Source: Chiloscyllium plagiosum (lineage: Eukaryota). From it: a stretch of DNA of 64,000 nt. Positions 1-64,000 of the stretch are shown here, piece by piece. Location of the stretch: contig NC_057753.1 in NCBI RefSeq assembly GCF_004010195.1, positions 3,441,514 to 3,505,513 of the forward strand, in the 5' to 3' direction. The stretch's first letter is position 1; each line of letters opens with the position of its first letter. A program made the position numbers and the translations under genes. The notes under the pieces were generated by a model. It was not told the origin of the DNA and made no database searches. It worked only from the letters and a program-made list of their open reading frames with translations.

Positions 1-1159
1 TGAATTTAGTCCAATTTTATTTCAATAAATTCATGTAATTCTTTTCACTGTTGGAAAAGCAGACATGAAACCTTCGAATATTACATTGGAAATAAAGTGG
101 AAACATGCAACCCTCCAACTTCACAGAATTCACTCTGGGATTGATTCGATGACCGAGCTGTTCATGTGAGAATGACCTCTCATTTGTGGTGTCGATGGAA
201 AGCATAGAAACTGGCTGGTGATGAGAAGTTTTTTCGGGGAAAGACCTTCCTGCAGTGCAGCACTTCATCAGTGGTTCATTGCACCGTCAGGGTAAATAAC
301 GACTCATTTCTCATTTGCATTTTAAAAATTAAACCTTGCAAATGCAATACCAGAAATGCCAAAAAGTGTAGAGATTCATTCCATTTTAGAAGAACAACAA
401 AACTAGAAACAGTTTAAGCTCATATCGAAAGTCGGTATTAGCTGGAAACCCCACATCAGCAATCATCACATTAGAACAATCAGAAACAGTTAATGTAGAG
501 TGAACGTGCAGCGTTGAAACTGCGAGCACTAGCGACTGAAAACAAAAACAAATGCGCTCTGTGCATTAGTGGCAAATCCCCATCTTCGGTTAAAGGAGAA
601 ATACAATGTTGTTATATATCTTTGAACATTTCGAATTCTAATTATTCCCCTTCTTTGAAATTAGTCATTAAATGCAGATGGAAATTGGTCAACAGTTCAA
701 ACTACTGAAGCAATAATGCATTCATGCAGATTTTCCCTTTCATTCAAAGAAAATTGCACGATCAATCCAAATATATGATGGGATATTTGTGGAAATAAAC
801 TTCGCAAAGAAAAATTAAAATGTGATGATAAAGAGAAAATTGTCTAAATAATGCTGCGATGGATCTACTGTTACAGGATAATAACTGCTTAGTGATTTAC
901 CAAGTAACATGTTGCCAATAATGCAGCTGAATTGGATCGACTTTACAACTTATTTCTTCTATTAAAGCGTTGACACATCAGAAATGTATTACAACATGTA
1001 TCCGCCTTCACGGAGCACATCACAACGTTGAAGCCAACTGTTATGGCATATTGAATTGGAGAAACAATATTTATTGCTACCGGCCTCGTGATACTGGTGA
1101 AACTGGAGAACTGACGCAGCTAAACAGTATCTCTATGTGAGGAACTCTCAACATTTTAC

Positions 1160-1229
1160 CTGGAAGACCAATATCTGCAAGGACTGGATAATAAATGGCA
1201 AAGACCAAACCTCTTGGTATCTCATGCAT
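1160..1229 (-). CDS. Exon 1 of GPR139-like class A GPCR (gene A); exon 2 lies outside the window to the left
   Basis: 70 nt encoding MHEIPRGLVFAIYYPVLADIGLP+G, ending at a phase-1 donor CCAG|GTAAAA. Same length, phase and IYY..L..IG.P motif as exon 1 of genes B and D. No matching exon 2 seen in 1-1159. Confidence 0.85.
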
Positions 1230-1280
1230 TTCTGACAGATGTTCTGAGCACCGTCCATGAATCATCGAAACATGACTACA

Positions 1281-1327
1281 TTTATACATGGTTGCATATG
1301 CATTTCAGACTTCAGGGAGTTAATTAG
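1281..1327 (-). promoter_or_regulatory. Gene A proximal promoter: TATA box plus homeodomain/EBF-like composite
   Basis: TATAAA at 1286-1281 and CTAATTAACTCCCTGAAG at 1327-1310. Same arrangement upstream of genes B and D. Confidence 0.65.
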
Positions 1328-2244
1328 TTCGACTTGCTTTTTCCATCATGACTTTAATTGCAAGAAGCAGATTAGTACTGTTTCTGATTGTTGCACTTTT
1401 AATTGGAATGGATATTTGGGGCCTCAAATTGATCTAAAGTGACATGCACAGCGATTACATGAGGATCAAGGTATTATTTCGTCATAAAAATCATTGTTAC
1501 CTGAATATTGGCTTCAGAACATATTAGTGGCTTTCTCTGGAAACTTTAATGAGATAAACGAATATTTCAACGAAAGCACAGTCAAGTTCTACCATTATTA
1601 TTATATCCTTTCGATCATGATTCAGGTGCAACATGAGTCCAGTCAAGACTGATGCAGTAAAACATCTGTCTTTCCGGATGGATTTGCAGATGCGTTTAAG
1701 ATGCCTTCACCTTGACTGGTTTCATTGTGCATTATTGTAATTTCACCGCAATTACATTTCGTACAGGGAGATTCAGGTTCAGTACTGTGTGTGTTCATCA
1801 ATGTGTTACGATATGGTTCATCATGTTTAAGTTCAGCACGAACGGTTCCAGTCCACCAACATGAAAATCCATGTGGATTTTAATAGATCAGAGCAGTTAT
1901 ATCCATTTAGGACACCAGTTGATTAAATCTACATTAAGACTTCATATGAACACTTCTGTTTAACGTATTCACGTGAAGTATGATTTACTACAAGTCAGCC
2001 ACTTTCCATTCAGTGTTGCCACATCTATTACAATGTAATTGCATTGGTCCGACACGGGGCCAGCGTTCCACAGATATATTGCGTTGTCAAGATTTTACGC
2101 AGCATTTCTGATTTCAACACACGAAGTCCAGCTCAACACGAATGGTACGAAAATGTACAGGTGAACATTTGTGAGGTTTTAAGGTGCATTTTAACAGATG
2201 GATGAGTAGGCAGGGAACAGTGGATATGGACGACATGAAGGCTT

Positions 2245-4490
2245 ACATTGCAACACGAACCCAAGCCACTGATTATTTAGATGTGCATTGTACATGTCAA
2301 TTATCGAGCTGGTTCACAGCCAGCTCCTAGATTGAACAGGAGCCCTGACATTCCTGTTTATTTGTCAGCTGGGGCTCCCTGAGTGGACCAACTTAACAGC
2401 CCCAATCCTATGACCTGACCGCCTCGTTCCAATCACTACATGAATATCCTCTTGAAATCCTGAGACGTATGACCATTCTGTTTCCTGCAACCCTCCTGAC
2501 ATTTTTGCACCAGGTCCAGTTCCTTCGATTCCGCCTTGAATACTGACGGTCTGAACGAGACTGTCGCCCAACACCTATGCCAGGAATGACTCAGAACAGA
2601 TTCAACTCATTCAGGCAGTAACAACGTTGAGTCTGTAACATCTGTCGTGTCCATCTCTTCCTCAAATGTTTCTACAGTGCTATGCTGAGAACCCATGGAT
2701 TCTGACAGCCTTGTTGGACTTGCGCAGAAACTCGGTATGCTTTGCTCTTTTCCGATTTGCGAGTTCACCGCCTGCATGTCGTCCATATACATCTTCAGAA
2801 CAGTCTCTCCTAGCTCTCCTTGATCTGTTTGGTGGCGAGTGAGGCTGTAGGTTGTTTCTTTGAGCATCCCATCAAAGTTGGGACTGCTCTCTCCACCAGA
2901 CCATGGGATGATGGATGGCATGGAAATGTCTTTCGAATTCAGGAAATGATTGAATATCCTGCTGGTAAACGATTACCCCTGTCTGTGGCAGTAATTCTGA
3001 GTATTCCAAAGCATTGCTCGCAGATTTTCAAATGTTGTCTCCGTGTTTGATGACTGAACTCTTTACAATTCCAAACACTTCGAGTGGACATCCATAATTA
3101 CTGAGCATACAGACTTCATGACCAGACCTGAGTGCACCCGAGTCCAGGGCTTACTGAAAATTCTCGCGCATGTCTGGGAGGTGCTGTCAGTAACCTTTGT
3201 TCCTCTTGAAAATTTGGGCACTGCCCCACTAATGTAGATATTTCTGCAACCAATGCTAGCCACCAATATCATCATTTTAGTAACCTCTTGATAACTCAGT
3301 ATCTGGTGGTGAACTTTACTCGAGACAATTGCTCTTGCTCCCCACAATGATGTGACAACTTTTACGGTGATCTGATAAGGTTCAGGAGAGTTTCAATTCT
3401 GATTGAGATTCCCCCCATCTTCACCAGCTGGTTTAGCTTTGCTAGGATGGGATCATTTTGTGTCCCTAGTCTGATACTCTTCGTGGTCACGAGAACATTG
3501 GCCCGAAAGGTTAAAACCAGAACAGATTCCATTCGTAGCAGCAGCACTAGTGGTTGAGTATCTGCCAGTGTGAGGTGGCTCAGTTCATCTCCATATGTCC
3601 TTAGCCTCCTGGTTGGTGTTCCAATCTGCAATTTTGCTGTATCAGAATAAGAGCCTATTGCAGAAATCGACCTGATGCTACGGGCAGCAAAGCCCTGTCC
3701 TCTATGAGTCGTCCCAGCAGGAGCTGTGTTCCCTTACTATTGCAAAATATACATCCATAAAGGTACTGCTGAAATCTTCTTGCAGCAAAGATGACTGGCA
3801 TACCTTCCTCCTCTATCTGTGTGTATTTTCATTTGGCATCAGCCAAAGTCCGGGAAGCATATGCAATCCGGCTTTCCTCTTCTCTCGGCCACCAGTGAGC
3901 TAATGCAATCCTGATACTGTATGGGGAGGCGTCGCATGTAAGCATCTCACTTCACTTGGGGTGTATAGTGCCGACGCTGGCTGCTTCTTCACTTCCCCGA
4001 AAGTTACGTCCTGTGTCGGAGACCATTTCCAAGGCTGATCGTTGTCAATCGCAGGTGTTAGGTTGCCAGGATGGAGGGCAATTTATATGGATTTTTTTCT
4101 GTAATAATTCACTAATTCAGGAATGGTCCGAAACGTCTCGAGATGTGGAAGTCAGGGCACATGTGATTGCCCTCACTTAATCTTCCAACCTATTGTGTCC
4201 TGATTCTGATGATTCTGTAGTCCAAGTAAGTCACATGTGGTGCATAGAACATGTTTTTTCCTTCGAAGGTGTTCACTTTCTTGAGAAAAACATTTGGGCA
4301 TTTAACCAACTGCAAAATGTGGTTTAGCATTTGTTTGAAATCCCCACAAATGTGACCCGAGATATCAGGCATCAAAATTGGTGTAAACGGTGATGTCCAT
4401 TCTGCAACGTGTAATTGTGTTGTGTTTCCTTCACTTTCCAGCCTCCGCATGTCTGTGTCTGCTTTTGCATTTAAGGCAAATGCCACTGAA
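2245..4490 (-). mobile_element. Degenerate Ty3/Gypsy LTR retrotransposon (pol remnants plus probable 3' LTR about 2245-2440)
   Basis: Minus-strand fragments resemble RT (ICGDFKQ, HVTYLDY), the RNaseH-integrase linker (TQNDPILAKL) and integrase (KPWTRVH). LTR-like start TGTAGTG at 2440. Boundaries approximate. Confidence 0.7.
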
Positions 4491-4504
4491 CAGGCCTGAC
4501 TAAT

Positions 4505-5420
4505 TTAGAACAGAGAACCTAGAACAGTAATGCACAGTATAGGGTCTTTACCCCTCGACGTTGGGCCGACATTTTTTCCCATTCGAAAATCAAACGAACC
4601 CTTCATTTTGCTATCATCTATGTGCCTATCCAAGAATCGCTTACATGTCGCTTGTGTAATCGAATCTACTATCACTATTGACAGTACCATCCACGCACCC
4701 ACCATTCTCTGTGTAAAGAACATACATCTGACATCTCCACTAATCCTTCCTCTAATCGCATTAAAATTACGCACTCTCGCAATAGCCATTTCTGCCTTGG
4801 GAAATAGATCCCTTTTTATGCGCTCTATATATGCCTCGCATAGCCACGTACACCTCTATCAAGTCACCTCTCAGGCTTCTTCGCTTCAATGAGAAAAGCC
4901 ATTGCTCCTTCAACCTTTCTTCATGAAACATGCTCTCCAGTCCAGGCAATATTCTGGCGATTCACCTTTGCACACTCTCTAAAGCTTGCACGGTCTTTCT
5001 ATAATGAGGCGACAAGAACTGAACACTACATTCCAAGTGCAGTCTAAACAGGGCTTTACAGAGCTGCAGCATAACCTCATGGCTCTGAAATTCTATCCCC
5101 TAGCGAATGAAAGCGAACACACCATATTGCATCTTAGCAAATCTATCAAAGTGTTGAGAAGTTTGAAGGATTTATGTATGAAGAGCACAAGATCCCTCTG
5201 TTCCTACACAGTGCCAAACATTCCGCCAGTAACTCTGTAATATGCATTCAAATTCGAACTTCCAAAAATAAATCACTTCACACTTTTCCAGGTTGACCTC
5301 CATCTCCCCTTATCAACCCAACTATGTATCATGTCAATGTCCCGTTGCAACCTACGACAACCCTCCAGACTGTTCACAACTCCACCAAACTTCGTGTCAT
5401 CAGCAAACTTTCTAAACCCG
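4505..5420 (-). mobile_element. CR1 LINE 3' fragment
   Basis: CR1 ORF2 C-terminal motifs (LFSLKRRSLRGDLIEVY; FFTQRMVGAW) and a TAGAAC-type tail repeat at the left end. Confidence 0.85.
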
Positions 5421-5569
5421 TCACCATGCAAGGTGGCCTTATCCCCTCTCATAGACCTTCAACATTTATGAAAAACTTCTGAATATTTAAACAGAACTTC
5501 ACGTTGGCAGCCTTTCCTAAGTGAAAAATGTTGAAGTTAAGTCTGTCTCATATAATGTTGTCACATCAA

Positions 5570-5730
5570 GTCTTTTACTGGTGTTAACTAAGTGCCAGAG
5601 GTGGTAACTGAACCAACTGCTTCTCATAAGAAACCAGAACCGAAGTTGTATCCCCAATCTTTAAAATTACCTGGTATAAATCATTGGTCGAGGCAAAATA
5701 TTGCACAAATGCACGGTTTTGAATCCAAAA
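5570..5730 (-). mobile_element. Gypsy protease-region fragment
   Basis: VSYEKQLVQLPPL; clear nucleotide similarity to 41660-41770 in the second Gypsy fragment. Confidence 0.55.
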
Positions 5731-5869
5731 CAAATATCGATGCAGGTTTGCTCGCTGAGCTGGAAAGTTCGTTTTTAGGCGTTTCGTCACCATACTAGGT
5801 AACATCTTCAGTGAGTGTCCGAATGAAGCATTGGTGCTGAAGACCATTTTCTATTTAAATTGTTTAGTT

Positions 5870-6600
5870 TCCTTTAGTTGGTGATTTTATTTCCTATGGT
5901 GATGTCATTTCCTGTTATTTTTCTCAGGAGGTGGTAAACGGGATCCAAGTCAATGTGTTTGCTGACAGAGTTCAGGTTGGAATACCACGCTTCTCGGAAT
6001 TCTTGTGTGTCTCTCTGTTTGGTTTGTCTGAAGATGGATGTGTTGTCCCAGTCAAAGTGGTGTCCTTTCTCATCTGTATGTAGGTATATGAGTGAGAGTA
6101 GGTCATGTAATTTTGTGGCTAGTTGAAATTCATGTATCCTGATGGTTAGTTTTCTGCCTGTTTGTCGAATGTATTGCTTGTTATAGTTCTTGTAGATGAT
6201 ATTAATTTTGTTTGTTATCTGTATAGGGTCTTTCAAGTTCATTCAGTGCTATTTTAGTGTGTTGGTGAATTTGTGGCGTCCCATGATGCCAAAGGGTCTG
6301 AGTAGTCTGGCAGTCATTTCCGAGATGTCTTTGATGTGTGAGAGAGTGGCTTGGGTTACTGGACGTGTTTTGTCTGCTTGTTTGGGTTTGTTGCTCAGAA
6401 ATCAGCAGACTGTGTTCATTGGGTCCCCTTTCTTTTTGAATACACGGTAGCGGTGATTTTCCTCTGCTCTGCGTTGTTCCTCTGTGCTGCAGTGTGTGGT
6501 GGTTCGTTGAAATAATTTTCTAATGCAGCTTCGTTTGTGGAGTTTGGAATGATTGCTTCTGCAGATCATTGTTTGGTCCGTATGTGTTGCTATCAGGCAT
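5870..6600 (-). mobile_element. Penelope-like element fragment (GIY-YIG endonuclease region)
   Basis: NIIYK...YIRQTGRKLTIRIHE...HHFDWDNT...EFREAWYS; typical PLE Uri domain, degenerate. Confidence 0.85.
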
Positions 6601-6619
6601 ACCTGAAAATGAGGTATCA

Positions 6620-8530
6620 ACCTGGTGAAGGTACAAAACAGGACTACTTGCATGCCAAACGGCAAAAACAGTAACTGATAGAGCTAAGCAACCTCATAAC
6701 CAGCGGATCAGATCTAAGATCTGCATTCCTTCCGCATCCTTTCGTGAAAGTTGGTGGACAATTCAACTACTCCCTGGCGGAGAAGGCTCCACAAATATCC
6801 CCATCCTAAATGATGGATGGGCCCAGCACATCAGTAGAAAACATAAGAATGCTGATGCATTCCCAACAATCGACAGTCAGAAGTACCCGAGTGGATGATC
6901 CATCTCGGGCTTTTCCAGTGGTTCCCAGTACCACAGATATCGGTTTCCACCAATTCGATTCACTCCACGTGTTATCAAGAAAGGGCTGCAAGCACTGGGT
7001 ACTGCAAAGGCAACGGACCCTGATAACATTCCGGCAATATTACTGAAGACGTGTGCTCCACTACTTGCTGCTCCCTGAGCGAAGCTTTTCCAATACAGTA
7101 ACAACACTGGCATCTACCCGACAATGTGGAAAATTGCCCAGTTATGACTTGTCCACAAAAAGCTGGACAAATCCATTCCAGCCAATTCCTGCAGAATTAG
7201 TCTACTCTCCATCATCAGTAAAGTGACTGAAGGTGTCTTCAACATTGCTATCAAGCAGCACCTGCTCAGTAACGACCTGCTCAGTGACACCCAGTTTGGG
7301 TTTCGCCAGGGTCACTCATCTCCTGATCTCATTACAACCTTGTTTCAAACTTGAGCAAAAGAGTTGAATTCCAGAGGTGAGGAGAGAGTGACAGCCCTTG
7401 ACTTCAAGGCCACATTTGACTGAATATCGCATCAAGGAGTCCTGATAAAACAGGAACAAATGGGTTTCTGTGGCACAGATTCCACTCATTAGAGTCATAC
7501 TTGGCACAAAGGAAGATGGTTGAGGTGGTGGAGCGTCAGTCATCTCGGCTCCAGGACATCTTTGCAGGACACCCTCAGGGTAGTGTCCTCGGCCCAACAC
7601 TCTTCAATTGCGTCATCAATGCCCTTCCCTCTGTCAGAAGTTGGAATGTTCACCGATGATTACAGTGTTCAGTGCCATTCCCCACTACTCAAAGACTGAA
7701 GCAGTTCATGCTCAACTGCAACAAGACCTAGACAATACCCAGGCTTGAGCGAACAAGTGGCAGGTAACATTTACGCCATAAAAATGCCAGACAATGACCT
7801 TCACCAATAACCACCGTCCCTTGAAGCTCAACGGTATTACCATCACTGAATTCCGCACCTTCAACATCCTTGGGGTTACCATTGATCAGAAACTCAACTG
7901 GACTCACCAGATTAATACAGTGGATACAGAAGCAGGTCAGAGACTCGGGATACTGAGGCGAATAACCCACCTCCTAACATCCCACAGTCTAACTACCGTC
8001 TACAAGGCACAAGGCAGGAGTGCGATGGAATACACCCCACTTTCCTGAATTGGTGCATCTCCAACAATACTCATAAAGCGTGACACCATCCAGGGCAAAG
8101 CAACCTTCTTGATTGATACCACATCTGCAAACATTCATTGCCTCCACCACTGGCGCTCAATAGCAACAATGTGTACTATCTACAAGATGCACTGCAGACA
8201 TTTACCAAAAGTCTTTCGACAGAACCTTCCAAACACACGACTACCTCCAGAGAGAAGGACAAGGGTAGCACGTTCTTGGGAACACCACCACCTGCAAGTT
8301 TCCTCTAAGCCATTTATCACACTGACTTGGAAATGTATCAACGTTCCTTCACAGTCGTTGGGTCAGGATCCTGGAATTCCCATCCTCCCAACATTGTGGG
8401 TCAATCCACAGCAAGGGAACTGCAGCGATTCAAGAAGGCAGCTCAACACCATCTTCGCAAGGGCAGATGGGAATGGGCTATCAATGCTGGCCAGCCAGCG
8501 ACGCCCAAGTTTCACAAATGAATAAAAAAA
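6620..8530 (+). mobile_element. Degenerate CR1/L2-group LINE (RT and 3' end)
   Basis: RT C-terminal motifs (ILGVTIDQKLNWTHQIN...AGQRLGILRR; YKAQGRSAMEY) ending ATGAATAAAAAAA. Confidence 0.75.
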
Positions 8531-8539
8531 GCACCGTGT

Positions 8540-9424
8540 TGCTTTTTTATATATGTATACAAAGTGTTGGGATTCTCTTCGTTCTGTTTGCTCATGTCTT
8601 TTCATGGGCCTTTTCAGCCCTTCTAGTTCCTTCTGTACAGTCTTCCCACTTTCCTTACATAACTCAAGGGCCTCGTCAGTTCCCATTCTCCTCGACCTTA
8701 TATATGCTTCCTTTTTTGTTTTTGACCAAGATCATAACATGCCTGGCCATCGAAGGGTCACATAACTTGTCATAAATATTCATTCTCGCAGGAACATGTT
8801 GCTCCTGAAATCATATCAACTGGCAATTGAAATACTCTCGCCTGTCCCACGTGGATTTACCCTCAAACAGATGCCGCCAATCAGCATTCTCCACTTTCGG
8901 CCTATTATCATTTTAGTGCGCCTTCCCCCAGTTTAACACCTTCATCCAAGGACTGCTTAAATCTCACGCTAATATGGTTACACCTCCTGACATTCTCCCC
9001 CGCTGAAACTTCACTCACCAGGCCGGGCTTATTTTCCAAAACCAGGTCCACTACAACCCCTTCCCTGCTTGGACTGTTTACATATTGTGTCAAGAAACTC
9101 CACTGAATATTCCTCGTAAGGTCTGACCCATCCAAGCCCCTCGAACTGAGTGAGTCCCAGTCAATATAGGGGAAGTAAAAATCATCCACACAACAAACAT
9201 GCTGTTTTTGCGGCTTTCCAAAATCTATCTACGTAGTCTCTCCTCTATTTTCCACTGACTGTTGGGCGGCCCAGAATTATGATTCACTTTTCCTGTTGCT
9301 GAGTTCTACCCGTTTTGTCTCGCTACACGAGTCCTCTGATATATCCTCCCTCAGTGCAGTCTTAAGGTTATCCATTACAAGTAATGCAACTTCTCCACTG
9401 CTTTCAGAAGTCTTCATTCACATT
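8540..9424 (-). mobile_element. CR1 fragment (endonuclease region), paralogous to 54760-55660
   Basis: DFYFPYIDWDS...FLTQYVNSPSREGVVVDLVL; colinear with the CR1 downstream of gene D. Confidence 0.8.
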
Positions 9425-10247
9425 TGTTATGAAGTGAAAGCCTGTAATGTGCCTTTAAAAGAGAGTGGCTGATGTTCTGAACTGACAAAGAACAATCACC
9501 TGTGTGCATGACTAAATGGCAGTCCCAAAGTGCAGTAGAAAATTGAAAATATATAACATTTGGCTATGAAATTGATATCCGAGTTTTGCTTGCTGATTTA
9601 ACCAGTCTTTTTAAATTGTGCCCAGAATATGTAAACCCAATCGAGTTTGAATTTATTGTTTTGCCACTATCGAACCAATGAGACGATCCAATGTTGTGCG
9701 GGTATAAAACGTGCTCTCTTGGAAAATTGCTTAGAGAGCAACTGCCATCGAATCAGAAATGCACGGGGTGAAGGCCAACCAACATCTTGCTCTCCAAGAA
9801 ATTCGGAAATACTCTCTACCTAAGTTACATCTTCATATGAAACCCTGTATCAAAGGTACCATTTTATATGAAGCATGCTCGCAATAAAAAAGTAAGAAGA
9901 TGATCCAGAGAGACCTTCAGCTGGAAGAAGAAAGACACAGAAGACAACAGCAGATGTGCGGATTTGAAAGTAAGCTGATTTACTTTTAATAGTGTCATAT
10001 TTGAACAGCAAATTCATATAGAGTTGGAGGCAGATAAGAAACAGTTAAGATAAAGGGAGTCTTAGATTTGTGAACGGTAGTCGTTCAATGTTCAGTTTTA
10101 GAGATAAAGATAAATTAATGTTATTTTCTTTAAATAGTGGAATCTGGAAGTCCTCTGTGACTCATATTTTAACACATTATGAGGTGAGGCGAACTCTTCT
10201 CGGTGATTGGTTTAATTAAGGGAGAGATTCACCTCAGTGTCGTAACA
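9425..10247 (+). mobile_element. Solo LTR
   Basis: TGTTATGA...TCGTAACA termini (8-bp imperfect inverted repeat); internal TATAAAA (about 9704) and AATAAA (about 9883); absent from the paralogous site near 55660. Confidence 0.75.
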
Positions 10248-12631
10248 AATCTGAAACAACTGTCGACTCATCCGGATTGGACATGAAGCCAGTGACCTGA
10301 ATAAATTTTATCCTGAACGTTGCTGTAAAAATGTTGATCTAAGCCGACGTTTGTATTCAACTGTAATTGCCACACTGAATACAATTGTCCTACAGCAAAT
10401 TGACAGTCTCAGAATAGTATGGAATCATGTTGCCTGTGAGCCGTGATCATATGGATGATCAATGCTGAAAGCTTGCCAAGGTTGGCTGCAGTTGCCTTTC
10501 AGCCCAGTACATCGCTTAAGAAATGTACGATGTGCCATATAGTAATCATGCCTGATATCGCAAACGAGATCTGCAAACCAGATCATTAAAAGTTAACCAG
10601 ACAAAGCAATAAGCAATTGGGGAATAATGAAAAAGTACGTGACTACAGTCTTTTTTTGCAAGACGATGGCCTTACAGTGACAACAGACTGTTTTGCAACA
10701 ATACATGGAATTATATTTGATTGCCAAGCACAATGAAATGGCTGGAGCTTGATTAACCTTCAGTCTGGATTTGTGACTTCTGCCATGGAACTTAATGTCG
10801 AGCTGCTCACCGTCATAACGGGATCCCCAAATAACAATACGATATGAGATTTATTTGTTTGAATATATCTAATTACTTTTAGCGAAGCACTTAGGAAAGC
10901 TAATGAGTAATGAAAATCGAGCAATTGAAATCATTATGTTTGCATTACACCAGAGCACATTTTGATCAAACACTCTTTGAAGTCGAAGAGGTACATTTGG
11001 CGCTGTGAACAAGGTCGAAGAAACACCTTCAAGAAGAAGACAAATGTTTGGCTTGAGGAAGTATTCGGTATCCCTATACGGTTTCAGGATTGTAATGTAT
11101 TGGTTAAATGAGTTAGAGCGCTGCAATTTTGGGATACGGATTTGGAGCTTATTCCAAAAGGACTATGTAAAGGTTTGTCAGGAGGGAGCGGCCGAAAAGC
11201 AGACCAAAAGTGTCTCCCAAATGCAGTGCATTCTGTTGATCAGCGTCCACGGTGCGACTCGATCCCAGAGAGGTACCAATATCCGGGAGGGGTTGGGGAG
11301 GAATTTGCTAATGCTCTTTGCGAGGGTTTAACCTAATTCAGCAGAGTGATGGGATTCTAAAGTGTAGTTCCAGTGTTCAGGATTTTACTGGCAAGGAGGA
11401 AGGTGGTTTTAATTGTGTCTACTTCACTGCCAGGAGCATCCGGAATAAGGTGGTTGAACTTGCAGCAAGGGGATGGTATCTGGGAGTTCGATGTTGTGGC
11501 CATTTCGGAGACATGAATAGAGAAGGGACAGGATTGATTGCTGCAAGTTCTGGAATTTTGATGTTTCAGTAAGAACAGAGAAGTTGGCAGAAAAGCGGGG
11601 AGATGTGGCATTGTTAATCAAGGACAGTATTACTGTAGAAGAAACGGCATTTTAGGACTTGTCGACTGAGATAATATGGGTTGAGGTGGGTAACAGGAAA
11701 GAAGAGGTCACCATGTTGGGAGTTTGCTACATGCCTCCGACTACTTCCAGAGATGGAGAGAAAAGGATAGTGGACATGATCATCGATGGGAGAGACATTA
11801 ACAGATTAGTTTTTGTGGTGGACTTTAACTTTCCAAATATTGATTGGAATGGCTATAGTTCTAGTACTTTAATGGGTCAGTTTTCGTCCAATGTGTCTCA
11901 CAAACCTTACTGAGTTCTTTGAAATGGTGAACAGACAGGTGGATAAGGGTAAAGCGGTTGATGTCGTGTACATGGATTTCAGTAAGCCGTTTCCTTGATT
12001 GGTCCTAATCGTCCCCCACTCATTCTTTTATTTCTGATATACCTACAGAAAGCTTTCCTGTTTTCCTTGGTCCGATCTGCCAACGATTTTGCATGTCCCC
12101 TGCTGGCTCTTCTTTTCCCTCTTCTTTGGTCTTTCCTGGCTAACTTGTAACTCTCAAGAGCCTGAACTGAGCCTTCACTTCTCATCCTAACATCAGCCTT
12201 CTTCTCCCTCTTGACAAGTGATTCAATTTCTTTTGTGAATCACGGCTCCCTCTCTACCACTTCCTCCATGTCTCACAGGTGCATTATTATCAAGGAAACA
12301 CAGTAGCTGGTCCTTGAATAAGCTCCGCATTCAATTGTGCCAAGCCTCTGCAGTTCCCTGCCCCATCCTATGCATCGTATATCTTGCATAATCGCACCAT
12401 GATTGCCTTTACCCCAGAAATAACTCCTGCCCTGCGTTATATACCTATCCCTTTCCATAGATAAAATAAACATGACCGAACTGTGGTCACTATCAACAAA
12501 GTGCTCACCTTCCTCCAAATCTCACACCTGGCCAGGTTCATTACTCAGTTCCAAATTCAACATGGCCTCGACCCTTGTTGGCTTGTCTACGTAGTGTGTC
12601 AGGAAACCATTCTGCACACATTGGAAAAGTT

Positions 12632-12956
12632 TGTGCGAAGATTTGTAGCTCGGGTGCTCGTTGTTGTGGTTCTGTTCGCCGAGCTGGAAGATTTTGTTGC
12701 AAACGTTTCGTCCCCTGGCTAGGCGACATCATCAGTGCTTGGAAGCCTCCTGCAAAGCGCTTCTTTGATGTTTCCTCCGGTGTTTATAGTGGTCTGTCCC
12801 TGCCGCTTCCGGTTGTCAGTTTCAGCTGTCCGCTGTAGTGGTTGGTATATTGGCTCCAGGTCGATGTGTTTGTTGATGGAGTTTGTGGATGAATGCCATG
12901 CCTCTAGGAATTCCCTGGCTGTTCTCTGTCTGGCTTGCCCTATGATAGTAGTGTGA
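12632..12956 (-). mobile_element. Young Penelope 3' fragment (pLTR)
   Basis: TTIIGQARQRTAREFLEAWHSSTNSINKHIDLEPIYQPL; flanked by a possible target duplication ACACATTGGAAA. Confidence 0.85.
12699..12738 (-). ncRNA. Minimal type I hammerhead ribozyme motif in Penelope pLTR
   Basis: GCA-CTGATGA-T-GTC G CCT[AGCC]AGG G GAC-GAAAC-GTT-TGC: conserved core, helix II, 3-bp helix I, loopless helix III. Confidence 0.6.
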
Positions 12957-15900
12957 TAGAACCACAACAACACATTGGAAAGTTATGTGTGGAGTCAGAG
13001 GAGATATGGGAAGTGCTAAATGAATATTTTTCCTAAGTACTCTCACTAGAAAAATACGTTGTAGTCGAGCAGAATACTGAGATATAGGCTACTAGATGAG
13101 AAGGTATTGTGCTTCACAAAGAGGAGATGTTAGCAATTCTAGAAAGTATGAAAATAGTTAAGAACCTGGGCCGGATGGGAGTTATCCGAAAATTCTCTGA
13201 CATGCCATGGAGGAGATGGCAGAGCCTTTGGCTGTGAGTTTTATGTCCTCATTGTTGACACGAAAAGTGCAAGAAGAGTGGAGGATAGAAAGTTTTCCCC
13301 TTGTTCAAGAAGGGCAGTAAAGACGACATTGATAATTATAGACCAGTGAGCCTTTCTTTGGTTGTGGGTAACGTGTTGGGAAATGTTAGAAGAGATAGGA
13401 TTTATATTATTGTACACAGGAGTACGTTGATTAGGAATAGTCAGCACGGTTTTATGATGGGTAGGCCACGCCTCACAAACCTAATAGAGTTTTTAGAGAT
13501 GGTGACCAATCTGCTGGATGAGGGTAAAGCGGTTGATGTGGTGTATATGGGTTTCAGTAAGGCGTTTGATCAGATTTCCTGCGATAGGCTATTGCACAAA
13601 ATACGGAGGCATACTATTGAGGGTGATTTAGCACTTCGATCAGACATTGGTTAGCTGAAAGAAACTATTGTTTGAAGAGAAATATTCATCGTGAATTTCA
13701 GTTACTAGTCGTATACCGCAAGGACCTGTTTTGGGTCAACTGCTGTTTGTCACTTGTATAAATTAACTAGATGAGGGCGCAGACGGATCAGGTCGAAAAT
13801 TTGTGGATGGCACTAGGGTCGGTGGAGTTGTATATAGTGCTGAAGAATGTTGCAGGTTGTAGAGGAACATAGATGCGTTGCAGAGCTGGACGGAGAGATG
13901 GCAAGTGTAGGTTAATGTGGAAAAGTGTGAGGTGATTCACTTTGGATAGTGCAAAAGGAATAAAGACAGCCGGGCTAATGGGAAGATTCTTGGTGGTGTG
14001 GATGAGCAGAGGGATCTCGGTGTCCAGCTACATAGATCTCTGAACGTTGCTACCCACGCTGATATTGTAATTAAGAAGGCTTACAGTGTGTTAACTCTTA
14101 TTTGTGGAAGGAGTGAGATTCGGAACCATGAGGTCACGTTGCAGCTGTGCAAATTTCTGATGCAGCTGCATTTGGAGTATTGTGTACCGTTCTGGTCACT
14201 GCATTAGAGAAAGAATGCTGAAATTTTGGAAAGGGTTCAGAGGAGATTTGCTAGGATGTTGCCTGGTATGAGGAACGGCTGAGGGATTTGAGGCTGTTTT
14301 CATTCGAGAGAAGAAGGTTGAGAGGTGACTTAATTGAGTCATATAAGATAATCAGAAGTTAGAACGGGTAGTCAGTGGGAGCCTTTTTCCGAGGATGGTC
14401 ATGGCTATCACGTGATGTCATAACTTTGAAATGAGGGGCAATAGAGAGAGGATAGATGCCAGATATAGTTTCTTTACTCAGAGAGTAGTAGGGGAGCGGA
14501 AAGCTTTGGCGGCAACAGTAGTAGACTCGCCAACCTTAACGGCATTTGATTGGTCATTGGACAAACAGATGTATGAAAAAAGAATAGTGTAGATAGGCTT
14601 CGGAGTGGTTCTGCAGGTTGGTGCAACATCGAGAGTCGAAGGGTCTGTCCTGAGCAGTAATGTTCTATCTTCCATGTTCTATTAACTGGGTCACTGGATT
14701 AATCGGCTATCGCCTCCCCTTAAGACACTACCTCCCCAGTTACCCATGTACATCATTATCGTTGAGGAGTTCTTGCAGCTTCGAATGTTGAAATTTTCTT
14801 TTGAAAAATAGTCATTCATCGGATGAGGTCGTCACTGGCTCGGCTACTATTTAGTGCTCATCCAAAATTTTGGAGAAGCCATTGAAGAGTTACTTACCGG
14901 CCAGACTAGTTGAGGAGGACTGCTTCTTTTTCTAAAGTGAACAGCATGAAGTTTGGACATTCGAGGACGGGTTCGTTGTCCTCAGACTCTTAATTCCACG
15001 CAAAAAACGTTGAATTCTAATTACACCATCCATCTGCCGTAGATACTTTAACATTATTTAGAATCCAGGACCTCAGAACTTTACGTGGGTCTCTGGATTA
15101 ATAGGCTAGCAACAATACGATGAGGCAATCACAGTCCCTGTTTACACCATGAGTCGGAAAGTTGAAAGTGAGAATGAAGTCCTGTCCAAACAGGGAGTCC
15201 AAGTCGAGACTAGTCCGATCTGACAGTATGCTGTCTCAGAGGGTTGGATGACCGTGTGAATTTATTCTTGTACATTCCACAAGTGAATGACTATGGCTGC
15301 GTGTGAACGCACAGAGGGTCACACATCTTATTCCACCTCCTATGTGAATCCGCTGGATCCCCCTCACATCATGTGTAACAATAGCGGGACAATGTTATGT
15401 ATCATTCTACAGCATGAAACCTGTAGCCTTCTTTCACAAGTCGTGCCATTGCATGGTCCTACAGCCCTGCCACATGCTCCCACTCTGCAGGAGTGCTCAA
15501 AACCCTGTTGCACAACGTTATGCAGTGACGTATTTATTGATAGCATTGATTAGTGACATATTTTACTCTGCTAAATTTATGATTGTTTCTGATGGATCTT
15601 GGTTAAGCACTGAACTTAAATCGAAATGTCAGTTAGCTGCCATTGCATGTGTAGTTAAATACAGAAGGTTTGAATATATCACTCAATGTTTTTAATGGCA
15701 GATTTCTAAGGCAATTGATAATCATCAAATCTGAAATAGTATTTCAGGACTGCATTTGAATATGGCATGCTGATTTTCACATCTCTAAACATCGCAATTC
15801 TCACGATTCAATTATGAAATTGTCACTGTGAGTAGATTGGAAGTAGGGCATTAGTGTATTGACATCACAATTATCAATTTCTCATCACTACGAGTCAGTT

Positions 15901-16424
15901 CTGATCAAGTAATCTGGTGTGTTCTTATACCAAATCGACGTCAATGTCCAGTTCCAAGACAGATTGCCTGACAATAGCGCTTAAATTTATAACTCACTGT
16001 TATAGAACCTGTATGATTAAGTGCTGTCCAAGTAGGTGAGCAGGTCAGATTGGAGGCCTTGGGTGTGAGCAAACACCAGTGGAGTGAAAGATGCCGCTGT
16101 GTTACATTGTCAGCCTGGTTTACCTTCGATAGCATAAACACCCGTGTGCACAGTAAGCGACATTGACAAATAAGACTTTGCAAAAGGCAAACAAAGGGCT
16201 GCGACTGAACTCACAAATAATTGCCACATGGCGGTGGTGAGGTTTTTTTTGGCTCTGGCGATAGCACCAGGAGAATTTCTGACTAATTAGACAGCCCTGC
16301 AAGGAGAAAGAGGTGCAGCTGAGCAATCGTTTGGTTTCACCTGGCTGCACAACTGAATGAGGATATATGACTGGACGCTTTCAGCGAATGTGCCTGCAGT
16401 GGACAGGGCACTATTTATAAAGCA

Positions 16425-17335
16425 TCAACACTTCAGAAGTTTAACAAGCAATCTCAGTGGATATTTCAAACAATTCTTTAACTCGTCTCTGAATTTATTC
16501 TGGGTTCCCGCATAAATAAAAGGATTTATACAGGAACTCAGAAACTGAAGCATATACCCGGTTTCCTCCAGGATGAAGGACGACTTGCTATAGTCAGAAA
16601 CTGAGTAATAAGTAACTTTTGCAATTCGGACATAGAGCACGGTTACAAAATATACCGAATAAAGCAGAAGAAAACTACCTGAAATGCAAAAAAGTAAAAT
16701 AATGGACTTTTTCCGTTTCTCCACCTCTGAGTCACTCGGATTCTCTCCATTGCTCTGGGTGCGAAGTCTCCTGCGGGCTCGATTGGCCGCTAAAATATGC
16801 CTGACAGTCAGAGCATTGAGCAGTAAAATCAGAATGAATGGGAGGCAGGGGACGAGAATGGATCGAATCAAATCGTATGCGGCCCAGGCCTGTGAGGTGT
16901 TAGATACTAATTTTGGAACGCAGAACCAGGGAACGCCATTAATTATGTACAGTGGTTCAAATACAAAATAGAAAAATGCATTTTTAAAACAGCTCAGCGT
17001 GCAGACTCCCCCTATAACCCACTTCGCTGTAACTTCTGTACAGTATTTTAGTTTCAGCTTCTGGCAACAAATGGCAACAAATCGATCAAAGGTGAAAGCG
17101 ACCGTTAACCAGGCAGAACTATCTATTACTGAATAAATAAGGACAACGCGGAGACTGCATATCGGTGTGATGAATAAGAAACTGAATGGAAGATAAATGC
17201 CAGCAGTCCGGTTTATAATCACATTAACTATAATGACCAAGAGATCTGCTAACGCCATGGATACCACGTAGGAAATGATACATCCAGAGAGACCACATCG
17301 TCTTCGTTGTAAGATTATGATCACTGCCAAATTTG
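16425..17335 (-). CDS. Exon 2 of GPR139-like class A GPCR (gene B)
   Basis: Acceptor TTCTCTCTGTTACAG|CA; 911 nt open frame covering TM1b-TM7 with MALADL, C3.25 (TPIC), FTFDRFVAIC, WFC and INPFIY. With exon 1 gives 981 nt = 326 aa. Confidence 0.95.
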
Positions 17336-18775
17336 CTGTAACAGAGAGAATGAAGATGGAATAGTGAGAATTATGTCGGAGAGAGCAAGAGCAATGAAAT
17401 CATTAGTCCAAATTTCAATAAAATTATACTATTTTACAGAATTGTTTGAGAAAGTCAGACGTGTGTGGTCAGTTTTTGCATTGAAAAGTACGCTTCATAC
17501 CAGTTCAAGAGTTTCAATTAAAATTGGAACAATAATCTTAATTGAAAGCAAGTTATGTGAGTGACAAGAATCATCAATAATAGACGTAATAACGGAGAGA
17601 AAAATGATGTAAAAACACTTCAGAACATGCACGGGAAAAGATTGGAAGAATACTATGTATGCACTGAGTGGCATAAAAGACAAAACAACAACTAAACACG
17701 TAAAGTCTGTCCAGAGAATTCATTGCATTTTGTTGACTTAAACAATGCCCAAAAGTTATGAACTTTTGTAAAGCAGTTCTCTGTTGAAACAACCTGCAGA
17801 TAATATCAATAAAAACATCCAGAGGCATAGTGAGGTGGATGAAGTGAGGATTTCTTCGGCTTTGCACAGGAAACATTGCTAAAGATGTAACAGTATTTAT
17901 CATTTATGTAGCGGGAAACGTCAATGCTAACCCGAAGAACTGGACATTTGCAAATGCCGAGATCTCATTCGGAGAACATCTCCGACAACACCACAGCCCT
18001 CAATGTTCTAGTTTACTGTAAGGAGAATTGAGCACTTCTGTGGAGTGCTAGATATTATCTTTGTGATGCTCACTCACAGGAGTCTTCCCAATAGCACTAT
18101 AGCACAACACTTATATTGAGATGATAATGGTAAAGGTACAAATTCCATCGTTATAGGTATCTGTTTAAAAATGATTTAAACAAATGTTGTCACTTGACGA
18201 ACAATATATTGTATGTAAATACATTTTACGAAACTATGACGATGAGCTGGAATACATTATTTCATGGAGACAATGTTCAAAACTGAATTGAAAGTTATAC
18301 AGGTTTACGGGGAGAATGTGTGAGAACAGCATTAAATGAATTCCTTATCTGCAGACCGGACACACACAACACTGATCAAATGCCGTCCTCAGCACTGAGC
18401 TATTTCTGAACTCCCATAAAGAGAAGGTACAGCTCAGCTATTAAGGGAACGTACACTTTATTGTGGAAACATATCTTAAAGAAACTCAACTAAGAAGGAA
18501 GATAAATCATATTCGCAAAAGTGAGAACATAGACGATCAATAATGACCATGTAAACAAGGAAATTAATTATTCCATTAATGCAGAGAATATTCTTAATGG
18601 CAGGTTGTAAAAATGCGACTAAAGATAAGAAAACCTCCCTATTAAAAGAAAACAGAGTTCTTTAACTTGTGAATGAAATATCCGCAAAGTGAAAATGGGC
18701 TAGTAGTGATAAACAAAGAGGGGTGATTCAACAAATCTATGAATCGTGTAATAATAAATGAGTACAAATCTTTAC

Positions 18776-18845
18776 CTGGTATCCCGATAGCTGCAAGCAA
18801 ATTATAATAAATGGAAAACAACAGACCTTTTGGTGATATGTGCAT
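18776..18845 (-). CDS. Exon 1 of gene B
   Basis: MHISPKGLLFSIYYNLLAAIGIP+G with donor CCAG|GTAAAG. Phase matches exon 2 (G|CA AAT = A-N). Intron 17336-18775. Confidence 0.9.
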
Positions 18846-18894
18846 TTCTATCAGAGGTTTTAGGCACATTCAGCGTTATGTTGTATTTTCCTCA

Positions 18895-18929
18895 TTTATA
18901 CATGAGTCAAGCTCAAGGGATTTAATTAG
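18895..18929 (-). promoter_or_regulatory. Gene B proximal promoter: TATA, AP-1-like site, homeodomain/EBF-like composite
   Basis: TATAAA 18900-18895; TGACTCA 18909-18903; CTAATTAAATCCCTTGAG 18929-18912. Confidence 0.7.
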
Positions 18930-19129
18930 ATAGTTGAAACTGGTACAGTAATCAACATAGTTGTTGGAAAAAAACAAATAAATGCAACTGCAGTTGGGTG
19001 TGCTTCGATGGAATGGAACTCGAATTGGAAATGTCCAGGGAGTGCAAAACGCTTTAACCCAGTTTCTTTTTTAATGTTCATGGCCAGTGTTTTCATCTAT
19101 TCTATATATTAAAACCATCTATACTTCTT

Positions 19130-19330
19130 ACTGATTCAGAAAGGCAGCCAAATCATGGAATGGCCCTCCCAATCCAAGTATAATCTCTTCCAATCTCTGC
19201 CATCAGGCAGAAGATACAAAAGCTTAAAGACATGTACCAATACGTTCAAGAACCGCTTCTTTACAACTCTTATTAGATTTCTGAATTGACCTTTCGAATT
19301 CGAAACCAAGTGTTGTTCTTGATCGTCTTT
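19130..19330 (+). mobile_element. Rex1/Babar LINE 3' fragment
   Basis: CTGCCATCAGGCAGAAGATAC...TTCAAGAACCGCTTCTT (LPSGRRY...FKN.F motif), similar to about 30150-30230. Confidence 0.55.
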
Positions 19331-22300
19331 GCACCCTCGCGTTGTTCATCCGATAGTTTCCAGATCATATGATTTTGGTACTGCTCCGACAGTCTCCTGT
19401 GTTGTGTGTTCTGAAGCATTATTCATTATGATCTTATTGGCCGGAAGAGTAGGTTCCAAGGATTGGATGGCCGACTCCTACTTCCAATTGATGTATTCAT
19501 GTATATGCTCCTCTTCAAGGTATTTACAACGTCTCAGGTGTAAGCCCAGCCATGACATATTTTCATGGGGCTTCAGACTGAAAGAAATGAGCCTTTATTC
19601 TCTGTCTTTCAATGTAACCCCTAATGAGTCTTTGTGAAAGACGTGCTCAGGTTTAAGAAGCAAATCGTGTTCTAAACAGGGTAAGAGATCGAGCTTAATT
19701 TAGTTAAAGGGGGAGCGAAAGAACGATTGATTGATTGATTGATTAATTGTTATATGTATCTTGCTGCAAACTTGACTGGTTGGAGTAAGCAAAGTAGAAG
19801 GAAGGCAGTGGGTAGAATTCAGAAATCTAGGCAGCAAATCATGAGTAGAAACCAGTTGGTCCTACTTTACAGTTCGAGAGCTCGTTCCAGTCCTGACCTC
19901 AATCTTGGTTCAGCATGAATCACAATGCACACGCAGCCACCTTCTTACCCAGATCAGACTTTATACTTTGCACATCAATATACATGCTTTCTACTCAACC
20001 TCCAAGATGTTACGACCTGCCTATGGAGCAAGTTGCATTTGAGCTCTGGTCAAATCTGCTTAGTAGTGGAGACACTACCACTGCACGACAAACGTTTTAC
20101 TGCAGTGTATCCAGCATTGTAAAGAACTGGCAGCAAATTTTAGGGCTTTGATACAGTTTGGCGCCTTAGTTCGAGAAAATGCAATTAACAATATCCACAT
20201 TCAACATGTAAAAATGAGTGGTCACGAGAGCAGCCTAAGAGATTGGCGAATGTAAGGAGAAAAGTTTGAGATAGATTAGTCGATGATATTTCACGCAGGT
20301 CCAGAAAAATGCTTCACATGGGGAGAACAATATAGGAAAAGGATACTTTGCATAAATGGAAAGAAGTTCATCCACATAAAATTCCTGACAGGCATAACTC
20401 CAGTGAATCATTTGATGCTATTGTAAAATGAAACGTGTGAAACGTGTGAAACAAATCATCTATGTCGTGTTTCCCCGTTTGAAATGGTGGTAAGCTCTGC
20501 CACTTCTGAGTCAAAACATTATAGTTTCAAGCGCTATTCTCGGACAGGTGTGTCATGGCAATGCTTGTAGTTGCTTTTCAGTTAGGTTGCTAAACTGAAG
20601 CAAAATCGAAACCCAATGCATATAGAGACTCTGCACCAATTTAATGGAGAGCTGTTGTTCATATTACAATACAATGAACAACATGCGCATGGTTCAAAGA
20701 TTAAGCATTACAACAATGAGCACCTCGAGGAAATGTAGATTCATTTAGTATGTGATGGTTAACTCAACAAACTGCAGCAATACACAGCATAGCGAAGTTT
20801 ATATCATGGCAGGGAATGACAATACTCCCACAGTAAGAACATCCATAACAGCAAGCAAATTAATTTATAGCATGTCACCGCATTGTCAATGCCTGTTACT
20901 GTAACAACACAAATAACGAACAAGAAAAGTTTATTGTGGTGCAGAGTCTCTCACAGTGGCACACTACCCATAACTGTGGCAGTGTCCATATCTCTGGGAC
21001 GGCTGGCTCGGATTCACATTACCCAATGCTCCAGGGGTTTGTACCTCTGAACAGATTTATTCGTTAAATGAACGTGGAGCTTAACTTTCATATGACTTTG
21101 CATGAAAATATATGTACACTGTTCGTATCAATAACAGACCAGAATTACGTTGAAAGCATGAGTCGGTAACAAGCAGTGCAAAAATACCAAATGTAGAGAG
21201 GACGTCGTTCTGGAGTTTGCATGTTAGTTGATCAAAAGGAGAATGATTTATAACTTGAATGTTAACATACTGTTTCTCTCAAGACATTTTAATACCACTA
21301 TGAGAAATATGAAATAGACAAATATAATGAAAGCTCATTATGTTCATGAAGAATAAATGATTAAATGGAGAGTTGAAATGGATAGTTGGAAAAAAGTTTG
21401 ATTTTTGGGGGAGGGACTATATCATATTTGTTAATGGTATAAAGAAAGGTTTGTCTTAGTAAATAGACAAGTGATCTACTTAAATGTGGAAATGACATCA
21501 CTACCACTTAGAAAAATATGACAAAATGGGAGGTATGCAAATCCTTACATAACTAGCAACAGTTACCATAACTATACGATGTTGCAAGAACAGGATAGTA
21601 AATTGCAAACAATAAGCGTTTTGGTGGTGACTGCAGTTCTGGTCAAAGTTCTACACATCTCCTTCATCATGTTCAAAGGTGGTCATATTTACTCTTCATG
21701 TCTTTTTCCATACAGAAAATTAGTTGGTTTTGCCTGTTCATGACACTAATTGAAAGGGTAAAAAATTAACACAAACTTGTGAAATTATGGCTGGTGCTGC
21801 CAGTGTGTTTTATCAAATGGATATTTTGGAACTGCATTTTTCCCAACATTGAAACTCACAGAGACGACAAAAAAGCTAGTCAGGCTTTTCCTTTGTTCAT
21901 CCAAAACAAACAAAAACAACGTTCAATGAAAAATTGGAGATATTTCGTGAAATTCAACTTTGGAACCGCAGAATTATTACTTTTAGTTCCTTGACGCTGA
22001 ATTCAATGATCATTGCACAAGTTACAACTAAGCATGAACATGTTGATTAAATAAGTTGGTAAATTCTAAGTTTAACTGACACGATAAGTGCTTTCACACG
22101 GTCTTCTGTGTTTTCGTTGTGGAGAAATGCAGTTCAGAAATGTTACAATTAGTCCTCAAATGCCATATTTAGCTTAATTTTGGAATAAATTAGTGCAGTC
22201 CAGATTAATTATATATTTTGTGTACGGGTTCTCATGATGCTGGTGGCCTTGATAATGGAAAGGTTCACTCCTGCATGGTTGCACCCAATTCCATTTCAGC

Positions 22301-23167
22301 ACAGGTAACTTTTGCGCAGGCAACTACAACCACTACTGCCATAATCAGTACTGATTAATCCGGGACAAGCTTCGTGTGATTGTATTGAAAATCTCGTTCA
22401 GTGTCATTAATTTCAGCGCAGAACTACCCGCAGCAATACTGTTATAATCAGTGTTAACATGTTCGGGTCAGCTCAGTGAAGATTATGGTGAATATAACGA
22501 ATGTAGAACATAACCATTCAGTGTTTCCCGGTACATCAATATATTTAGTGAAAACATGTACGGGTTAAAGTAGTCACATTCAATGTGCATCAGCTTAGTT
22601 CAGTGAAGATACATTTCGTCGAAAAAAAATCAAGCTTCACGTCCTGAGTGGATAAGATGTTATTCAGCACTAGAACTTCCACCTCAATATTATACTACCA
22701 GTGTGGGATGCAACATAGCCGAAACGTTAAGTTCAGTTTTAAATAACAACAACATTGACTAGAGTTAATATTCAGGAGCGGCAGCAACTATCGCCATATA
22801 TCGCCATATATTGTCAGACCTGCTGAGCACTTCCGCAATTTAACAATTATTTTTCAATTTAAACGTCTCAAACCTTCTGTTTTCTGTTTTACACGTTTAC
22901 GTGTGCAGGAGCAGTTCTAAACATATTAAGTCAAAATGAGCATGGTTGGATCAGCACGGCATTTTATAGCTTATGCAGATCAAATTATACAGTGTCACTT
23001 TTGGCGTGGACTTCTCTTCAATCTACTTCGCATGTGTTGTGAAAACCTTCACTTCATTCCCTTCCCACCTCAATGCCTGGTTCTTCAATTATCATTTGGA
23101 AGTTCTGGATGCCCAGTGTCACAGTTTCTTGAAATATCTTCGGTGAAAATTATGCACTCCATACGCA

Positions 23168-23410
23168 AACAACGCTCTCCAATTAATCTCAACTTGTTGT
23201 CTTGAAAAAAAATCAAACAATTTCCATTGATCATCGCTTCCCTCAATTTATATTTTTCAGTGAACAATTTACGTTTTAGTTCCACTTCAACAACGCTCTC
23301 CAATTAATCTCAACTTGTTGTCTTGAAAAAAAAATCAAACAATTTCCATTGATCATCGCTTCCCTCAATTTATATTTTTCAGTGAACAATTTACGTTTTA
23401 GTTCCACTTC
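23168..23410. repeat. Near-perfect tandem duplication, 121/122-bp unit
   Basis: 23168-23288 repeated at 23289-23410, differing only by one A in a poly-A run. Confidence 0.95.
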
Positions 23411-23719
23411 ATCCTTCATATACATCTGATCCCCTGTGTCACCTCACATGCCGTAGCCATGTCCACATTTCTTGGTTGTTCGAGTCCTAAGCTTTCATTT
23501 TGCCTGACGTGTCTATCAGTGCACTAACTACTTCTATGTATGTAATGCGTTTACTTGAAAATTCCACCCTCCTCACGCCTTTATTTGGTATATCTCTGGA
23601 AATTCGAACTCCTTCCCAAATTTGATTTGCCCTGGTCTGACCATAGACCACGTCCCATTATTCACTGCAATTCCATTACCTCCAGATGTACTTGTCACCA
23701 GAGTTTTCTGCCAATTTGA

Positions 23720-24900
23720 TTAACTCTGCGAGATATCAAAAAAGAAACGTTTGGACGCACTGGATCCTGTAAAATCTATGGCCTCTGACATCATTCTGGC
23801 AATAGTTCTAAAGGTTTGCATTCCAGAAATTACCACGCCCGAGCCAAGTTGTTCCAGTACAGCTACAACACTGGCATCTACATGACAATGTAGGAAATAC
23901 ACACACGTGTGTGTTGCGCAAAAAAGGAAAAAATTCAATTTGGTCATTCACTGTTCCATCAGAGTAATCTTGATCATCGGTGAAGTGTTTGAAAGTAACA
24001 TGAAAACTGTTTTCAGAACCACATTTAAAAAAAAAGACCTGCATTTCAGAGATGAGATGTAAGACACTGCCCTTGAAATTGAAAGTGATGCTCCTTTTGA
24101 TCAAGAATGGCATAATTGAACTCTATCAATACTGGTCTCAGTGGGAATCAGGAAGAAACTGTCTAGTGGTTCGTGGCTTGGCTGGCACAAAAGCTGTGGT
24201 CGTTTTAGGCCTGTCAAAACATCTCTAGAACGTCACTGCAGGAGCTTCTCACAGTGGTGTCTTCGGTCCCAGCTTCAGCTTCAGTGATCTTACCTCATCC
24301 TGGTCACTATCCTAATGCAGAAGCAGTCCACACCCAAATACTGCAAAACCTTGACATTATCCAAGTTCGAGCTGTCAAAAGACACAATTGCGTTTCACGT
24401 CATGGAAGTGCCAGGCATGGAGCATTTCCACCAAAAGACAAGCTGAGCATCGCCTCGTGACTTTCAAGTACACTGCCACCACAGTCTGTGAACATCGTGA
24501 TGCAGAATTGAACTTAACTGATCTTGTATATTAGTCGCTACGAATGCAGCTCAGAGATGTGGAATCATATTGCCAGTAACTCTCCACAGAACTTCCTAAA
24601 AGGCTTGCTCCATCTTAGAAGCACAAGTTAGGAGTGTTATGGATTGAACTTCATTTGCCTGGATAAGTGTAGCTCCTACAGCGCTTAAGAAGCTTGACAA
24701 CATTCAGGACAAAATTATTTATTTGATTTGCACTTCATCGAGAATTCTTCACTGAGTCTACGACTAACACTGTGAAGCATCTCAAAAGATATACCACATA
24801 AATTACCCAAAGTTCATCAGGGAACACCTTCCAAATCCAGACGCACTACGCTGCAGAAGTTCTGCGGCAGCAAATATAAGGCAATATATTTATGACATTG
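23720..24900 (+). mobile_element. Old fragments of the same LINE family as 6620-8530
   Basis: Shared segments, e.g. TTCCAGTACAGCTACAACACTGGCATCTAC vs 7088-7117. Confidence 0.6.
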
Positions 24901-25034
24901 AATTGATTCATCTTGCAGTTGTATAAATGTCTTATCAGCGTTATCCACCTGGTCTAACCCATTTGGAACATTATGTATGTGCTTGTGTGCGATTGACAAC
25001 AGGGACATATTTTAAGCATGTTGATGTAAGCTGC

Positions 25035-25205
25035 CGGTGTTGGACTGGGGTGTACAAAGTTAAAAATCTTCAATGTATAATTTCAGTTACATCACACTGC
25101 AAATGTTTGCTATAAATTCTGTGTTACGATGGAGCGTCGCTCCGAAAGGTAGTGTGCTTCCAATTAAACCTGTTGGACTATAACCTGGTGTTGTGCGAAA
25201 TTAAC
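25035..25205 (+). mobile_element. Short Penelope-derived (retrozyme-like) insertion with 12-bp TSD
   Basis: Flanked by GATGTAAGCTGC (25023-25034 and 25206-25217); contains a GGAGC-GTC-GCTCC-GAAA hairpin. Confidence 0.6.
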
Positions 25206-26914
25206 GATGTAAGCTGCAGTTTAAAAAAAATTAACTGTGATTCATCGAGCTATCTGTGTAAACTGACATTACTTGTCATTTTGCACTAACATGTCCTCGT
25301 CCCATTCATCACACCTTGAAGTTTTCTTCAAGCATTCTTTGGGGAGGTAGTTTACAACTTGACTCCTGGAAGTATTCAGTGTTGGACCCTTGGAAAATTT
25401 GTGAACAGCAACAAGACAAATAATGCTTGCAAATTACGCGTCATTGTCACAATGTGAGCAGTCCTACATCTATTCTTCAATAAGTTGTAGGTATCTGCAT
25501 TTGTTTTCTTACAGGTCTCTGTGGAAGATCTCGCTTGGTGTTGATGGAAAAGCATGGTTCATGGTTGTCTCTGGAAGCGCCTCTTCAGAGAAATTGCACT
25601 GTTTTCTCTTATTACGAAATCGAAATATTAATTTGCCACTGTAAGTTGCTATCGATGCCCATCGTTAACTCAAAAATGGCGGGTGCTGAAGTTCATTAAT
25701 ACTGTGTTGAGCGTTTAGTATACTCAAGATGTTTGCGTTGTATCCTTGAACCTCATTAGACAAAATTGATATGGTATTTCAATGTTGTCTCTCCTTTCAA
25801 ATCACACTGTTTCATGGCAGCTTCAAACTCGTGCAGAACAAAAGCCGAAGGGCAGTCAACAGTGGAAAAGCTATATTTCAGGTATGATATCTGTGGCCTG
25901 TCGATTTACATTGAACAGTGTTCATTCAGTATAGCATTATTTCACTGGGATTTTATGCATTCAGCGTATCCTGTATCTTTCCATGTACAGAACTTGATAA
26001 ACAACATGCTGAGTAGCTACGCCTGACACTCGAGAATTTGATACAGCCAATACCGATTCTGATGGCAGTATTGTTCATGACTTTGCTGCTGGAAAGTCAT
26101 GAACAAGAAAATAACAATAAAAATGCATTGTGAAAAATATAGAGTACACTGAGTAGACAAATGTTGGATTATTATGAAAAGCTTAGGCCCCCTTATCTGC
26201 AGAAAGATAAACTGTCATTGGAGGAAGTTCAGAGACGGTTTACTGATAATAGAATGGACGGATTTGGTGAACTTGGATGCTAGATTTTCATTATTCATGT
26301 ACGAAGATCCCCAAGTATGAGTTTCCAGTACAGAATGTAGTGGACTCATCCAGATTCAAGAACACAATATCCAACCTAGAGGAACATGCCAAAGTCGTTA
26401 CAAAATTCAGTGTAATGTGAGCAGAAACTACATACCAAAGAAGTCAATCAAAACATGCCCCAAAAAGAAGGCATAAATGAACTGGGATATCCTTCTGCCT
26501 ACTGAGGTCCAGGTCTAGTCAGTTGACGCTGCTCTATGCAGGAAATCCAGGTATGAACTTTCCAAGGCCACCAGGGATACTAAGAGACAATGTCCAATGA
26601 AGCTTTAGACCAAGACTAAGTACATGGCAACAACAGTACATCTGTACTCGATGAGCGCAATGTATGTAATGTTCACTTTGAACAGAAAGGCAGTGAAACG
26701 ATATCACCTGTCTTCCAATCTGGGATGATCTTGTTCCCTCGGTCACCACCACAGCCATTAGTTCAGCCTTCTTTAGCCTGAACGCATAGGAAGCAAACTG
26801 ACAAATAGAGTCTTCGACCATGCACTTCTATCCTGTGCGGAGCAGCTAGCAGGAGTATTTGCAGACATCTTTAGCCTCTTCTTATGCGATGTGAAGTCTC
26901 CCCCGCTTCAAGAA

Positions 26915-29082
26915 ATCTTTAAAAAGGAATGAAGAGTGCTAAAAGGGATTATGAACTAGCTTTAGCAAACATCGTTAAGTATAATCCCAAAGCCTTTTTT
27001 AAGGAGCAAGAGGATGACTCGAGAAAATGTTGATCCACTCAAAGACAAAGGAGGAAAGGTGTGCATGGGGTCAGAGGAAATGAGAAGGATTCCTAATGTG
27101 TAATTTGTGTCCGTGCTCACTGAACAGAGGGACATGATGGATGTTGAGGTTCGGGCTAGATGTTTCATCACTCCAGGTCAAGTCGGCATAAGGAGGGAGG
27201 CAATGTTGGTTATTCAAAAATGCATTAAGGTAAACAAGCCCGAGGTGTGGATGGGATCTCTCCCCGATTGCTGAGGGAAGCGACAGAAGAAATAGCTTGG
27301 TCCTTAACAGATAACTTTTCAGCATGCTTGAACACGGGTGAGGTCCTGGAGGACTGGAGAATTGCTAATTTTTTCCCCTTGTTTAAGAAGGGTTGTAAGG
27401 ATAACCCAGCTAATTACCGGCTGCTGAGCCTGGCATCAATGGTAGGGAAGCTGCCGGTGAATATACTAAGAAATAGGATCGATTTGCTTTAGTAGATATC
27501 AGTGATAGCCAGCGTGATTTTGTGCAGGAAAGGTAATTTCTTATCAACTTAATAGAATTCTTTGAGGAAGCGACAAGGTTGATTGGGGAGTGATGGGCCG
27601 TAGATGCCATTAACATGGACTTCAGTAAAGCGTTTGAAAAAGTTCCCGATAGTAGGTTGATGGAGAAAGTGAAGTCAAAATGGGTCCAAGGTATACTAGC
27701 TAGATGGATAGGGAACTGGCTGTGCAGCAGGAAACAGACAGTAATAATGAAAGGGAGTTTCTCAAAATGAAGAAGTGGTGTTCCACACGGATCCGTGATG
27801 GGACCATTGTGTTTGTGATGTACATAAATAATTTGCATGAAGGTGTAGGTAGACTGATTAGTAAGTTTGCAGATGACACTAAGATTTGTGGAGCAGTAGA
27901 TAGTGAATGGGGACTGTCAGAGAACATAGCAGAATATAAACGATTGGAGACTTTGGGCAGAAAAAATGACAGATGGAGTTCAATCCGGGCAAAAGCCAGA
28001 TGATGCATTTGGAAGATCCAGTTCAAAAGCGACGTCTTGATTAGATTAGATTACTTACAGCGTGGAAGCAGGCCCTTCGGCCCAACATGTACACACCAAC
28101 CCTGCGAAGCGCAACCCACCCAGACCCATTCCCCTACATTTACCCCTTCACCTAACACTATGGGCAATTTAGCATGGCCAATTCACCTAACCTGCCCTTC
28201 TTTGGACTGTGGGAGGAAACTGGCGCACCCAGAGGAAACCCACGCAGATACGGAGAGAATGTGCAAACTCCACACAGACAGTTGCCCGAGCCGGGAATTG
28301 AACACGGGTCCCTGGTGCTGTGAGGCAGCAGTGCATGGTAAATGGAAAAGCCATGGGGAAAATTGATGTACACTGAGTCTGGGTGTTCAGGTCCATTGTA
28401 CAATGAAGGTGGCAATGCAGTCGTTAGAGTGGTCAACAAGGCATATGGCATGTTTTCCTTCATCGGACGAGGTACTGAGCACAAGCTTTGGCAGATCATG
28501 TTACAGTTGTATAGGACTTTGATTCGGCCACATTTGGAAAACTGCCTACATTTCTGGTCACCACATTGCTAAAAGGATCTCGACGCTTTTAAGAGGGTGC
28601 AGAGGAGGTTTACCAAGATGTTGCCTGGTATGGAGGTTGCTATCTATGAAGACAGGTTGGATTAGGATTATCTTGATTAGAAAGATGTAGGTTGAGGGCG
28701 GATCTGAATGAGGTCTGCAAAATCATGGGAGGTATACACAGCGTCTGGAGCAAGAATCTTTTTCCCAGAATGGGGGACTCAATTAATAGGGAGCATGAAA
28801 TCAAATTGAGGGTGGAATTTTAAGTGAGAAATGCGTGGAATGTTCTTTACGCAGAGAGTGCTGGATTTCTGGAATGCATTGCCAGCGGAGGTGGTAGAAA
28901 CGGGCACGATAGCGTATCAAGACAGAAACAGGCACGGGCAGGGAACAGAGGGATTCAGATACTGAGAAAATAGGCGACAGGTTTAGATCGAAAATCTGGA
29001 TCAGTACTTGCTTGGAGTTCCAAAGTGCATGTTCCTGGGCTGTAATTCTTTTTTGTTCCTTTTTCGTTTGTTTCTTTGTTCT
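26915..29082 (+). mobile_element. CR1 LINE (RT to 3' end)
   Basis: DGISPRLLRE...PLFKKG.KDNPANYR, ISKFADDTK and RPHLENC; TTTGTTC-type tail. Confidence 0.9.
28037..28334 (-). mobile_element. HE1-like tRNA-derived SINE, 5'-truncated
   Basis: B box GTTCAATTCC, family core and (AATCT)n tail; inserted in CR1. Confidence 0.85.
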
Positions 29083-32000
29083 AAGACCACCATCATTCCA
29101 GTGTTAAAGAAAACCATGCAGTGTACCTTATTGACTACCACCATCCGATGGCTCTGATATCCATAATTAAGAAGTGCTTCGAATGCTTGGTCATGGCTGA
29201 CATGAACTCCAGCCTCCCAGATTGCCTTGATTTCCTGATAGTCGCCTACTGTCGCGAAAGGTTAATTGGAAATGTCATTTGCCAGCCCCAACAGCCATTG
29301 CTGGAACATCTAGAGAACAAAGATAGCTAAATCAGGGCTCTTACTTATTGACTACAGTTTTGTCCTCCATACCATGATTCCAAGCAAACTCATGCGCAAA
29401 CTTTCGTAATTAGGTCTCTGATGGAGACTTTTTCAACTTTTCAACTTGTTTTTTGACGACCTGATGAAAGTCCGCAATCAGTAAGAATAGACAACAACAC
29501 CTTCTCTACGCTAATGCTCAACACCAGTGCCCCGCAAGGCTGTGTACCCAACCCCTTGCACTCCTTGTGCACACAGAACTATGTGGCCAAATTCTACACC
29601 AACTACAAATACAACTTTGCGGACTGGGGGTTGGATCTCAAACAATAACGGGACGTCTTACAAATAGAATGCTTAACGGCATGGTCGTAAAAACAACAAT
29701 CGCCCCATCAACATCAGCAAAGTAAAGGACCTAGTCATTGATTTCAGGTAGTGCGCCTGTTTTCACCAGTGGTTTTGTGATGGAGATAGTCGAGAACGTC
29801 AATACCTGGGAGTGATGATCACCAACAATCTGTACTGGCCCACTTATGTTGACAGTACTGTCAAAAAAGCACAACAACTCCTCTACTTCCTCGGGAGTCA
29901 AATAATATTTGGAACGTCAATGAAGACTTTTATAAATATTTATAGATGTACGATAGAAAGCATCCTACTAGGATGCACCACAGCGTGTTATGGTACCAGC
30001 TCTTCCCAAGACCGATATAAAGTACACAAAGTTGTGAACACAACTTAGTGTACCTCGTAAACGGATCGCCCATCAATTGACTTCCTGCTGTCTCAGGAAA
30101 GCAAATAACCGAATTAAAGACCAATGCCCCCCCCAACTCGGTTATGCTCCTTTCCAACTTCTTCCATCAGTAGGGAATGCAAACGTTCGCAGACATGCAC
30201 GAAGAGGTCCAAGAACAGTTTCCTCACTGCTCTTGCCATATTTTTGAAAGTGCCATTTTAATGTTAGTGTTGATCATTCTATGCACCTACTCTATAGCTG
30301 TCTTACATGTAGTATATTTTTCGTTTATCTTGATGCACTCGTATTTTACGCTCTGCCTGTAAAACATGGTATACATCGCTTTTCACTGGACGTCGGTACA
30401 CGTGACAATTATAAATCAAATCAAATCAAGTCCTTCTGTGTTGCAATTATATGTGGTATTTCCTCATTAAGACACAAATCAGCTCTTCTACTCTTCCACC
30501 AAAGTGCAGATCCCCAATTTTTTTCAAATACTATTCCATTTGCCAAGTTGGTACCCACAAACTGAACATCTCTCGGTAAATCTTAGCAATTCATTTTTGT
30601 GCGATCCTCCCTATTTGTCTTCTCATCTGGTTTCGTGTCATCCACGAAATTGGTGATGGTAAATTCCCTTCCAACATCCTTAGCTTCAGTATATATTAAA
30701 AATAATTGTGGCTCCAGCACACATCCATGTGGCACTCGACTCGTTATAGGTTGACATTCTGAAAAACTCCCTTTATTCCAACTCTTTAGTTAACCGTTAC
30801 CTAGTCACGCTAACACACTACCTCTTATACCATGTACTCTTATCTTATTAAGTAGCCTTTTGGCGATAAATTATCAAATGCCTCTTAGAATACAAATATA
30901 TAATACACATATGATTTATTTTATCCTGCGGATTACCAGCTCAATTAACTATTATAAATTTGTCAATTATGATCCCTCTCCTTGATGGCATGTAGACTCC
31001 AGTTAATGTTGGTACGTACCTTTCTGCTATTATATATGTTATAAATGATTCCAAAATGTTCCCAATGACACACATAAACCGATTTCATTTGTAACTCATC
31101 AAAATGAATGTTAAGCTTCACTGTTTCAGCATGTTGCCTCGATCAAAACCTGCGAAAATTTCTATAATTAAAGAGGAGAATGTGGGAGAAGCAGTGACAT
31201 TGTACGCCCAATTTAAAGCCACAGCTCGAATTTCTAGAGACCTTGGTTCGAATCCCAAGACAGGAGTGGGTAAAGTACATCTCCGTTTGGAGTTTGAAGT
31301 GATAAACTAGCTTTTGGTTACGAGGTTCACCCTCTCACCCCAAATCAACTGGATTTTCCTTCAAAAATATTGTATGTAGTACTCAAATACAGAAAGCCGA
31401 ATCCATGTGTCTTTGACTTTAAATTCACCGGAATGCAGTTGACTATAAGTTGCACTGTGAAGACATTCTGTTATATCAACAGTCAGTGCAATGTGAAAGA
31501 TATGAATGGAGCTGAATGGACTTTCTAATGCAATGTCATGCGCTAGAAATACCTCCATATTACAGATTTATAAAGATGTCGCCACTTCTTCATCAGCGCC
31601 TCAGATTTGGACTCGATCTCAGGTACAATATCAGTGTGCCAATTTTTTAATTTAGGAGTCGTTCTTTTGTACTATAATCACACTACACACTCCACTTGGA
31701 CTATCTACAAAATTTAGAAATGCATGACTTGCGTGAGATGTTAAATCAACCCTTATTGATGGATTTTGCTTAACTGCTTCACTGGTTGCTATTCAGAAAG
31801 GAACAATTACAGAAACCCGCTGCTGCAATTTTGTTCGTTTTGAACCTCGTTTGGGCATGCTGTGATTATGGGGAATGTAGTGGTAGATTTTAAAAAAGTT
31901 CTCTTCAAACCAGACCATTAAGGGTTAATCTTTAAGGGTTAATTGGACGTGACAATGAGCAATTGGAGACAAGTGGAAAATTAGAGGTTTCGTGCAAGGC

Positions 32001-34801
32001 AGTTGTTTCAATTATTGGGGAGCCACATGCTTCAGGCATCTGCAGGACGGTTTTCTTCACACTGCATCACCTGGGAATGTACTGAAAGCACCCAGAAGTG
32101 TACCAGTATCAGGGATTGAGCAGCACTTGTGGAATTTCACCTCAAACTGAGAATTTGACCGCTACATGGAATACTGTGTGCTCCAGGACAACCATGTCTG
32201 AACATGACAAAAGTCATTTAAGCTCAGAGATCCACCCATAGGTTTTCTTATTTTTCTAACATATCTAACACAGATCTTTTTTTAAAGCGTACATTCATTG
32301 TTTTTTATGTTTATTAGATGTATTATGTATATGTACTGCTCAATATAATGTCCTGCTCTATGTGTTAAATTAATGCCTAATATAATTATCACTGGTTAAC
32401 ATATATAGAAGCATAAGTAATTTGTGAAATAGAATCATTTAACTCGCAGAGTATTTCGTTGCGTCTCACCAAATCCCCAAGCATTCCATTTTGGTGTCGT
32501 CAGTAGGATTTAGTGCAATGTTCAAAATGTTTAAAAAGGAAGCATAACCTAAGAATTCGATCTTTACCCCATGATGAAACACTAATCGTGAGTGATTTGG
32601 ATCACCAGTAAATTTCCTAGCCAAACAGGGGCGCTTCGCCAGTCATGTAAATTCCTCTTTAAGGAATGTTTTGCCAGAAACGCTGAACAATTTGGGGTTC
32701 TAAAAGACTGTTTAGTTGAAGCAGAAACAAAGTAATGGATAGATGTACGAAAAGTATTAATTGCTTTGAGATAAGAACATGCCACTCGAATGGAGGGTAA
32801 GTGAGGATCTCTAATCTTAAAGGCTGCCTTGGTGATGTCAGCGCAACAAAATGTGATGTTGATTGATGTGACTCAAACAACTCAGGACAGCAAAACTAAA
32901 GCAGATTCAAATTGCGTGTCAGTAAGCGACAGTGCAATATAAAAAGAAGACAAGGTGAAGGGAATAGTAGGTTGACCTATTGAAAATGTATCAGCTATTT
33001 ACATCAAACTTGGATAATAATAATCAAATGAGGCATATGTCATTCATGGTCTCAGAATATGAGTGGTCTGAGGGGGAAAGGAATGATGGGATGGGCACCG
33101 AATAGGTAGCCTGTCCCTTAAGAACTAATAAGGCAAAACAACAGGGATGTACTCCTGTACTGAATTTTGATTCAGGACAAAAATATTTAATCGCAGCTTG
33201 ACAGGACATGGGCAATAGACAGCAGCCCAGGGAATCGTTTGCATCACTTAAGACAGAGATAGATAAATTCTTGATTCTTAGGGGGATGAAAGATTACAGA
33301 GAGAAAGCTGGAGCATGGTTTTGAGAAACTTGTCAGCAATGATTTATCCATAGGGCAAATGGCTCGTATGTCTTCTGGTCTAATATGAATAATGCGGTTG
33401 TGTAATGAAGGAGCCACTAATGTTCAGACAATTCCAGTGGAAATCATATGAAGAGGCAGTTGAGTAAAGAACCTCAAATTAACAATATAATGCTGAAAAC
33501 TCATGGTTACTCAACTCTGTCACAATACGTTCAGAGGGTGATTAGACATAATAGCAAGTAAGGATTCCGAAACGGACACTTTGTCCTGGGGAACAACACG
33601 GAAGCGTGTAACTAGAGTGTGGAAATGACTACACAAATTGGTATATGTATTATCTATTTTCAGGGGCCAGGTCAGGAAATATTCACATCAGGGATAAAAG
33701 TGGACAAATGAAGAATACACGTTCGCTCATGAGAAGTGCCATGTTAGTTTTATTGGTACTAGCTTAGAGTCCTCTGGTCGAAGATATGACATTGCTACTT
33801 GGAAGACATGGAAGCGTGGAAGACAAAAGTGAGTGTGATACAAATGGAATATGTCGGGAGAATGCTTTCAGGTAGTATCACGCTGATGTAAAACATAAAT
33901 AGTTGAGACATCTAGTTATAAGTGCTGGGGTTAAAAGACAGAGGTTGCTGCAATGCGAACGAATACCTGTGTATACCCTGTGAAAGCGGTATTGTGCCCC
34001 CCCAGGACACGGTGCTCAGGAAAAGCACAAGTGATAGAAGTATAATTATATTGGAGGAGGCAGAACATGTGTTGTGAGTGAGTAATCCCATTGAGTCGGG
34101 ATGGTGCTGGCACTCCAGAGTCTCCGTGAGGAACGTGACAAGTGGAACTCTTGGAGAACTGTGACTAAACATTCTGGTAGCAATATACTGGAGAGGCATT
34201 GGTAGGCAACGAGACACCGGCATTATCGAATGTTCGTGTTGAAATGGATAATGGAATAGACTCCTCTGGTGTAGTAAAATTCAAAACACACGTGAGAGAA
34301 ATCAATTAACAGTGCAGCTGTGACTCGTATCTTCGATGACAAGGCAAGTAACCTTCAGAACGTAGCTGAATTCATTTCCCTCACTGTTCCATCTCTGTGT
34401 AGAGGGACAAAGCCAGTATACAATGTCACCCAGGGGTGGAATGCTTGTGGAAGTTCACGAAACCCACTGTGAAAATTGAAAAGTATTCACACAGAGATCC
34501 TCGGTCACTTACAAAGAATACATGCCTTCTCCTCAACTGAAATAAATACATAAACAAAGAGTTATCCAAAAGCATTATAAGTTCAAGACTTTGACAAGTT
34601 TTAAAATGACTGTTTAAAAAAAAATGACCAAGAAAGATGTTGCTAAAAGAATTGTTTGGCTTCTTCACAAAAGGTAGAGAAACCTTTTTGTAAGATATCC
34701 AATTTCAACTCCGAACTTGGAATGAAAAATCTTTCGCCTGCATATCTTCTTAGAAAATGTTTTCTTTAAGAACAACCAACTATGTCCGAGTTGCAATCAG
34801 T

Positions 34802-34920
34802 TCTGAGGGAGCGTAGCTGAACCGAAAACATTAACTCTGATTTCTATGCACAGGTGCCAGAACCGTAATGCTTTTCCAGCAATTTCAATTTTCATTTCTG
34901 ATTTCCAGCATCTGCAGACT
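34802..34920 (+). mobile_element. Degenerate Penelope-pLTR-derived short repeat
   Basis: CTGAGG...CCGAAA...CTTTTCCAGC...TCCAGCATCTGCAG, similar to the 3' arm of 37005-37210. Confidence 0.45.
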
Positions 34921-35599
34921 TTTTATTTTGCGTTTTATTTGGTCTAAGTGATGTTTTTGAGTGTTCCTTGAATTTCTTTTTGAATGTGATTTTAGAAGAA
35001 AGATTTAAAATATGTTGCAGAGAATAGAAACTTAAAATGCCAGTTTGAGATGATTAATTGATTTTTCTGACCTTTTTTTAAAAAAGGAAATAATCATTGT
35101 GTGCATTTATGAAATAAGGTCACCTGGTGATTTGGCTCCTCCCCTTCTGAGACTACCAGAGTTATCTCTTCATGCTGGCAGTTCTAAAGCTTATTAAGCA
35201 TTTTGGGCTTCTTCAGGAGCCAGACTGGATTTTGCTTAGTTGTTGTTATTGGACAGGTTTTCAAGAACACAAATGCAGAGTTGGAAATCCTGTGAAGACA
35301 AATATTTTGACAACAGCCGAACGAGGAACTGATTACTTTCATTTGAATCTCCAAAATAAAAGTATGACTTGAAACCACCAAGCTTGGATGTACTTGTTTC
35401 TCAAATTGGGATTGACAAAAGCACTTGATACAAGTGGTTAGTTCAAGAATGCAGTCTTGAAACTCAGAAATTCAGGCGAATATTAAAGGACAAAAAGTTT
35501 AAATGTTTCAATTTTAATTTAAAAGATATAGTGGAAACATTCTAGGTGCTTTTAATTCGTACCAGGGAAGGTAAAAAATAGGATTAATTATAGTGAGGA

Positions 35600-36145
35600 A
35601 TTAGGTGGCTGCTAAGGAAGCCTGTCAGCCCAACATCATCTGCATCAGCGCTCCCTTGCAGACAATGCTGACTGTCTTTCAGTCTCAGGGTGAGTCTAGA
35701 GGTGGCTGTCCAGCCCAATGCAGCTACCCCCAGCTTGAGGAAGGTGATGGTAACAGGTAGGTATCGGTGTGCTTTGGAGTGGCAGGGCCCTCCTTTCACT
35801 GTTTACAGCCGGCTTCCTCTTTCTTCTGATGGATGATCTAGAGGTTCTCGACGCCTTCCTGGGTGCTCCACCTCCAATTTAACGGTCCCAGGCGAATTTT
35901 CCTGAGCCGTCCGTAGTAATGCCATATTTTGCGAATGAAGATTTGATGGTATCACTGAAGCCATTCCTCTTTCCACCAGAGGTTTGCCTGCCCTTGGGAA
36001 GCTGGGAGTAGAGCACCTGCTTGGGAGTCTCATGTTGTTCTTGTGGACGGTGTGCACAGCCTATCGTCGCCAATGAAGAGTGGTCAGTATCGTAATGCTG
36101 GGGATGTTGGCTGGGGATATTAAATTCAAACAAATCCATCAATGA
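35600..36145 (-). mobile_element. RTE (BovB-like) LINE 3' fragment
   Basis: PKQVLYSQL..G.Q..GGKR..FSDTIK motif typical of the RTE ORF C-terminus. Confidence 0.7.
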
Positions 36146-36529
36146 TGTTTCCTTCTCCGATTCGAACTGAATGAGACAGGGTCAAGCAAAAAGACTTCTT
36201 TCCACGCACTGTGACGCACCACTACACTCAGAAATCGATGAATGCAGCGTCAAACAGCGGCTTCCTGCCTATCTGTGGAGTGTAAGATCTTCCATCGCTG
36301 GGAAAACCTTTCAATACATTAATGACATCCTCAGGAAAATGCAGGCTGGTTATCTTCCACTCATGAAACTTGCAACGGCATTTACGCATTCCACTAGTGA
36401 GAGAGTCATTGTGGATAAATGCATCATTGTAGACTTCAGCAGAGTGAAAGCTCAGCAAAGTGTAATCAACAGCGAGTGAATTAGTGATTGACTACCTTTG
36501 GAAATTTGATTCAAACTGGAAACTCAATT

Positions 36530-36531
<2 letters not shown>

Positions 36532-36566
<35 letters not shown>
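36532..36566. repeat. (TA)n microsatellite
   Basis: Seen directly. Confidence 0.95.
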
Positions 36567-36569
<3 letters not shown>

Positions 36570-36719
36570 TATGTTAAATTTGTAGATTTAAAGTCAGACG
36601 AGGGAATTAAATAAAGCAGCCCAATTAAAGAATTTATCCGGCTGATTCTGGCTGTTCTTTTTAGTCACTTGAACTTTTTTTTCTCTCGGAAAGAAGTATT
36701 TGTTCTAGTGACGGAATGA

Positions 36720-37490
36720 AAGCATGCAAATGCAAAGAAGAAAAAATGGTACAGTGGCCTTAATAGTGAGAGGATTCGACTTCAGGATGCGGATGTCTTG
36801 CTGCTGTAGTAATGATACCGTTTTGATTTCCTTATCTGAGGAAGGGTGTCCTGGTTTAACGGCGCGGTTAACAATTTCTAGTACTGGAGAACTGACGTAC
36901 GAATGGAGATTGGATGTCTTAGGAGGGTCGTGTCTTGCGTTTAGAAGAATTGGGGGACGTGGAGAAATCTCGTGGAAACCAATGAAAATCTAGCACGACT
37001 AGACAGGGTCGAGAATGATGTGCTGGAAAAGCAAAGCCGGTCAGGTAGCATCCGAGGAGCAAGAGAATCAACATTTCAGACATAAACCCTTCATCAAGAA
37101 TGAGGCATGAAACGTCTATTCTCTTGCTTCTCAGGTGCTGCCGTACTTGCTGTGCTTTTCCAGCTCCACACTCTTGACTCAGATCTCCAGCATCTGTAGT
37201 CCTCACTTACTCCCTATGACTGGACAGGGTACATCCCGAAGGTTGTTTCAAATTACTGAGGAGCCCAGAAAGACCAACAAGTATATAGAGTGGGCCAGTT
37301 GGGACTGAGGTAAGGTAAATTTTGTCACACAGAGAGAGTGGTGAGTCTGTACAATTCTTTGCCACTGAAAGCGGTTGACACCAAAATGGTGAACATTTAG
37401 AAGAAGGAGCCTGAAATCGTTATTAGATCCAAAGTGATCAAAGGGCATGTGGTGAAAGAGGGAATAGGGTATTGAGTTAGATGAGCAGAC
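36720..37490 (+). mobile_element. Old CR1 3' fragment interrupted by a palindromic element
   Basis: CR1-like coding remnants and 3' region flanking 37005-37210. Confidence 0.55.
37005..37210. mobile_element. Palindromic Penelope-pLTR-derived repeat
   Basis: GCTGGAAAAGCA...GAGCAAGAGAAT..CATTTC is inverted as GAAACG..ATTCTCTTGCT...TGCTTTTCCAGC. Confidence 0.65.
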
Positions 37491-37502
37491 GTAAGCATGT
37501 TT

Positions 37503-37815
37503 GGAGGCTCGGTGACTCAGTTGCTAACACTGCTGCCTCACCACACCAGGGACGTAAGTTTGATTCCAACCTCGGGTGATGGTACGGAGCTCACAAATTC
37601 TCCCCTTGTCTGCGTGGGATTTCTCTGGGTGCTCCGTCTTACTCTTACAGTATAAAGGGGCTAGATGGATTGGCCATTGTAAATTGCATATAGTGTCCAA
37701 AGCTGTGTGGCTTAGGTGGTCTGGCCATGGGGATGGGGTGGGCTTGGGTGCGATGCTCTTCGAAGAGGTATTGGGTGTGATTTGCCAAATGGCATACCTC
37801 TACACTTGGGATTCT
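37503..37815 (+). mobile_element. Degenerate tRNA-derived SINE
   Basis: GGCTCGGTGACTCAGTTGCTAACACTGCTGCCTCAC head, similar to the other copies. Confidence 0.75.
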
Positions 37816-38471
37816 TACAAAAAGAAAATAATAGTGGGCTCGATGTGAAGAATAATCTACTCCTGCTCTATTGTTTACATTTCTGGTTCAGTCATATTTG
37901 ATCAGCTAACAAGGGCAGTGAAAGAAGACTGTGACTATTGTTTTGAAATGCAAATGGAATATCGGCGAATGCTCAATGTCAGAGTGATGGCAGGACTTTT
38001 GATAAATCAACTCGACCAAAGGTATAGCTGCTGCTCCGCTGGTCTGTGAACATTTGACATAGCTTCAACGACTTGTGCAGTTCTGGACAACGGTGTCATA
38101 GAGATAGCCAGATTTGTACGTATGTTTCTGAGTGGAGATGGGCATTAGGAATGAGCAAAATAGCTGTACTTGTTTGCAACGGTCACTTGATAGGAATAAA
38201 TGCACAACACTAGTTGCCAACAATCGTTCCTGACTGGCTTGCATTGTGAAGTCAATTCTCATCATCCGCGTTCTGTACAAATCCTGAATAAGTAGTGACA
38301 AGAAACATGGAAATTAACTGCAAATAAGCTGGCTTTTAAAGTCATGCAACATTCCTTGGGCATTTCTAAATTGACACTTTCAGCAATGTCTGGAAGGCCC
38401 CTTATGTGAAGCTACGTGTCAAAAGAAGGATATCCTATCCCTTCAGTATATAAATATTTTTTGCAATCCAT

Positions 38472-39377
38472 TTATTGACATTCGAATATTTTAATGAATA
38501 AGTTCAAAGCAAATCTCACTCCATTCTTCAATTCATGTCTAATTTTGCTCTGTGTCATAGCATATATAAATGCGTTAACGCAATAACTGAAACATATATC
38601 TGTTTTTTTTTCAAATCAAACGTGAAATTATGCAAAATGGATCCCGAAGAATAAGTAATATTCACAGCTCTTACACAGAGAATATTTGTAAAACATAACA
38701 GATATAATTGAATGAAACTGCCCCAGATGGCAAAGAGTAAAATAATGGACTTTTCCAGCTTCTTCATCTCTGGGTCACACTGAATCTCTCCATTGTTCTG
38801 AAGGTTGAGTCTCCTATGGGCTGTATTGGCCAAGGCAATATATCTCACGGTCAGCACGTTTAGTTGTAAAATTAGAATGAAAGAGAGACACTGACTTAAA
38901 ATTTAACAGATCCAGTCATATGCAGCCCAAGCAGGTGATGTATGACATTTATCCCTTATGCGACACAGCCAGGGCACATTGTTAATACATACCTCGTTTC
39001 AAATTCAAAATATGTGAAAATGCTTTTCGTACAGCACAAAGTAGGCATTATTCCTATCACCCATGCTGCCACCTTCTTGGTGCAATATTTTACTTTAAGG
39101 TTCTGGCAGGATATAGCCGCAAGTTGATTAAAGGTAAAAGCAACAGTTAACCAGGCGGAGTTGTTAATAATTGCCATTTTTAATGCAGCACGGAAACTAT
39201 ACACTCGTGTGATAGAAAGGAAGTTGGATTGGAAATAACTCCCAGTAATCCTATTTAAAATCACAGCTGTGACCATGACCAAGTGATCTGTCACTGCAAT
39301 TGACACCAAGAAGCTGGTGATGCATCCAAACAGACCACAGGCTCTTCGAGACAGGATTTCAATCATTGCTCGATTAG
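38472..39377 (-). pseudogene. GPR139-like GPCR pseudogene (gene C, exon 2 only)
   Basis: SRRACGLFGCI, SAWLTVAFTF, LKVKYCT, LTVRYIAL and KSIILLFAI in different frames. DRF changed to NQL; acceptor reads TTACAA| instead of AG; frameshifts near 38990 and in TM7. Confidence 0.9.
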
Positions 39378-39606
39378 TTGTAAGTTGTAAATAATGAGTT
39401 TCAATCAGAACATTTGTGTTTCTGATCACCATCAAGTTTCCCATTTAACAGGATTTTTTTTAAAAAGAGAGAAGAATTGAGAAGAAAGTCATAATTGGGA
39501 CATTATTCCTTCCATAAGGAACAATTGATTTTTGAATTAAACATTGACACATAGATTAACCAAATTAAGGATGCAACAAGGAAAAATATTTGGAAATCTT
39601 TTTTTT

Positions 39607-39916
39607 GATTAGATTAGATTACAGTGTGGAAACAGGCCGTTCGGCCCAACAAGTCCACACCGACCCGCCGAAGCGAAACCCACCCATACCCCTACATTTA
39701 CCCCTTACCTAACACTACGGGCAATTTAGTATGGCCAATTCCCCTAACCTGCACATCTTTGGACTGTGGGAGGAAACCGGAGCACCCGGAGGAAACCCAC
39801 GCAGACACGGGGAGAACGTGCAAACTCCACACAGTCAGTCGCCTGAGTCGGGAATTGAACCCGGGTCTCTGGCGCTGCGAGGCAGCAGTGCTAACCACTG
39901 TGCCACCGTGCCGCCC
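39607..39916 (-). mobile_element. Full-length HE1-like tRNA-derived SINE
   Basis: A box TGGCACAGTGG, B box GGTTCAATTCC, (AATCT)n tail, possible ATCTT TSD. Confidence 0.9.
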
Positions 39917-40178
39917 ATCTTCGCGAACAGCAACAATACACACAGCTACAATTCACTACTACATTTAGTTGCGACCCATCCCAGAGCATGAATACCTTTA
40001 AAAATGAACTTAATAAATCACAAGCATATAAATACTGAAGTAAAATCCACTAACAACGAAACACAGAATGTATTGAAGGAGGTAGTGTGCAAAACATCAA
40101 CGATAACTTGGCAATTAACAAAAACATGGATTATGTCTAATTTTGGATCAACACACGTGGTTTCAATGAAGTCTTGTA

Positions 40179-41295
40179 CAGAGGAACCTCAACTATCTGA
40201 ATTTCAATTGTCCAAATATTGTATTATCCGAAGGAGAGCTCAAGGTCCCGATAGAAACAACGCAGCAAAGAAGTGTTTAAACACTGATGGCATCTTTTGT
40301 TTACAATGATTAAAAATGATCATGTCTCAATGAAATGCAGCTGAGAACAGTACTGGACATCGATGGCAGCCAAGGAACAGTCTACAAATGATTGACCTCC
40401 TTCCTCTCTCTCTCCCCTCACTTTCCCTGGAGCTTTGCATAGGTGTGAACTCTGAACTCTTTCCCAGATATTCTCTGTGACATTGTCCTGTACAGGGCAG
40501 AGGTGGAACTTGCGAAACAGTTGCAGTAATAATTTGTGTGTGTGTTTGCGTGTGTGCACACACGCGAGTGTGCAAGCCCAGTATTTTGAGACTTACCCCC
40601 CACAAAGGCTACAGCAGTCGTACTGTGGCGTTCAGTCCAGCTGCCTCGGAGAGGAAGGGGAGCTGATGTGGATTGGGGAATAACGGGGACGGGGGTCACG
40701 GAGGCGGGGCAGCTGGGGCAGAGGCGTGGATAGGGTTCAGACAGCAGGTCAGGGAAGACGGGGAGGGGTCAGTTTTGGGGAGTGGACTGGTTTGGGTGGC
40801 GGGCGGGGGAGGGTTTGTGGTGGCGGGTGTGGTTGGGTTGGCGGGTTTGGGNNNNNNNNNNNNNNNNNNNNNNNNNNNNNNNNNNNNNNNNNNNNNNNNN
40901 NNNNNNNNNNNNNNNNNNNNNNNNNNNNNNNNNNNNNNNNNNNNNNNNNNNNNNNNNNNNNNNNNNNNNNNNNNNNNNNNNNNNNNNNNNNNNNNNNNNN
41001 NNNNNNNNNNNNNNNNNNNNNNNNNNNNNNNNNNNNNCAGGTGGGGGCGTTGGGGGCGGTGGGCGGGGATTGGCTTCATATGGAGTTGGGGCGGATGAGG
41101 TTGGGGACAGGCGTGGTTCGGGGCGGGGAGGGGATTGTGCACAGTGTGCTGCTTCCTCGTCTCCTGAGTGTGTAGCAGACTTAACAGAAAACTCTGAGCT
41201 CCAGAGGAGAGGCATTGAATTGATTAAACCGAGTAAACAATTATCCAAATGAAATAGTGCCCACCCATCTCACTCAGATAATTGAGGTTTCTCTG
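40179..41295. mobile_element. Non-autonomous Tc1/mariner (pogo/Tigger-like) element
   Basis: TIRs CAGAGGAACCTCAACTATCTGA / TCAGATAATTGAGGTTTCTCTG (2 mismatches), TA on both sides; spans the N gap. Confidence 0.8.
40852..41037. other. Assembly gap
   Basis: Run of N within G-rich sequence. Confidence 1.
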
Positions 41296-41329
41296 TAATT
41301 GCTTTCACTCTTGAAAAAGCTGGCATTGA

Positions 41330-42260
41330 ACTTTTGCATATTATTTTGGAAACAAACTGGCCAGATGCAAATCACAAACTTCACGAAATTCATTCGTGAT
41401 TCCTTCACTTTCCATCTTCCTCATTTCTGCGTCAACGTTTGCATTGAAGGCAAGCAGCATTGAGTGGCCAACACAGATTAGTAGAATTTCTTCCCGGTCA
41501 ACATGCCAGGTGGTTACTTTAATGCTCTTTAGACCTTCCTGAACGCCACCTGGGCATTTAATTGGAACTTCACTCTGGCAGCAGTTTGCTAATTGAAAAA
41601 TGCAGAGCAAATTAAGTTAAATCTCTCTCATTCAAGTTCGCCATATCCAGCTTTTTACTACAATCAGTGGTACCTGACCCAACCGCTTCTCATAAGAAAC
41701 CTGAACTGAAGTCATATCCTTAATTTGTAAGCTTCCCTGATAAAAGTTCTCGGTCTAGCCAAGATCTTGCACAACTGTAAGGATTGGAGTCCAGAGCAAA
41801 TATTGTTAGAGACTTGTTCTGCTGGCACTGAAGCAGTCACACCAGTTTCAATCTCCATTGGAATTGGGTGACTTTTCAACCAGATGTCTACTTTGATAGG
41901 TTGCAAATTGGATGTTGCTAACCAATTTAGCTGTTCCAAACGAGATGTCCGTGGACTTTCCAGGATGTGCATTCTCCTGGATACGGGGGTAGGAGTTCTC
42001 TTAGCCAATGTTGGACTAGTGGTACGCTTTTGCTGTCGTGAGTCTACATACAGGAAACAACTCGATTTGCTTGCTGGCCCAGAAACTGAAGAAAATTTTA
42101 ACACCTTGGCCGAGGCTTGGCTTTGTTTTGGATTCTTCTGTGGGCTGACCCAGAGTTCCTCTGTTCAGGATATATTCTCAGTGAGTCAATGCAATCGCCT
42201 TCTCTCAAGTGGTCTTCCCGAAGTTCAGGCAGAGAGGCGAGGATATAGAGTTACATCGGG
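41330..42260 (-). mobile_element. Gypsy gag-protease-RT fragment (same family as 2245-4490)
   Basis: PIKVDIWL..HPIPMEIETGVTASV (degenerate aspartic protease); 41400-41455 matches 4425-4480. Confidence 0.7.
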
Positions 42261-42805
42261 ATAGCCCACATATCACATGCTTAAATTGCAGAATTTTCCA
42301 ATGATAAAGCCAGTTGTAGTGCTTGTTTGACATCCAGTTGGGCTTTTGCCAATAGTTGCTTTTGCGTCATTACATCATTAATCCCATATACCAAATGGTC
42401 TCTCAGCCCTTTGGTCTGTCGAGTCTTAATCTCAAATCATCCCACTTTCCAGCATTATGCCTCAGCCTTAACTGTTATGAGGTAGTGAGGTTACCAACCT
42501 CAAATACAATTCCAAGTGATGTATTCCATACCTCCATCTGGGTGAGAAAAAATAATCTTCAATTCCCGGTCTCGACATCTGAATTCGTGCTAGGAAGTGT
42601 GCTCTTTGTTTGTAACCTTCAACTGAATGGAACAGCAACTTTCTACCAAAACTGTCCATATCCCTTCAAAATCATATACGACATATGAAGAACCCCCCCC
42701 CCCCTCGACTTTGTCGACTCCAAAGAATATTGTCCGAGCTTATTCAATGCGTCTTCATAGCTAAAGCAACCCATCTCAATAAGTGCTCATATCATACCTA
42801 CGATT

Positions 42806-43095
42806 CAGTGGCTCAGTGGTTAGCACTGCTGCCTTCAATGTACTAGGTCTGATTCTACCCTGGGGATGATACCTCGTGTCTGCATGGGCTTCCTCCATCC
42901 GTCCAGAAATTGCAGTTTAGTTGGTTTGGCCATGCTAATTTGTCGGCAGTTTGCAGGGTACTTGGGTTTGCTACATCATCTTTGTGGTTACAGGGATAAC
43001 GTGGGGTGGTGGGTTTGATGGGAGATTCTTTGGACGGTTGGTGTGGACACAATGGGCCGAACGGCCTATTTCCACAATGTAGGATTTCTATGATC
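42806..43095 (+). mobile_element. Degenerate tRNA-derived SINE
   Basis: CAGTGGCTCAGTGGTTAGCACTGCTGCC head; ends GATTTCTATGAT. Confidence 0.75.
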
Positions 43096-43419
43096 TCTAA
43101 CGTAACATATGCTGATTTTATGGAAATGTGGTCATGTGTTTTCTTAATACATTATGAGGTGACTCCATCGTGATCGCCATTTATTTTCACTTTACCTGAC
43201 TATACACTTTGCATCTTATCTTGCTCACTTACCTTGGGATTTCCTGGGTAGAGCGGATATTAGAAAATTGAGTTAATCAACTGCACTTCGAAAACCGACA
43301 CTCCATTTTGGCTTGCATATTTGTATATCACATCTTAAATAAGTTTAAACTACAGAGCAGTTCCTTTCCAATAAACGGCTCAATGCGAGAGATTCCAGAC
43401 CAGTCAACTTTGTCTTTAG

Positions 43420-44995
43420 AACGTTGAACATAGCACAGTCAAGCACTGAACTGCCCTTTGATCTTCGATGTTTTGCAGACATTTCATTCTACTTTAAGAT
43501 CACACTAACCTACATACCCACATTCTACTATCATCCTTGTGCCTATCCAGGAGTCGTTTAAATGTCTCTAATGTATCAGACTCTATTAACGCAGCTGGCA
43601 GTGCATTCCACTCATCCACCAATCTCTCTGTAAAAAAGCTACCTCTGACATCTACCCTTAACCTTCCACGAATCACCTTAAATTTATGCCCCCTTCTAAT
43701 AATCATTTCCGCACTGGGAAAAGAGTCTCTGGCTATCTATCCTATCTAAGCTTCACATCATCTTACCCACGTCACCTCGTATCTCTCGTTCCTCCAATAA
43801 GAAAAGCCGCCGTTCTCTCAATCTTCCTTTCTACGACATGCTGTCCAGTCCAGACAGCGTTCGGCTTAATATCTCCTGCATCTTTTCTCTAGCTTCCACA
43901 TCACTCCAACAATAAAGTGATCAGGCCTGAACATCATATAGCAAGTGTGGTCTAACTGGGGCTTTACAGAGCCACAGAACAATCTCGCAGTTCTTAAAAT
44001 CAATCCGTCTGCTAATGAAAGCCAACACTTTCTGCCTTATTAACAAATCCATCAACTTGGGTGACAACTTTGAAGGATCAATGGACGTGGACCCCAAATC
44101 CCTCTGTGCCTCCAAACTGCTAAATATCCTGCCGTTAACCCTGTAATCTGCATTCAAATTCGACATTCCAAAATGAATCTCTTTATACTTTTCCAATATT
44201 GAATTCCATTTGCCACTTCTCAGCCCAGCTCTGTATCGTATTAACATCTCATTGCAACCTACATTATCCATAACTCCAGCAAACTCTGTCTCGTCGACAA
44301 ACAAACTAACTTACACTTCCAGTTCTTCATCTAAGTTATTTATAAAAATCAAAAAGAGCCGATGTCCCAGAACAGATCCCTGCGCATCATATCTGGTCAC
44401 CGAGTTCGAGAATGGATAGTTTCCATTTACTACTGCCATCTGTCTTCTATAAGCCAGCCAATTCTGTATTCGGACAGTCAAATCGCCTTGTATCACATGC
44501 CTCCCAAATTTTTGAACGAGCTGACCGAGGGGAAACTAACCGAAAGCCTTGCTAAAATCCATGTACACCACATCCACTGCTCTACCTTCATCAACATGTT
44601 TTGTTACAACTTCAAAGAATTCAGTAAGGCCACTGAGGCATCACATGCCCCTCACAAATCCATGCTCACTATGTGTAATCAAACTATGCATTTCCAAATA
44701 ACCATATCTGTCTTTCAGAATTCTCTCCAATAATTTATGCATGCCTCGTCTGTAATTCTAAGGATTATCCAAATTCCCTTTCTTGAACAAGGACATCTCA
44801 TTTGCCTCCCTCCAATCATCAGGTCCTAGTTTACGGGACAGCGAGGATGCAAAGATCTTCGCCAAAGCGACAGCTGTCTTTACCCTCGCTCCCTGTAGTG
44901 AAAGTGGGTAGATCCCGCCTGACCTCGGGGACTTATCTATGATCATGTTTATCAAAATTTCTAGAGCACCCTCCTTCTTAATATCAACATGTTCA
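43420..44995 (-). mobile_element. CR1 LINE fragment
   Basis: RGHKFKV...FFTERLVDEWNALP; QGSVLG; LFKKGNLDNP. Confidence 0.85.
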
Positions 44996-45924
44996 GACTT
45001 TCATACATTTCAACCGTTTTCCAAGCCAAAACCCTTGAGAAGTTTCTGACTAGAATGAAAGAGTTGGTTTTAGTCTTGATGGGCAAATAAGATAATCTCC
45101 TGACATGTGCACTAAGTCTAAGATAGCCTTACCCCATTGCGAATTCCATGCAGGTTCTCATTTTTAGAGGAGGAAGTGAGTTTGTTCACATAAACAAGTA
45201 TCATAAATGTCTGGTCTTCGCTGGGAACGTGTTTGCGTGTCAGCAGATTTGCCGAGGACCAATTAGGTCTCCCATCTTCCCAGCATGAAAGCTGTAATTG
45301 ATTCTTGTCTTTTTCCCAATTAACGTCCCACTGCAATAGAATCTTACAATCTTTGCTAATTCACTGAGATCACTCACAAACCAATTGTTTTTCCCTGCAC
45401 TCTTATCACACTGTGATTTGTGTCAGTACTCCACTGCTTGGCACAGTGCAGGTCGGCCATTTGATGTGCGGAATTTCTGCTCTCCCCCTTCCCTCTTACT
45501 CTGGAGAACCCAATGTTTGTAGGAACCGTTACTGGAAGTATTTCCCCTTCTGCTCTGAATTCCCACTTTGGAAAGAAAATGGCCCAGATAAACACATTTG
45601 TTTAGTATCATGAGTGATTTACAATCGAATAAAGGGTCACAAAGAATTCAACACTATTCTGAAAGCGTGGCGAGAAAGTAATCTAAAGAAGAATATTTTA
45701 AAACAAAAACAAACTATGAGGGCGTCCGTAAACATATGAAAAGGAAGAGAATATCTGATGTAAACATTAGCTTTTTACAGTGAGGGGAAAATATTTTTGG
45801 AAGTTCTTTTGTGTTAAAGAACCACACTGATTTGAATTTGAATGCCAGATTGTAATCATGATTATATCCCCTTGATTGCAATTAATGTGACACAGTCTAT
45901 ATAGGACCTGATGGCACAAAAACG

Positions 45925-46705
45925 AAAAGAACAAAGAACAGTGCAGCACAGGACAGGCCATTCGGCCCTCCAAATTTTCCCCTTCCATATAAAAACTGTC
46001 TTCACTTACAGGATTCCTATTCATTTATACCCTTCCTATTCATGAATTAATTCAGGCGATTCTTGGACGTCGCCATTGTGTCTCCTTCCACCACTTCGTC
46101 TGCCAGAGTATTCTCAGCGCTCAACACCCTTTTTGTCAACAACTTTCATTCCCAATTTCTACTTGAAAAAAAAAACGCCGCACCCAGCATCTTTGTCCCT
46201 TCGTAATTGACCCCTCCACCCTAGGTAAAAGATTCATGCTTTTCAATCTACCCATGTCATTAAATTTTTTTGATATTCTGTCAGGTCATCTCTCAATCCC
46301 ATACATTCAAGTGAAAACAAATCCAGTGTATCCGAACCTTTCTTCATAGCGAATATCTTCCATACCAGTCGAAATGCTGGAAAACATTTTCCCCAATTTC
46401 TGCAAAGCATCCACATCTTTGTGGTAGTGTGAGGACCATAGCTGTATTTAATACTGTCATGTGGCCTAAGTAACTTTCCATAAAGGTGCAGTATATCTTC
46501 ACACTCAATGCACGTTCCAATGGAGTCAAGCATGTCATAGGCCATTTTTACTATGTTAAATATCTGCGCTTCAAACATCAGTGATCTTTAGACTTTCATA
46601 CCCACATCCTTGCACTTATCAATAGTCGTAAACAAGTATTGTGCATTCACTGTATAATTTTGACCTGCACTTGATCTTCCAAAATGCATCGCCTCACATT
46701 TGTCT
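45925..46705 (-). mobile_element. CR1 3' part (continues at 53788 after the Gypsy insertion)
   Basis: LFSLE..LRDDL.E motif and AAAGAAC tail; ends CACATTTGTCT, resuming as GATTAAACTCCATC. Confidence 0.8.
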
Positions 46706-46838
46706 TTTTGTGTACAAGGTGGGACACCTTAAATCATTACAAGAAGGAAGTACAGACACTAAATTTTCTGATTGTTTTAATGTGTAAATCGGAAATTCCC
46801 GGAGTAATTCAGCAGGTTTTGAACAAAATGAATTTAAA

Positions 46839-47140
46839 TTAGATTACTTACAGTGTGGAAACAGGCCCTTCGGCCCAACAAGTTCACACCTACCCTCCGA
46901 AGAGCAACTCACCCAGACCTATTCCCCTACGTCTAACACTACAGGCAATTTAGCATGTCGAAATCACCAAACCTGCATATTTTTGGACTGTAGGAGGAAA
47001 CCGGAACCCTCGGAGGAAGCCCACGCAGACACGAGGAGAATGTGCAAACTCCACACAGACGGTTACCTGAGGTGAGAATTGACCCCGGGTCTTTGGCACT
47101 GTGAGGCAGCAGTGCTAACCACTGAGCCACCGTGCCTCCC
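46839..47140 (-). mobile_element. HE1-like SINE inserted in the 3' LTR
   Basis: Same family as 39607-39916. Confidence 0.88.
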
Positions 47141-50100
47141 TTTAGTCACCGAGGACCGAATGAAACACAAAGAAAAGAGATGAAGAACTGAACCTATCCG
47201 AGAAACCAACTTAGTAATGTTGTTCGAAACGCCTGCAACAGTCCCCTTGGCAAAAAGGTCAAATCAGACGCAGGCTCATAGAGGAGAGAGAGATGGCAGA
47301 TTGTTTTAGCATGGAACCTCCATTAACTGTAGCGGTTTATTTGGATTTCTCAGCTTAAACTGACCAGCATCTCTGAACAGCCAGATTGCTAAAACCAAAA
47401 AAAAAACACTAAAGCTCCCCTTTCATTGTTCAAGTGCTTTTTTTAAATGTTGAAAACGTCTTCAAGTAGATAAAATTTATGACTCTTCCGAAAACAAAAT
47501 CAGAGACAACATTATCTTTTTAAAGGAGTGGCATCGTTACAACACCCCCCCCCAAAAAAAACCCATGAACTATTAATATCCAAAGGTTGTTTCATGTTAA
47601 AACAAGTTAATCTGACACTGATAGTACACCAAAACACTCATATGCATTGCATTGACTATAAACCTGCAAACATGCAATACTTCCATTTCCACTGAATGCT
47701 TCAATTTCTCACCCAAGTCTCAACAATTCGTCAGAGATCATGTTTTCTCGTCCTGCCGCATGCACAATTTACAAAGTGAATAGCTGTTACAACATGCTCC
47801 ATCTAAACAGTTTGGAATTTTGTCAAGTTTCTCCACAAACTATGGTCAGTTGTATATGATTGTCCTACCTACCTTACTTGTAACACATACATTGAAATGT
47901 TGCAACGTCTATAGCAAACTCAAAGGATCCTTCTCAACTTTTGAAAATTTCTGGTGATGAATTTTGAATCTCCTGGAGAAATACTCGGCAGCTCTTTCTA
48001 TCTTCTCGTTTTCCAGTAAGAGCACAACACCAACAACCACATTGCTCACAATGATAGACACCATGAATGGCTTTGCGTAATTTAGTGTGACTAATACTGT
48101 GGCAGGGGTTTACACACCGTTCAGGCTGTCAAATGCCTTCTGACATTCCGCAGTGCACTGAAAACTTTTGACTTTCTTTAATAATTCAATGAGTGGAGCA
48201 GCCACAGTGCTGATGTTTGGTACGAATTCCTGATAACATCCACTCAAACCGAGGGTTCGTAATACTACTCGTTTTGTTGATGGTATGGAAAACTCTGCAA
48301 TTACCTTTTGTTTAACTTTCTGAGGTGCAGTTTGTCCATGTCCATTAAAATGGCCAAGGATTGTGACTTGGACATTGGCAAATACCCGTTTCGCCGCATC
48401 TATCACCAAGCCTGCTCCCTGAAGTCAACCAACCAATCTGGATAAATGTCGCAAATGTTCCTTCGACGTGTGACTAGAACTTACCAGGTCATATACGTCG
48501 ATGACATAATTGGTGGTCCGACAACGAACTTATTGATTAGCCTTTGAAATGTGGCTAGCACATGACTTTGAACTGATATTGGCCATTTGGTGTTATGGCG
48601 ACAAAGCCGTCTTTATTCTTATGGGCAGAGGTACATGGGGTATCCTCTGAGCAAGTCCAACTTAGAAATACAAGTCGCTTGTTCCACCTTTTCAACACAA
48701 CGTGCGATCGAATGTACGTCGGTTTTTGTAACTGCGTTGACTTTGCAATAGTCCATACCTAACCTTTTCCTACCATGTGGATTTGGCAGCATTAGTATGG
48801 ATAAGATACTGTCACTGTGACTCCCTTCGATAATGTTGTCTTGGAGCACGTATTCAAACTCTTTTTAAACGTTGCAATCTCGATTGGTTATCCATATAAG
48901 GAAGTTGCTTAATCTGAACAGTATCTCGTATACTGTATCTCGTATGCATCATGCATTAATAGGTTCGTACGTTCTAGCCTATTTCCACGTATACCCTCAT
49001 GCAATAACACTTCAGATGATTTCGATTTTCCTCTGTAAGGTAAATCGACAATTTATTGCAATTTTTGGCAGCTTCCTCATTGTCCAGTTTAATTTGAGTA
49101 ATGTCTAACTCAGAATCCTCTGAACTTGGTTCGTTATTTTTTGTTGTATGCAGTAACACGTTCTCCTCTTGCGTTCTTTGCAGTTCAAAATCCTTTTTGA
49201 GCATATTCTCATGACACACTCTGTGAAATTTCTTTCTGTTTTGAGTCTTTATCAAACAGTGCACCTCACTTAATTTCCTTTCGACTTGATAAGGTCAGCA
49301 AAACTTACTTTTGAAGGTTCACCTATCTATGGAAATAACAGTAACAGCTCATCGCTGATAGCAAAATTACGAGTTTTTGATTTCTTGTCTGCTTCCTGTT
49401 TCATTGTACGCAATTATACTTTTAAATGCGGTCTGGCCAAGTCCCGCGCTCTATTTAATCGTTCTTTTAAATCTAACACATATGTGGTCTCTGAATTCCG
49501 ATTTCCAATTTTTCCTTAATCTTTTTTGTGGTCTTCTCACTTCATGCCCAAAATTAATTCGAATAAGGTGATTTTGGTCGATTCATTTGGCGCATCATTG
49601 ATCACAGCAGGCACAAAAGGAATTCCCTTATCCCCATCATCTTGATAGTCTTGACCATGCGCCTTCAACATTGTCTGAAGATGCCACTTTTCTAGCGCTC
49701 CTTGTTACTCTGGATGGTATGTCGTATATTTGAATTGTTTCATTGCTAAGCTGTCCATAACACCCTTGAATAACTTTGATGTAAAGTTTGCCCGTTGATC
49801 TGACTGTACCTCTATGGGTAATGCATATCCAGTGAGAAATTTGAGGACTTCCACAGGAGTACTTTTAGCTGTGACATTGTGTAATGGAATGACATCCCGA
49901 AATCCAGTGTACACATTCATTATTTTTCACAAACTGATTCCCACTTACTTTACCCACAATTAAGTATGACTTTCATATATGGATCCTAAAATGCAGAAAT
50001 ATGTATTAAAGGTGTGGTTTCTATTACTATCTGTGCTTTTCCAATTTACTGACATGTACGACATGTCTGGCAAAATTCAACCACAGTACATCCTTGTGCA

Positions 50101-51737
50101 GTCCATCCCAATAAAACGTGTTTGTGGACGATAGCCTGAGTTTTCTGTACCACAAAACGACCACTCCCCACCCACACCGTGAGTAGTCCATGTACAACCC
50201 GCAACACTGCATTTTGTTCACACATAGGCAATATGAATTGATGAATTTCTGCTCATTTTTCATCTCCTTGAATACGTGATAGTTCCTTTCACCTCATCAA
50301 GGTGTCATTTTTAAAGTATGAGCATTCAGGGTAGCATTCAGAGTCTTCCTTCATGTATGTTTTTTGATGCAATTTGCTTTAATTTTCATCTTTTTGCTGT
50401 AACTCAGTTGATTTAACTAAAGATTTCTACTTTGCCAGCCATTTGTTCCTGTTCTATATAAACCATTTTATCAAGCAGCGTCCCTGCTAATTCCACTTCA
50501 GCTTTCCGACTTATGCTCTTCTATCTCTCTTCTTTCAACCGGTGACTTTTGGCCTCGTTACCATATGCCCAAGAAAAATCCCAGGATATCCTTATTTTAA
50601 TAGTTTCTACCATCTTTTTCATCACTGGTGTCAGCACTCCTACCTGTGAAATAGCTACATCATTAGCAAGGACAAATTGTTTTCGTGAAGCTGCGGGTTT
50701 GTCCAGTAACCCTAGCACGACTTCTCTACTCTTCATTGGACACTCTAACCTTATTTTACATAATTGAGCACGTCTTGACTCACTAGGTACTTCCATCACT
50801 AGCACCTTTTCTGGTAATATTCCTTCAGAGAGACATAATTCCTCATCGTTCAACATCAAAGATTTAGAGGATCGCTTGTCACTTAAAATGTCACCTCTTT
50901 ACCTGCTGCTCCTGGCCTATGAGAGTAAACTTTACCTTCGCAGTTATATTGTTGAAAAAGATCTGGCACTTCCTTTTTAACTAACTTCAGACAAGGTATC
51001 ACATTCTGATGCAGCTTTCTAGACTCCACTGTGCTATCCATTAACACGCAAACAAAGTTCACTGGTTTATTCTGATTTCCTACATCTGCTTCCTTTCCTT
51101 TTCACCCTGTGCTAAGTTATCCTAATGATCTTCATCGAGATTTACCCTTCCTTTACCATGTGAGGACTTCTCTTACCCCAATGTCAATCCTACACGGATT
51201 GAACCTGATGTTGCAAGTCAAATTTTGATTTATGAGCCAGCACGTAATCATCAGCTATTTGAACTGCAAACTTACTTTTTGATCTCTGTGCTCTTCCACA
51301 TGAGTTCTCAGTACCTCAGGAAGTGAATGTTTGAACTCCTCCAAAATAAGCGTTACTGATTTTAATGCTTTTATGCACCTATCAAAGCTACTTTGTTTGA
51401 TCCTTTCAAACTCAATGTATATTTGACCAACGATCCTCCTTAGATTCCTGAACCGTTGTATGTATATGGCACAGGCGCGTATGCACTTGAAATGTTCGCT
51501 TCACCTTCTCATAGGCCATCGACCTCTCCCCTGATAGTGATGCGAATACCTCACGAGCTGTACTGATGGGCTTTGTTTGTATCAACAAAACTTTCATGGT
51601 CACTGGCCACTGCATTTACTTTGTCAGCTTTTGTCTGCATTTGTTTTGTCAGGCTTCCACGTCATTTTCATCAGATTTTGGTAATGTTTGAATAAATTTA
51701 AGCAAATTCTCACCACCCCATTGGCTGGCATAATTTT

Positions 51738-52303
51738 AGAACATAGAACATAGAAGAATACAGCGCAGTACAGGCCCTTCGGCCCTCGATGTTGCGCCGA
51801 TCCAAGCCCACCTAACCTACACTAGCCCACTATCCTCCATATGCCTATCCAATGCCCGCTTAAATGCCCATAATGAGGGAGAGTCCACCACTGCTACTGG
51901 CAGGGCATTCCATGAACTCACGACTCGTTGAGTAAAGAACCTACCCCTAACATCTCTNNNNNNNNNNNNNNNNNNNNNNNNNNNNNNNNNNNNNNNNNNN
52001 NNNNNNNNNNNNNNNNNNNNNNNNNNNNNNNNNNNNNNNNNNNNNNNNNNNNNNNNNNNNNNNNNNNNNNNNNNNNNNNNNNNNNNNNNCCTCTACTAAT
52101 AAAAGCCAGTACGCCATATGCCTTCCTCACTGCACTATTTACCTGGGTGGCAACTTTCAAAGATTTGTGTACATGGACACCAAGATCCCTCTGCTCATCC
52201 ACACTACCAAGTATCCGACGGTTAGCCCAGTACCCCATCTTTTTGTTACTCTTACCAAAGTGAATCACCTCACACTTAGCTACATTGAACTCCATTTGCC
52301 ACC
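51738..52303 (-). mobile_element. Young 5'-truncated CR1 inserted in Gypsy gag
   Basis: WQMEFNVAKCEVIHFG intact; TAGAACA tail repeats; AATTTT target duplication (51732-51737 / 52304-52309). Confidence 0.9.
51958..52089. other. Assembly gap
   Basis: Run of N. Confidence 1.
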
Positions 52304-53787
52304 AATTTTGTTCATCCTCACTCTCTTCTTCACTAAGCTTACCTTCAGCCTTCATCTAGATCCTTTTAAACTAACTTTCGTGTCTCAGTGCCAATTTCCG
52401 AAGTCAAACTCTATCTCTTCCTGCCTTTCCTATCGCTCCTTCTCTCTATTCTCTCTTTCTTTCTTTTGGTCTGTGAAAGCGATTCGTTCGTTTTCTCGTT
52501 CCTGTGCTATAGCATTCCTCTTCTTTTCTTATTGTTCAGCTGAAAACTTTCTCCCCATTTCTTTATCTCCTAACGTGGAACTTTTTTCCTTTTCTTCATC
52601 TTCTACCTCCTGCTGCCTCACTTGAAATTGAAACATTTCTAATTCCGCTGCAGTTGGTCATTTATCTGATAGACTCAAGGACTTAACTAACGGCATTTCA
52701 ATTTCAGCGTTCTGCCTGTCTCTGGTTAAATCCAATTCTAACCCGCTTGCTAAGTCCAAAGATTTCTGTCTTTCGAAACTTCATTGGCAAATTTGTGAAG
52801 CATTTTCAAATCCTAGAACCTCTTTAGCAATGTTTTGAGCCATTTCCAAAAATTCCAATGGTCTTTCAAGCACATTTAAATGTTGAAATATTTCGGTAAT
52901 GGCCACAACAATTTTCGGTGTCATTGCAAATTTCGGTTCCAGCCTGATCGCCAATTCCAGCAGTTTTGTCTAGTTGACATTTTGTAAAACCCCCAAACTC
53001 ACTTCTTCTGCCCCACTCTTAGTGATGAAAAGAGCCATTGCTATCCCAAGCCATGTTTAAACGAACGGAAATCAACATCAAGGACAAAGGACACTAACAC
53101 CTATCACTCGCTGCCTTTCAGTCCAGCAACGCTAATACCAAATTTGAACTCCCGAAAAAGTCCAGGACCAGCCCTCAGTCTGTTTTGGACCAGGACGGAC
53201 CCCCTCAAAACATTTGAAGAAGACGTCCCTGACCATATATTTTCTAATTTTGTTTTCGTAGGTGCATAGTGGATATTCCAGGAGTGATGCAGCTGGCAAA
53301 AACCCCTCAATTTTAAACAAAACAGAATTTAATTACCTAAGTAAACCCAAACAAAAGGGAACAGGATACAAAATAACTTAACCTACCCAAAAAAAAAAAC
53401 GTTTAAACGCTATTCCAAATTCCTGCAACAGTCCCATAAAGTGCCACTCGGCAGATAGGTAAAATCACAGCCAGGTTCTTACAGGAGAGATAGGTGACAG
53501 AGAGGTTGAGCATCGGATTTCCTTTCAATGTAGCTGATTCTTCAGATTTCTCTGTCTAAACTGACCAATCACTCTCAACGTCCAGACTACTAACGTCAAT
53601 TCAAACCAGAGAAAAGCTGAGCTGGTCGAACTGGCCACTTCCCTTTCATTATACAACTGTTTTGTTTTGGACTTAAAAGCTTCGTCAATTATATAAACCC
53701 AGGCATCTCGGAAATGATGGCTTTATGAACCTTCTGAAAAGAAAAGAACAACATAACCTTCTTGAAGGAGCAGCATTACTATGGTAT

Positions 53788-55660
53788 TGATTAAACTCCA
53801 TCTACCATTTTTCTGTCCATGCCTCTAAATAATCTGTATCCTGCTGTAACCTCTTATAATTCTCTTCACTATCCACAATTCCTCCAATCCTTGTATCATC
53901 CACAAACTTATTAATTCGTCCAACAACGTTTTCCTCTAAATCATTTATGTAGACCACGAACAACAGGTGTCCTAGCACTGATTCCTGTCGAACACGGTTC
54001 ATCACGACTTTCCATTCTGAAAAAACATGCATCCACCGCTACCCTGTGTCTTCTACGACTAAATCAGCTTTGCATCCATCTTGCCAACTCACCCGTGACT
54101 TCAATTGTCGTACCAGTCTTACATGAGGGACCTTTGCAGAAGACCTTGTAAACAACATCAATCATTTTTCCATCAGCAAACATCATTGTCACTTCCTGAA
54201 AAAAAACTCCACAAGTTTGTGATGCACGATCTCCCCCGCAGATAATATCGTACTGTCTCTCACTAATAGTTCATTCGCTTCTTCATGTGTGAAAATCATG
54301 TCTGATCCATCAATTTCCATACGATCGACATGAGACTCACAGGGCTGATATTTCCTGGATTATTCCTTCTATCCTTCTTAATCAATGTGAATTCATTGAC
54401 TGTTCTTCAGTCCTCTGCGACAATATCTGCGGCCAAAGAGGATTCAAATTGTCTATCAATGCTCCAGCAACGTGTTATTTTGACTCCCTCAATATTCTTG
54501 GATAGATTCCATCAGGACCCGGGATCTACCTAGCTAATTGTTTTGTTTTAAGATGCAGAACCCCTCTTCCTTATTAAGAGCAACGTGGCTTAGAAATTCG
54601 GAACTCTCTTCCCTGCGACCATCCTGCACCAGTTTCTCCTCTTTCATGAACACCGAGACAACATGTTCATTTAGGACCTCACCTACCTCTCTGGCTCCAC
54701 ACGTATTTTCACTCCTTTGTTTTTGAGTGGGCCAACCCTTCCCCGGCTATGCTGTTGCTTTTTTTTAAATGTCTAACAGGTTTTGTGATTCTGCTTAATC
54801 CTGTTTGATAACGACTTTCAAGACCCTGTTAGCCTTTCTAGTTGCTTCTTTTAGTTCTTTCTGACTTTTCTTACGTAATTGATTTGTTTCATCTGTTCCC
54901 ATTCTCTTATACCTTATGTTTGCTTCCTTTTTCTTTTTGACCAAGGTCATAACATTCCTCGTCATCGAAGGTTCATGGAACTTGCATAACTATTCTTCAT
55001 TCTTGCAGGAATGTGCCGCTCCTGGAATCTTATTTGCTGGCGTTTGAATTCCTCCAACATATCTGACGTGGATTGGTTCTCAAACAACCGCTGACAATTA
55101 ACATTTCCCAGCTCCTGCCTAACATTGTAATTCATCTTCCCTAATTTTAACATCTTCATCCGATGACTGCAGTTTTATGCACCTACGAAGATCTTAAAAC
55201 TCACAATATTATGTTCACACCGCAAGAAATTCTCCCCCATGGAAGATTCACTCACCTGGCCCGGGTTATTTCCCAAAAACCAGATCAGCATAACCCTTAT
55301 TTGGTTGGACGGTTTACATGCTGTGCCAGGAAACTCTCGTGAACGGTCCTAACAAATTCTGCCCCATCCAAGCCCCGAGTACGAAGTGAGTCCCAGCCAC
55401 AACAGGGGAAGTTTATATCATGCTCGACAACAAATATGCTGTTTTGGCTTCTTTTCAAAATCTATCTATATAGTCTCTCCTCTGTCACCTACTGACTGTT
55501 AGGAGGCCCAACATTGTGATTTGACCTTTCCTATTCACGAGTTCTACTCATATTGCCTCACTGCACACGTCCTTTGATACATATTCCATCAGTACGGCCT
55601 TGAGATGCTCCTTTACCAGTTATGCAACTCCCCCACCCCTTTGACACAGCCTTATTTCCC
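53788..55660 (-). mobile_element. CR1 (RT and EN regions)
   Basis: VRQESVLGHLLFVVYINDL...INKFVDDTRIGG. Confidence 0.85.
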
Positions 55661-58227
55661 ATTTGAAACGTCTATCGACATACCAAATCCGATTGAAACT
55701 AGTGATCTGGATTAACTCGCACTGAACATATTTGTGAAAATGTTGCTCTAAGCTGACAACACCCATTTGCATTCAACTAGAATTGCCATACTGAAAACAA
55801 TTGTACTAAAGTGAATGGACAGTGTCAGAAGAGCATGGAATCATGGTGCCCGTGAGCCGTGATCATATGGATTGACTAATAATCAATGCTGAGAGCTTGC
55901 CAATATTGGCTGCAGTTGCCTTTCGGCCCAGTACATCTCTCAGCAAATATGCAATGTGCCAAGTTGTAGTAGTGCTTAATATCAAAATGGTATCTTCGAA
56001 ATAGATCATTAAAAGCTAAATAGGGGTATCAATAAGCAGTTGCTGAAGAATGAACATGTATACGTGATACTGGACTGTTTTGCATGAAGATGGCCTTGAC
56101 CTGTTTTGCTACGATACTTGGAATCATTTCTGACCACAAAGCACATATGAATGATTGGACTTTGATTAGACTTAACATTCAGGCTGATTTTGTGACTACT
56201 ATCATGGAAATTACTGCAGAGCTCTATTGCAATGGTGATGAGGTCCTCGACTTGTGAGAAGGCATGGCACATGCTTGCTTGACTATATCCAATTAGTTCA
56301 AGCTAAGCATTTTATAAAGCCAATGAGTATTTTTATTTTAATTGTAAATGAAATATTTAAGCTAATAAATTTGTATTGCATTCGAGCACACTAACCTGCT
56401 TGTATTTATTTGATCAAACATTCTTTTCGGGCACTTCACGAAGGCCTGATGTTACTTTGTCATTTGCGATCAGGGTCTGAACAAAACGTTTAAGGAGGAA
56501 GTATTCGGTATCCAGGGCTAGGTTTGGAGTTCTAATGAACTGGTTGAAAGAATTAGGGCACCGCAATTTTGGGATAAGGATTTGGAGGAAATCCCCAAAA
56601 GACTACTTCTCGGGAGTAAAGGACAGTTGCAAGGACAGTCCCTTCCCCAAATGGACCGAAAGAATTGCCCAAATGCGGTGCATTCAGCTGACGAGCGTCG
56701 GCGATGGGCCTCGAACCCAAGTCCCCCAAACATTATGTGTGTCTCCAGATTAACAAGCTGTCGCTTCTCTTTATGACATTACCTCCCCAAACTATCAATG
56801 CGTGGATGCCTCAGTATTCTTGAGGAGGTATTGAATCTTGGAATATTGAAGATTTTTTGAAAAATTACTGCATGAGGACAGTATGTATCGCTCATCCACA
56901 ATTGTCCATAAAGCAGTTGAGAGCCGCTTGACTCTTAGGCCAGACCAGTTCAGGATAGTCATTTCTTTCGCTTAAATGAACAAAATGGATTTTGTTTTAT
57001 CGAACAATTTACAATGGATTCGTAGAAAAACAAGTTGAATTCAAATTACATCATGCATCGTGGATTTCTTGCATTATCTCGAACTTTACCTGGGTCTCTG
57101 GATTACCAGTCCAGTGGCAATAGCACAAGGAAATCGACTTCCCTTATGACATTGTGATTTGGAAACTGGAAGGTGTGAATGAAGTTTTGTTCAAACAGTG
57201 AAGCCGAACAGAGCCTTGTCCATTCTGGCAGTCTGCTGTCTCAATGGGTTAGAGAACTGTGTGAACTTGCTTACGTACATTCCATAAGTGAATGACGACT
57301 GTGTGTGAACGTTCAGCGGGGTGTACATCTTCCTTTTACTCTAACCACGTGGAATCCGCTTACATCATTTGTTACATTGTCAGGACAATGTGAAATATCC
57401 TTGTAAAGCCTTCCTTCATGAGCCTTGTCATTGCTCAGCCCCACACATCTACCACATTTTCTCACTCTGCTGGACTGCGCTAAACTCCGTAACAATATTG
57501 TACTGCGACGATTTTATCAATAGTTTTGATTAGTTACATATTTCACTGTGCGAAACTGATAATTCAGTCTGTTGTTACTTGGTTAAGTGTTGAATTTAAG
57601 TTGAAATGCCAGCTATCTGCCATTGTATGTGAAAGCAAATATAGACGGCTTGAAATATCACTTTTTGTAAATTAATGGTCGGTTTAGAAGACAATTATCA
57701 ACAGCAAACATGAAATGGTATTTCAGGACTGTATGTTAATATGGAATGCTAATCTTCACATTGCTAAACATCTTATTGTTTTCGATTCACTTACCAACTT
57801 GTGTCAGCAGCATGGAAGTCGGACATAATTACATTGACACCAGAATTATCCATCTTTTATTACCAGTAGAGTACGTGGTGATCAAGTGTTGTGGTGTGGT
57901 ATTATTCCACAGCGAATCCTAACGTTCAGTTCCAATGAAGTTTGCCTGATATTAGCGTTTAAATATGAAACTCACTGTTGTGCAACTTGGTTAATTCAGT
58001 TCTCTCCAGGCAAATGAAGAGGTCAGAGAGAGGTCGTGTGCCTGATGGAATGGATTTAGGGCTGCTGATGTATTGCATAATCAGCCAGATTTACCTTGGA
58101 AGGCAGAAATAACTGTGTGCACATTAAGGGACATAGAAAAATGAGATTTTGCAGAAGGCACAAGAAAGGCTGTGCTGAACTCACAAATAATTCGAACTTG
58201 GCGGGCTTTCAGAAGATTTATTTTTCC

Positions 58228-58293
58228 CTGATAATTCATTCTGATGCTACTTGGTTAAGTGTTGAATTTAAGTTGAAATGCCAGCTATCTGCC
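58228..58293. repeat. 66-bp dispersed duplicate of 57556-57621
   Basis: 3 mismatches in 66 nt; a single copy in the gene B block. Confidence 0.9.
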
Positions 58294-58429
58294 TGCTATG
58301 AATTTCTGGCCAAATTAGACAGCCTTATACGGAGAAAGAGGTTGAGCTGAATAACAGTTTGGCGGCACCTAGCGGCGTATGTCAATGAGTATAAACGATT
58401 GGAAGTTTTCAGCTAATGCGCCTGCAGTG

Positions 58430-59340
58430 TCAACACCTTAAAAGTTTTAATAGCAATCTCCACGGATGTTTTAACCCGTTCTTTAACACGTCCCTGAATT
58501 TATTCTGGGTCCCCGCATAAATAAATGGGTTGATGCAGGAACTCAGAAACTGAAGCATATACCCAGTTTCCTCCAGGATAAAGGATGACTTACTATAGTC
58601 AGAAGCTGAGTAATAAGCAACTTTCGCAATTCGGACATAGAGCACAGTTACAAAAAATACCGAATACAGCAGAAGAAAACTGCCTGAAATGCCAAAGAGT
58701 AAGATAATAGATTTTTTCCTTTTCTCCATCTCTGGATCAGTCTGATCCTCTCCATTGCTCAGGATTCGGAGTCTCCTGCGGGCTCGATTGGCCGCTAAAA
58801 TGTGCCTTACTGTCAGAGCATTGAGCAGTAAAATCAGAACGAATGGGAGGCAGGGGGCAAGAATGGAACGAATCAAATCATATGCAGCCCAAGCCTGTGA
58901 GGTACTAAATGCAAATATTGTAACACAGAACCAGGGTACATTATTAATTGTATACAACGGTTCAAATATAAAATATAAAAATGCATTTTTAAAACAACTC
59001 AGCGTGCAGACGCCCCCTATAACCCACTTCGCTGTTAGTTCTGTACAGTATTTTACTTTTAGCTTCTGGCAACAAATGGCCACAAAGCGATCAAAGGTGA
59101 AAGCGACCGTTAACCAGGCAGAAATATCTATTACTGAATAAATAAGGACAACACGGAGACTGCATATTGGTGTGATGAATAAGAAACTAAATGGGAGATA
59201 AATGCCAGCAGTCCGGTTTATAATCACGTTAACAATAATGACCAAGAGATCTGCTAGCGCCATGGATACCACGTAGGAAATGATGCACCCAGAAATACCA
59301 CATCTTCTTCGGTATAAGATTGCGATCACGGCCAAATTTG
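58430..59340 (-). CDS. Exon 2 of GPR139-like class A GPCR (gene D)
   Basis: Acceptor TTCTCTCTGTTATAG|CA; 911 nt open frame with DRF and NPFIY; colinear with gene B without indels. Confidence 0.95.
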
Positions 59341-60715
59341 CTATAACAGAGAGAATGAAGAGTGCATAATAAGAATTATGTCCTGAGGGAGTGGTAGCAA
59401 TGAAGTCATTAGAGCAAATTTCAACAAAATTATTCTTTTTACACAATTCTGAGTGGAAGCCAGACACGTGTGGCTAGTTTTTATTTTGCACTTGGAAACT
59501 ATGCTTCACATCCAGTTCGAGTTTCTATTGAGTTTAGAGCACTCATCTTAACTGAAACCAAGTTATGCCAGTGACAAGAGAAATCAATAATGTAAGTAAT
59601 AAAGGAGAGAAAATGGTTTTGAAAACACGCCAAAATGTACACAGAGAATGACTGGAAGAATAGTATGCATGCACTGAGTGGGTACGTGTTAAATAGCAAC
59701 TGGGCACATGATGCCTGTCCAGAAAACTCATTGAACATTGATGATTGTAAAATAATTATACAAATATTATGAAAATCTGTAAAATAGCCCTCTGTTAAAA
59801 TTGCCTGCAGATAACATAAACAAAAGAATCCTGAGGCATAGGGAGTGGGATGAAAACAGCATTTCTTAGGCTTTGCACAGGAGAAGTTGATTCAAGAGCA
59901 TTTCTTATATATTTAACTGGAAACCTCAATGCTGACGTGAACCACTAGACCTTTACACACGTCAAGTTTTCAATCAGAGAACATCTACAATACCACACTT
60001 TACCGTCAAGAGAAGTGAGCACTTCTGTGCAGTGGTATATATTAACTTTGTGATACTCACTGACTGAAGTCTTTCCCAATAGCACAATAAAACAACACTT
60101 ATATCGAGATGACAGTGACAAAGGCACAAATTATATCATTATAGAGATCTGAAGAGAAGCAATATAAAACAAAAGCACAGCTATGGCTAGGAGCTGCAAT
60201 ATTTGCTGTGACGGAGGTAATGTTCAATATTGACTTGAATATTGTGCAGGTTTACGGGGAGAATAGGTGAGAACAGCATCAACTGAATTGTTTATCCGCA
60301 GACCGGATAAACACAAGACTGTCCAAAGATCTCCTTTAATCACTGAATTCTTTCCGATATTCAGTAAACAGAAGATTAGCACAGCTATTAAGTAAACAGA
60401 AAAAGTTAATTAGGAAACATATCCTAAAGAAACTCAACTAAGAATGAAGGTAAATTAAATTCATAAAAGTGAGAACATAGACGACTAATAATGAAAAAGT
60501 CAACTGGTGAATTTTGTTTCAATTGATTGGAAGATATTCCGAAGACCAGGTTTTAAAAATGCGACCTTAAGATAGGAGAGACCACCTACTAAGGGAAACT
60601 TTAAATTGGAGATGAAATATCCACAGTGTGAAAATGGGCTCTCAGTTATAAACAAAGAAAGGTGATTCAACAAATCTACAATTTATAAAATAATAACTGA
60701 ATGCAATTTTTTTAC

Positions 60716-60785
60716 CTGGTATCCCGATAGCCGCAAGCAAATTATAGTAAATGGAAAACAACAGACCTTTTGGTGATATGTGCAT
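60716..60785 (-). CDS. Exon 1 of gene D
   Basis: Encodes the same 23 aa as gene B exon 1 (2 synonymous differences); donor CCAG|GTAAAA; intron 59341-60715. Confidence 0.9.
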
Positions 60786-60835
60786 TTCTATCAGAAGTTT
60801 TAAGCACATTCAGCGTTATGTTGTATTTTTCCACG

Positions 60836-60870
60836 TTTATAGATGAGTCAGACTCAGGGGATTTAATTAG
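60836..60870 (-). promoter_or_regulatory. Gene D proximal promoter: TATA, AP-1-like site, homeodomain/EBF-like composite
   Basis: TATAAA 60841-60836; TGACTCA 60850-60844; CTAATTAAATCCCCTGAG 60870-60853. Confidence 0.7.
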
Positions 60871-61764
60871 ATGGTGGAACATTTCACACCAATTAGGATT
60901 GTTCTAAAAAATGATGCATGCAGTTGCAGTTGGGCTTATTTTGATGGATTTGAACTGGAATGGGGAACACCGAGGGAGTGCAAAGTGCTTCGCCACCGAT
61001 GTTTCTTTATCTAAGTTCATGGCCTGGGGTTTCAGTTCATGGCTTAAACAATGGCATTCCCTTTTGCTCAAGCTGAAAGGTGCGAATTTCCCTTGTAGAT
61101 TTTAGCGACCATGAAATTAAATCTCTGACTGGTGTATTATTGTCCAAAGAAAGTTTTATGCAACCATCAAGGAGATCGAATCCGCAGAAGGTCACTAACC
61201 ATATTGCATTACTGGTCAATCATAATCCTAATTACCTTAGGTTTTAACTCAAACATAGCTATGCATTTTCTGATGACCGCATTATGTCTTCCAAACGCAG
61301 CAAATACCATTCTTTTGTAGATATCTAATTCTGTTGAAAATACAATGGAGTACATGGATTATTTTTTTAAAAAATAGAGCACGACGGATGCTGCAAATCT
61401 GAAGCAAAACAGTAAATGTTCGAAAAACGCAGAAGGCCTGGAAATAAATTTGCAAATAGAAAGTTAACTTTTAGCATCCTCTTTGACTAATCATGAATCA
61501 CATGATACTCTGACTTCAGTGCCGGATGAGAGATGAAGGTTTCCGACAAAACACAAGTCAGAAGTGTGATGGAATCCTCTCCACTTGCTTGGATGAGTAC
61601 AGCTCCAACAACACTCTAGAATCTTGACACCAATTGAGGAGCAAACAGCCCCATTGATTTTGGTGGCGCTGCTCCATTAACGAGGTTCAGTTGTCCTTGT
61701 GTTTCTTTTACAGAAGTGTTTTATGAGACATAGGTTCCGAAATAAAAAGGTAAAAATAATGACA

Positions 61765-62295
61765 CTGTCCTCGACGCTGTCCTATCCCCCCAGTCCAGGA
61801 ACTCCCCACATACGTTCGAGACACCACCCATGCCCTCCACCTCCTCCAAGACTTCCGTTTCCCCGGCCCCCAACGCCTCATCTTCACCATGGATATCCAC
61901 TAGTCCTCCTGGGAGCAGATGCTGCGGAGACGAAGGAATTGGAGAAATGGGATGGCGTTCTTACAGGGGGCAGGGTGGGAGGAGGTGTAGTCCAGGTAGC
62001 TGTTGGAGTCGGTCGGTTTGTAGTAGATGTCCGTGTTGATTCGGTCGCCTGAGATAGAAATAGAAAAGTCGAGGAAGGGGAGGGAGGAATCTGCGACTGT
62101 CCAGGTGAATTTGAGATCGGGGTGGGAAGGTGTTGGTGAAGAGGATGAACTGTTCAACCTCCTCGTGGGAGCATGAGGTGGCGCCGATACAGTCAACGAT
62201 GTAGCGGAGGAAAAGGTGGGGGGTGAGGCCAGTGTAGTTGCGGAAGATGGACTGTTCCACATATCCTACGAAAAGGCAGCAGTATGCGCCGTCTG
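61765..62295 (-). mobile_element. Penelope-like RT fragment with an inverted piece (about 61765-61900 on +)
   Basis: LFVGYVEQ...FLRYIVDCIG and HPDLKFTW...LPFLD...DIYYKPTDS.SYLDYTSSHP; sits inside old LINE remnants (61550-61660, 62330-62600). Confidence 0.85.
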
Positions 62296-64000
62296 GAGGA
62301 GGCAGGAAACATTTGTAAGGTATTTTGCACATTGCCTTCCAAGTGTACAACTGTTGCCAGTTCGATGAATCAGGTCAGCAGGCACATGGGAAAAACAACA
62401 CCCGCAAGTTGCCTTCCAATTGCTATTTCTAGTGTATTTTGGATCAATATTCTTGAACACCAGCCCCCTTCCAAACAGCATTTTGAGTGTACCTACACCA
62501 ACATGACTGCAGCAGTTTAACAAGACAACTTCTCATCGTCTTCGCAAAGGCAAGAGGGATGAGCAATAACTCTAAGATCAGTCAGTAATGCCAACATCCT
62601 GCGTTTGAAGGGACATGCTTTTCAATATGTTTATATGCATCTATATATTAAATAATGTAAAGTGAAAGCCGGTTATCTATTGTCTCTCAAAGAATAGTTT
62701 TCAAAATGGTCAATTGCAGCTAAGCAAATCGTTGCAACCATTTCTAAAAAAGCAAACTCTTGAATTGTCATGCAGCGTGAATGAAACTGATATTAATATC
62801 TCTGATATGCTTAGAAATCATCAGGAGAATGAATTTGCAATGATGAATAAATGTGTTTCTTTTTCAATGGAAATTCAACATTAGACGCATAAAGAGTTAT
62901 GTGTATGAATTTGTTGCAGTAATAAAGATACCAGAACGTTTTATAGATTGGATGAAGGGGAGTATATCGTAGCATACTGAAATGGAAGCTGCAACTGTGC
63001 AGGTTCAGAAGTGCCTTGAAGATGAAATACCTGTTTCTGAGTGGTCTAATTGCAATAATTCATTGATACCTGCAAATGTGACCTACGTTGTGAAGGGTTT
63101 ATCTATGATCAATGGCTGCTGCTTTGGAAGAATGGCACATGAACCTCGCTTGTTGAGCCCCAACAACTTTGACCATATAAGCTTTACTCTCTCTGGGACC
63201 ACAGGCCTAATTTGAGGCTCACGTTGAATGTATTAACGACAATACGGCAGTCTTTGCACGCACGTGTCCAACAAATGAATATAGAATGTGTTGAGAAATT
63301 TTATTGTAATTCTTCCATGCTTCAACAAGTTTACATCCGCATGTTCAATGTCATAATACGTACAAGGTTCGGCAGTAGAATGAGATTCTAAACGGAAATC
63401 TGCATAGAAGTGAAGACTTTATTTGTTGTGATCTGACTAGAAGTGATAACCCCGTATATTCTGGCCAGCGATGGACTCTCATTTGCTGTTTGTTTATTTG
63501 ATGCATTATTCTTTAAATATATTATTCGTATTACGATACATAATCAGCTCATTGTTTTTGATCACAACACTGGATTGCAAAAGTTTGAGCTGATTGAGTG
63601 TGACTGTATTAATCATAATGATACTGTTGATATATTATTTCATTGAGGTCGTGATACATATGTACATTTATCATGCTATTGACTTTGATGACTAGTTCAT
63701 TTACACAACAGGTTCGTTGATTGATAGAGTGGAAGTGTTAATGATCCCGAAATAATTGAATTAAATAATTTATTGAAGGGATGTTATTCCAGAATAAGTT
63801 GCAGAGAACTCTGGAAAATAAAGTAGGAATGTCCTTCAATGGATGTTAATATTTACCTGTTATCACAGCGCACGGAGATCAGTTCTCTGACAACTTATCA
63901 CTGAATACTCTTCACGTTTTTCTGTTGTCTCTCCACTCTGAGGTCTTGAATACTTCCACAATTATTGTGTTAAAGGACACACTTGTATTTTCTGTCTTCA

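Follow-up and report, generated by a model that had tools for sequence, protein, structure and literature searches.

A very large class-A receptor family of sharks and rays, only remotely related to GPR139 by sequence, with a predicted homeodomain and O/E-like core promoter in many members

GPR139 and GPR142 are class-A orphan receptors with L-Trp and L-Phe as activators, and the GPR139 gene has two exons. The coding regions of odorant receptors (ORs) are intronless, and TAARs were recruited to olfaction from amine receptors of the brain. In the available text of the studies concerned, GPR139 is highly conserved across vertebrates and expressed in the habenula (PMC12208981), and its ligand contacts are D2.61, E3.32, a Trp of ECL2, R6.51 and N7.38 (PMC12775434). 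For mouse OR promoters, the accessible part of PMC3247239 gives O/E and homeodomain sites as the enriched motifs and a predicted TATA site at −60 to −10 in 39% of the promoters. OR enhancers are driven by adjacent Lhx2/Ebf "composite" sites with a fixed spacing (PMC5608512 and PMC7804114, in the portions at hand). In the catshark, according to an excerpt of PMC6368271, the OR, ORA and TAAR families number only 5–8 genes each.

The window analyzed here, a stretch of 64 kb from Chiloscyllium plagiosum, covers only a minor part of a tandem array that extends over several megabases (contig C44, about 1.5–13 Mb), and further arrays of the same receptor family sit on other contigs. The four co-oriented paralogs listed by an earlier sequence-only reading were all found, on the minus strand, as class-A GPCR genes: genes A and B, which are intact, the edge gene P, and one pseudogene. 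The copy it had called partial is, however, only cut by the window edge and is not truncated in the genome, because exon 2 of gene P lies 425–1306 nt left of the window (L001:8694-9575) with 294 open codons. LINE-type reverse-transcriptase remnants are found between the receptor genes.

The genes share a two-exon plan in which the first coding exon measures 70 nt and the intron is in phase 1, and all three non-pseudogene genes of the window have exon 1. A short leader and the ATG open exon 1, whose 23 codons cover most of TM1, and exon 2 supplies the remainder of a 326-aa receptor. In gene A (all features on the minus strand), the coding part of exon 1 (18776..18845) encodes MHISPKGLLFSIYYNLLAAIGIP plus G, the intron (17336..18775; 1,440 nt, phase 1) is bounded by GT...AG, and exon 2 (16425..17335) completes a split Ala codon with 2 nt and continues over 302 codons to the stop, coding from the end of TM1 through the C-terminus. 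Gene B, also on the minus strand, is built in the same way, with the coding part of exon 1 at 60716..60785 (MHISPKGLLFSIYYNLLAAIGIP plus G), a GT...AG intron at 59341..60715 (1,375 nt, phase 1) and exon 2 at 58430..59340 (likewise 2 nt for the Ala codon, then 302 codons and stop). With 23 codons, the split Ala codon and 302 codons, each gene encodes 326 aa. The models, with GT donors and Yn-AG acceptors, bear out the compact two-exon structure and the very short N-termini proposed from the letters, as TM1 is reached after about 8 residues and the first complete codon of exon 2 encodes N1.50.

Exon 1 of gene P (1160..1229, minus strand) encodes MHEIPRGLVFAIYYPVLADIGLP and the first base of the split codon, and is followed by a GT donor. 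Its last coding base, 1160, and a position at the TAATTA of gene B, 60870, were the bounds of the region singled out by the sequence-only reading. An exon-1 relic on the minus strand (21583..21624; PKRLLFAIYYPVLA) has neither ATG nor donor, and was probably left behind by a copy since lost. The pseudogene (38478..39402, minus strand) is an exon-2 homolog with about 50% identity to gene B that carries two frameshifts and an in-frame stop, and reads NQL in place of DRF and NAxxY in place of NPxxY. An accompanying exon 1 was not found, and the expected place holds a run of N (40852–41037).

The same plan was followed in 40 further loci of the genome, which were chosen from the best-scoring matches to gene B, a choice that inflates the shares of intact genes and of motifs. 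Exon 1 with a GT donor lies upstream of exon 2 in 28 of the 40, one more has an exon 1 with a mutated donor, and in 11 no exon 1 was found within 6 kb of exon 2. The split codon is directly preceded by a Yn-AG acceptor in all 43 loci, and the exon-2 frame is open over at least 294 codons in 39 of them. Across family members, the phase-1 intron spans 0.45–5 kb.

Exon 2 of genes A and B matches the Pfam model PF00001 (7tm_1) with 79.5 bits (E=3.6e-22) and 79.4 bits (E=3.9e-22), respectively, against a gathering cut-off of 30.5. The class A landmarks are present (N25 as N1.50, D54 as D2.50, DRF at 3.49–3.51, W129 as W4.50, P189 as P5.50, and NPFIY), together with the cysteine pair that joins C3.25 to ECL2 (C83 and C162), and these residues are invariant or nearly so in the family alignments. 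The CWxP motif, which is not obligatory for class A, is absent from TM6, where the sequence SFLLLYSVFF places a Tyr at the position of W6.48 and has no Pro at 6.50. Charged residues at R3.28, D3.37, D5.39, R5.42 and E7.36 are invariant in the family. Membership of the OR family proper was rejected, as 7tm_1 was the only Pfam model to match at E<=0.01 and the OR-specific model did not; no OR appears among the listed relatives or their names.

The receptor family is very large, and its copies in the genome number well over a thousand. A 29-nt TM3/DRF signature, searched with up to 3 mismatches, has 1,416 matches in the 3.56-Gb genome and none with the reversed control; the case of only a few copies genome-wide, which the sequence-only reading had named as speaking against its proposal, does not apply. 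Searched at the protein level, the genome yielded 8,094 first-look candidates, of which 117 were scored, all with E < 1e-114. In the public protein set there are 2,259 relatives at E<=1e-3, the best 120 of which are all elasmobranch, and the best 120 of the 381 matches to a skate query belong to sharks and rays. Within the searches made, this class-A orphan GPCR family is confined to sharks and rays. No paper on it was found in the literature searched.

The family evolves under purifying selection. The median pairwise dN/dS is 0.19 over 817 pairs at a dS of about 1.2, and genes A and B differ by a dN of 0.059 and a dS of 0.375. Averaged by region, dN/dS runs from 0.10 (TM7) to 0.30 (TM4), with the exception of 0.46 over the nine TM1 codons of exon 2; ECL2 has 0.29, and no regional average exceeds 1. 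Exon 2 differs between genes A and B at 35 of 302 residues. The divergence had been described as focused on ECL2, which indeed has the most differences (8 of 27), but ICL3 (7 of 26) and the C-tail (6 of 24) come close. In the family alignment, the highest column entropies are found in upper TM3, TM4, ECL2, ECL3 and the C-tail.

Upstream of the coding region, many members share a predicted core promoter composed of a homeodomain site, an O/E-like site and a TATA box. In gene B (60836..60869, minus strand) it comprises TAATTA at 60864–60869 (−84 relative to the ATG), TCCCCTGAG at 60853–60861 (−76) and TATAAA at 60836–60841 (−56), and in gene A (18895..18928, minus strand) TAATTA at 18923–18928 (−83), TCCCTTGAG at 18912–18920 (−75) and TATAAA at 18895–18900 (−55). 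The module of gene P (1281..1326, minus strand) has TAATTA at 1321–1326 (−97), the O/E-like TCCCTGAAG at 1310–1318 (−89) and TATAAA at 1281–1286 (−57). The O/E (EBF)-like site is mostly TCCCNNGAG, presumably one base off the palindromic EBF consensus; it adjoins TAATTA and lies about 20 bp upstream of the TATA box. The order TAATTA (about −84), TCCCNNGAG (about −77) and TATAAA (about −56) is held across paralogs with about 60–70% protein identity, and in the family promoters examined the three elements keep to −83 to −86, −75 to −79 and −55 to −57. The juxtaposed pattern TAAT..YCCCNNGRG has exactly two matches on both strands of the 64 kb, the promoters of A and B, and recurs, equally far from the ATG, in distant paralogs at other places of the genome, in agreement with the shared homeodomain and EBF-like module noticed at the outset.

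We further counted the motifs between −110 and −50 before the ATG in 32 promoters, with 7,042 60-nt windows of the same loci as background. The O/E-like TCCCNNGRG is present in 19 promoters and 17 background windows, a homeodomain site in 22 and 488, and the juxtaposed pair in 16 and none; among 23 non-redundant promoters counted by hand, the numbers are 14 (O/E), 13 (homeodomain) and 9 (pair). Information content peaks at TAATTA, CTCCC, GGAG and TATAAA and falls almost to background in the flanks and the intron. The strict composite pattern was matched at 13 sites genome-wide (control 0), and of these no fewer than six lie at family promoters already identified. Two further patterns gave 47 matches (control 9), with 6 of the 32 known promoters recovered, and 99 matches (control 3), with 15 of the 32; of the 99, about 57 look on reading like family promoters and about 27 like an unrelated repeat. 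Scaling both patterns leads to roughly 100–250 genes, not 1,400, and the conserved promoter may be present only in part of the family.

Like vertebrate ORs, the shark genes are compact and form very large tandem arrays with pseudogenes, and in both TM6 lacks CWxP; their coding sequence is split within TM1, whereas ORs have it in one piece. Mouse ORs have in common with the shark family the homeodomain, O/E-like and TATA elements of the core promoter, as far as the available text of PMC3247239 describes them, and the adjacency and constant spacing of the first two elements resemble the Lhx2/Ebf composite in the portions at hand of PMC5608512 and PMC7804114. In the mouse, however, the juxtaposed composite typically marks distant enhancers and is under-represented at promoters (PMC5608512, same portion), while in the shark family it lies inside the promoter itself in half of the genes counted (16 of 32). 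TAARs provide a precedent for a non-olfactory class-A lineage that was expanded and turned olfactory in some vertebrates (PMC8890504 and PMC8032801, as excerpted). The two belong to different clades, and the copy number is far larger in the shark family. TAARs keep the aminergic D3.32, while in the shark family position 3.32 is variable and hydrophobic and D3.37, D5.39 and R5.42 are invariant.

A large lineage-specific tandem expansion with pseudogenes, the birth-and-death pattern of chemosensory GPCR multigene families, is found here, and a chemosensory role of some kind appears probable for the family. Homeodomain and O/E sites near the start site, the mark of olfactory-type promoters, are present at the level of sequence, and we lean slightly towards a family that would be olfactory; it is the promoter motifs and the family size, and those alone, that suggest a tissue of expression. 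In olfactory sensory neurons, factors of the Lhx2 and Ebf types would act on the promoter, and this would lead, we propose, to the expression of one or few members per neuron. The receptors would detect water-borne small molecules in a pocket built on R3.28, D3.37, D5.39, R5.42 and E7.36, with specificity tuned by variation in upper TM3 (3.29, 3.32, 3.34, 3.35), ECL2, 5.43/5.46 and ECL3. With more than 1,000 copies and promoters of the mouse OR type, the family may be the missing bulk of shark odor receptors, and would then be the main odorant-receptor repertoire of elasmobranchs, which are poor in canonical OR, TAAR and ORA genes.

We tentatively put forward, as a suggestion held with less than even confidence, a seventh vertebrate chemoreceptor family: the principal odorant repertoire of sharks and rays, with more than 1,000 class-A receptors whose own promoters carry Lhx2/Ebf composites. 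If this holds, the receptors derive from an orphan gene of which amphibians and sturgeon still have one copy; the choice of a single receptor by homeodomain and EBF factors either predates the split of cartilaginous and bony vertebrates or was recruited independently; and the invariant R3.28, D3.37, D5.39, R5.42 and E7.36 would anchor common charged ligands, such as amino acids, amines, bile salts or nucleotides. The elasmobranch olfactory epithelium is reportedly devoid of ciliated neurons and of G-olf staining, in which case class-A receptors there would need another transduction route. A catshark "brain & olfactory epithelium" library has no GPCR among its 50 most specific genes in the available text of PMC11979771, a result that weighs little against olfaction because single receptors of a large family are low in bulk samples.

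It is unlikely, if less so than the explanations that follow, that the receptors are sensory or chemosensory without being olfactory, with expression in taste or solitary chemosensory cells, in trigeminal or dorsal-root-type neurons, where mammalian Mrgpr genes are expressed, or in cells associated with the ampullae. Size, tandem arrays with pseudogenes and purifying selection would suit any sensory repertoire, and EBF and LIM-homeodomain factors are active in other neurons and in B cells too. However, we know of no non-olfactory GPCR family that approaches 1,000 copies, and homeodomain, O/E and TATA elements near the start constitute the promoter signature of odorant receptors in the accessible part of PMC3247239.

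An elasmobranch expansion of immune or leukocyte chemoattractant-type receptors, whose EBF-like site would be read by EBF1 in the B lineage, is improbable. EBF1 is a B-cell factor, some members were automatically named GPR15-like, C5a-receptor-like or CC-chemokine-receptor-like, and GPR15, CCR1, CCR3 and CCR5 are among the solved-structure matches of the family profile; such names nevertheless reflect weak best matches of about 30–45 bits. To our knowledge, a TAATTA homeodomain site fused to an O/E site is not a lymphoid module, and we are not aware of immune GPCRs that form a family of hundreds to thousands of genes.

Most members are named "probable GPR139" by NCBI, and they might be taken for functional relatives of GPR139 and GPR142, sensing aromatic amino acids or peptides in brain or endocrine tissue in many copies, which we consider very improbable. 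The family shares with GPR139/GPR142 the same broad branch of rhodopsin-like receptors and has a TM1 motif (YYxxLxxxGxPAN) similar to that of GPR139, which is also the best solved-structure match of the nearest bony-vertebrate relatives (70 and 53 bits). Against human GPR139, however, gene B scores 26.4 bits (E=4e-5) and ranks it below the CCK-A receptor, and the family profile places it second at 48 bits, after the TRH receptor (53 bits), a similarity no better than that to TRH, CCK-A or PrRP receptors. None of the five GPR139 contacts given in the excerpted PMC12775434 is kept in a profile alignment whose TM6 part is of low confidence (D2.61 to N, E3.32 to I in a variable column, the ECL2 Trp to a gap, R6.51 to F, N7.38 to Y). 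Position 3.25 is Asp in GPR139 and the disulfide Cys of the TM3–ECL2 pair in the shark family, which also lacks W6.48 and P6.50, and the conserved, brain (habenula) gene described in the available text of PMC12208981 contrasts with more than 1,400 family copies. GPR139 identity was rejected on the weak bit scores, the lost contacts and the 1,416 signature copies. Judged by sequence similarity, the family is only remotely related to GPR139, and the name comes from automatic annotation.

In a tree built with GPR139-named relatives only, all 54 elasmobranch rows group into a single clade (SH-aLRT 94), and the amphibians and sturgeon make up its sister clade (joint branch 100). The amphibian and sturgeon "probable GPR139" proteins (P0240, P0280, P0282, P0296) are about 31–33% identical to the shark family and have in common with it AFTFDRxVxxCC..LK..YCT and DPEMxxRRxSI. 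In contrast to the elasmobranch expansion, this gene occurs once per species listed, with 66–74% identity among frogs, salamanders and caecilians, and massive duplication of such a gene, still single-copy in amphibians and sturgeon, gave rise to the family. The sequence-only reading, which had seen a lineage-expanded family and not GPR139 orthologs, is supported on both counts; its interpretation as a whole is partly supported.

That the bulk of the family is functionless DNA amplified by segmental duplication or repeats, with upstream motifs merely inherited, might be read from the 1,416 copies set beside some 100–250 recognizable promoters, and from the pseudogenes, exon-1 relic and LINE-type remnants of the window, but is likewise highly improbable given a dN/dS of about 0.2 at a dS of about 1.2 across 817 pairs, open exon-2 frames in 39 of 43 sampled loci, and promoter motifs that are kept while their surroundings and the intron have decayed to near background.

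Three minus-strand receptor copies were found in the window from a list of stop-to-stop open reading frames and a tblastn comparison of the window with its two long frames: gene A (16425–17399), a frame-shifted copy (38478–39402) and gene B (58430–59473). Both long frames match the Pfam domain 7tm_1 at 79 bits (cut-off 30.5), and neither contains a Met upstream of TM1. The coding exon 1 of gene B, located at 60716–60785 on the minus strand, encodes MHISPKGLLFSIYYNLLAAIGIP plus one base and is followed by GTAAA. The acceptor, TTATAG, lies immediately before position 59340, and the join of the two exons reads GCA (Ala) and then NLAVIAIL..., which gives the same N-terminus as that annotated for the whale-shark relative P0001 (MHLSPKGLLFSIYYNFLAAIGIPANL...). 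Among named relatives, a whale-shark protein is closest to gene B (83%). A blastn search with exon 1 of B and its flanks located the corresponding exons of gene A (18776–18845) and of the edge gene P (1160–1229), both on the minus strand. An exon-1 relic on the same strand, 2.8 kb upstream of exon 1 of gene A (21583–21658, narrowed by a peptide search to 21583–21624; PKRLLFAIYYPVLA), has neither an ATG nor a donor and is probably what remains of a copy that once lay between A and the pseudogene and was deleted.

The co-oriented paralogs described in the sequence-only reading, two intact and one a pseudogene, were recovered by the frame list, tblastn and the exon-1 search. The gene listed there as partial does have its exon 1 in the window, but it is not truncated in the genome. 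Its exon 2 lies in the adjoining 10 kb, 425–1306 nt past the left window edge, with 64% identity to B and 294 open codons, which brings the locus to three apparently intact genes plus a pseudogene. The latter carries two frameshifts, an in-frame stop and the replacements of DRF by NQL and of NP by NA. A run of 186 Ns (40852–41037) occupies the expected place of its exon 1 and promoter; a second run, of 132 Ns, is found at 51958–52089.

The gene model was examined across the 3.56 Gb assembly, in which the window corresponds to contig C44, positions 3441514–3505513, using 40 further loci drawn from the best matches of a genome protein search with gene B. In 28 of the 40 loci there is an exon 1 with the pattern MH..P.G..F.IYY....A.G.P, ending in G|GT and placed 0.45–5.2 kb upstream of exon 2. 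One further locus has the exon with GA as donor, and in the other 11 the search out to 6 kb from exon 2 turned up no exon 1. All 43 loci (the 40 plus A, B and P) show a pyrimidine tract and AG directly before the two bases that finish the split codon ahead of Asn1.50. The exon-2 frame has at least 294 open codons in 39 of the 43, the remainder consisting of two frames of 286 and 292 codons, one with a stop at codon 75 and one that runs into Ns. In this two-exon arrangement TM1 is mostly encoded by exon 1, with only about eight residues before it; the compact genes with very short N-termini proposed for the window are family-wide. An in-frame stretch before the acceptor of B (YYALFILSVI) had been considered as a decayed duplicate of exon 1 at the 3' end of the intron; the idea was dropped because in-frame sequence upstream of the acceptor is simply the polypyrimidine tract in the 43 loci. 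Decay also occurs outside the window: locus L031 (contig C8, 40.96 Mb) has the GA donor and an exon 2 short by 16 codons, and L033 (C8, 65.15 Mb) retains exon 1 and the promoter position intact, yet its exon 2 is the one interrupted at codon 75. Loci L004, L032, L039 and L021 lie on contigs C27 and C37.

The family is far larger than the window showed, in keeping with the lineage-specific expansion that had been proposed. The genome protein search returned 8,094 first-look candidates, and the 117 that were scored all had E <1e-114; they lie mostly between 1.5 and 13 Mb of C44, with others on C8, C10, C12, C27, C30, C37, C39, C48, C49 and small contigs. When the TM3/DRF region was searched as a 29-nt consensus with as many as three mismatches tolerated, 1,416 matches were obtained in the genome (673 forward, 743 reverse), as compared with none for the reversed control, and the matches include arrays on C7, C8 and C17 that were unscored in the protein search. 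A public protein collection contains 2,259 relatives at E ≤1e-3, the best 120 of which are all from sharks or rays. Most of these 120 are named probable GPR139, and others carry the automatic names GPR15-like, capa-receptor-like, sex-peptide-receptor-like, FMRFamide-receptor-like and TRH-receptor-like, a spread so wide that none of the names is meaningful. With a skate member as query 381 matches were obtained. The best 120 of the 381 are from sharks and batoids, with no chimaera among them, which does not prove that chimaeras lack the family. A library clustered at 50% identity contains 573 matching clusters at E ≤1e-3, of which 112 reach E ≤1e-30. A protein atlas returned only the family's own clusters and clusters of expanded invertebrate GPCRs, both of which are taken as leads only.

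The kinship to GPR139 that gave the genes their label is loose. Among solved structures, gene B matches the CCK-A receptor best (32 bits), with GPR139 at 26 bits. A profile of 28 members scores 53 bits against the TRH receptor, 48 against GPR139, 46 against the PrRP receptor and 42 against GPR15; the match to GPR139 is no better than that to the TRH receptor. The closest proteins outside the cartilaginous fishes, from coelacanth (33%), salamanders, a teleost and amphioxus (31% each), are all named GPR139. For the coelacanth and salamander proteins GPR139 is the best match among solved structures, at only 70 and 53 bits, and on these comparisons neither of the two, like the shark family itself, would qualify as a GPR139 ortholog. 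The gene of the salamander protein occurs once per listed amphibian species, with 66–74% identity among frogs, salamanders and caecilians; it has a sturgeon relative at 46%, and the next matches are members of the shark family at 32–33%. In a tree of 62 rows (quick search, SH-aLRT support only, amphioxus root, built without true GPR139 and GPR142), all 54 elasmobranch rows group in a single clade (94) that is sister to the clade of amphibians and sturgeon (joint branch 100), and the coelacanth and teleost proteins fall outside this grouping. Within the set of genes from the present genome, orthologs of other species (whale shark, cloudy catshark, horn shark, sawshark and sevengill shark) are nested at varied depths, indicating that much of the expansion is old and that duplication has continued since. 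The ligand contacts of GPR139 include D84(2x61), E108(3x32), W166 in ECL2, R244(6x51) and N271(7x38) (PMC12775434). In the profile alignment the family has, at these positions, Asn, a variable hydrophobic column, a gap, Phe and Tyr, and GPR139 has an Asp where the family carries the disulfide Cys3.25. Judged from the alignment, there would be no basis for transferring the Trp/Phe pharmacology of GPR139 to the shark family.

Selection has maintained the coding sequences. Exon 2 of A and B differs at 35 of 302 residues (dN 0.059, dS 0.375, ratio 0.16), and over 817 pairs the median dN/dS is 0.19 (interquartile range 0.16–0.22) at a median dS of 1.17. This median rules out the high ratio that had been guessed from conserved third codon positions. 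The 13 sister pairs examined give an overall ratio of 0.21, with 0.30 for TM4, 0.29 for both ECL2 and ECL1, and 0.10 for TM7, and the only region that reaches 0.46 comprises the nine TM1 codons of exon 2. ECL2, on which divergence had been thought to focus, does hold the most changes between A and B of any region (8 of 27, six of them consecutive just after the ECL2 Cys); the counts for ICL3 and the C-tail, however, are nearly as high. Column entropy across the family is highest in the C-tail, ECL3, TM4, ECL2 and ICL3, and also at 3.29, 3.32, 3.34 and 3.35 in upper TM3. N1.50, D2.50, DRF, W4.50, P5.50 and NPFIY are kept family-wide, the CWxP motif is missing from the family alignments, and invariant or near-invariant charged residues (R3.28, D3.37, D5.39, R5.42 and E7.36; positions numbered by us from landmark residues) are located toward the extracellular half. 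In the segment encoding AWLTVAFTFDRFVAICC (59016–59159 in gene B), the source of the 29-mer with 1,416 matches, third codon positions show about the same conservation as the first two in paralogs that share no more than 60–70% of their protein residues, which may reflect gene conversion or a constraint at the DNA or RNA level.

The homeodomain and EBF-like promoter module that the sequence-only reading saw in the window is present and more general. The 130 nt before the ATG of 32 genes contain (C)TAATTA, one to three bases, (C)TCCCNNGAG and CTGAC-like bases, with TATAAAT about 20 nt after the TCCCNNGAG block and CTGATAGAAATG at the start codon; the EBF consensus is TCCCNNGGGA. Motifs were counted at −110 to −50 and, on both strands, in 7,042 background windows of 60 nt from the same loci. 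The EBF-type (O/E-like) site TCCCNNGRG was found in 19 of the 32 promoters and in 17 background windows, the homeodomain site in 22 promoters and 488 windows, and the juxtaposed pair in 16 promoters and no window. Each has a fixed place, with the homeodomain site at −83 to −86, the O/E site at −75 to −79 and TATAA at −55 to −57. When nine close relatives were left out (gene A and L022–L027, which form the B-like clade, and L031 and L033, close relatives of L029), the 23 non-redundant promoters, read by eye, retained 14 O/E-like sites, 13 homeodomain sites and nine juxtaposed pairs. Their MAFFT consensus is ATCTAATTAnCTCCCnGGAGnCTGnCATCAnGTATAAAT, with information content highest at the three motifs; the mean is 0.81 bits at −110 to −40, 0.52 at −300 to −200 and 0.54 in the first 100 nt of the intron. 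Because dS between the promoter-bearing genes is about 1.2, the sharing of motifs reflects constraint and not recent ancestry.

Within the 64 kb the juxtaposed motif occurs only in the promoters of A and B, and gene P has the variant TCCCTGAAG, placed 11–12 nt farther from the TATA box. The generality of the promoter is based on the first 43 loci and on pattern counts over the genome. With the strictest composite 13 matches were obtained (control 0), and six or more of them fall at family promoters already known. Of two looser patterns, one recovers 6 of the 32 known promoters, with 47 genome matches (control 9), and the other recovers 15, with 99 matches (control 3). Of these 99, about 57 read as family promoters; about 27 are chance matches to an unrelated repeat, CCCCTGGGTCCCTCTTTTCTATATAACTACC...TTACCAAAATGCA, as at C8:2038600–2038684. 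By scaling, roughly 100–250 genes have this promoter architecture, far below the 1,416 signature copies, and the remaining copies may be pseudogenes, fragments or subfamilies with other 5' ends.

In the mouse, O/E and homeodomain sites are enriched in the promoters of OR genes, 39% of which have a predicted TATA at −60 to −10 (PMC3247239). In OR enhancers Lhx2 and Ebf bind adjacent sites with stereotyped spacing, and the insertion of two bases between the sites weakens recognition by a synthetic Lhx2–Ebf fusion built for the composite, which is richer in enhancers than in OR promoters (PMC5608512). The class I J element requires the same composite (PMC7804114). The motif set of the shark family is thus like that of mouse OR genes, with the difference that the juxtaposed pair sits inside the shark promoter itself.

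Sharks are famed for their keen smell. Genome surveys nevertheless report few OR, TAAR and ORA genes, along with a V2R set of modest size (PMC6368271), the whale-shark genome paper describes GPCRs as scarce in cartilaginous fishes (PMC8455134), and six vertebrate chemoreceptor families were still counted in February 2026 (PMC13113109). A catshark sensory paper makes no mention of GPR139, and there the 50 most specific genes of the brain and olfactory epithelium library include no GPCR (PMC11979771); a 2025 review of GPR139 makes none of sharks (PMC12208981). No published description of the shark family was found in the literature searched outside subscription journals. The predicted proteins are already in databases and the genes themselves are not new; what appears to be new is the recognition of one huge, selectively maintained shark and ray family with olfactory-type promoters, presently masked by a misleading automatic name. 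We consider it likely that the family serves a chemical sense, and slightly more likely than not that this sense is olfaction. A family of more than 1,000 copies, kept by selection, found in sharks as well as rays and equipped with olfactory-type promoters, would give a concrete and directly testable answer to the receptor gap and would be an independent case for the regulation of very large receptor repertoires. Should its expression lie in other tissues, the family would nonetheless be the largest vertebrate GPCR expansion known to us outside the canonical chemoreceptors.

Three sequencing runs (X1–X3) were taken as DNA because contig depth over the intron is about equal to that over the exons. 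A depth spike of 52,000–117,000 at 59016–59159, from TM3 to ICL2 of gene B, is attributed to words common to many paralogs; it was not taken as copy number, and the genome pattern count served as the check. Between the receptor genes, a fragment of the Pfam reverse transcriptase domain RVT_1 at 13289–13654 (plus strand) scores 27.6 bits, slightly below the cut-off of 29.6, and similar-looking open frames at 43921–44310 and 52090–52355 (both minus) have no Pfam match; all three are predicted to be LINE-type remnants. ARAGORN found no tRNA genes in the whole window. The summed contig depth at 57000–57143 is 3,300–5,000 in the three DNA runs, as compared with about 10–20 nearby, and the loose ends of this segment are tRNA-like; a high-copy repeat of the SINE type is therefore suspected immediately downstream of gene B.

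What the first reader, a model, noticed from the sequence alone, without database searches (positions are those of the whole stretch)
16899..16916. Six consecutive ECL2 replacements between otherwise close paralogs
After WFCV, gene B reads PKLVSN (CCA AAA TTA GTA TCT AAC) and gene D (58904-58921) reads TIFAFS (ACA ATA TTT GCA TTT AGT). That is 7 nucleotide changes altering all 6 residues, against 35 aa differences in 326 overall (hand count). B also has an N-T-S glycosylation sequon here that D lacks. Residues just after the ECL2 cysteine cap the ligand pocket in class A GPCRs. Inference: diversifying selection on ligand specificity.
Basis: partly seen in the sequence, partly recalled or inferred. 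Interest (0 to 1): 0.7.

Follow-up and report, generated by a model that had tools for sequence, protein, structure and literature searches.

The report
Loosened pocket lid in shark receptors
Two working shark receptor genes really do differ at six residues in a row in a loop predicted to cover the ligand pocket, but the differences are separate single-letter changes in a small subfamily that has lost a tyrosine kept by almost all its relatives, so this is likely a locally loosened loop rather than proven selection for new ligands.

Summary
Observation confirmed: 7 nt and 6 aa differ at residues 164-169, against 35 of 326 overall. A run of six is beyond chance (P 0.0003 uniform; 0.002-0.003 under family site rates). 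Both genes are intact and under purifying selection (tip dN/dS 0.27 and 0.14). They belong to a shark 'GPR139-like' class A family with at least 1,008 motif copies in this genome; the scan has noted this family before on other DNA. No conversion donor or recombination signal was found. B and D are not sisters, and the six changes are shared piecemeal with other paralogs. All 8 of 112 intact paralogs lacking the conserved aromatic residue 169 form one clade that includes B and D. In that clade the patch evolves at about the neutral rate (1.2, CI 0.7-1.6; 1.8, CI 1.0-2.8 in the five closest genes). Site 164 shows a weak episodic signal independent of B and D (p 0.005, uncorrected). B's N-T-S sequon is probably too close to TM5 to be used. 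Verdict: a real subfamily-specific rate shift; positive selection is possible but not shown.

The parts
16899..16916 (-). Gene B ECL2 patch, residues 164-169 (PKLVSN); predicted end of beta-strand 2, a turn, and a short helix just before TM5
   Evidence: matched by contigs of two other runs
58904..58921 (-). Gene D ECL2 patch, residues 164-169 (TIFAFS); shared, bar one base, only with pseudogene L097
16425..17335 (-). Gene B exon 2 (codon 24 to stop), 7tm_1 receptor, intact
18776..18845 (-). Gene B exon 1 (start codon, 23 codons plus 1 base), GT donor
58430..59340 (-). Gene D exon 2, intact
60716..60785 (-). Gene D exon 1
16920..16922 (-). Cys162 of B (ECL2 cysteine), invariant in 112 of 112 intact paralogs; presumed partner of invariant Cys83 in TM3
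   Evidence: the disulfide is inferred from class A knowledge
16893..16901 (-). N169-T170-S171 sequon of B; position 169 is Tyr in 100 and Phe in 4 of 112 paralogs; 3 residues before the predicted TM5 helix start
   Evidence: distance rule from PMC4783361 passages
16872..16886 (-). Trp174 to Asp178, top of TM5; both invariant in 80 of 80 genes and identical in B and D; likely a shared pocket wall
   Evidence: generic numbering is my inference

Best explanation
The six-residue patch is the sum of separate single-base replacements in two intact shark receptor paralogs whose subfamily has lost Tyr169 of the family's conserved ECL2 motif, and it likely reflects a local release of constraint on the predicted pocket lid rather than one selective event. 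Most of the family keeps C162-x-x-K-x-x-(F/Y)-Y-T-S-x-x-W174. The eight genes without aromatic 169 form one clade (shown). In it, position 163 is frozen while 167 and 169 are freed (shown as rate shifts), and 164 and 166 are already near-neutral family-wide (shown). B adds S168 and N169; D, with its pseudogene sister, adds T164 and I165, and D alone F166 (read from states shared among living genes). B and D are therefore the two most distant ends of a loosened segment. Inferred: the aromatic pair 168-169 normally pins the short pre-TM5 helix; losing Tyr169 let the lid drift while the pocket wall (R86, D95, W174, D178) stayed fixed. Any effect would be on ligand access or affinity rather than ligand class. 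Some positive selection at 164 and 167 is not excluded.
For: Family motif census in 112 genome paralogs and 122 database proteins. Non-aromatic 169 occurs in 8 of 112, all one clade. Foreground/background dN/dS: 169 0.04 to 2.75 (LRT 14.8), 167 0.55 to 2.75 (8.7), 163 1.23 to 0.01 (9.3); patch 1.23, CI 0.72-1.61, LRT against 1 only 0.36. Shift of the B/D clade against 26 other young clades: LRT 12.0, p 0.0005. The patch ranks 1 of 290 windows for among-clade heterogeneity, and 6 of 290 without the B/D clade. Intermediate states exist in L002, L003, L005, L006, L012, L050 and L097. B and D tips have dN/dS 0.27 and 0.14 versus 1.04 and 0.83 for pseudogenes L097 and L012. Family-wide patch dN/dS 0.45; 0.50 (0.40-0.64) in young clades without B/D.
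Against: Point estimates exceed 1 in the five-gene clade (1.55-1.76; LRT against 1 of 2.8-4.1 depending on the synonymous scale) and in two unrelated young clades (1.76, 1.52). An average at or above 1 over six codons of a folded receptor is hard to get without some favoured changes. A MEME-type test flags 164 (p 0.005) and 168 (p 0.009) without the B/D clade, with 16-17 sites at p<0.05 against 1 of 309 in a null simulation. The clade was defined by residue 169 and the window was picked after seeing B versus D, so the rate-shift values are optimistic. The causal role of Tyr169 is inferred only. Models gave no coordinates, and pLDDT around the loop is 64-77.
Confidence: 0.55

Rival explanations
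1. Episodic diversifying selection on ligand specificity within this subfamily: after duplication, replacements at the lid (164, 165, 167-169) were favoured because they tune each copy to different ligands.
For: Top six-codon window in the clade, dN/dS 1.55-1.76. 12 or so replacements against 1-2 silent changes among the five genes (hand count). Site 164 has M8 posterior 0.92 in 27 young clades, dN/dS 1.48, and MEME-type p 0.002-0.005. Other episodic hits include predicted pocket positions 87, 91 and 182. K165I in D removes a residue kept in 107 of 112 genes.
Against: No interval excludes 1 once the clade's own synonymous rate is used (0.98-2.75; 0.90-2.67). Without B and D: 1.23 (0.48-2.67). 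Clade-mixture test for dN/dS>1: LRT 3.65 with and 1.75 without the B/D clade, below ICL3 windows. Site 164 LRT is 2.9 and 1.6. The strongest pervasive signals are on intracellular positions 129, 216, 223 and 318. MEME-type p values would not survive correction for 309 sites, and the null assumed a correct tree and single-base changes.
Confidence: 0.3
2. Chance clustering under the family's ordinary site rates, noticed after the fact.
For: Many pairs and windows are scanned; 7 of 67 close pairs have runs of 5; three of the six sites are fast everywhere.
Against: P(run >=6) is 0.002-0.003 under family rates, with 1.1-1.4 differences expected in the patch. Every pair of the five-gene clade differs at 2-6 of the 6 sites, and the patch stays fast without B and D.
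Confidence: 0.06
3. A short gene-conversion tract or one multi-base mutation placed a foreign patch in B or D.
For: Tandem cluster of many related copies.
Against: D's 26-base patch pattern matches only D and L097 genome-wide at up to 2 mismatches. The nearest 18-base patches among 111 intact genes differ by 3 (B) and 5 (D). There is no excess of silent differences in the patch (0 of 6 codons), and a PHI-type test gave p 0.81. Intermediate states exist.
Confidence: 0.04
4. The driver is gain of an N-glycan on B's loop, or decay of one gene.
For: N169-T-S arises in 2 of 112 genes (L001, L009); B and D have no ECL3 sequon, whereas 47 of 80 paralogs do.
Against: N169 lies 3 residues before the modelled TM5 helix and about 10 before its hydrophobic core, inside the 14-residue minimum stated in PMC4783361. 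Both genes are intact and under purifying selection.
Confidence: 0.05

Closest known systems
RefSeq/UniRef models named 'probable G-protein coupled receptor 139' in sharks and rays (best: whale shark P0001, 86% identical)
   Same: Same 325-326 aa family; 2,013 hits among 3,945 candidates, and of the best 120 listed all 119 that carry a name are from sharks. P0001 also has Ser at 169 (PKLAFS), so the tyrosine loss predates that species split.
   Different: These are automatic names only; I found no functional or evolutionary study of them.
Human GPR139 (PDB 7vug, 9m42)
   Same: Best solved-structure sequence match (E 4e-10); class A fold; ECL2 residue W170 dips into the pocket in 7VUG (bioRxiv 10.1101/2025.04.18.647407, passages).
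   Different: Distant. In the alignment GPR139 lacks both cysteines (TM3 and ECL2) that are invariant here and has a shorter ECL2. GPR139 is single-copy in mammals (recalled); this family has 1,000+ copies.
Peptide-binding class A receptors with an ECL2 beta-hairpin (CCK1R, NTSR1, GALR2, NMUR2, TRHR)
   Same: Top Foldseek matches, TM-score about 0.6; predicted hairpin 149-155/158-164 with the cysteine on strand 2.
   Different: 14-21% identity and E-values all alike, so no ligand can be inferred.
Birth-and-death chemoreceptor families (OR, TAAR, V1R, T2R) with variable ECL2; type I functional divergence after duplication
   Same: Clusters with pseudogenes and variable ECL2; ECL2 is implicated in ligand selection in ORs (PMC12294341 passages). 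Site-specific rate shift after duplication is a known pattern (recalled).
   Different: Not homologous at family level by any search run here. [quoted passage not shown] Olfactory expression of this family is not shown.

Membership tests
Class A (rhodopsin-type) GPCR | 7tm_1 profile above the curated cut-off | tested here: met
   70-71 bits versus 30.5
Class A (rhodopsin-type) GPCR | Seven helices, DRY-like and NPxxY motifs, TM3 and ECL2 cysteines | tested here: met
   Model of B exon 2, pLDDT 77; DRF and NPFIY in sequence; C83 and C162 invariant
GPR139 ortholog | High identity to human GPR139 and absence of the TM3-ECL2 cysteine pair | tested here: not met
   E 4e-10 only; cysteines present here, absent in the aligned GPR139
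GPR139 ortholog | Activation by L-Trp/L-Phe (recalled) | not testable with these tools
   needs a cell assay
Sites under pervasive diversifying selection | dN/dS significantly above 1 across the family | tested here: not met
   Site values 1.07, 0.10, 1.26, 0.60, 0.23, 0.12; best M8 posterior 0.77; patch 0.45
Sites under episodic diversifying selection | dN/dS above 1 on a subset of branches or clades | tested here: inconclusive
   MEME-type p 0.005 (164) and 0.009 (168) uncorrected; clade intervals include 1
Type I functional divergence (rate shift) | Site rates differ between a subfamily and the rest | tested here: met
   LRT 12.0 for the patch; 14.8, 8.7 and 9.3 at 169, 167 and 163; window and clade chosen after the fact
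Gene-conversion tract | A donor paralog, or a local jump in silent divergence | tested here: not met
   only 112 intact genes compared base by base, the genome by one pattern
Olfactory/chemosensory receptor repertoire | Expression in olfactory sensory neurons | not testable with these tools
   no RNA holder listed; no read assignable to D in the sampled part of two RNA runs

The most novel reading that the evidence does not exclude
This Tyr169-less subfamily is an ongoing adaptive radiation of the ligand-pocket lid inside an unstudied shark receptor family of 1,000+ copies, possibly a hidden smell repertoire. B and D, 89% identical yet different at six consecutive lid residues, would then detect different ligands and be a ready-made swap pair for deorphanising the family.
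Probability: 0.25. Interest if true: 0.6.

Novelty: new member of a known kind. Interest (0 to 1): 0.3.

Why it matters
Variable ECL2 segments among duplicated class A receptors are a known pattern, so the patch alone is modest. Its value is practical: it marks the one subfamily, among 112 genes sampled, that abandoned the family's conserved ECL2 tyrosine, and it gives a minimal natural contrast (B versus D) for testing whether the loop sets ligand preference. The larger point of interest, a huge undescribed shark GPCR family, is confirmed here in size, but it was already noted repeatedly by this scan and is not this finding.

Tried and rejected
Conversion donor search: none found. Whole-gene relaxation of B or D: rejected. 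Assembly error in B: rejected. For D the check was inconclusive: no cover of the patch in run X2 (84% of the run read; a hole proves nothing) and weak cover in X7. Expression: no RNA holder listed. Ten reads of single-cell run X22 (2% read) fit only the conserved TM3 motif and run on unlike D; X23 (6% read) gave none; neither is evidence either way. M7/M8, M8a/M8 and M1a/M2a were significant on 80 genes, but the hits are intracellular or in the poorly aligned C-tail, so they do not support the ECL2 claim; the alignment was trimmed at residue 320 afterwards. Fold searches and the ESM Atlas gave only generic class A or same-family matches. A strict palindromic promoter pattern had 0 matches in the window. 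Exact branch placement of each change was not computed; it rests on states shared among living genes. Literature: 10 searches found no paper on this family or patch. The library lacks most subscription papers, and I read no supplements.

Full report
1. Observation. B has exon 1 at 18845-18776 and exon 2 at 17335-16425; D has 60785-60716 and 59340-58430. Both are on the minus strand with GT-AG introns and 326 aa each; 35 residues and 104 of 981 bases differ, dS 0.31, dN 0.059. The patch is residues 164-169, starting two after Cys162. A run of six has P 0.000345 under random placement and 0.002-0.003 under family-derived site rates; 7 base changes in 18 is unremarkable (P 0.31). Contigs from two other runs match B across 16851-17019 with no difference. 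The same check for D was inconclusive.

2. What the genes are. Both match Pfam 7tm_1. A protein search gave 2,013 hits among 3,945 candidates; of the best 120 listed, the 119 with a name are shark proteins, mostly auto-named 'probable G-protein coupled receptor 139'. The genome search scored 140 of 7,745 candidates, and an exact TM3 motif pattern has 1,008 matches versus 0 for the reversed control (genes and pseudogenes together). Human GPR139 is the nearest solved structure but distant, and it lacks the two cysteines invariant here. AlphaFold models of the whale shark relative (pLDDT 65) and of B exon 2 (pLDDT 77) agree on an ECL2 beta-hairpin (149-155, 158-164), a short helix (166-169/170) and TM5 from 172. 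Generic numbering (164 = 45.52, 174 = 5.35, 178 = 5.39) is my inference from motifs, and the lid role of 45.52 is recalled. The models returned no coordinates, so side-chain orientation was not checked.

3. Data set. I fetched 130 of the 140 scored hits plus loci. 80 of the first 90 loci and 112 distinct genes from 161 loci, many of them duplicates, passed as intact exon-2 frames. Those with internal stops, frameshifts, odd length or no AG acceptor were dropped from the family analyses. The sample is biased towards B's relatives. Codon models are my own implementation (GY94-type, F3x4, fixed relative branch lengths); it reproduced IQ-TREE's one-ratio likelihood.

4. How the six differences arose. 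B and D are not sisters: B groups with L002 and pseudogene L012, D with pseudogene L097. Living states form a ladder: PKLVSN (B), PKLVFT (L002), PKLVFS (L006), PKLAFS (L012, and whale shark P0001), IKLIVS (L003), LKLTFS (L005), TILAFS (L097), TIFAFS (D). So S168 and N169 are private to B among these genes, T164 and I165 are shared by D and L097, and F166 is private to D. No donor was found: D's pattern occurs only in D and L097, silent differences are not raised in the patch, and a PHI-type test gives p 0.81. Neither gene is decaying: tip dN/dS is 0.27 (B) and 0.14 (D), against 1.04 and 0.83 for two pseudogenes.

5. Selection, family-wide. On 80 genes the six sites have dN/dS 1.07, 0.10, 1.26, 0.60, 0.23 and 0.12, none significantly above 1. 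M8 beats M8a (p 0.0001), but its confident sites are 129, 216, 318, 326 and tail columns, not ECL2. The patch as a whole is 0.45 (0.38-0.52) against 0.28 for the gene. In 27 young clades (82 genes) it is 0.58, or 0.50 (0.40-0.64) without the B/D clade; site 164 is 1.48 (LRT 2.9, M8 posterior 0.92), or 1.35 (LRT 1.6) without it. In the other direction, a MEME-type test flags 164 (p 0.002; 0.005 without the B/D clade), 168 (0.006; 0.009) and 167 (0.018; 0.076), with 17 of 309 sites at p<0.05 versus 1 of 309 in a null simulation. These p values are uncorrected, and the null assumed a correct tree and single-base steps.

6. Selection, subfamily. In the five intact close genes the patch is the top six-codon window, dN/dS 1.55-1.76, with intervals 0.90-2.67 or 0.98-2.75. 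With a family-wide synonymous scale the LRT against 1 reaches 4.05. Without B and D it is 1.23 (0.48-2.67). Across the 27 young clades the patch ranges from 0 to 1.76; it is the most heterogeneous of 290 windows (6th without B/D), but a test for a class above 1 gives LRT 3.65 and 1.75. The family motif is C-x-x-K-x-x-(F/Y)-Y-T-S-x-x-W: K165 in 107, F/Y168 in 102 and Y169 in 100 of 112 genes, with similar counts in 122 database proteins. All eight genes with a non-aromatic 169 (L001-L005, L008, L009, L013) form one clade. Within it 169 and 167 are released (0.04 to 2.75; 0.55 to 2.75) and 163 is frozen (1.23 to 0.01), and the patch averages 1.23 (0.72-1.61). Both clade and window were chosen after seeing the data.

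7. Mechanism. Shown: stepwise point changes, intact constrained genes, a clade-specific rate shift that coincides with loss of Tyr169, and a fixed core (R86 in 75, D95 in 78, W174 and D178 in 80 of 80). Inferred: the aromatic pair anchors the short pre-TM5 helix, its loss let the lid drift, and the effect would be on access or affinity. I put 0.55 on release of constraint, 0.30 on episodic selection for ligand specificity, and 0.15 on chance, conversion, glycosylation or decay together. B's sequon is 3 residues before the modelled TM5 helix, inside the 14-residue minimum given in PMC4783361 (passages), so it is probably unused. Two other B/D differences sit at predicted pocket positions outside the patch, V185A and Y252F, so the patch need not be the main determinant.

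8. Known and new. Ten literature searches found nothing on this family or patch. I read keyword passages of PMC12294341, PMC11979771, PMC10116579, PMC4783361 and bioRxiv 10.1101/2025.04.18.647407, other papers only as search listings, and no supplements; supplements of shark genome papers could list the family. PMC11979771 has no occurrence of 'gpr' in its main text. The scan's own notes had no look-alike by sequence but describe the family many times in this genome; they are unchecked leads, and I confirmed only its size, its distance from GPR139 and, in three genes, a shared promoter-like motif. The patch is a new case of a known pattern, rate shift in ECL2 after duplication. Interest 0.3.

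Noticed in passing
genome G000: 1,008 exact matches to one TM3 motif pattern of this receptor family (control 0): a family far larger than published shark smell-receptor counts; already noted by earlier scan reports.
   Followed up: partly
window about 18895-18929 (B), the matching stretch upstream of D near 60835-60870, and upstream of the exon at 1229: Conserved TAATTA followed by TCCC..GAG-like and TATAAA elements 50-85 bases upstream of the start codon in three paralogs; resembles homeodomain plus O/E sites of olfactory receptor promoters (label recalled, untested).
   Followed up: partly
window 16760 (residue 216, ICL3): Site 216 has the strongest pervasive dN/dS signal in the family (1.7-1.8), differs between B and D, and shows a first-position variant in one contig of run X1. 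ICL3 219-226 outranks ECL2 in the clade-mixture test.
   Followed up: partly
window 38478-39402 (minus): Frameshifted paralog (gene C) with an internal stop, about 50% identical to B.
   Followed up: no
window 1161-1229 and 21583-21627 (minus): Exon 1 of a further paralog whose exon 2 lies left of the window, and an orphan exon-1-like fragment.
   Followed up: no
L007 (G000:C19738): Unplaced contig one base different from B (residue 310); the same variant appears in run X2, so likely an allele.
   Followed up: yes
L047, L053, L064, L066, L085: A young clade with identical bases over residues 162-171 in all five genes despite whole-gene dN/dS 0.54: the opposite pattern to B/D, either strong constraint or local homogenisation.
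   Followed up: no
window residues 185 and 252 of B/D (about 16851-16853 and 16650-16652): V185A and Y252F fall at predicted pocket-facing positions 5.46 and 6.51.
   Followed up: no
window 4504-16234 versus 41556-44262 and 54753-58204; 16273-19095 versus 58300-61034: Old segmental similarity (68-78%) flanking B and D, marking the duplication unit or shared repeats.
   Followed up: no

Follow-up and report, generated by a model that had tools for sequence, protein, structure and literature searches.

The promoters of a very large family of GPR139-like receptors in the shark Chiloscyllium plagiosum carry a cassette, TAATTR-NN-TCCC-NN-GAG, in which a homeodomain site and an EBF-like site stand at a fixed spacing ~21 nt before the TATA box. 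Judged from its sequence, this cassette is a real family-wide promoter element under purifying selection, and it is the best sequence-level hint that the family is chemosensory. We consider it probable, with a probability of about 0.6, that homeodomain and EBF factors drive the family in olfactory neurons, which would make it an unrecognised chemoreceptor family.

The window, by which we mean the whole 64,000-nt stretch of DNA that was analysed, holds three copies of the composite on the minus strand, in the promoters of the receptor genes designated A, B, and D (Table 1). This is as an earlier note on the same DNA had reported, and the TAATTA-to-TCCC spacing is, as it also stated, identical in the three genes at 2 bp. 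A search for CTAATTAANTCCC with at most one mismatch found 3 matches in the whole window, which are the A, B, and D copies only; the chance mean in shuffled sequence was 0.38, and 3 matches were reached in 1 of 100 shuffles. A TATAAA does lie near the ATG in all three genes, with the distances from the end of the box to the ATG corrected to 51 nt (A), 49 nt (B), and 50 nt (D). The placement of the composite just upstream of the box is right for B and D, where TCCC starts 20 nt before it, and has to be relaxed for A, where the figure is 32 nt and a 12-nt insertion separates the composite from TATAAA in comparison with B and D. The claim of three promoters stands as a count of copies, but since B and D arose by recent duplication (identity of 77.6% over 2.8 kb and of 75% over the 200-nt promoter), the window alone supplies two independent ones.

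Table 1. Positions of the promoter composites, TATA boxes, and exons in the window
Feature	Position	Strand	Remarks
Gene A composite	1310..1327	-	TAATTA, 2-bp spacer, TCCC-TG-AAGT; matrix score 26.3
Gene A TATAAA box	1281..1286	-	composite 12 nt farther off than in B and D
Gene A exon 1	1160..1229	-	exon 2 open, just left of the window (locus L061)
Gene B composite	18912..18929	-	TAATTA at 18928-18923, 2-bp spacer, EBF-like TCCC-TT-GAGC at 18920-18911; matrix score 25.9
Gene B TATAAA box	18895..18900	-	49 nt before ATG; predicted from sequence
Gene B exon 1	18776..18845	-	70 nt, 23 codons + 1 base, GT donor
Gene B exon 2	16425..17335	-	frame open to stop; 7tm_1 receptor
Relic promoter and exon 1, no ATG	21567..21723	-	composite decayed (score 2.4), TATA gone
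Gene C, exon-2 pseudogene	38478..39390	-	frameshifted
Gene D composite	60853..60870	-	TAATTA, 2-bp spacer, TCCC-CT-GAGT; matrix score 25.3
Gene D TATAAA box	60836..60841	-	from sequence
Gene D exon 1	60716..60785	-	70 nt, GT donor
Gene D exon 2	58430..59340	-	open frame; 88% identity to gene B

Neither an exon 1 nor a composite was found for the gene C pseudogene. Several genes of the B clade have, 2-3 kb upstream, a dead promoter and exon 1 that was co-duplicated with them; the window relic is one of these, and others are found at L061 and L063. The window relic has lost the motif, which is partly retained in two co-duplicated relics (scores of 12.5 and 14.1), an observation that is anecdotal only. 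A 121-nt direct duplication with 99% identity at positions 23168-23411 of the window may be an assembly artefact.

Genes A, B, and D are two-exon rhodopsin-class receptors with a likeness to GPR139, and their earlier description as members of a non-OR GPCR family is borne out. The only Pfam match of gene B is 7tm_1, the nearest solved structure is human GPR139 (PDB 7vug, E=4e-10), and no OR, TAAR, V1R, or V2R name occurs among its 120 listed homologs, which were compared by name. Every named protein among these best 120 is a shark protein, mostly a “probable G-protein coupled receptor 139,” the top one being from the whale shark (86%), and the product of gene B exon 1 matches the N-termini of the named shark homologs. 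A phase-1 intron after the G-x-P of TM1 is common to GPR139 and the shark family. The shark genome nevertheless has a GPR139 of its own (exon 2 of 320 aa, L185; also L186) outside the expanded clade, and a GPR142-like gene is present as well, separate from the family. Orthology of the family with GPR139 was ruled out: it is a multicopy clade of its own, distinct from the GPR139 at L185/L186.

A tree of 42 rows unites the proteins of sharks, skates, and rays in one clade (92/89) that is sister to a salamander gene (96/90); coelacanth and teleost relatives come next, and GPR139 lies outside on a long branch. The family has expanded in sharks, skates, and rays, amphibians having about one copy per species, and the single-copy relatives of amphibians, sturgeon, coelacanth, and teleosts are its nearest outgroups. 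An apparently unnamed third GPR139-like gene (P0240, P0223, P0234, and P0309) is found in amphibians, coelacanth, sturgeon, and some teleosts. The RefSeq models called “probable G-protein coupled receptor 139” in sharks and rays are members of the family under names that are automatic only, and no description of their function, tissue, or promoter was found in the literature searched. Several public models (P0008, P0009, and P0019) have intron-like sequence at the N-terminus in place of the true exon 1, and the family is therefore partly mis-annotated. A literature search of largely open-access papers turned up no publication on this family or on its promoter, and a term search in genome papers and a review gave no relevant mention of the family.

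A search of the shark genome with an exact exon-1-end pattern gave 1,587 matches, compared to 0 for the reversed control, a count that takes in pseudogenes and possibly redundant small contigs or assembly duplicates and that misses variants. A stricter pattern for the subfamily of the window has 106 matches genome-wide. The genes are arranged in tandem clusters with pseudogenes, and by our own count 17 of 140 hits contain stops. Described without further interpretation, the variation peaks in upper TM3, TM4-ECL2, upper TM5, and ECL3, mostly on the outer, pocket side of the receptor.

The occurrence of the cassette was scored in 105 exon-1-anchored promoters, all drawn from a single genome and with a bias toward subfamily I on one contig; upstream fetches that contained no exon 1 were dropped (25 of the first 60, and 21 of 32 in a later set, with one more recovered). 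A metagenome scan for promoters from other species returned 4 hits, which do not resemble exons of the family. The matrix was built from 39 sites, or 38 after a duplicate was dropped, and a score of ≥12 was taken as the cut-off. Among held-out promoters, 46 of 67 reach this score, 30 of them with the site at exactly -87 from the ATG, compared to 0 of 978 background windows drawn from introns and far-upstream DNA and 1 of 67 on the opposite strand of the held-out promoters; the held-out row L122, which represents another clade, was counted as a miss. Family-wide enrichment over background, which the earlier note had set beforehand as the test of its proposal, is thus evident. When the training promoters are included, 83 of all 104 subfamily-I promoters pass a score of 12 and 21 fall below it.

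The consensus is C-TAATTR-NN-TCCC-TG-GAG-C, and its geometry is as constrained as had been proposed for a fixed-spacing homeodomain and EBF-like element in promoters. The homeodomain-to-EBF offset is 8 in 34 of the 38 promoters in which both sites were called, the EBF-to-TATA distance is 21 nt in 32 of 54 promoters with an EBF call, and a 2-bp spacer gives the best fit in 82 promoters, compared to 7 for a 1-bp spacer. Across the cluster DNA examined, the strict offset-8 pattern has 22 matches in promoters and 1 elsewhere, duplicates included, and the offset-7 pattern has 2 in promoters and 2 elsewhere. A perfect YCYC-NN-GRG, a pattern derived from the same promoters, is found at -105 to -60 in 45 of 62 of them, compared to 0.23 per kb of background. 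Genome-wide, the three-part pattern that includes TATA has 70 matches against 5 for the control; 16 of the 70 are family promoters, from DNA fetched as such, and the other 54 are counted as pattern matches only. About 30 near-identical three-part matches are located at C8:44.88-44.95 Mb, C8:76.80-76.84 Mb, C18:67.46 Mb, C25:53.87 Mb, and on many small contigs, and this recent group, which is outside the fetched promoters, is likely another clade of the family. Simpler patterns stand out less: the 12-base core alone has 508 matches genome-wide, below the 1,441 of the reversed control and so without enrichment, the core with TATA at loose spacing has 31 (9 of them on C44 and 2 on C49) against 50 for the control, and a version of the pattern with a 13-nt gap has 3 against 2.

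The flanks of gene A had been thought poorly alignable to those of B and D, with the motif standing out as a footprint. The flanks are homologous family-wide; the footprint claim therefore needed a rate test, by which it is upheld. We used 62 non-redundant paralog promoters that are <80% identical, together with the 13 motif positions named in the earlier note. The relative rate is 0.57 for the motif, 1.33 for the flanks and intron, and 0.48 for the TATA columns, so that the motif evolves 2.3 times slower than the homologous columns next to it; among 162 windows of the same shape, the best has a rate of 1.00 (permutation p=1e-5, with columns treated as independent). The two spacer bases are fast, at 1.55 and 1.29. 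An ungapped check on 22 promoters chosen by TATA alone gave an identity of 0.65 for the motif, whereas the best other window reached 0.50 and the 5′ UTR 0.45; when all 62 promoters were compared without gaps, no contrast emerged (0.37 versus 0.35), because indels shift the register.

Outside subfamily I, the composite is present at the same spacing in both of the promoters scored (L240 and L251) from the C9 clade, which has ~50% protein identity. The largest subfamily (II) has a degenerate homologous EBF half, and a second EBF-like site lies on the far side of its homeodomain site; its rate test gave 0.84-0.93 versus 1.0 (tree length of 4.2, with 22 of 30 loci anchored) and showed no footprint, the test being weak because the expansion is too recent. 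The L121-L150 loci of this subfamily have a longer N-terminus and a module of HD-EBF-HD-degenerate EBF without a clear TATAAA, and their 5′ leader contains a tandem repeat of ~42 nt that is variable in copy number and very long in L147.

Six promoters of other clades (L254, L259, L260, L264, L265, and L270) are without an adjacent homeodomain site and have a C/EBP- or ATF-C/EBP-like ATGNNG(C/T)AA located 178-206 nt before the exon-1 donor (background, 0.25 per kb). In three of the six, a TATA-like box also follows a perfect EBF-like site at a distance of ~21 nt, and the six may be one clade. C/EBP-ATF-like sites are also reported in the olfactory TAAR enhancers of the mouse, and TGATGCAA from the other-clade promoters is the reverse complement of the TTGCATCA block in those enhancers (PMC8213819). 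In three further other-clade promoters, neither a C/EBP-like site nor an EBF-like site was seen. The true GPR139 and GPR142-like genes, whose start sites are unmapped, have no cassette within ~1.4 kb of their exons (best scores of 2.6 and 6.3), and 0 of 5 V2R-type promoters of this shark have one near the TATA or ATG. The one match among the V2R-type genes, at L230, is a composite-like offset-8 arrangement 787 nt before the search anchor, and the same locus has a near-perfect EBF site ~160 nt before the ATG.

The left half of the cassette is a generic homeodomain site (TAATTA in 22, TAATTG in 6, and TGATTA in 3 of 56 promoters). Many homeodomain proteins are suited by TAATTR, and Lhx2, to which the composite had been attributed, is just one candidate. 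EBF is well suggested as the binder of the right half. The EBF/COE dyad consensus is TCCC-NN-GGGA, and the substitutions seen are symmetric about the dyad, as a dimer site predicts, with the second C changed to T in 6 of 56 and A changed to G in 8 of 56. The cassette consensus shares the eight bases CTCCCTGG with the OMP O/E probe used in the EBF1 EMSA of PMC5608512.

Two other readings of the constrained columns were weighed. The promoters might simply descend from one ancestor, with a motif that has merely not yet decayed, and for this the alignability of the whole 200-nt upstream region across the family, the recent duplication of B and D, and the missing footprint in subfamily II could be adduced; yet slow motif columns sit beside a fast spacer, a result upheld without gapped alignment, and the motif persists in the C9 clade, with its protein identity of ~50%, but has decayed in the ATG-less relic, and we give such passive homology almost no credence. 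It is also very unlikely that factors of another kind bind the constrained sites and that their likeness to Lhx2 and EBF sites is coincidental, as would be the case for a zinc-finger protein that recognises all of the 17-mer or for a dimer on a CTCC-NN-GGAG palindrome. The EBF half is, as the earlier note had conceded, imperfect, with a 6/8 match to the EBF dyad, and a CTCC-CT-GGAG palindrome, one base off, can also be made out in the consensus. The conservation, however, is symmetric about the EBF dyad and not about a center shifted by one (C11 100%, G18 91%, C9 57%), and the spacer evolves at a neutral rate.

The shark element is like the Lhx2/Ebf composite of the mouse Greek Islands (Monahan et al. 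2017, PMC5608512) in design, as described there: an O/E site, in many cases a degenerate one, directly follows a homeodomain site at a stereotyped spacing, and the arrangement is tied to clustered GPCR genes, as are the J element (PMC7804114) and the TAAR enhancers (PMC8213717). By sequence it nonetheless appears to fail membership in that class, and the identity with the Greek Island composite that the earlier note had entertained is not supported. The two mouse sites are given as 1 bp apart (PMC11643329; also the EMSA probe in PMC5608512 as we read it), and a 2-bp insertion is reported to have weakened the competition by the composite in mouse EMSA (PMC5608512). The mouse copies are intergenic and enhancer-enriched, being not enriched in, or depleted from, OR promoters according to PMC5608512 and PMC12547500, whereas the shark composite has a 2-bp spacer and occurs in promoters, one copy per gene, at a fixed distance from TATA. 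The Greek Island class is further characterised by co-binding of Lhx2 and Ebf in olfactory neurons and by trans hubs.

The cassette fits the looser type of promoter known from mouse OR and V1R genes better, as far as its sequence can be compared. O/E and homeodomain sites are reported to mark mouse OR promoters (PMC12547500), O/E-like sites are described in all 39 V1R promoters (PMC3247230), and the promoters of both, like those of the shark family, are AT-rich with O/E and homeodomain sites and TATA near the start (PMC12547500, PMC3247230). In the shark genes, an O/E-like site, a homeodomain site, and TATA all lie within a few hundred bases of the inferred start. The mouse sites, as described, are without a fixed spacing and precede non-coding 5′ exons, whereas the shark geometry is rigid and the ATG lies in the same exon. 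The cassette may thus be a variant, not previously described, of the olfactory homeodomain/O-E logic.

In the mechanism we propose, a LIM or Q50 homeodomain factor such as Lhx2 and an EBF dimer would bind together, cooperatively, and the bound pair, ~45-60 nt before the start, would recruit the TATA machinery, with transcription predicted to start ~25-30 nt after TATA. Each gene would carry its own activating unit in its promoter, and expression would be olfactory and sparse. GPR139 and GPR142 respond to L-Trp and L-Phe, and by analogy the ligands may be small and water-soluble, e.g., amino acids. The olfactory reading is suggested by the homeodomain/EBF pair, which is an olfactory signature, taken together with the size of the family and the few receptors known from the shark nose. 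To our knowledge, only chemoreceptor GPCR families reach such a size, and vertebrate families this large are otherwise nasal. Shark noses are described as having few known receptors and neurons that are all of the TRPC2/Go microvillous type (PMC10116579). Somewhat better than even are the chances, in our estimate, that elasmobranchs possess a GPR139-derived olfactory family of a thousand or more genes with the composite hard-wired into each promoter instead of placed in shared enhancers.

Against the olfactory reading stand the 2-bp spacer, in comparison with the mouse, and the V2R promoters without the cassette, V2Rs being the known shark olfactory receptors. Among four RNA runs without a tissue label, which therefore speak neither for nor against any tissue, X5 gave 95 partial reads, none of them 99% alike and all from paralogs or repeats, and X6 gave 0, and no transcript of gene B was seen in these runs. 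One group of reads, again from unlabelled tissue, was assigned to the paralog L240, whose cassette is intact, or to a second genomic match, L239. Among the top 50 entries listed for a brain-plus-nose library of the catshark there is no GPCR, but no V2R either (PMC11979771).

A genuine homeodomain and EBF promoter might also serve sensory or chemosensory cells other than olfactory neurons, such as trigeminal or dorsal-root neurons, solitary chemosensory cells, the lateral line, or the ampullae, and the family would then be an MRGPR-like or skin chemosensor expansion, a reading that we find doubtful. EBFs act in B cells, other neurons, and fat, and sensory ganglia express EBFs as well as homeodomain proteins that bind TAATTR. 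Sharks are described as having no MAS1-related receptors, which leaves that role open (PMC8455134). The spacing unlike that of the olfactory composite and the V2R-type promoters without a cassette would suit such cells too, but homeodomain and O/E sites near the start are best documented for OR and V1R genes, and family size, by the comparison made above, points to the nose. Decidedly less credible is a non-neural programme, most plausibly an EBF1-dependent one of the B lineage or of other immune cells, with the receptors as diversified immune or metabolite sensors. EBF1 is a B-cell factor, the EBF site is kept more widely than the adjacent homeodomain site, and the ATGNNG(C/T)AA of the six other-clade promoters is C/EBP-like; set against this, subfamily I and the C9 clade both keep the homeodomain half under constraint at a fixed spacing, and C/EBP-ATF-like sites are, as in the TAAR enhancers described above, also olfactory.

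Expression in olfactory neurons, the reading we prefer, would change the picture of elasmobranch smell. The catshark is reported to have 34 V2Rs and 4-9 genes in each other olfactory receptor family (PMC10116579), and sharks have been described as GPCR-poor (PMC8455134). Large noses and a few dozen known olfactory receptors form a paradox, which a family of more than a thousand loci makes testable. If the reading is true, the view that elasmobranchs smell by a few dozen V2Rs would be overturned, the repertoire would rival that of mouse ORs, and a composite in each promoter, at another spacing, would be a second evolutionary solution to receptor choice. The rodent vomeronasal formyl peptide receptors are a non-OR GPCR lineage that moved to nasal neurons through promoter change; they are a handful of genes, whereas the shark family has more than a thousand loci. 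The promoters also constitute a natural series of variants for the study of homeodomain/EBF grammar. Natural variants in spacing occur at L212, L224, and L226, two of them from the C48 cluster, which have a mouse-like 1-bp spacer.
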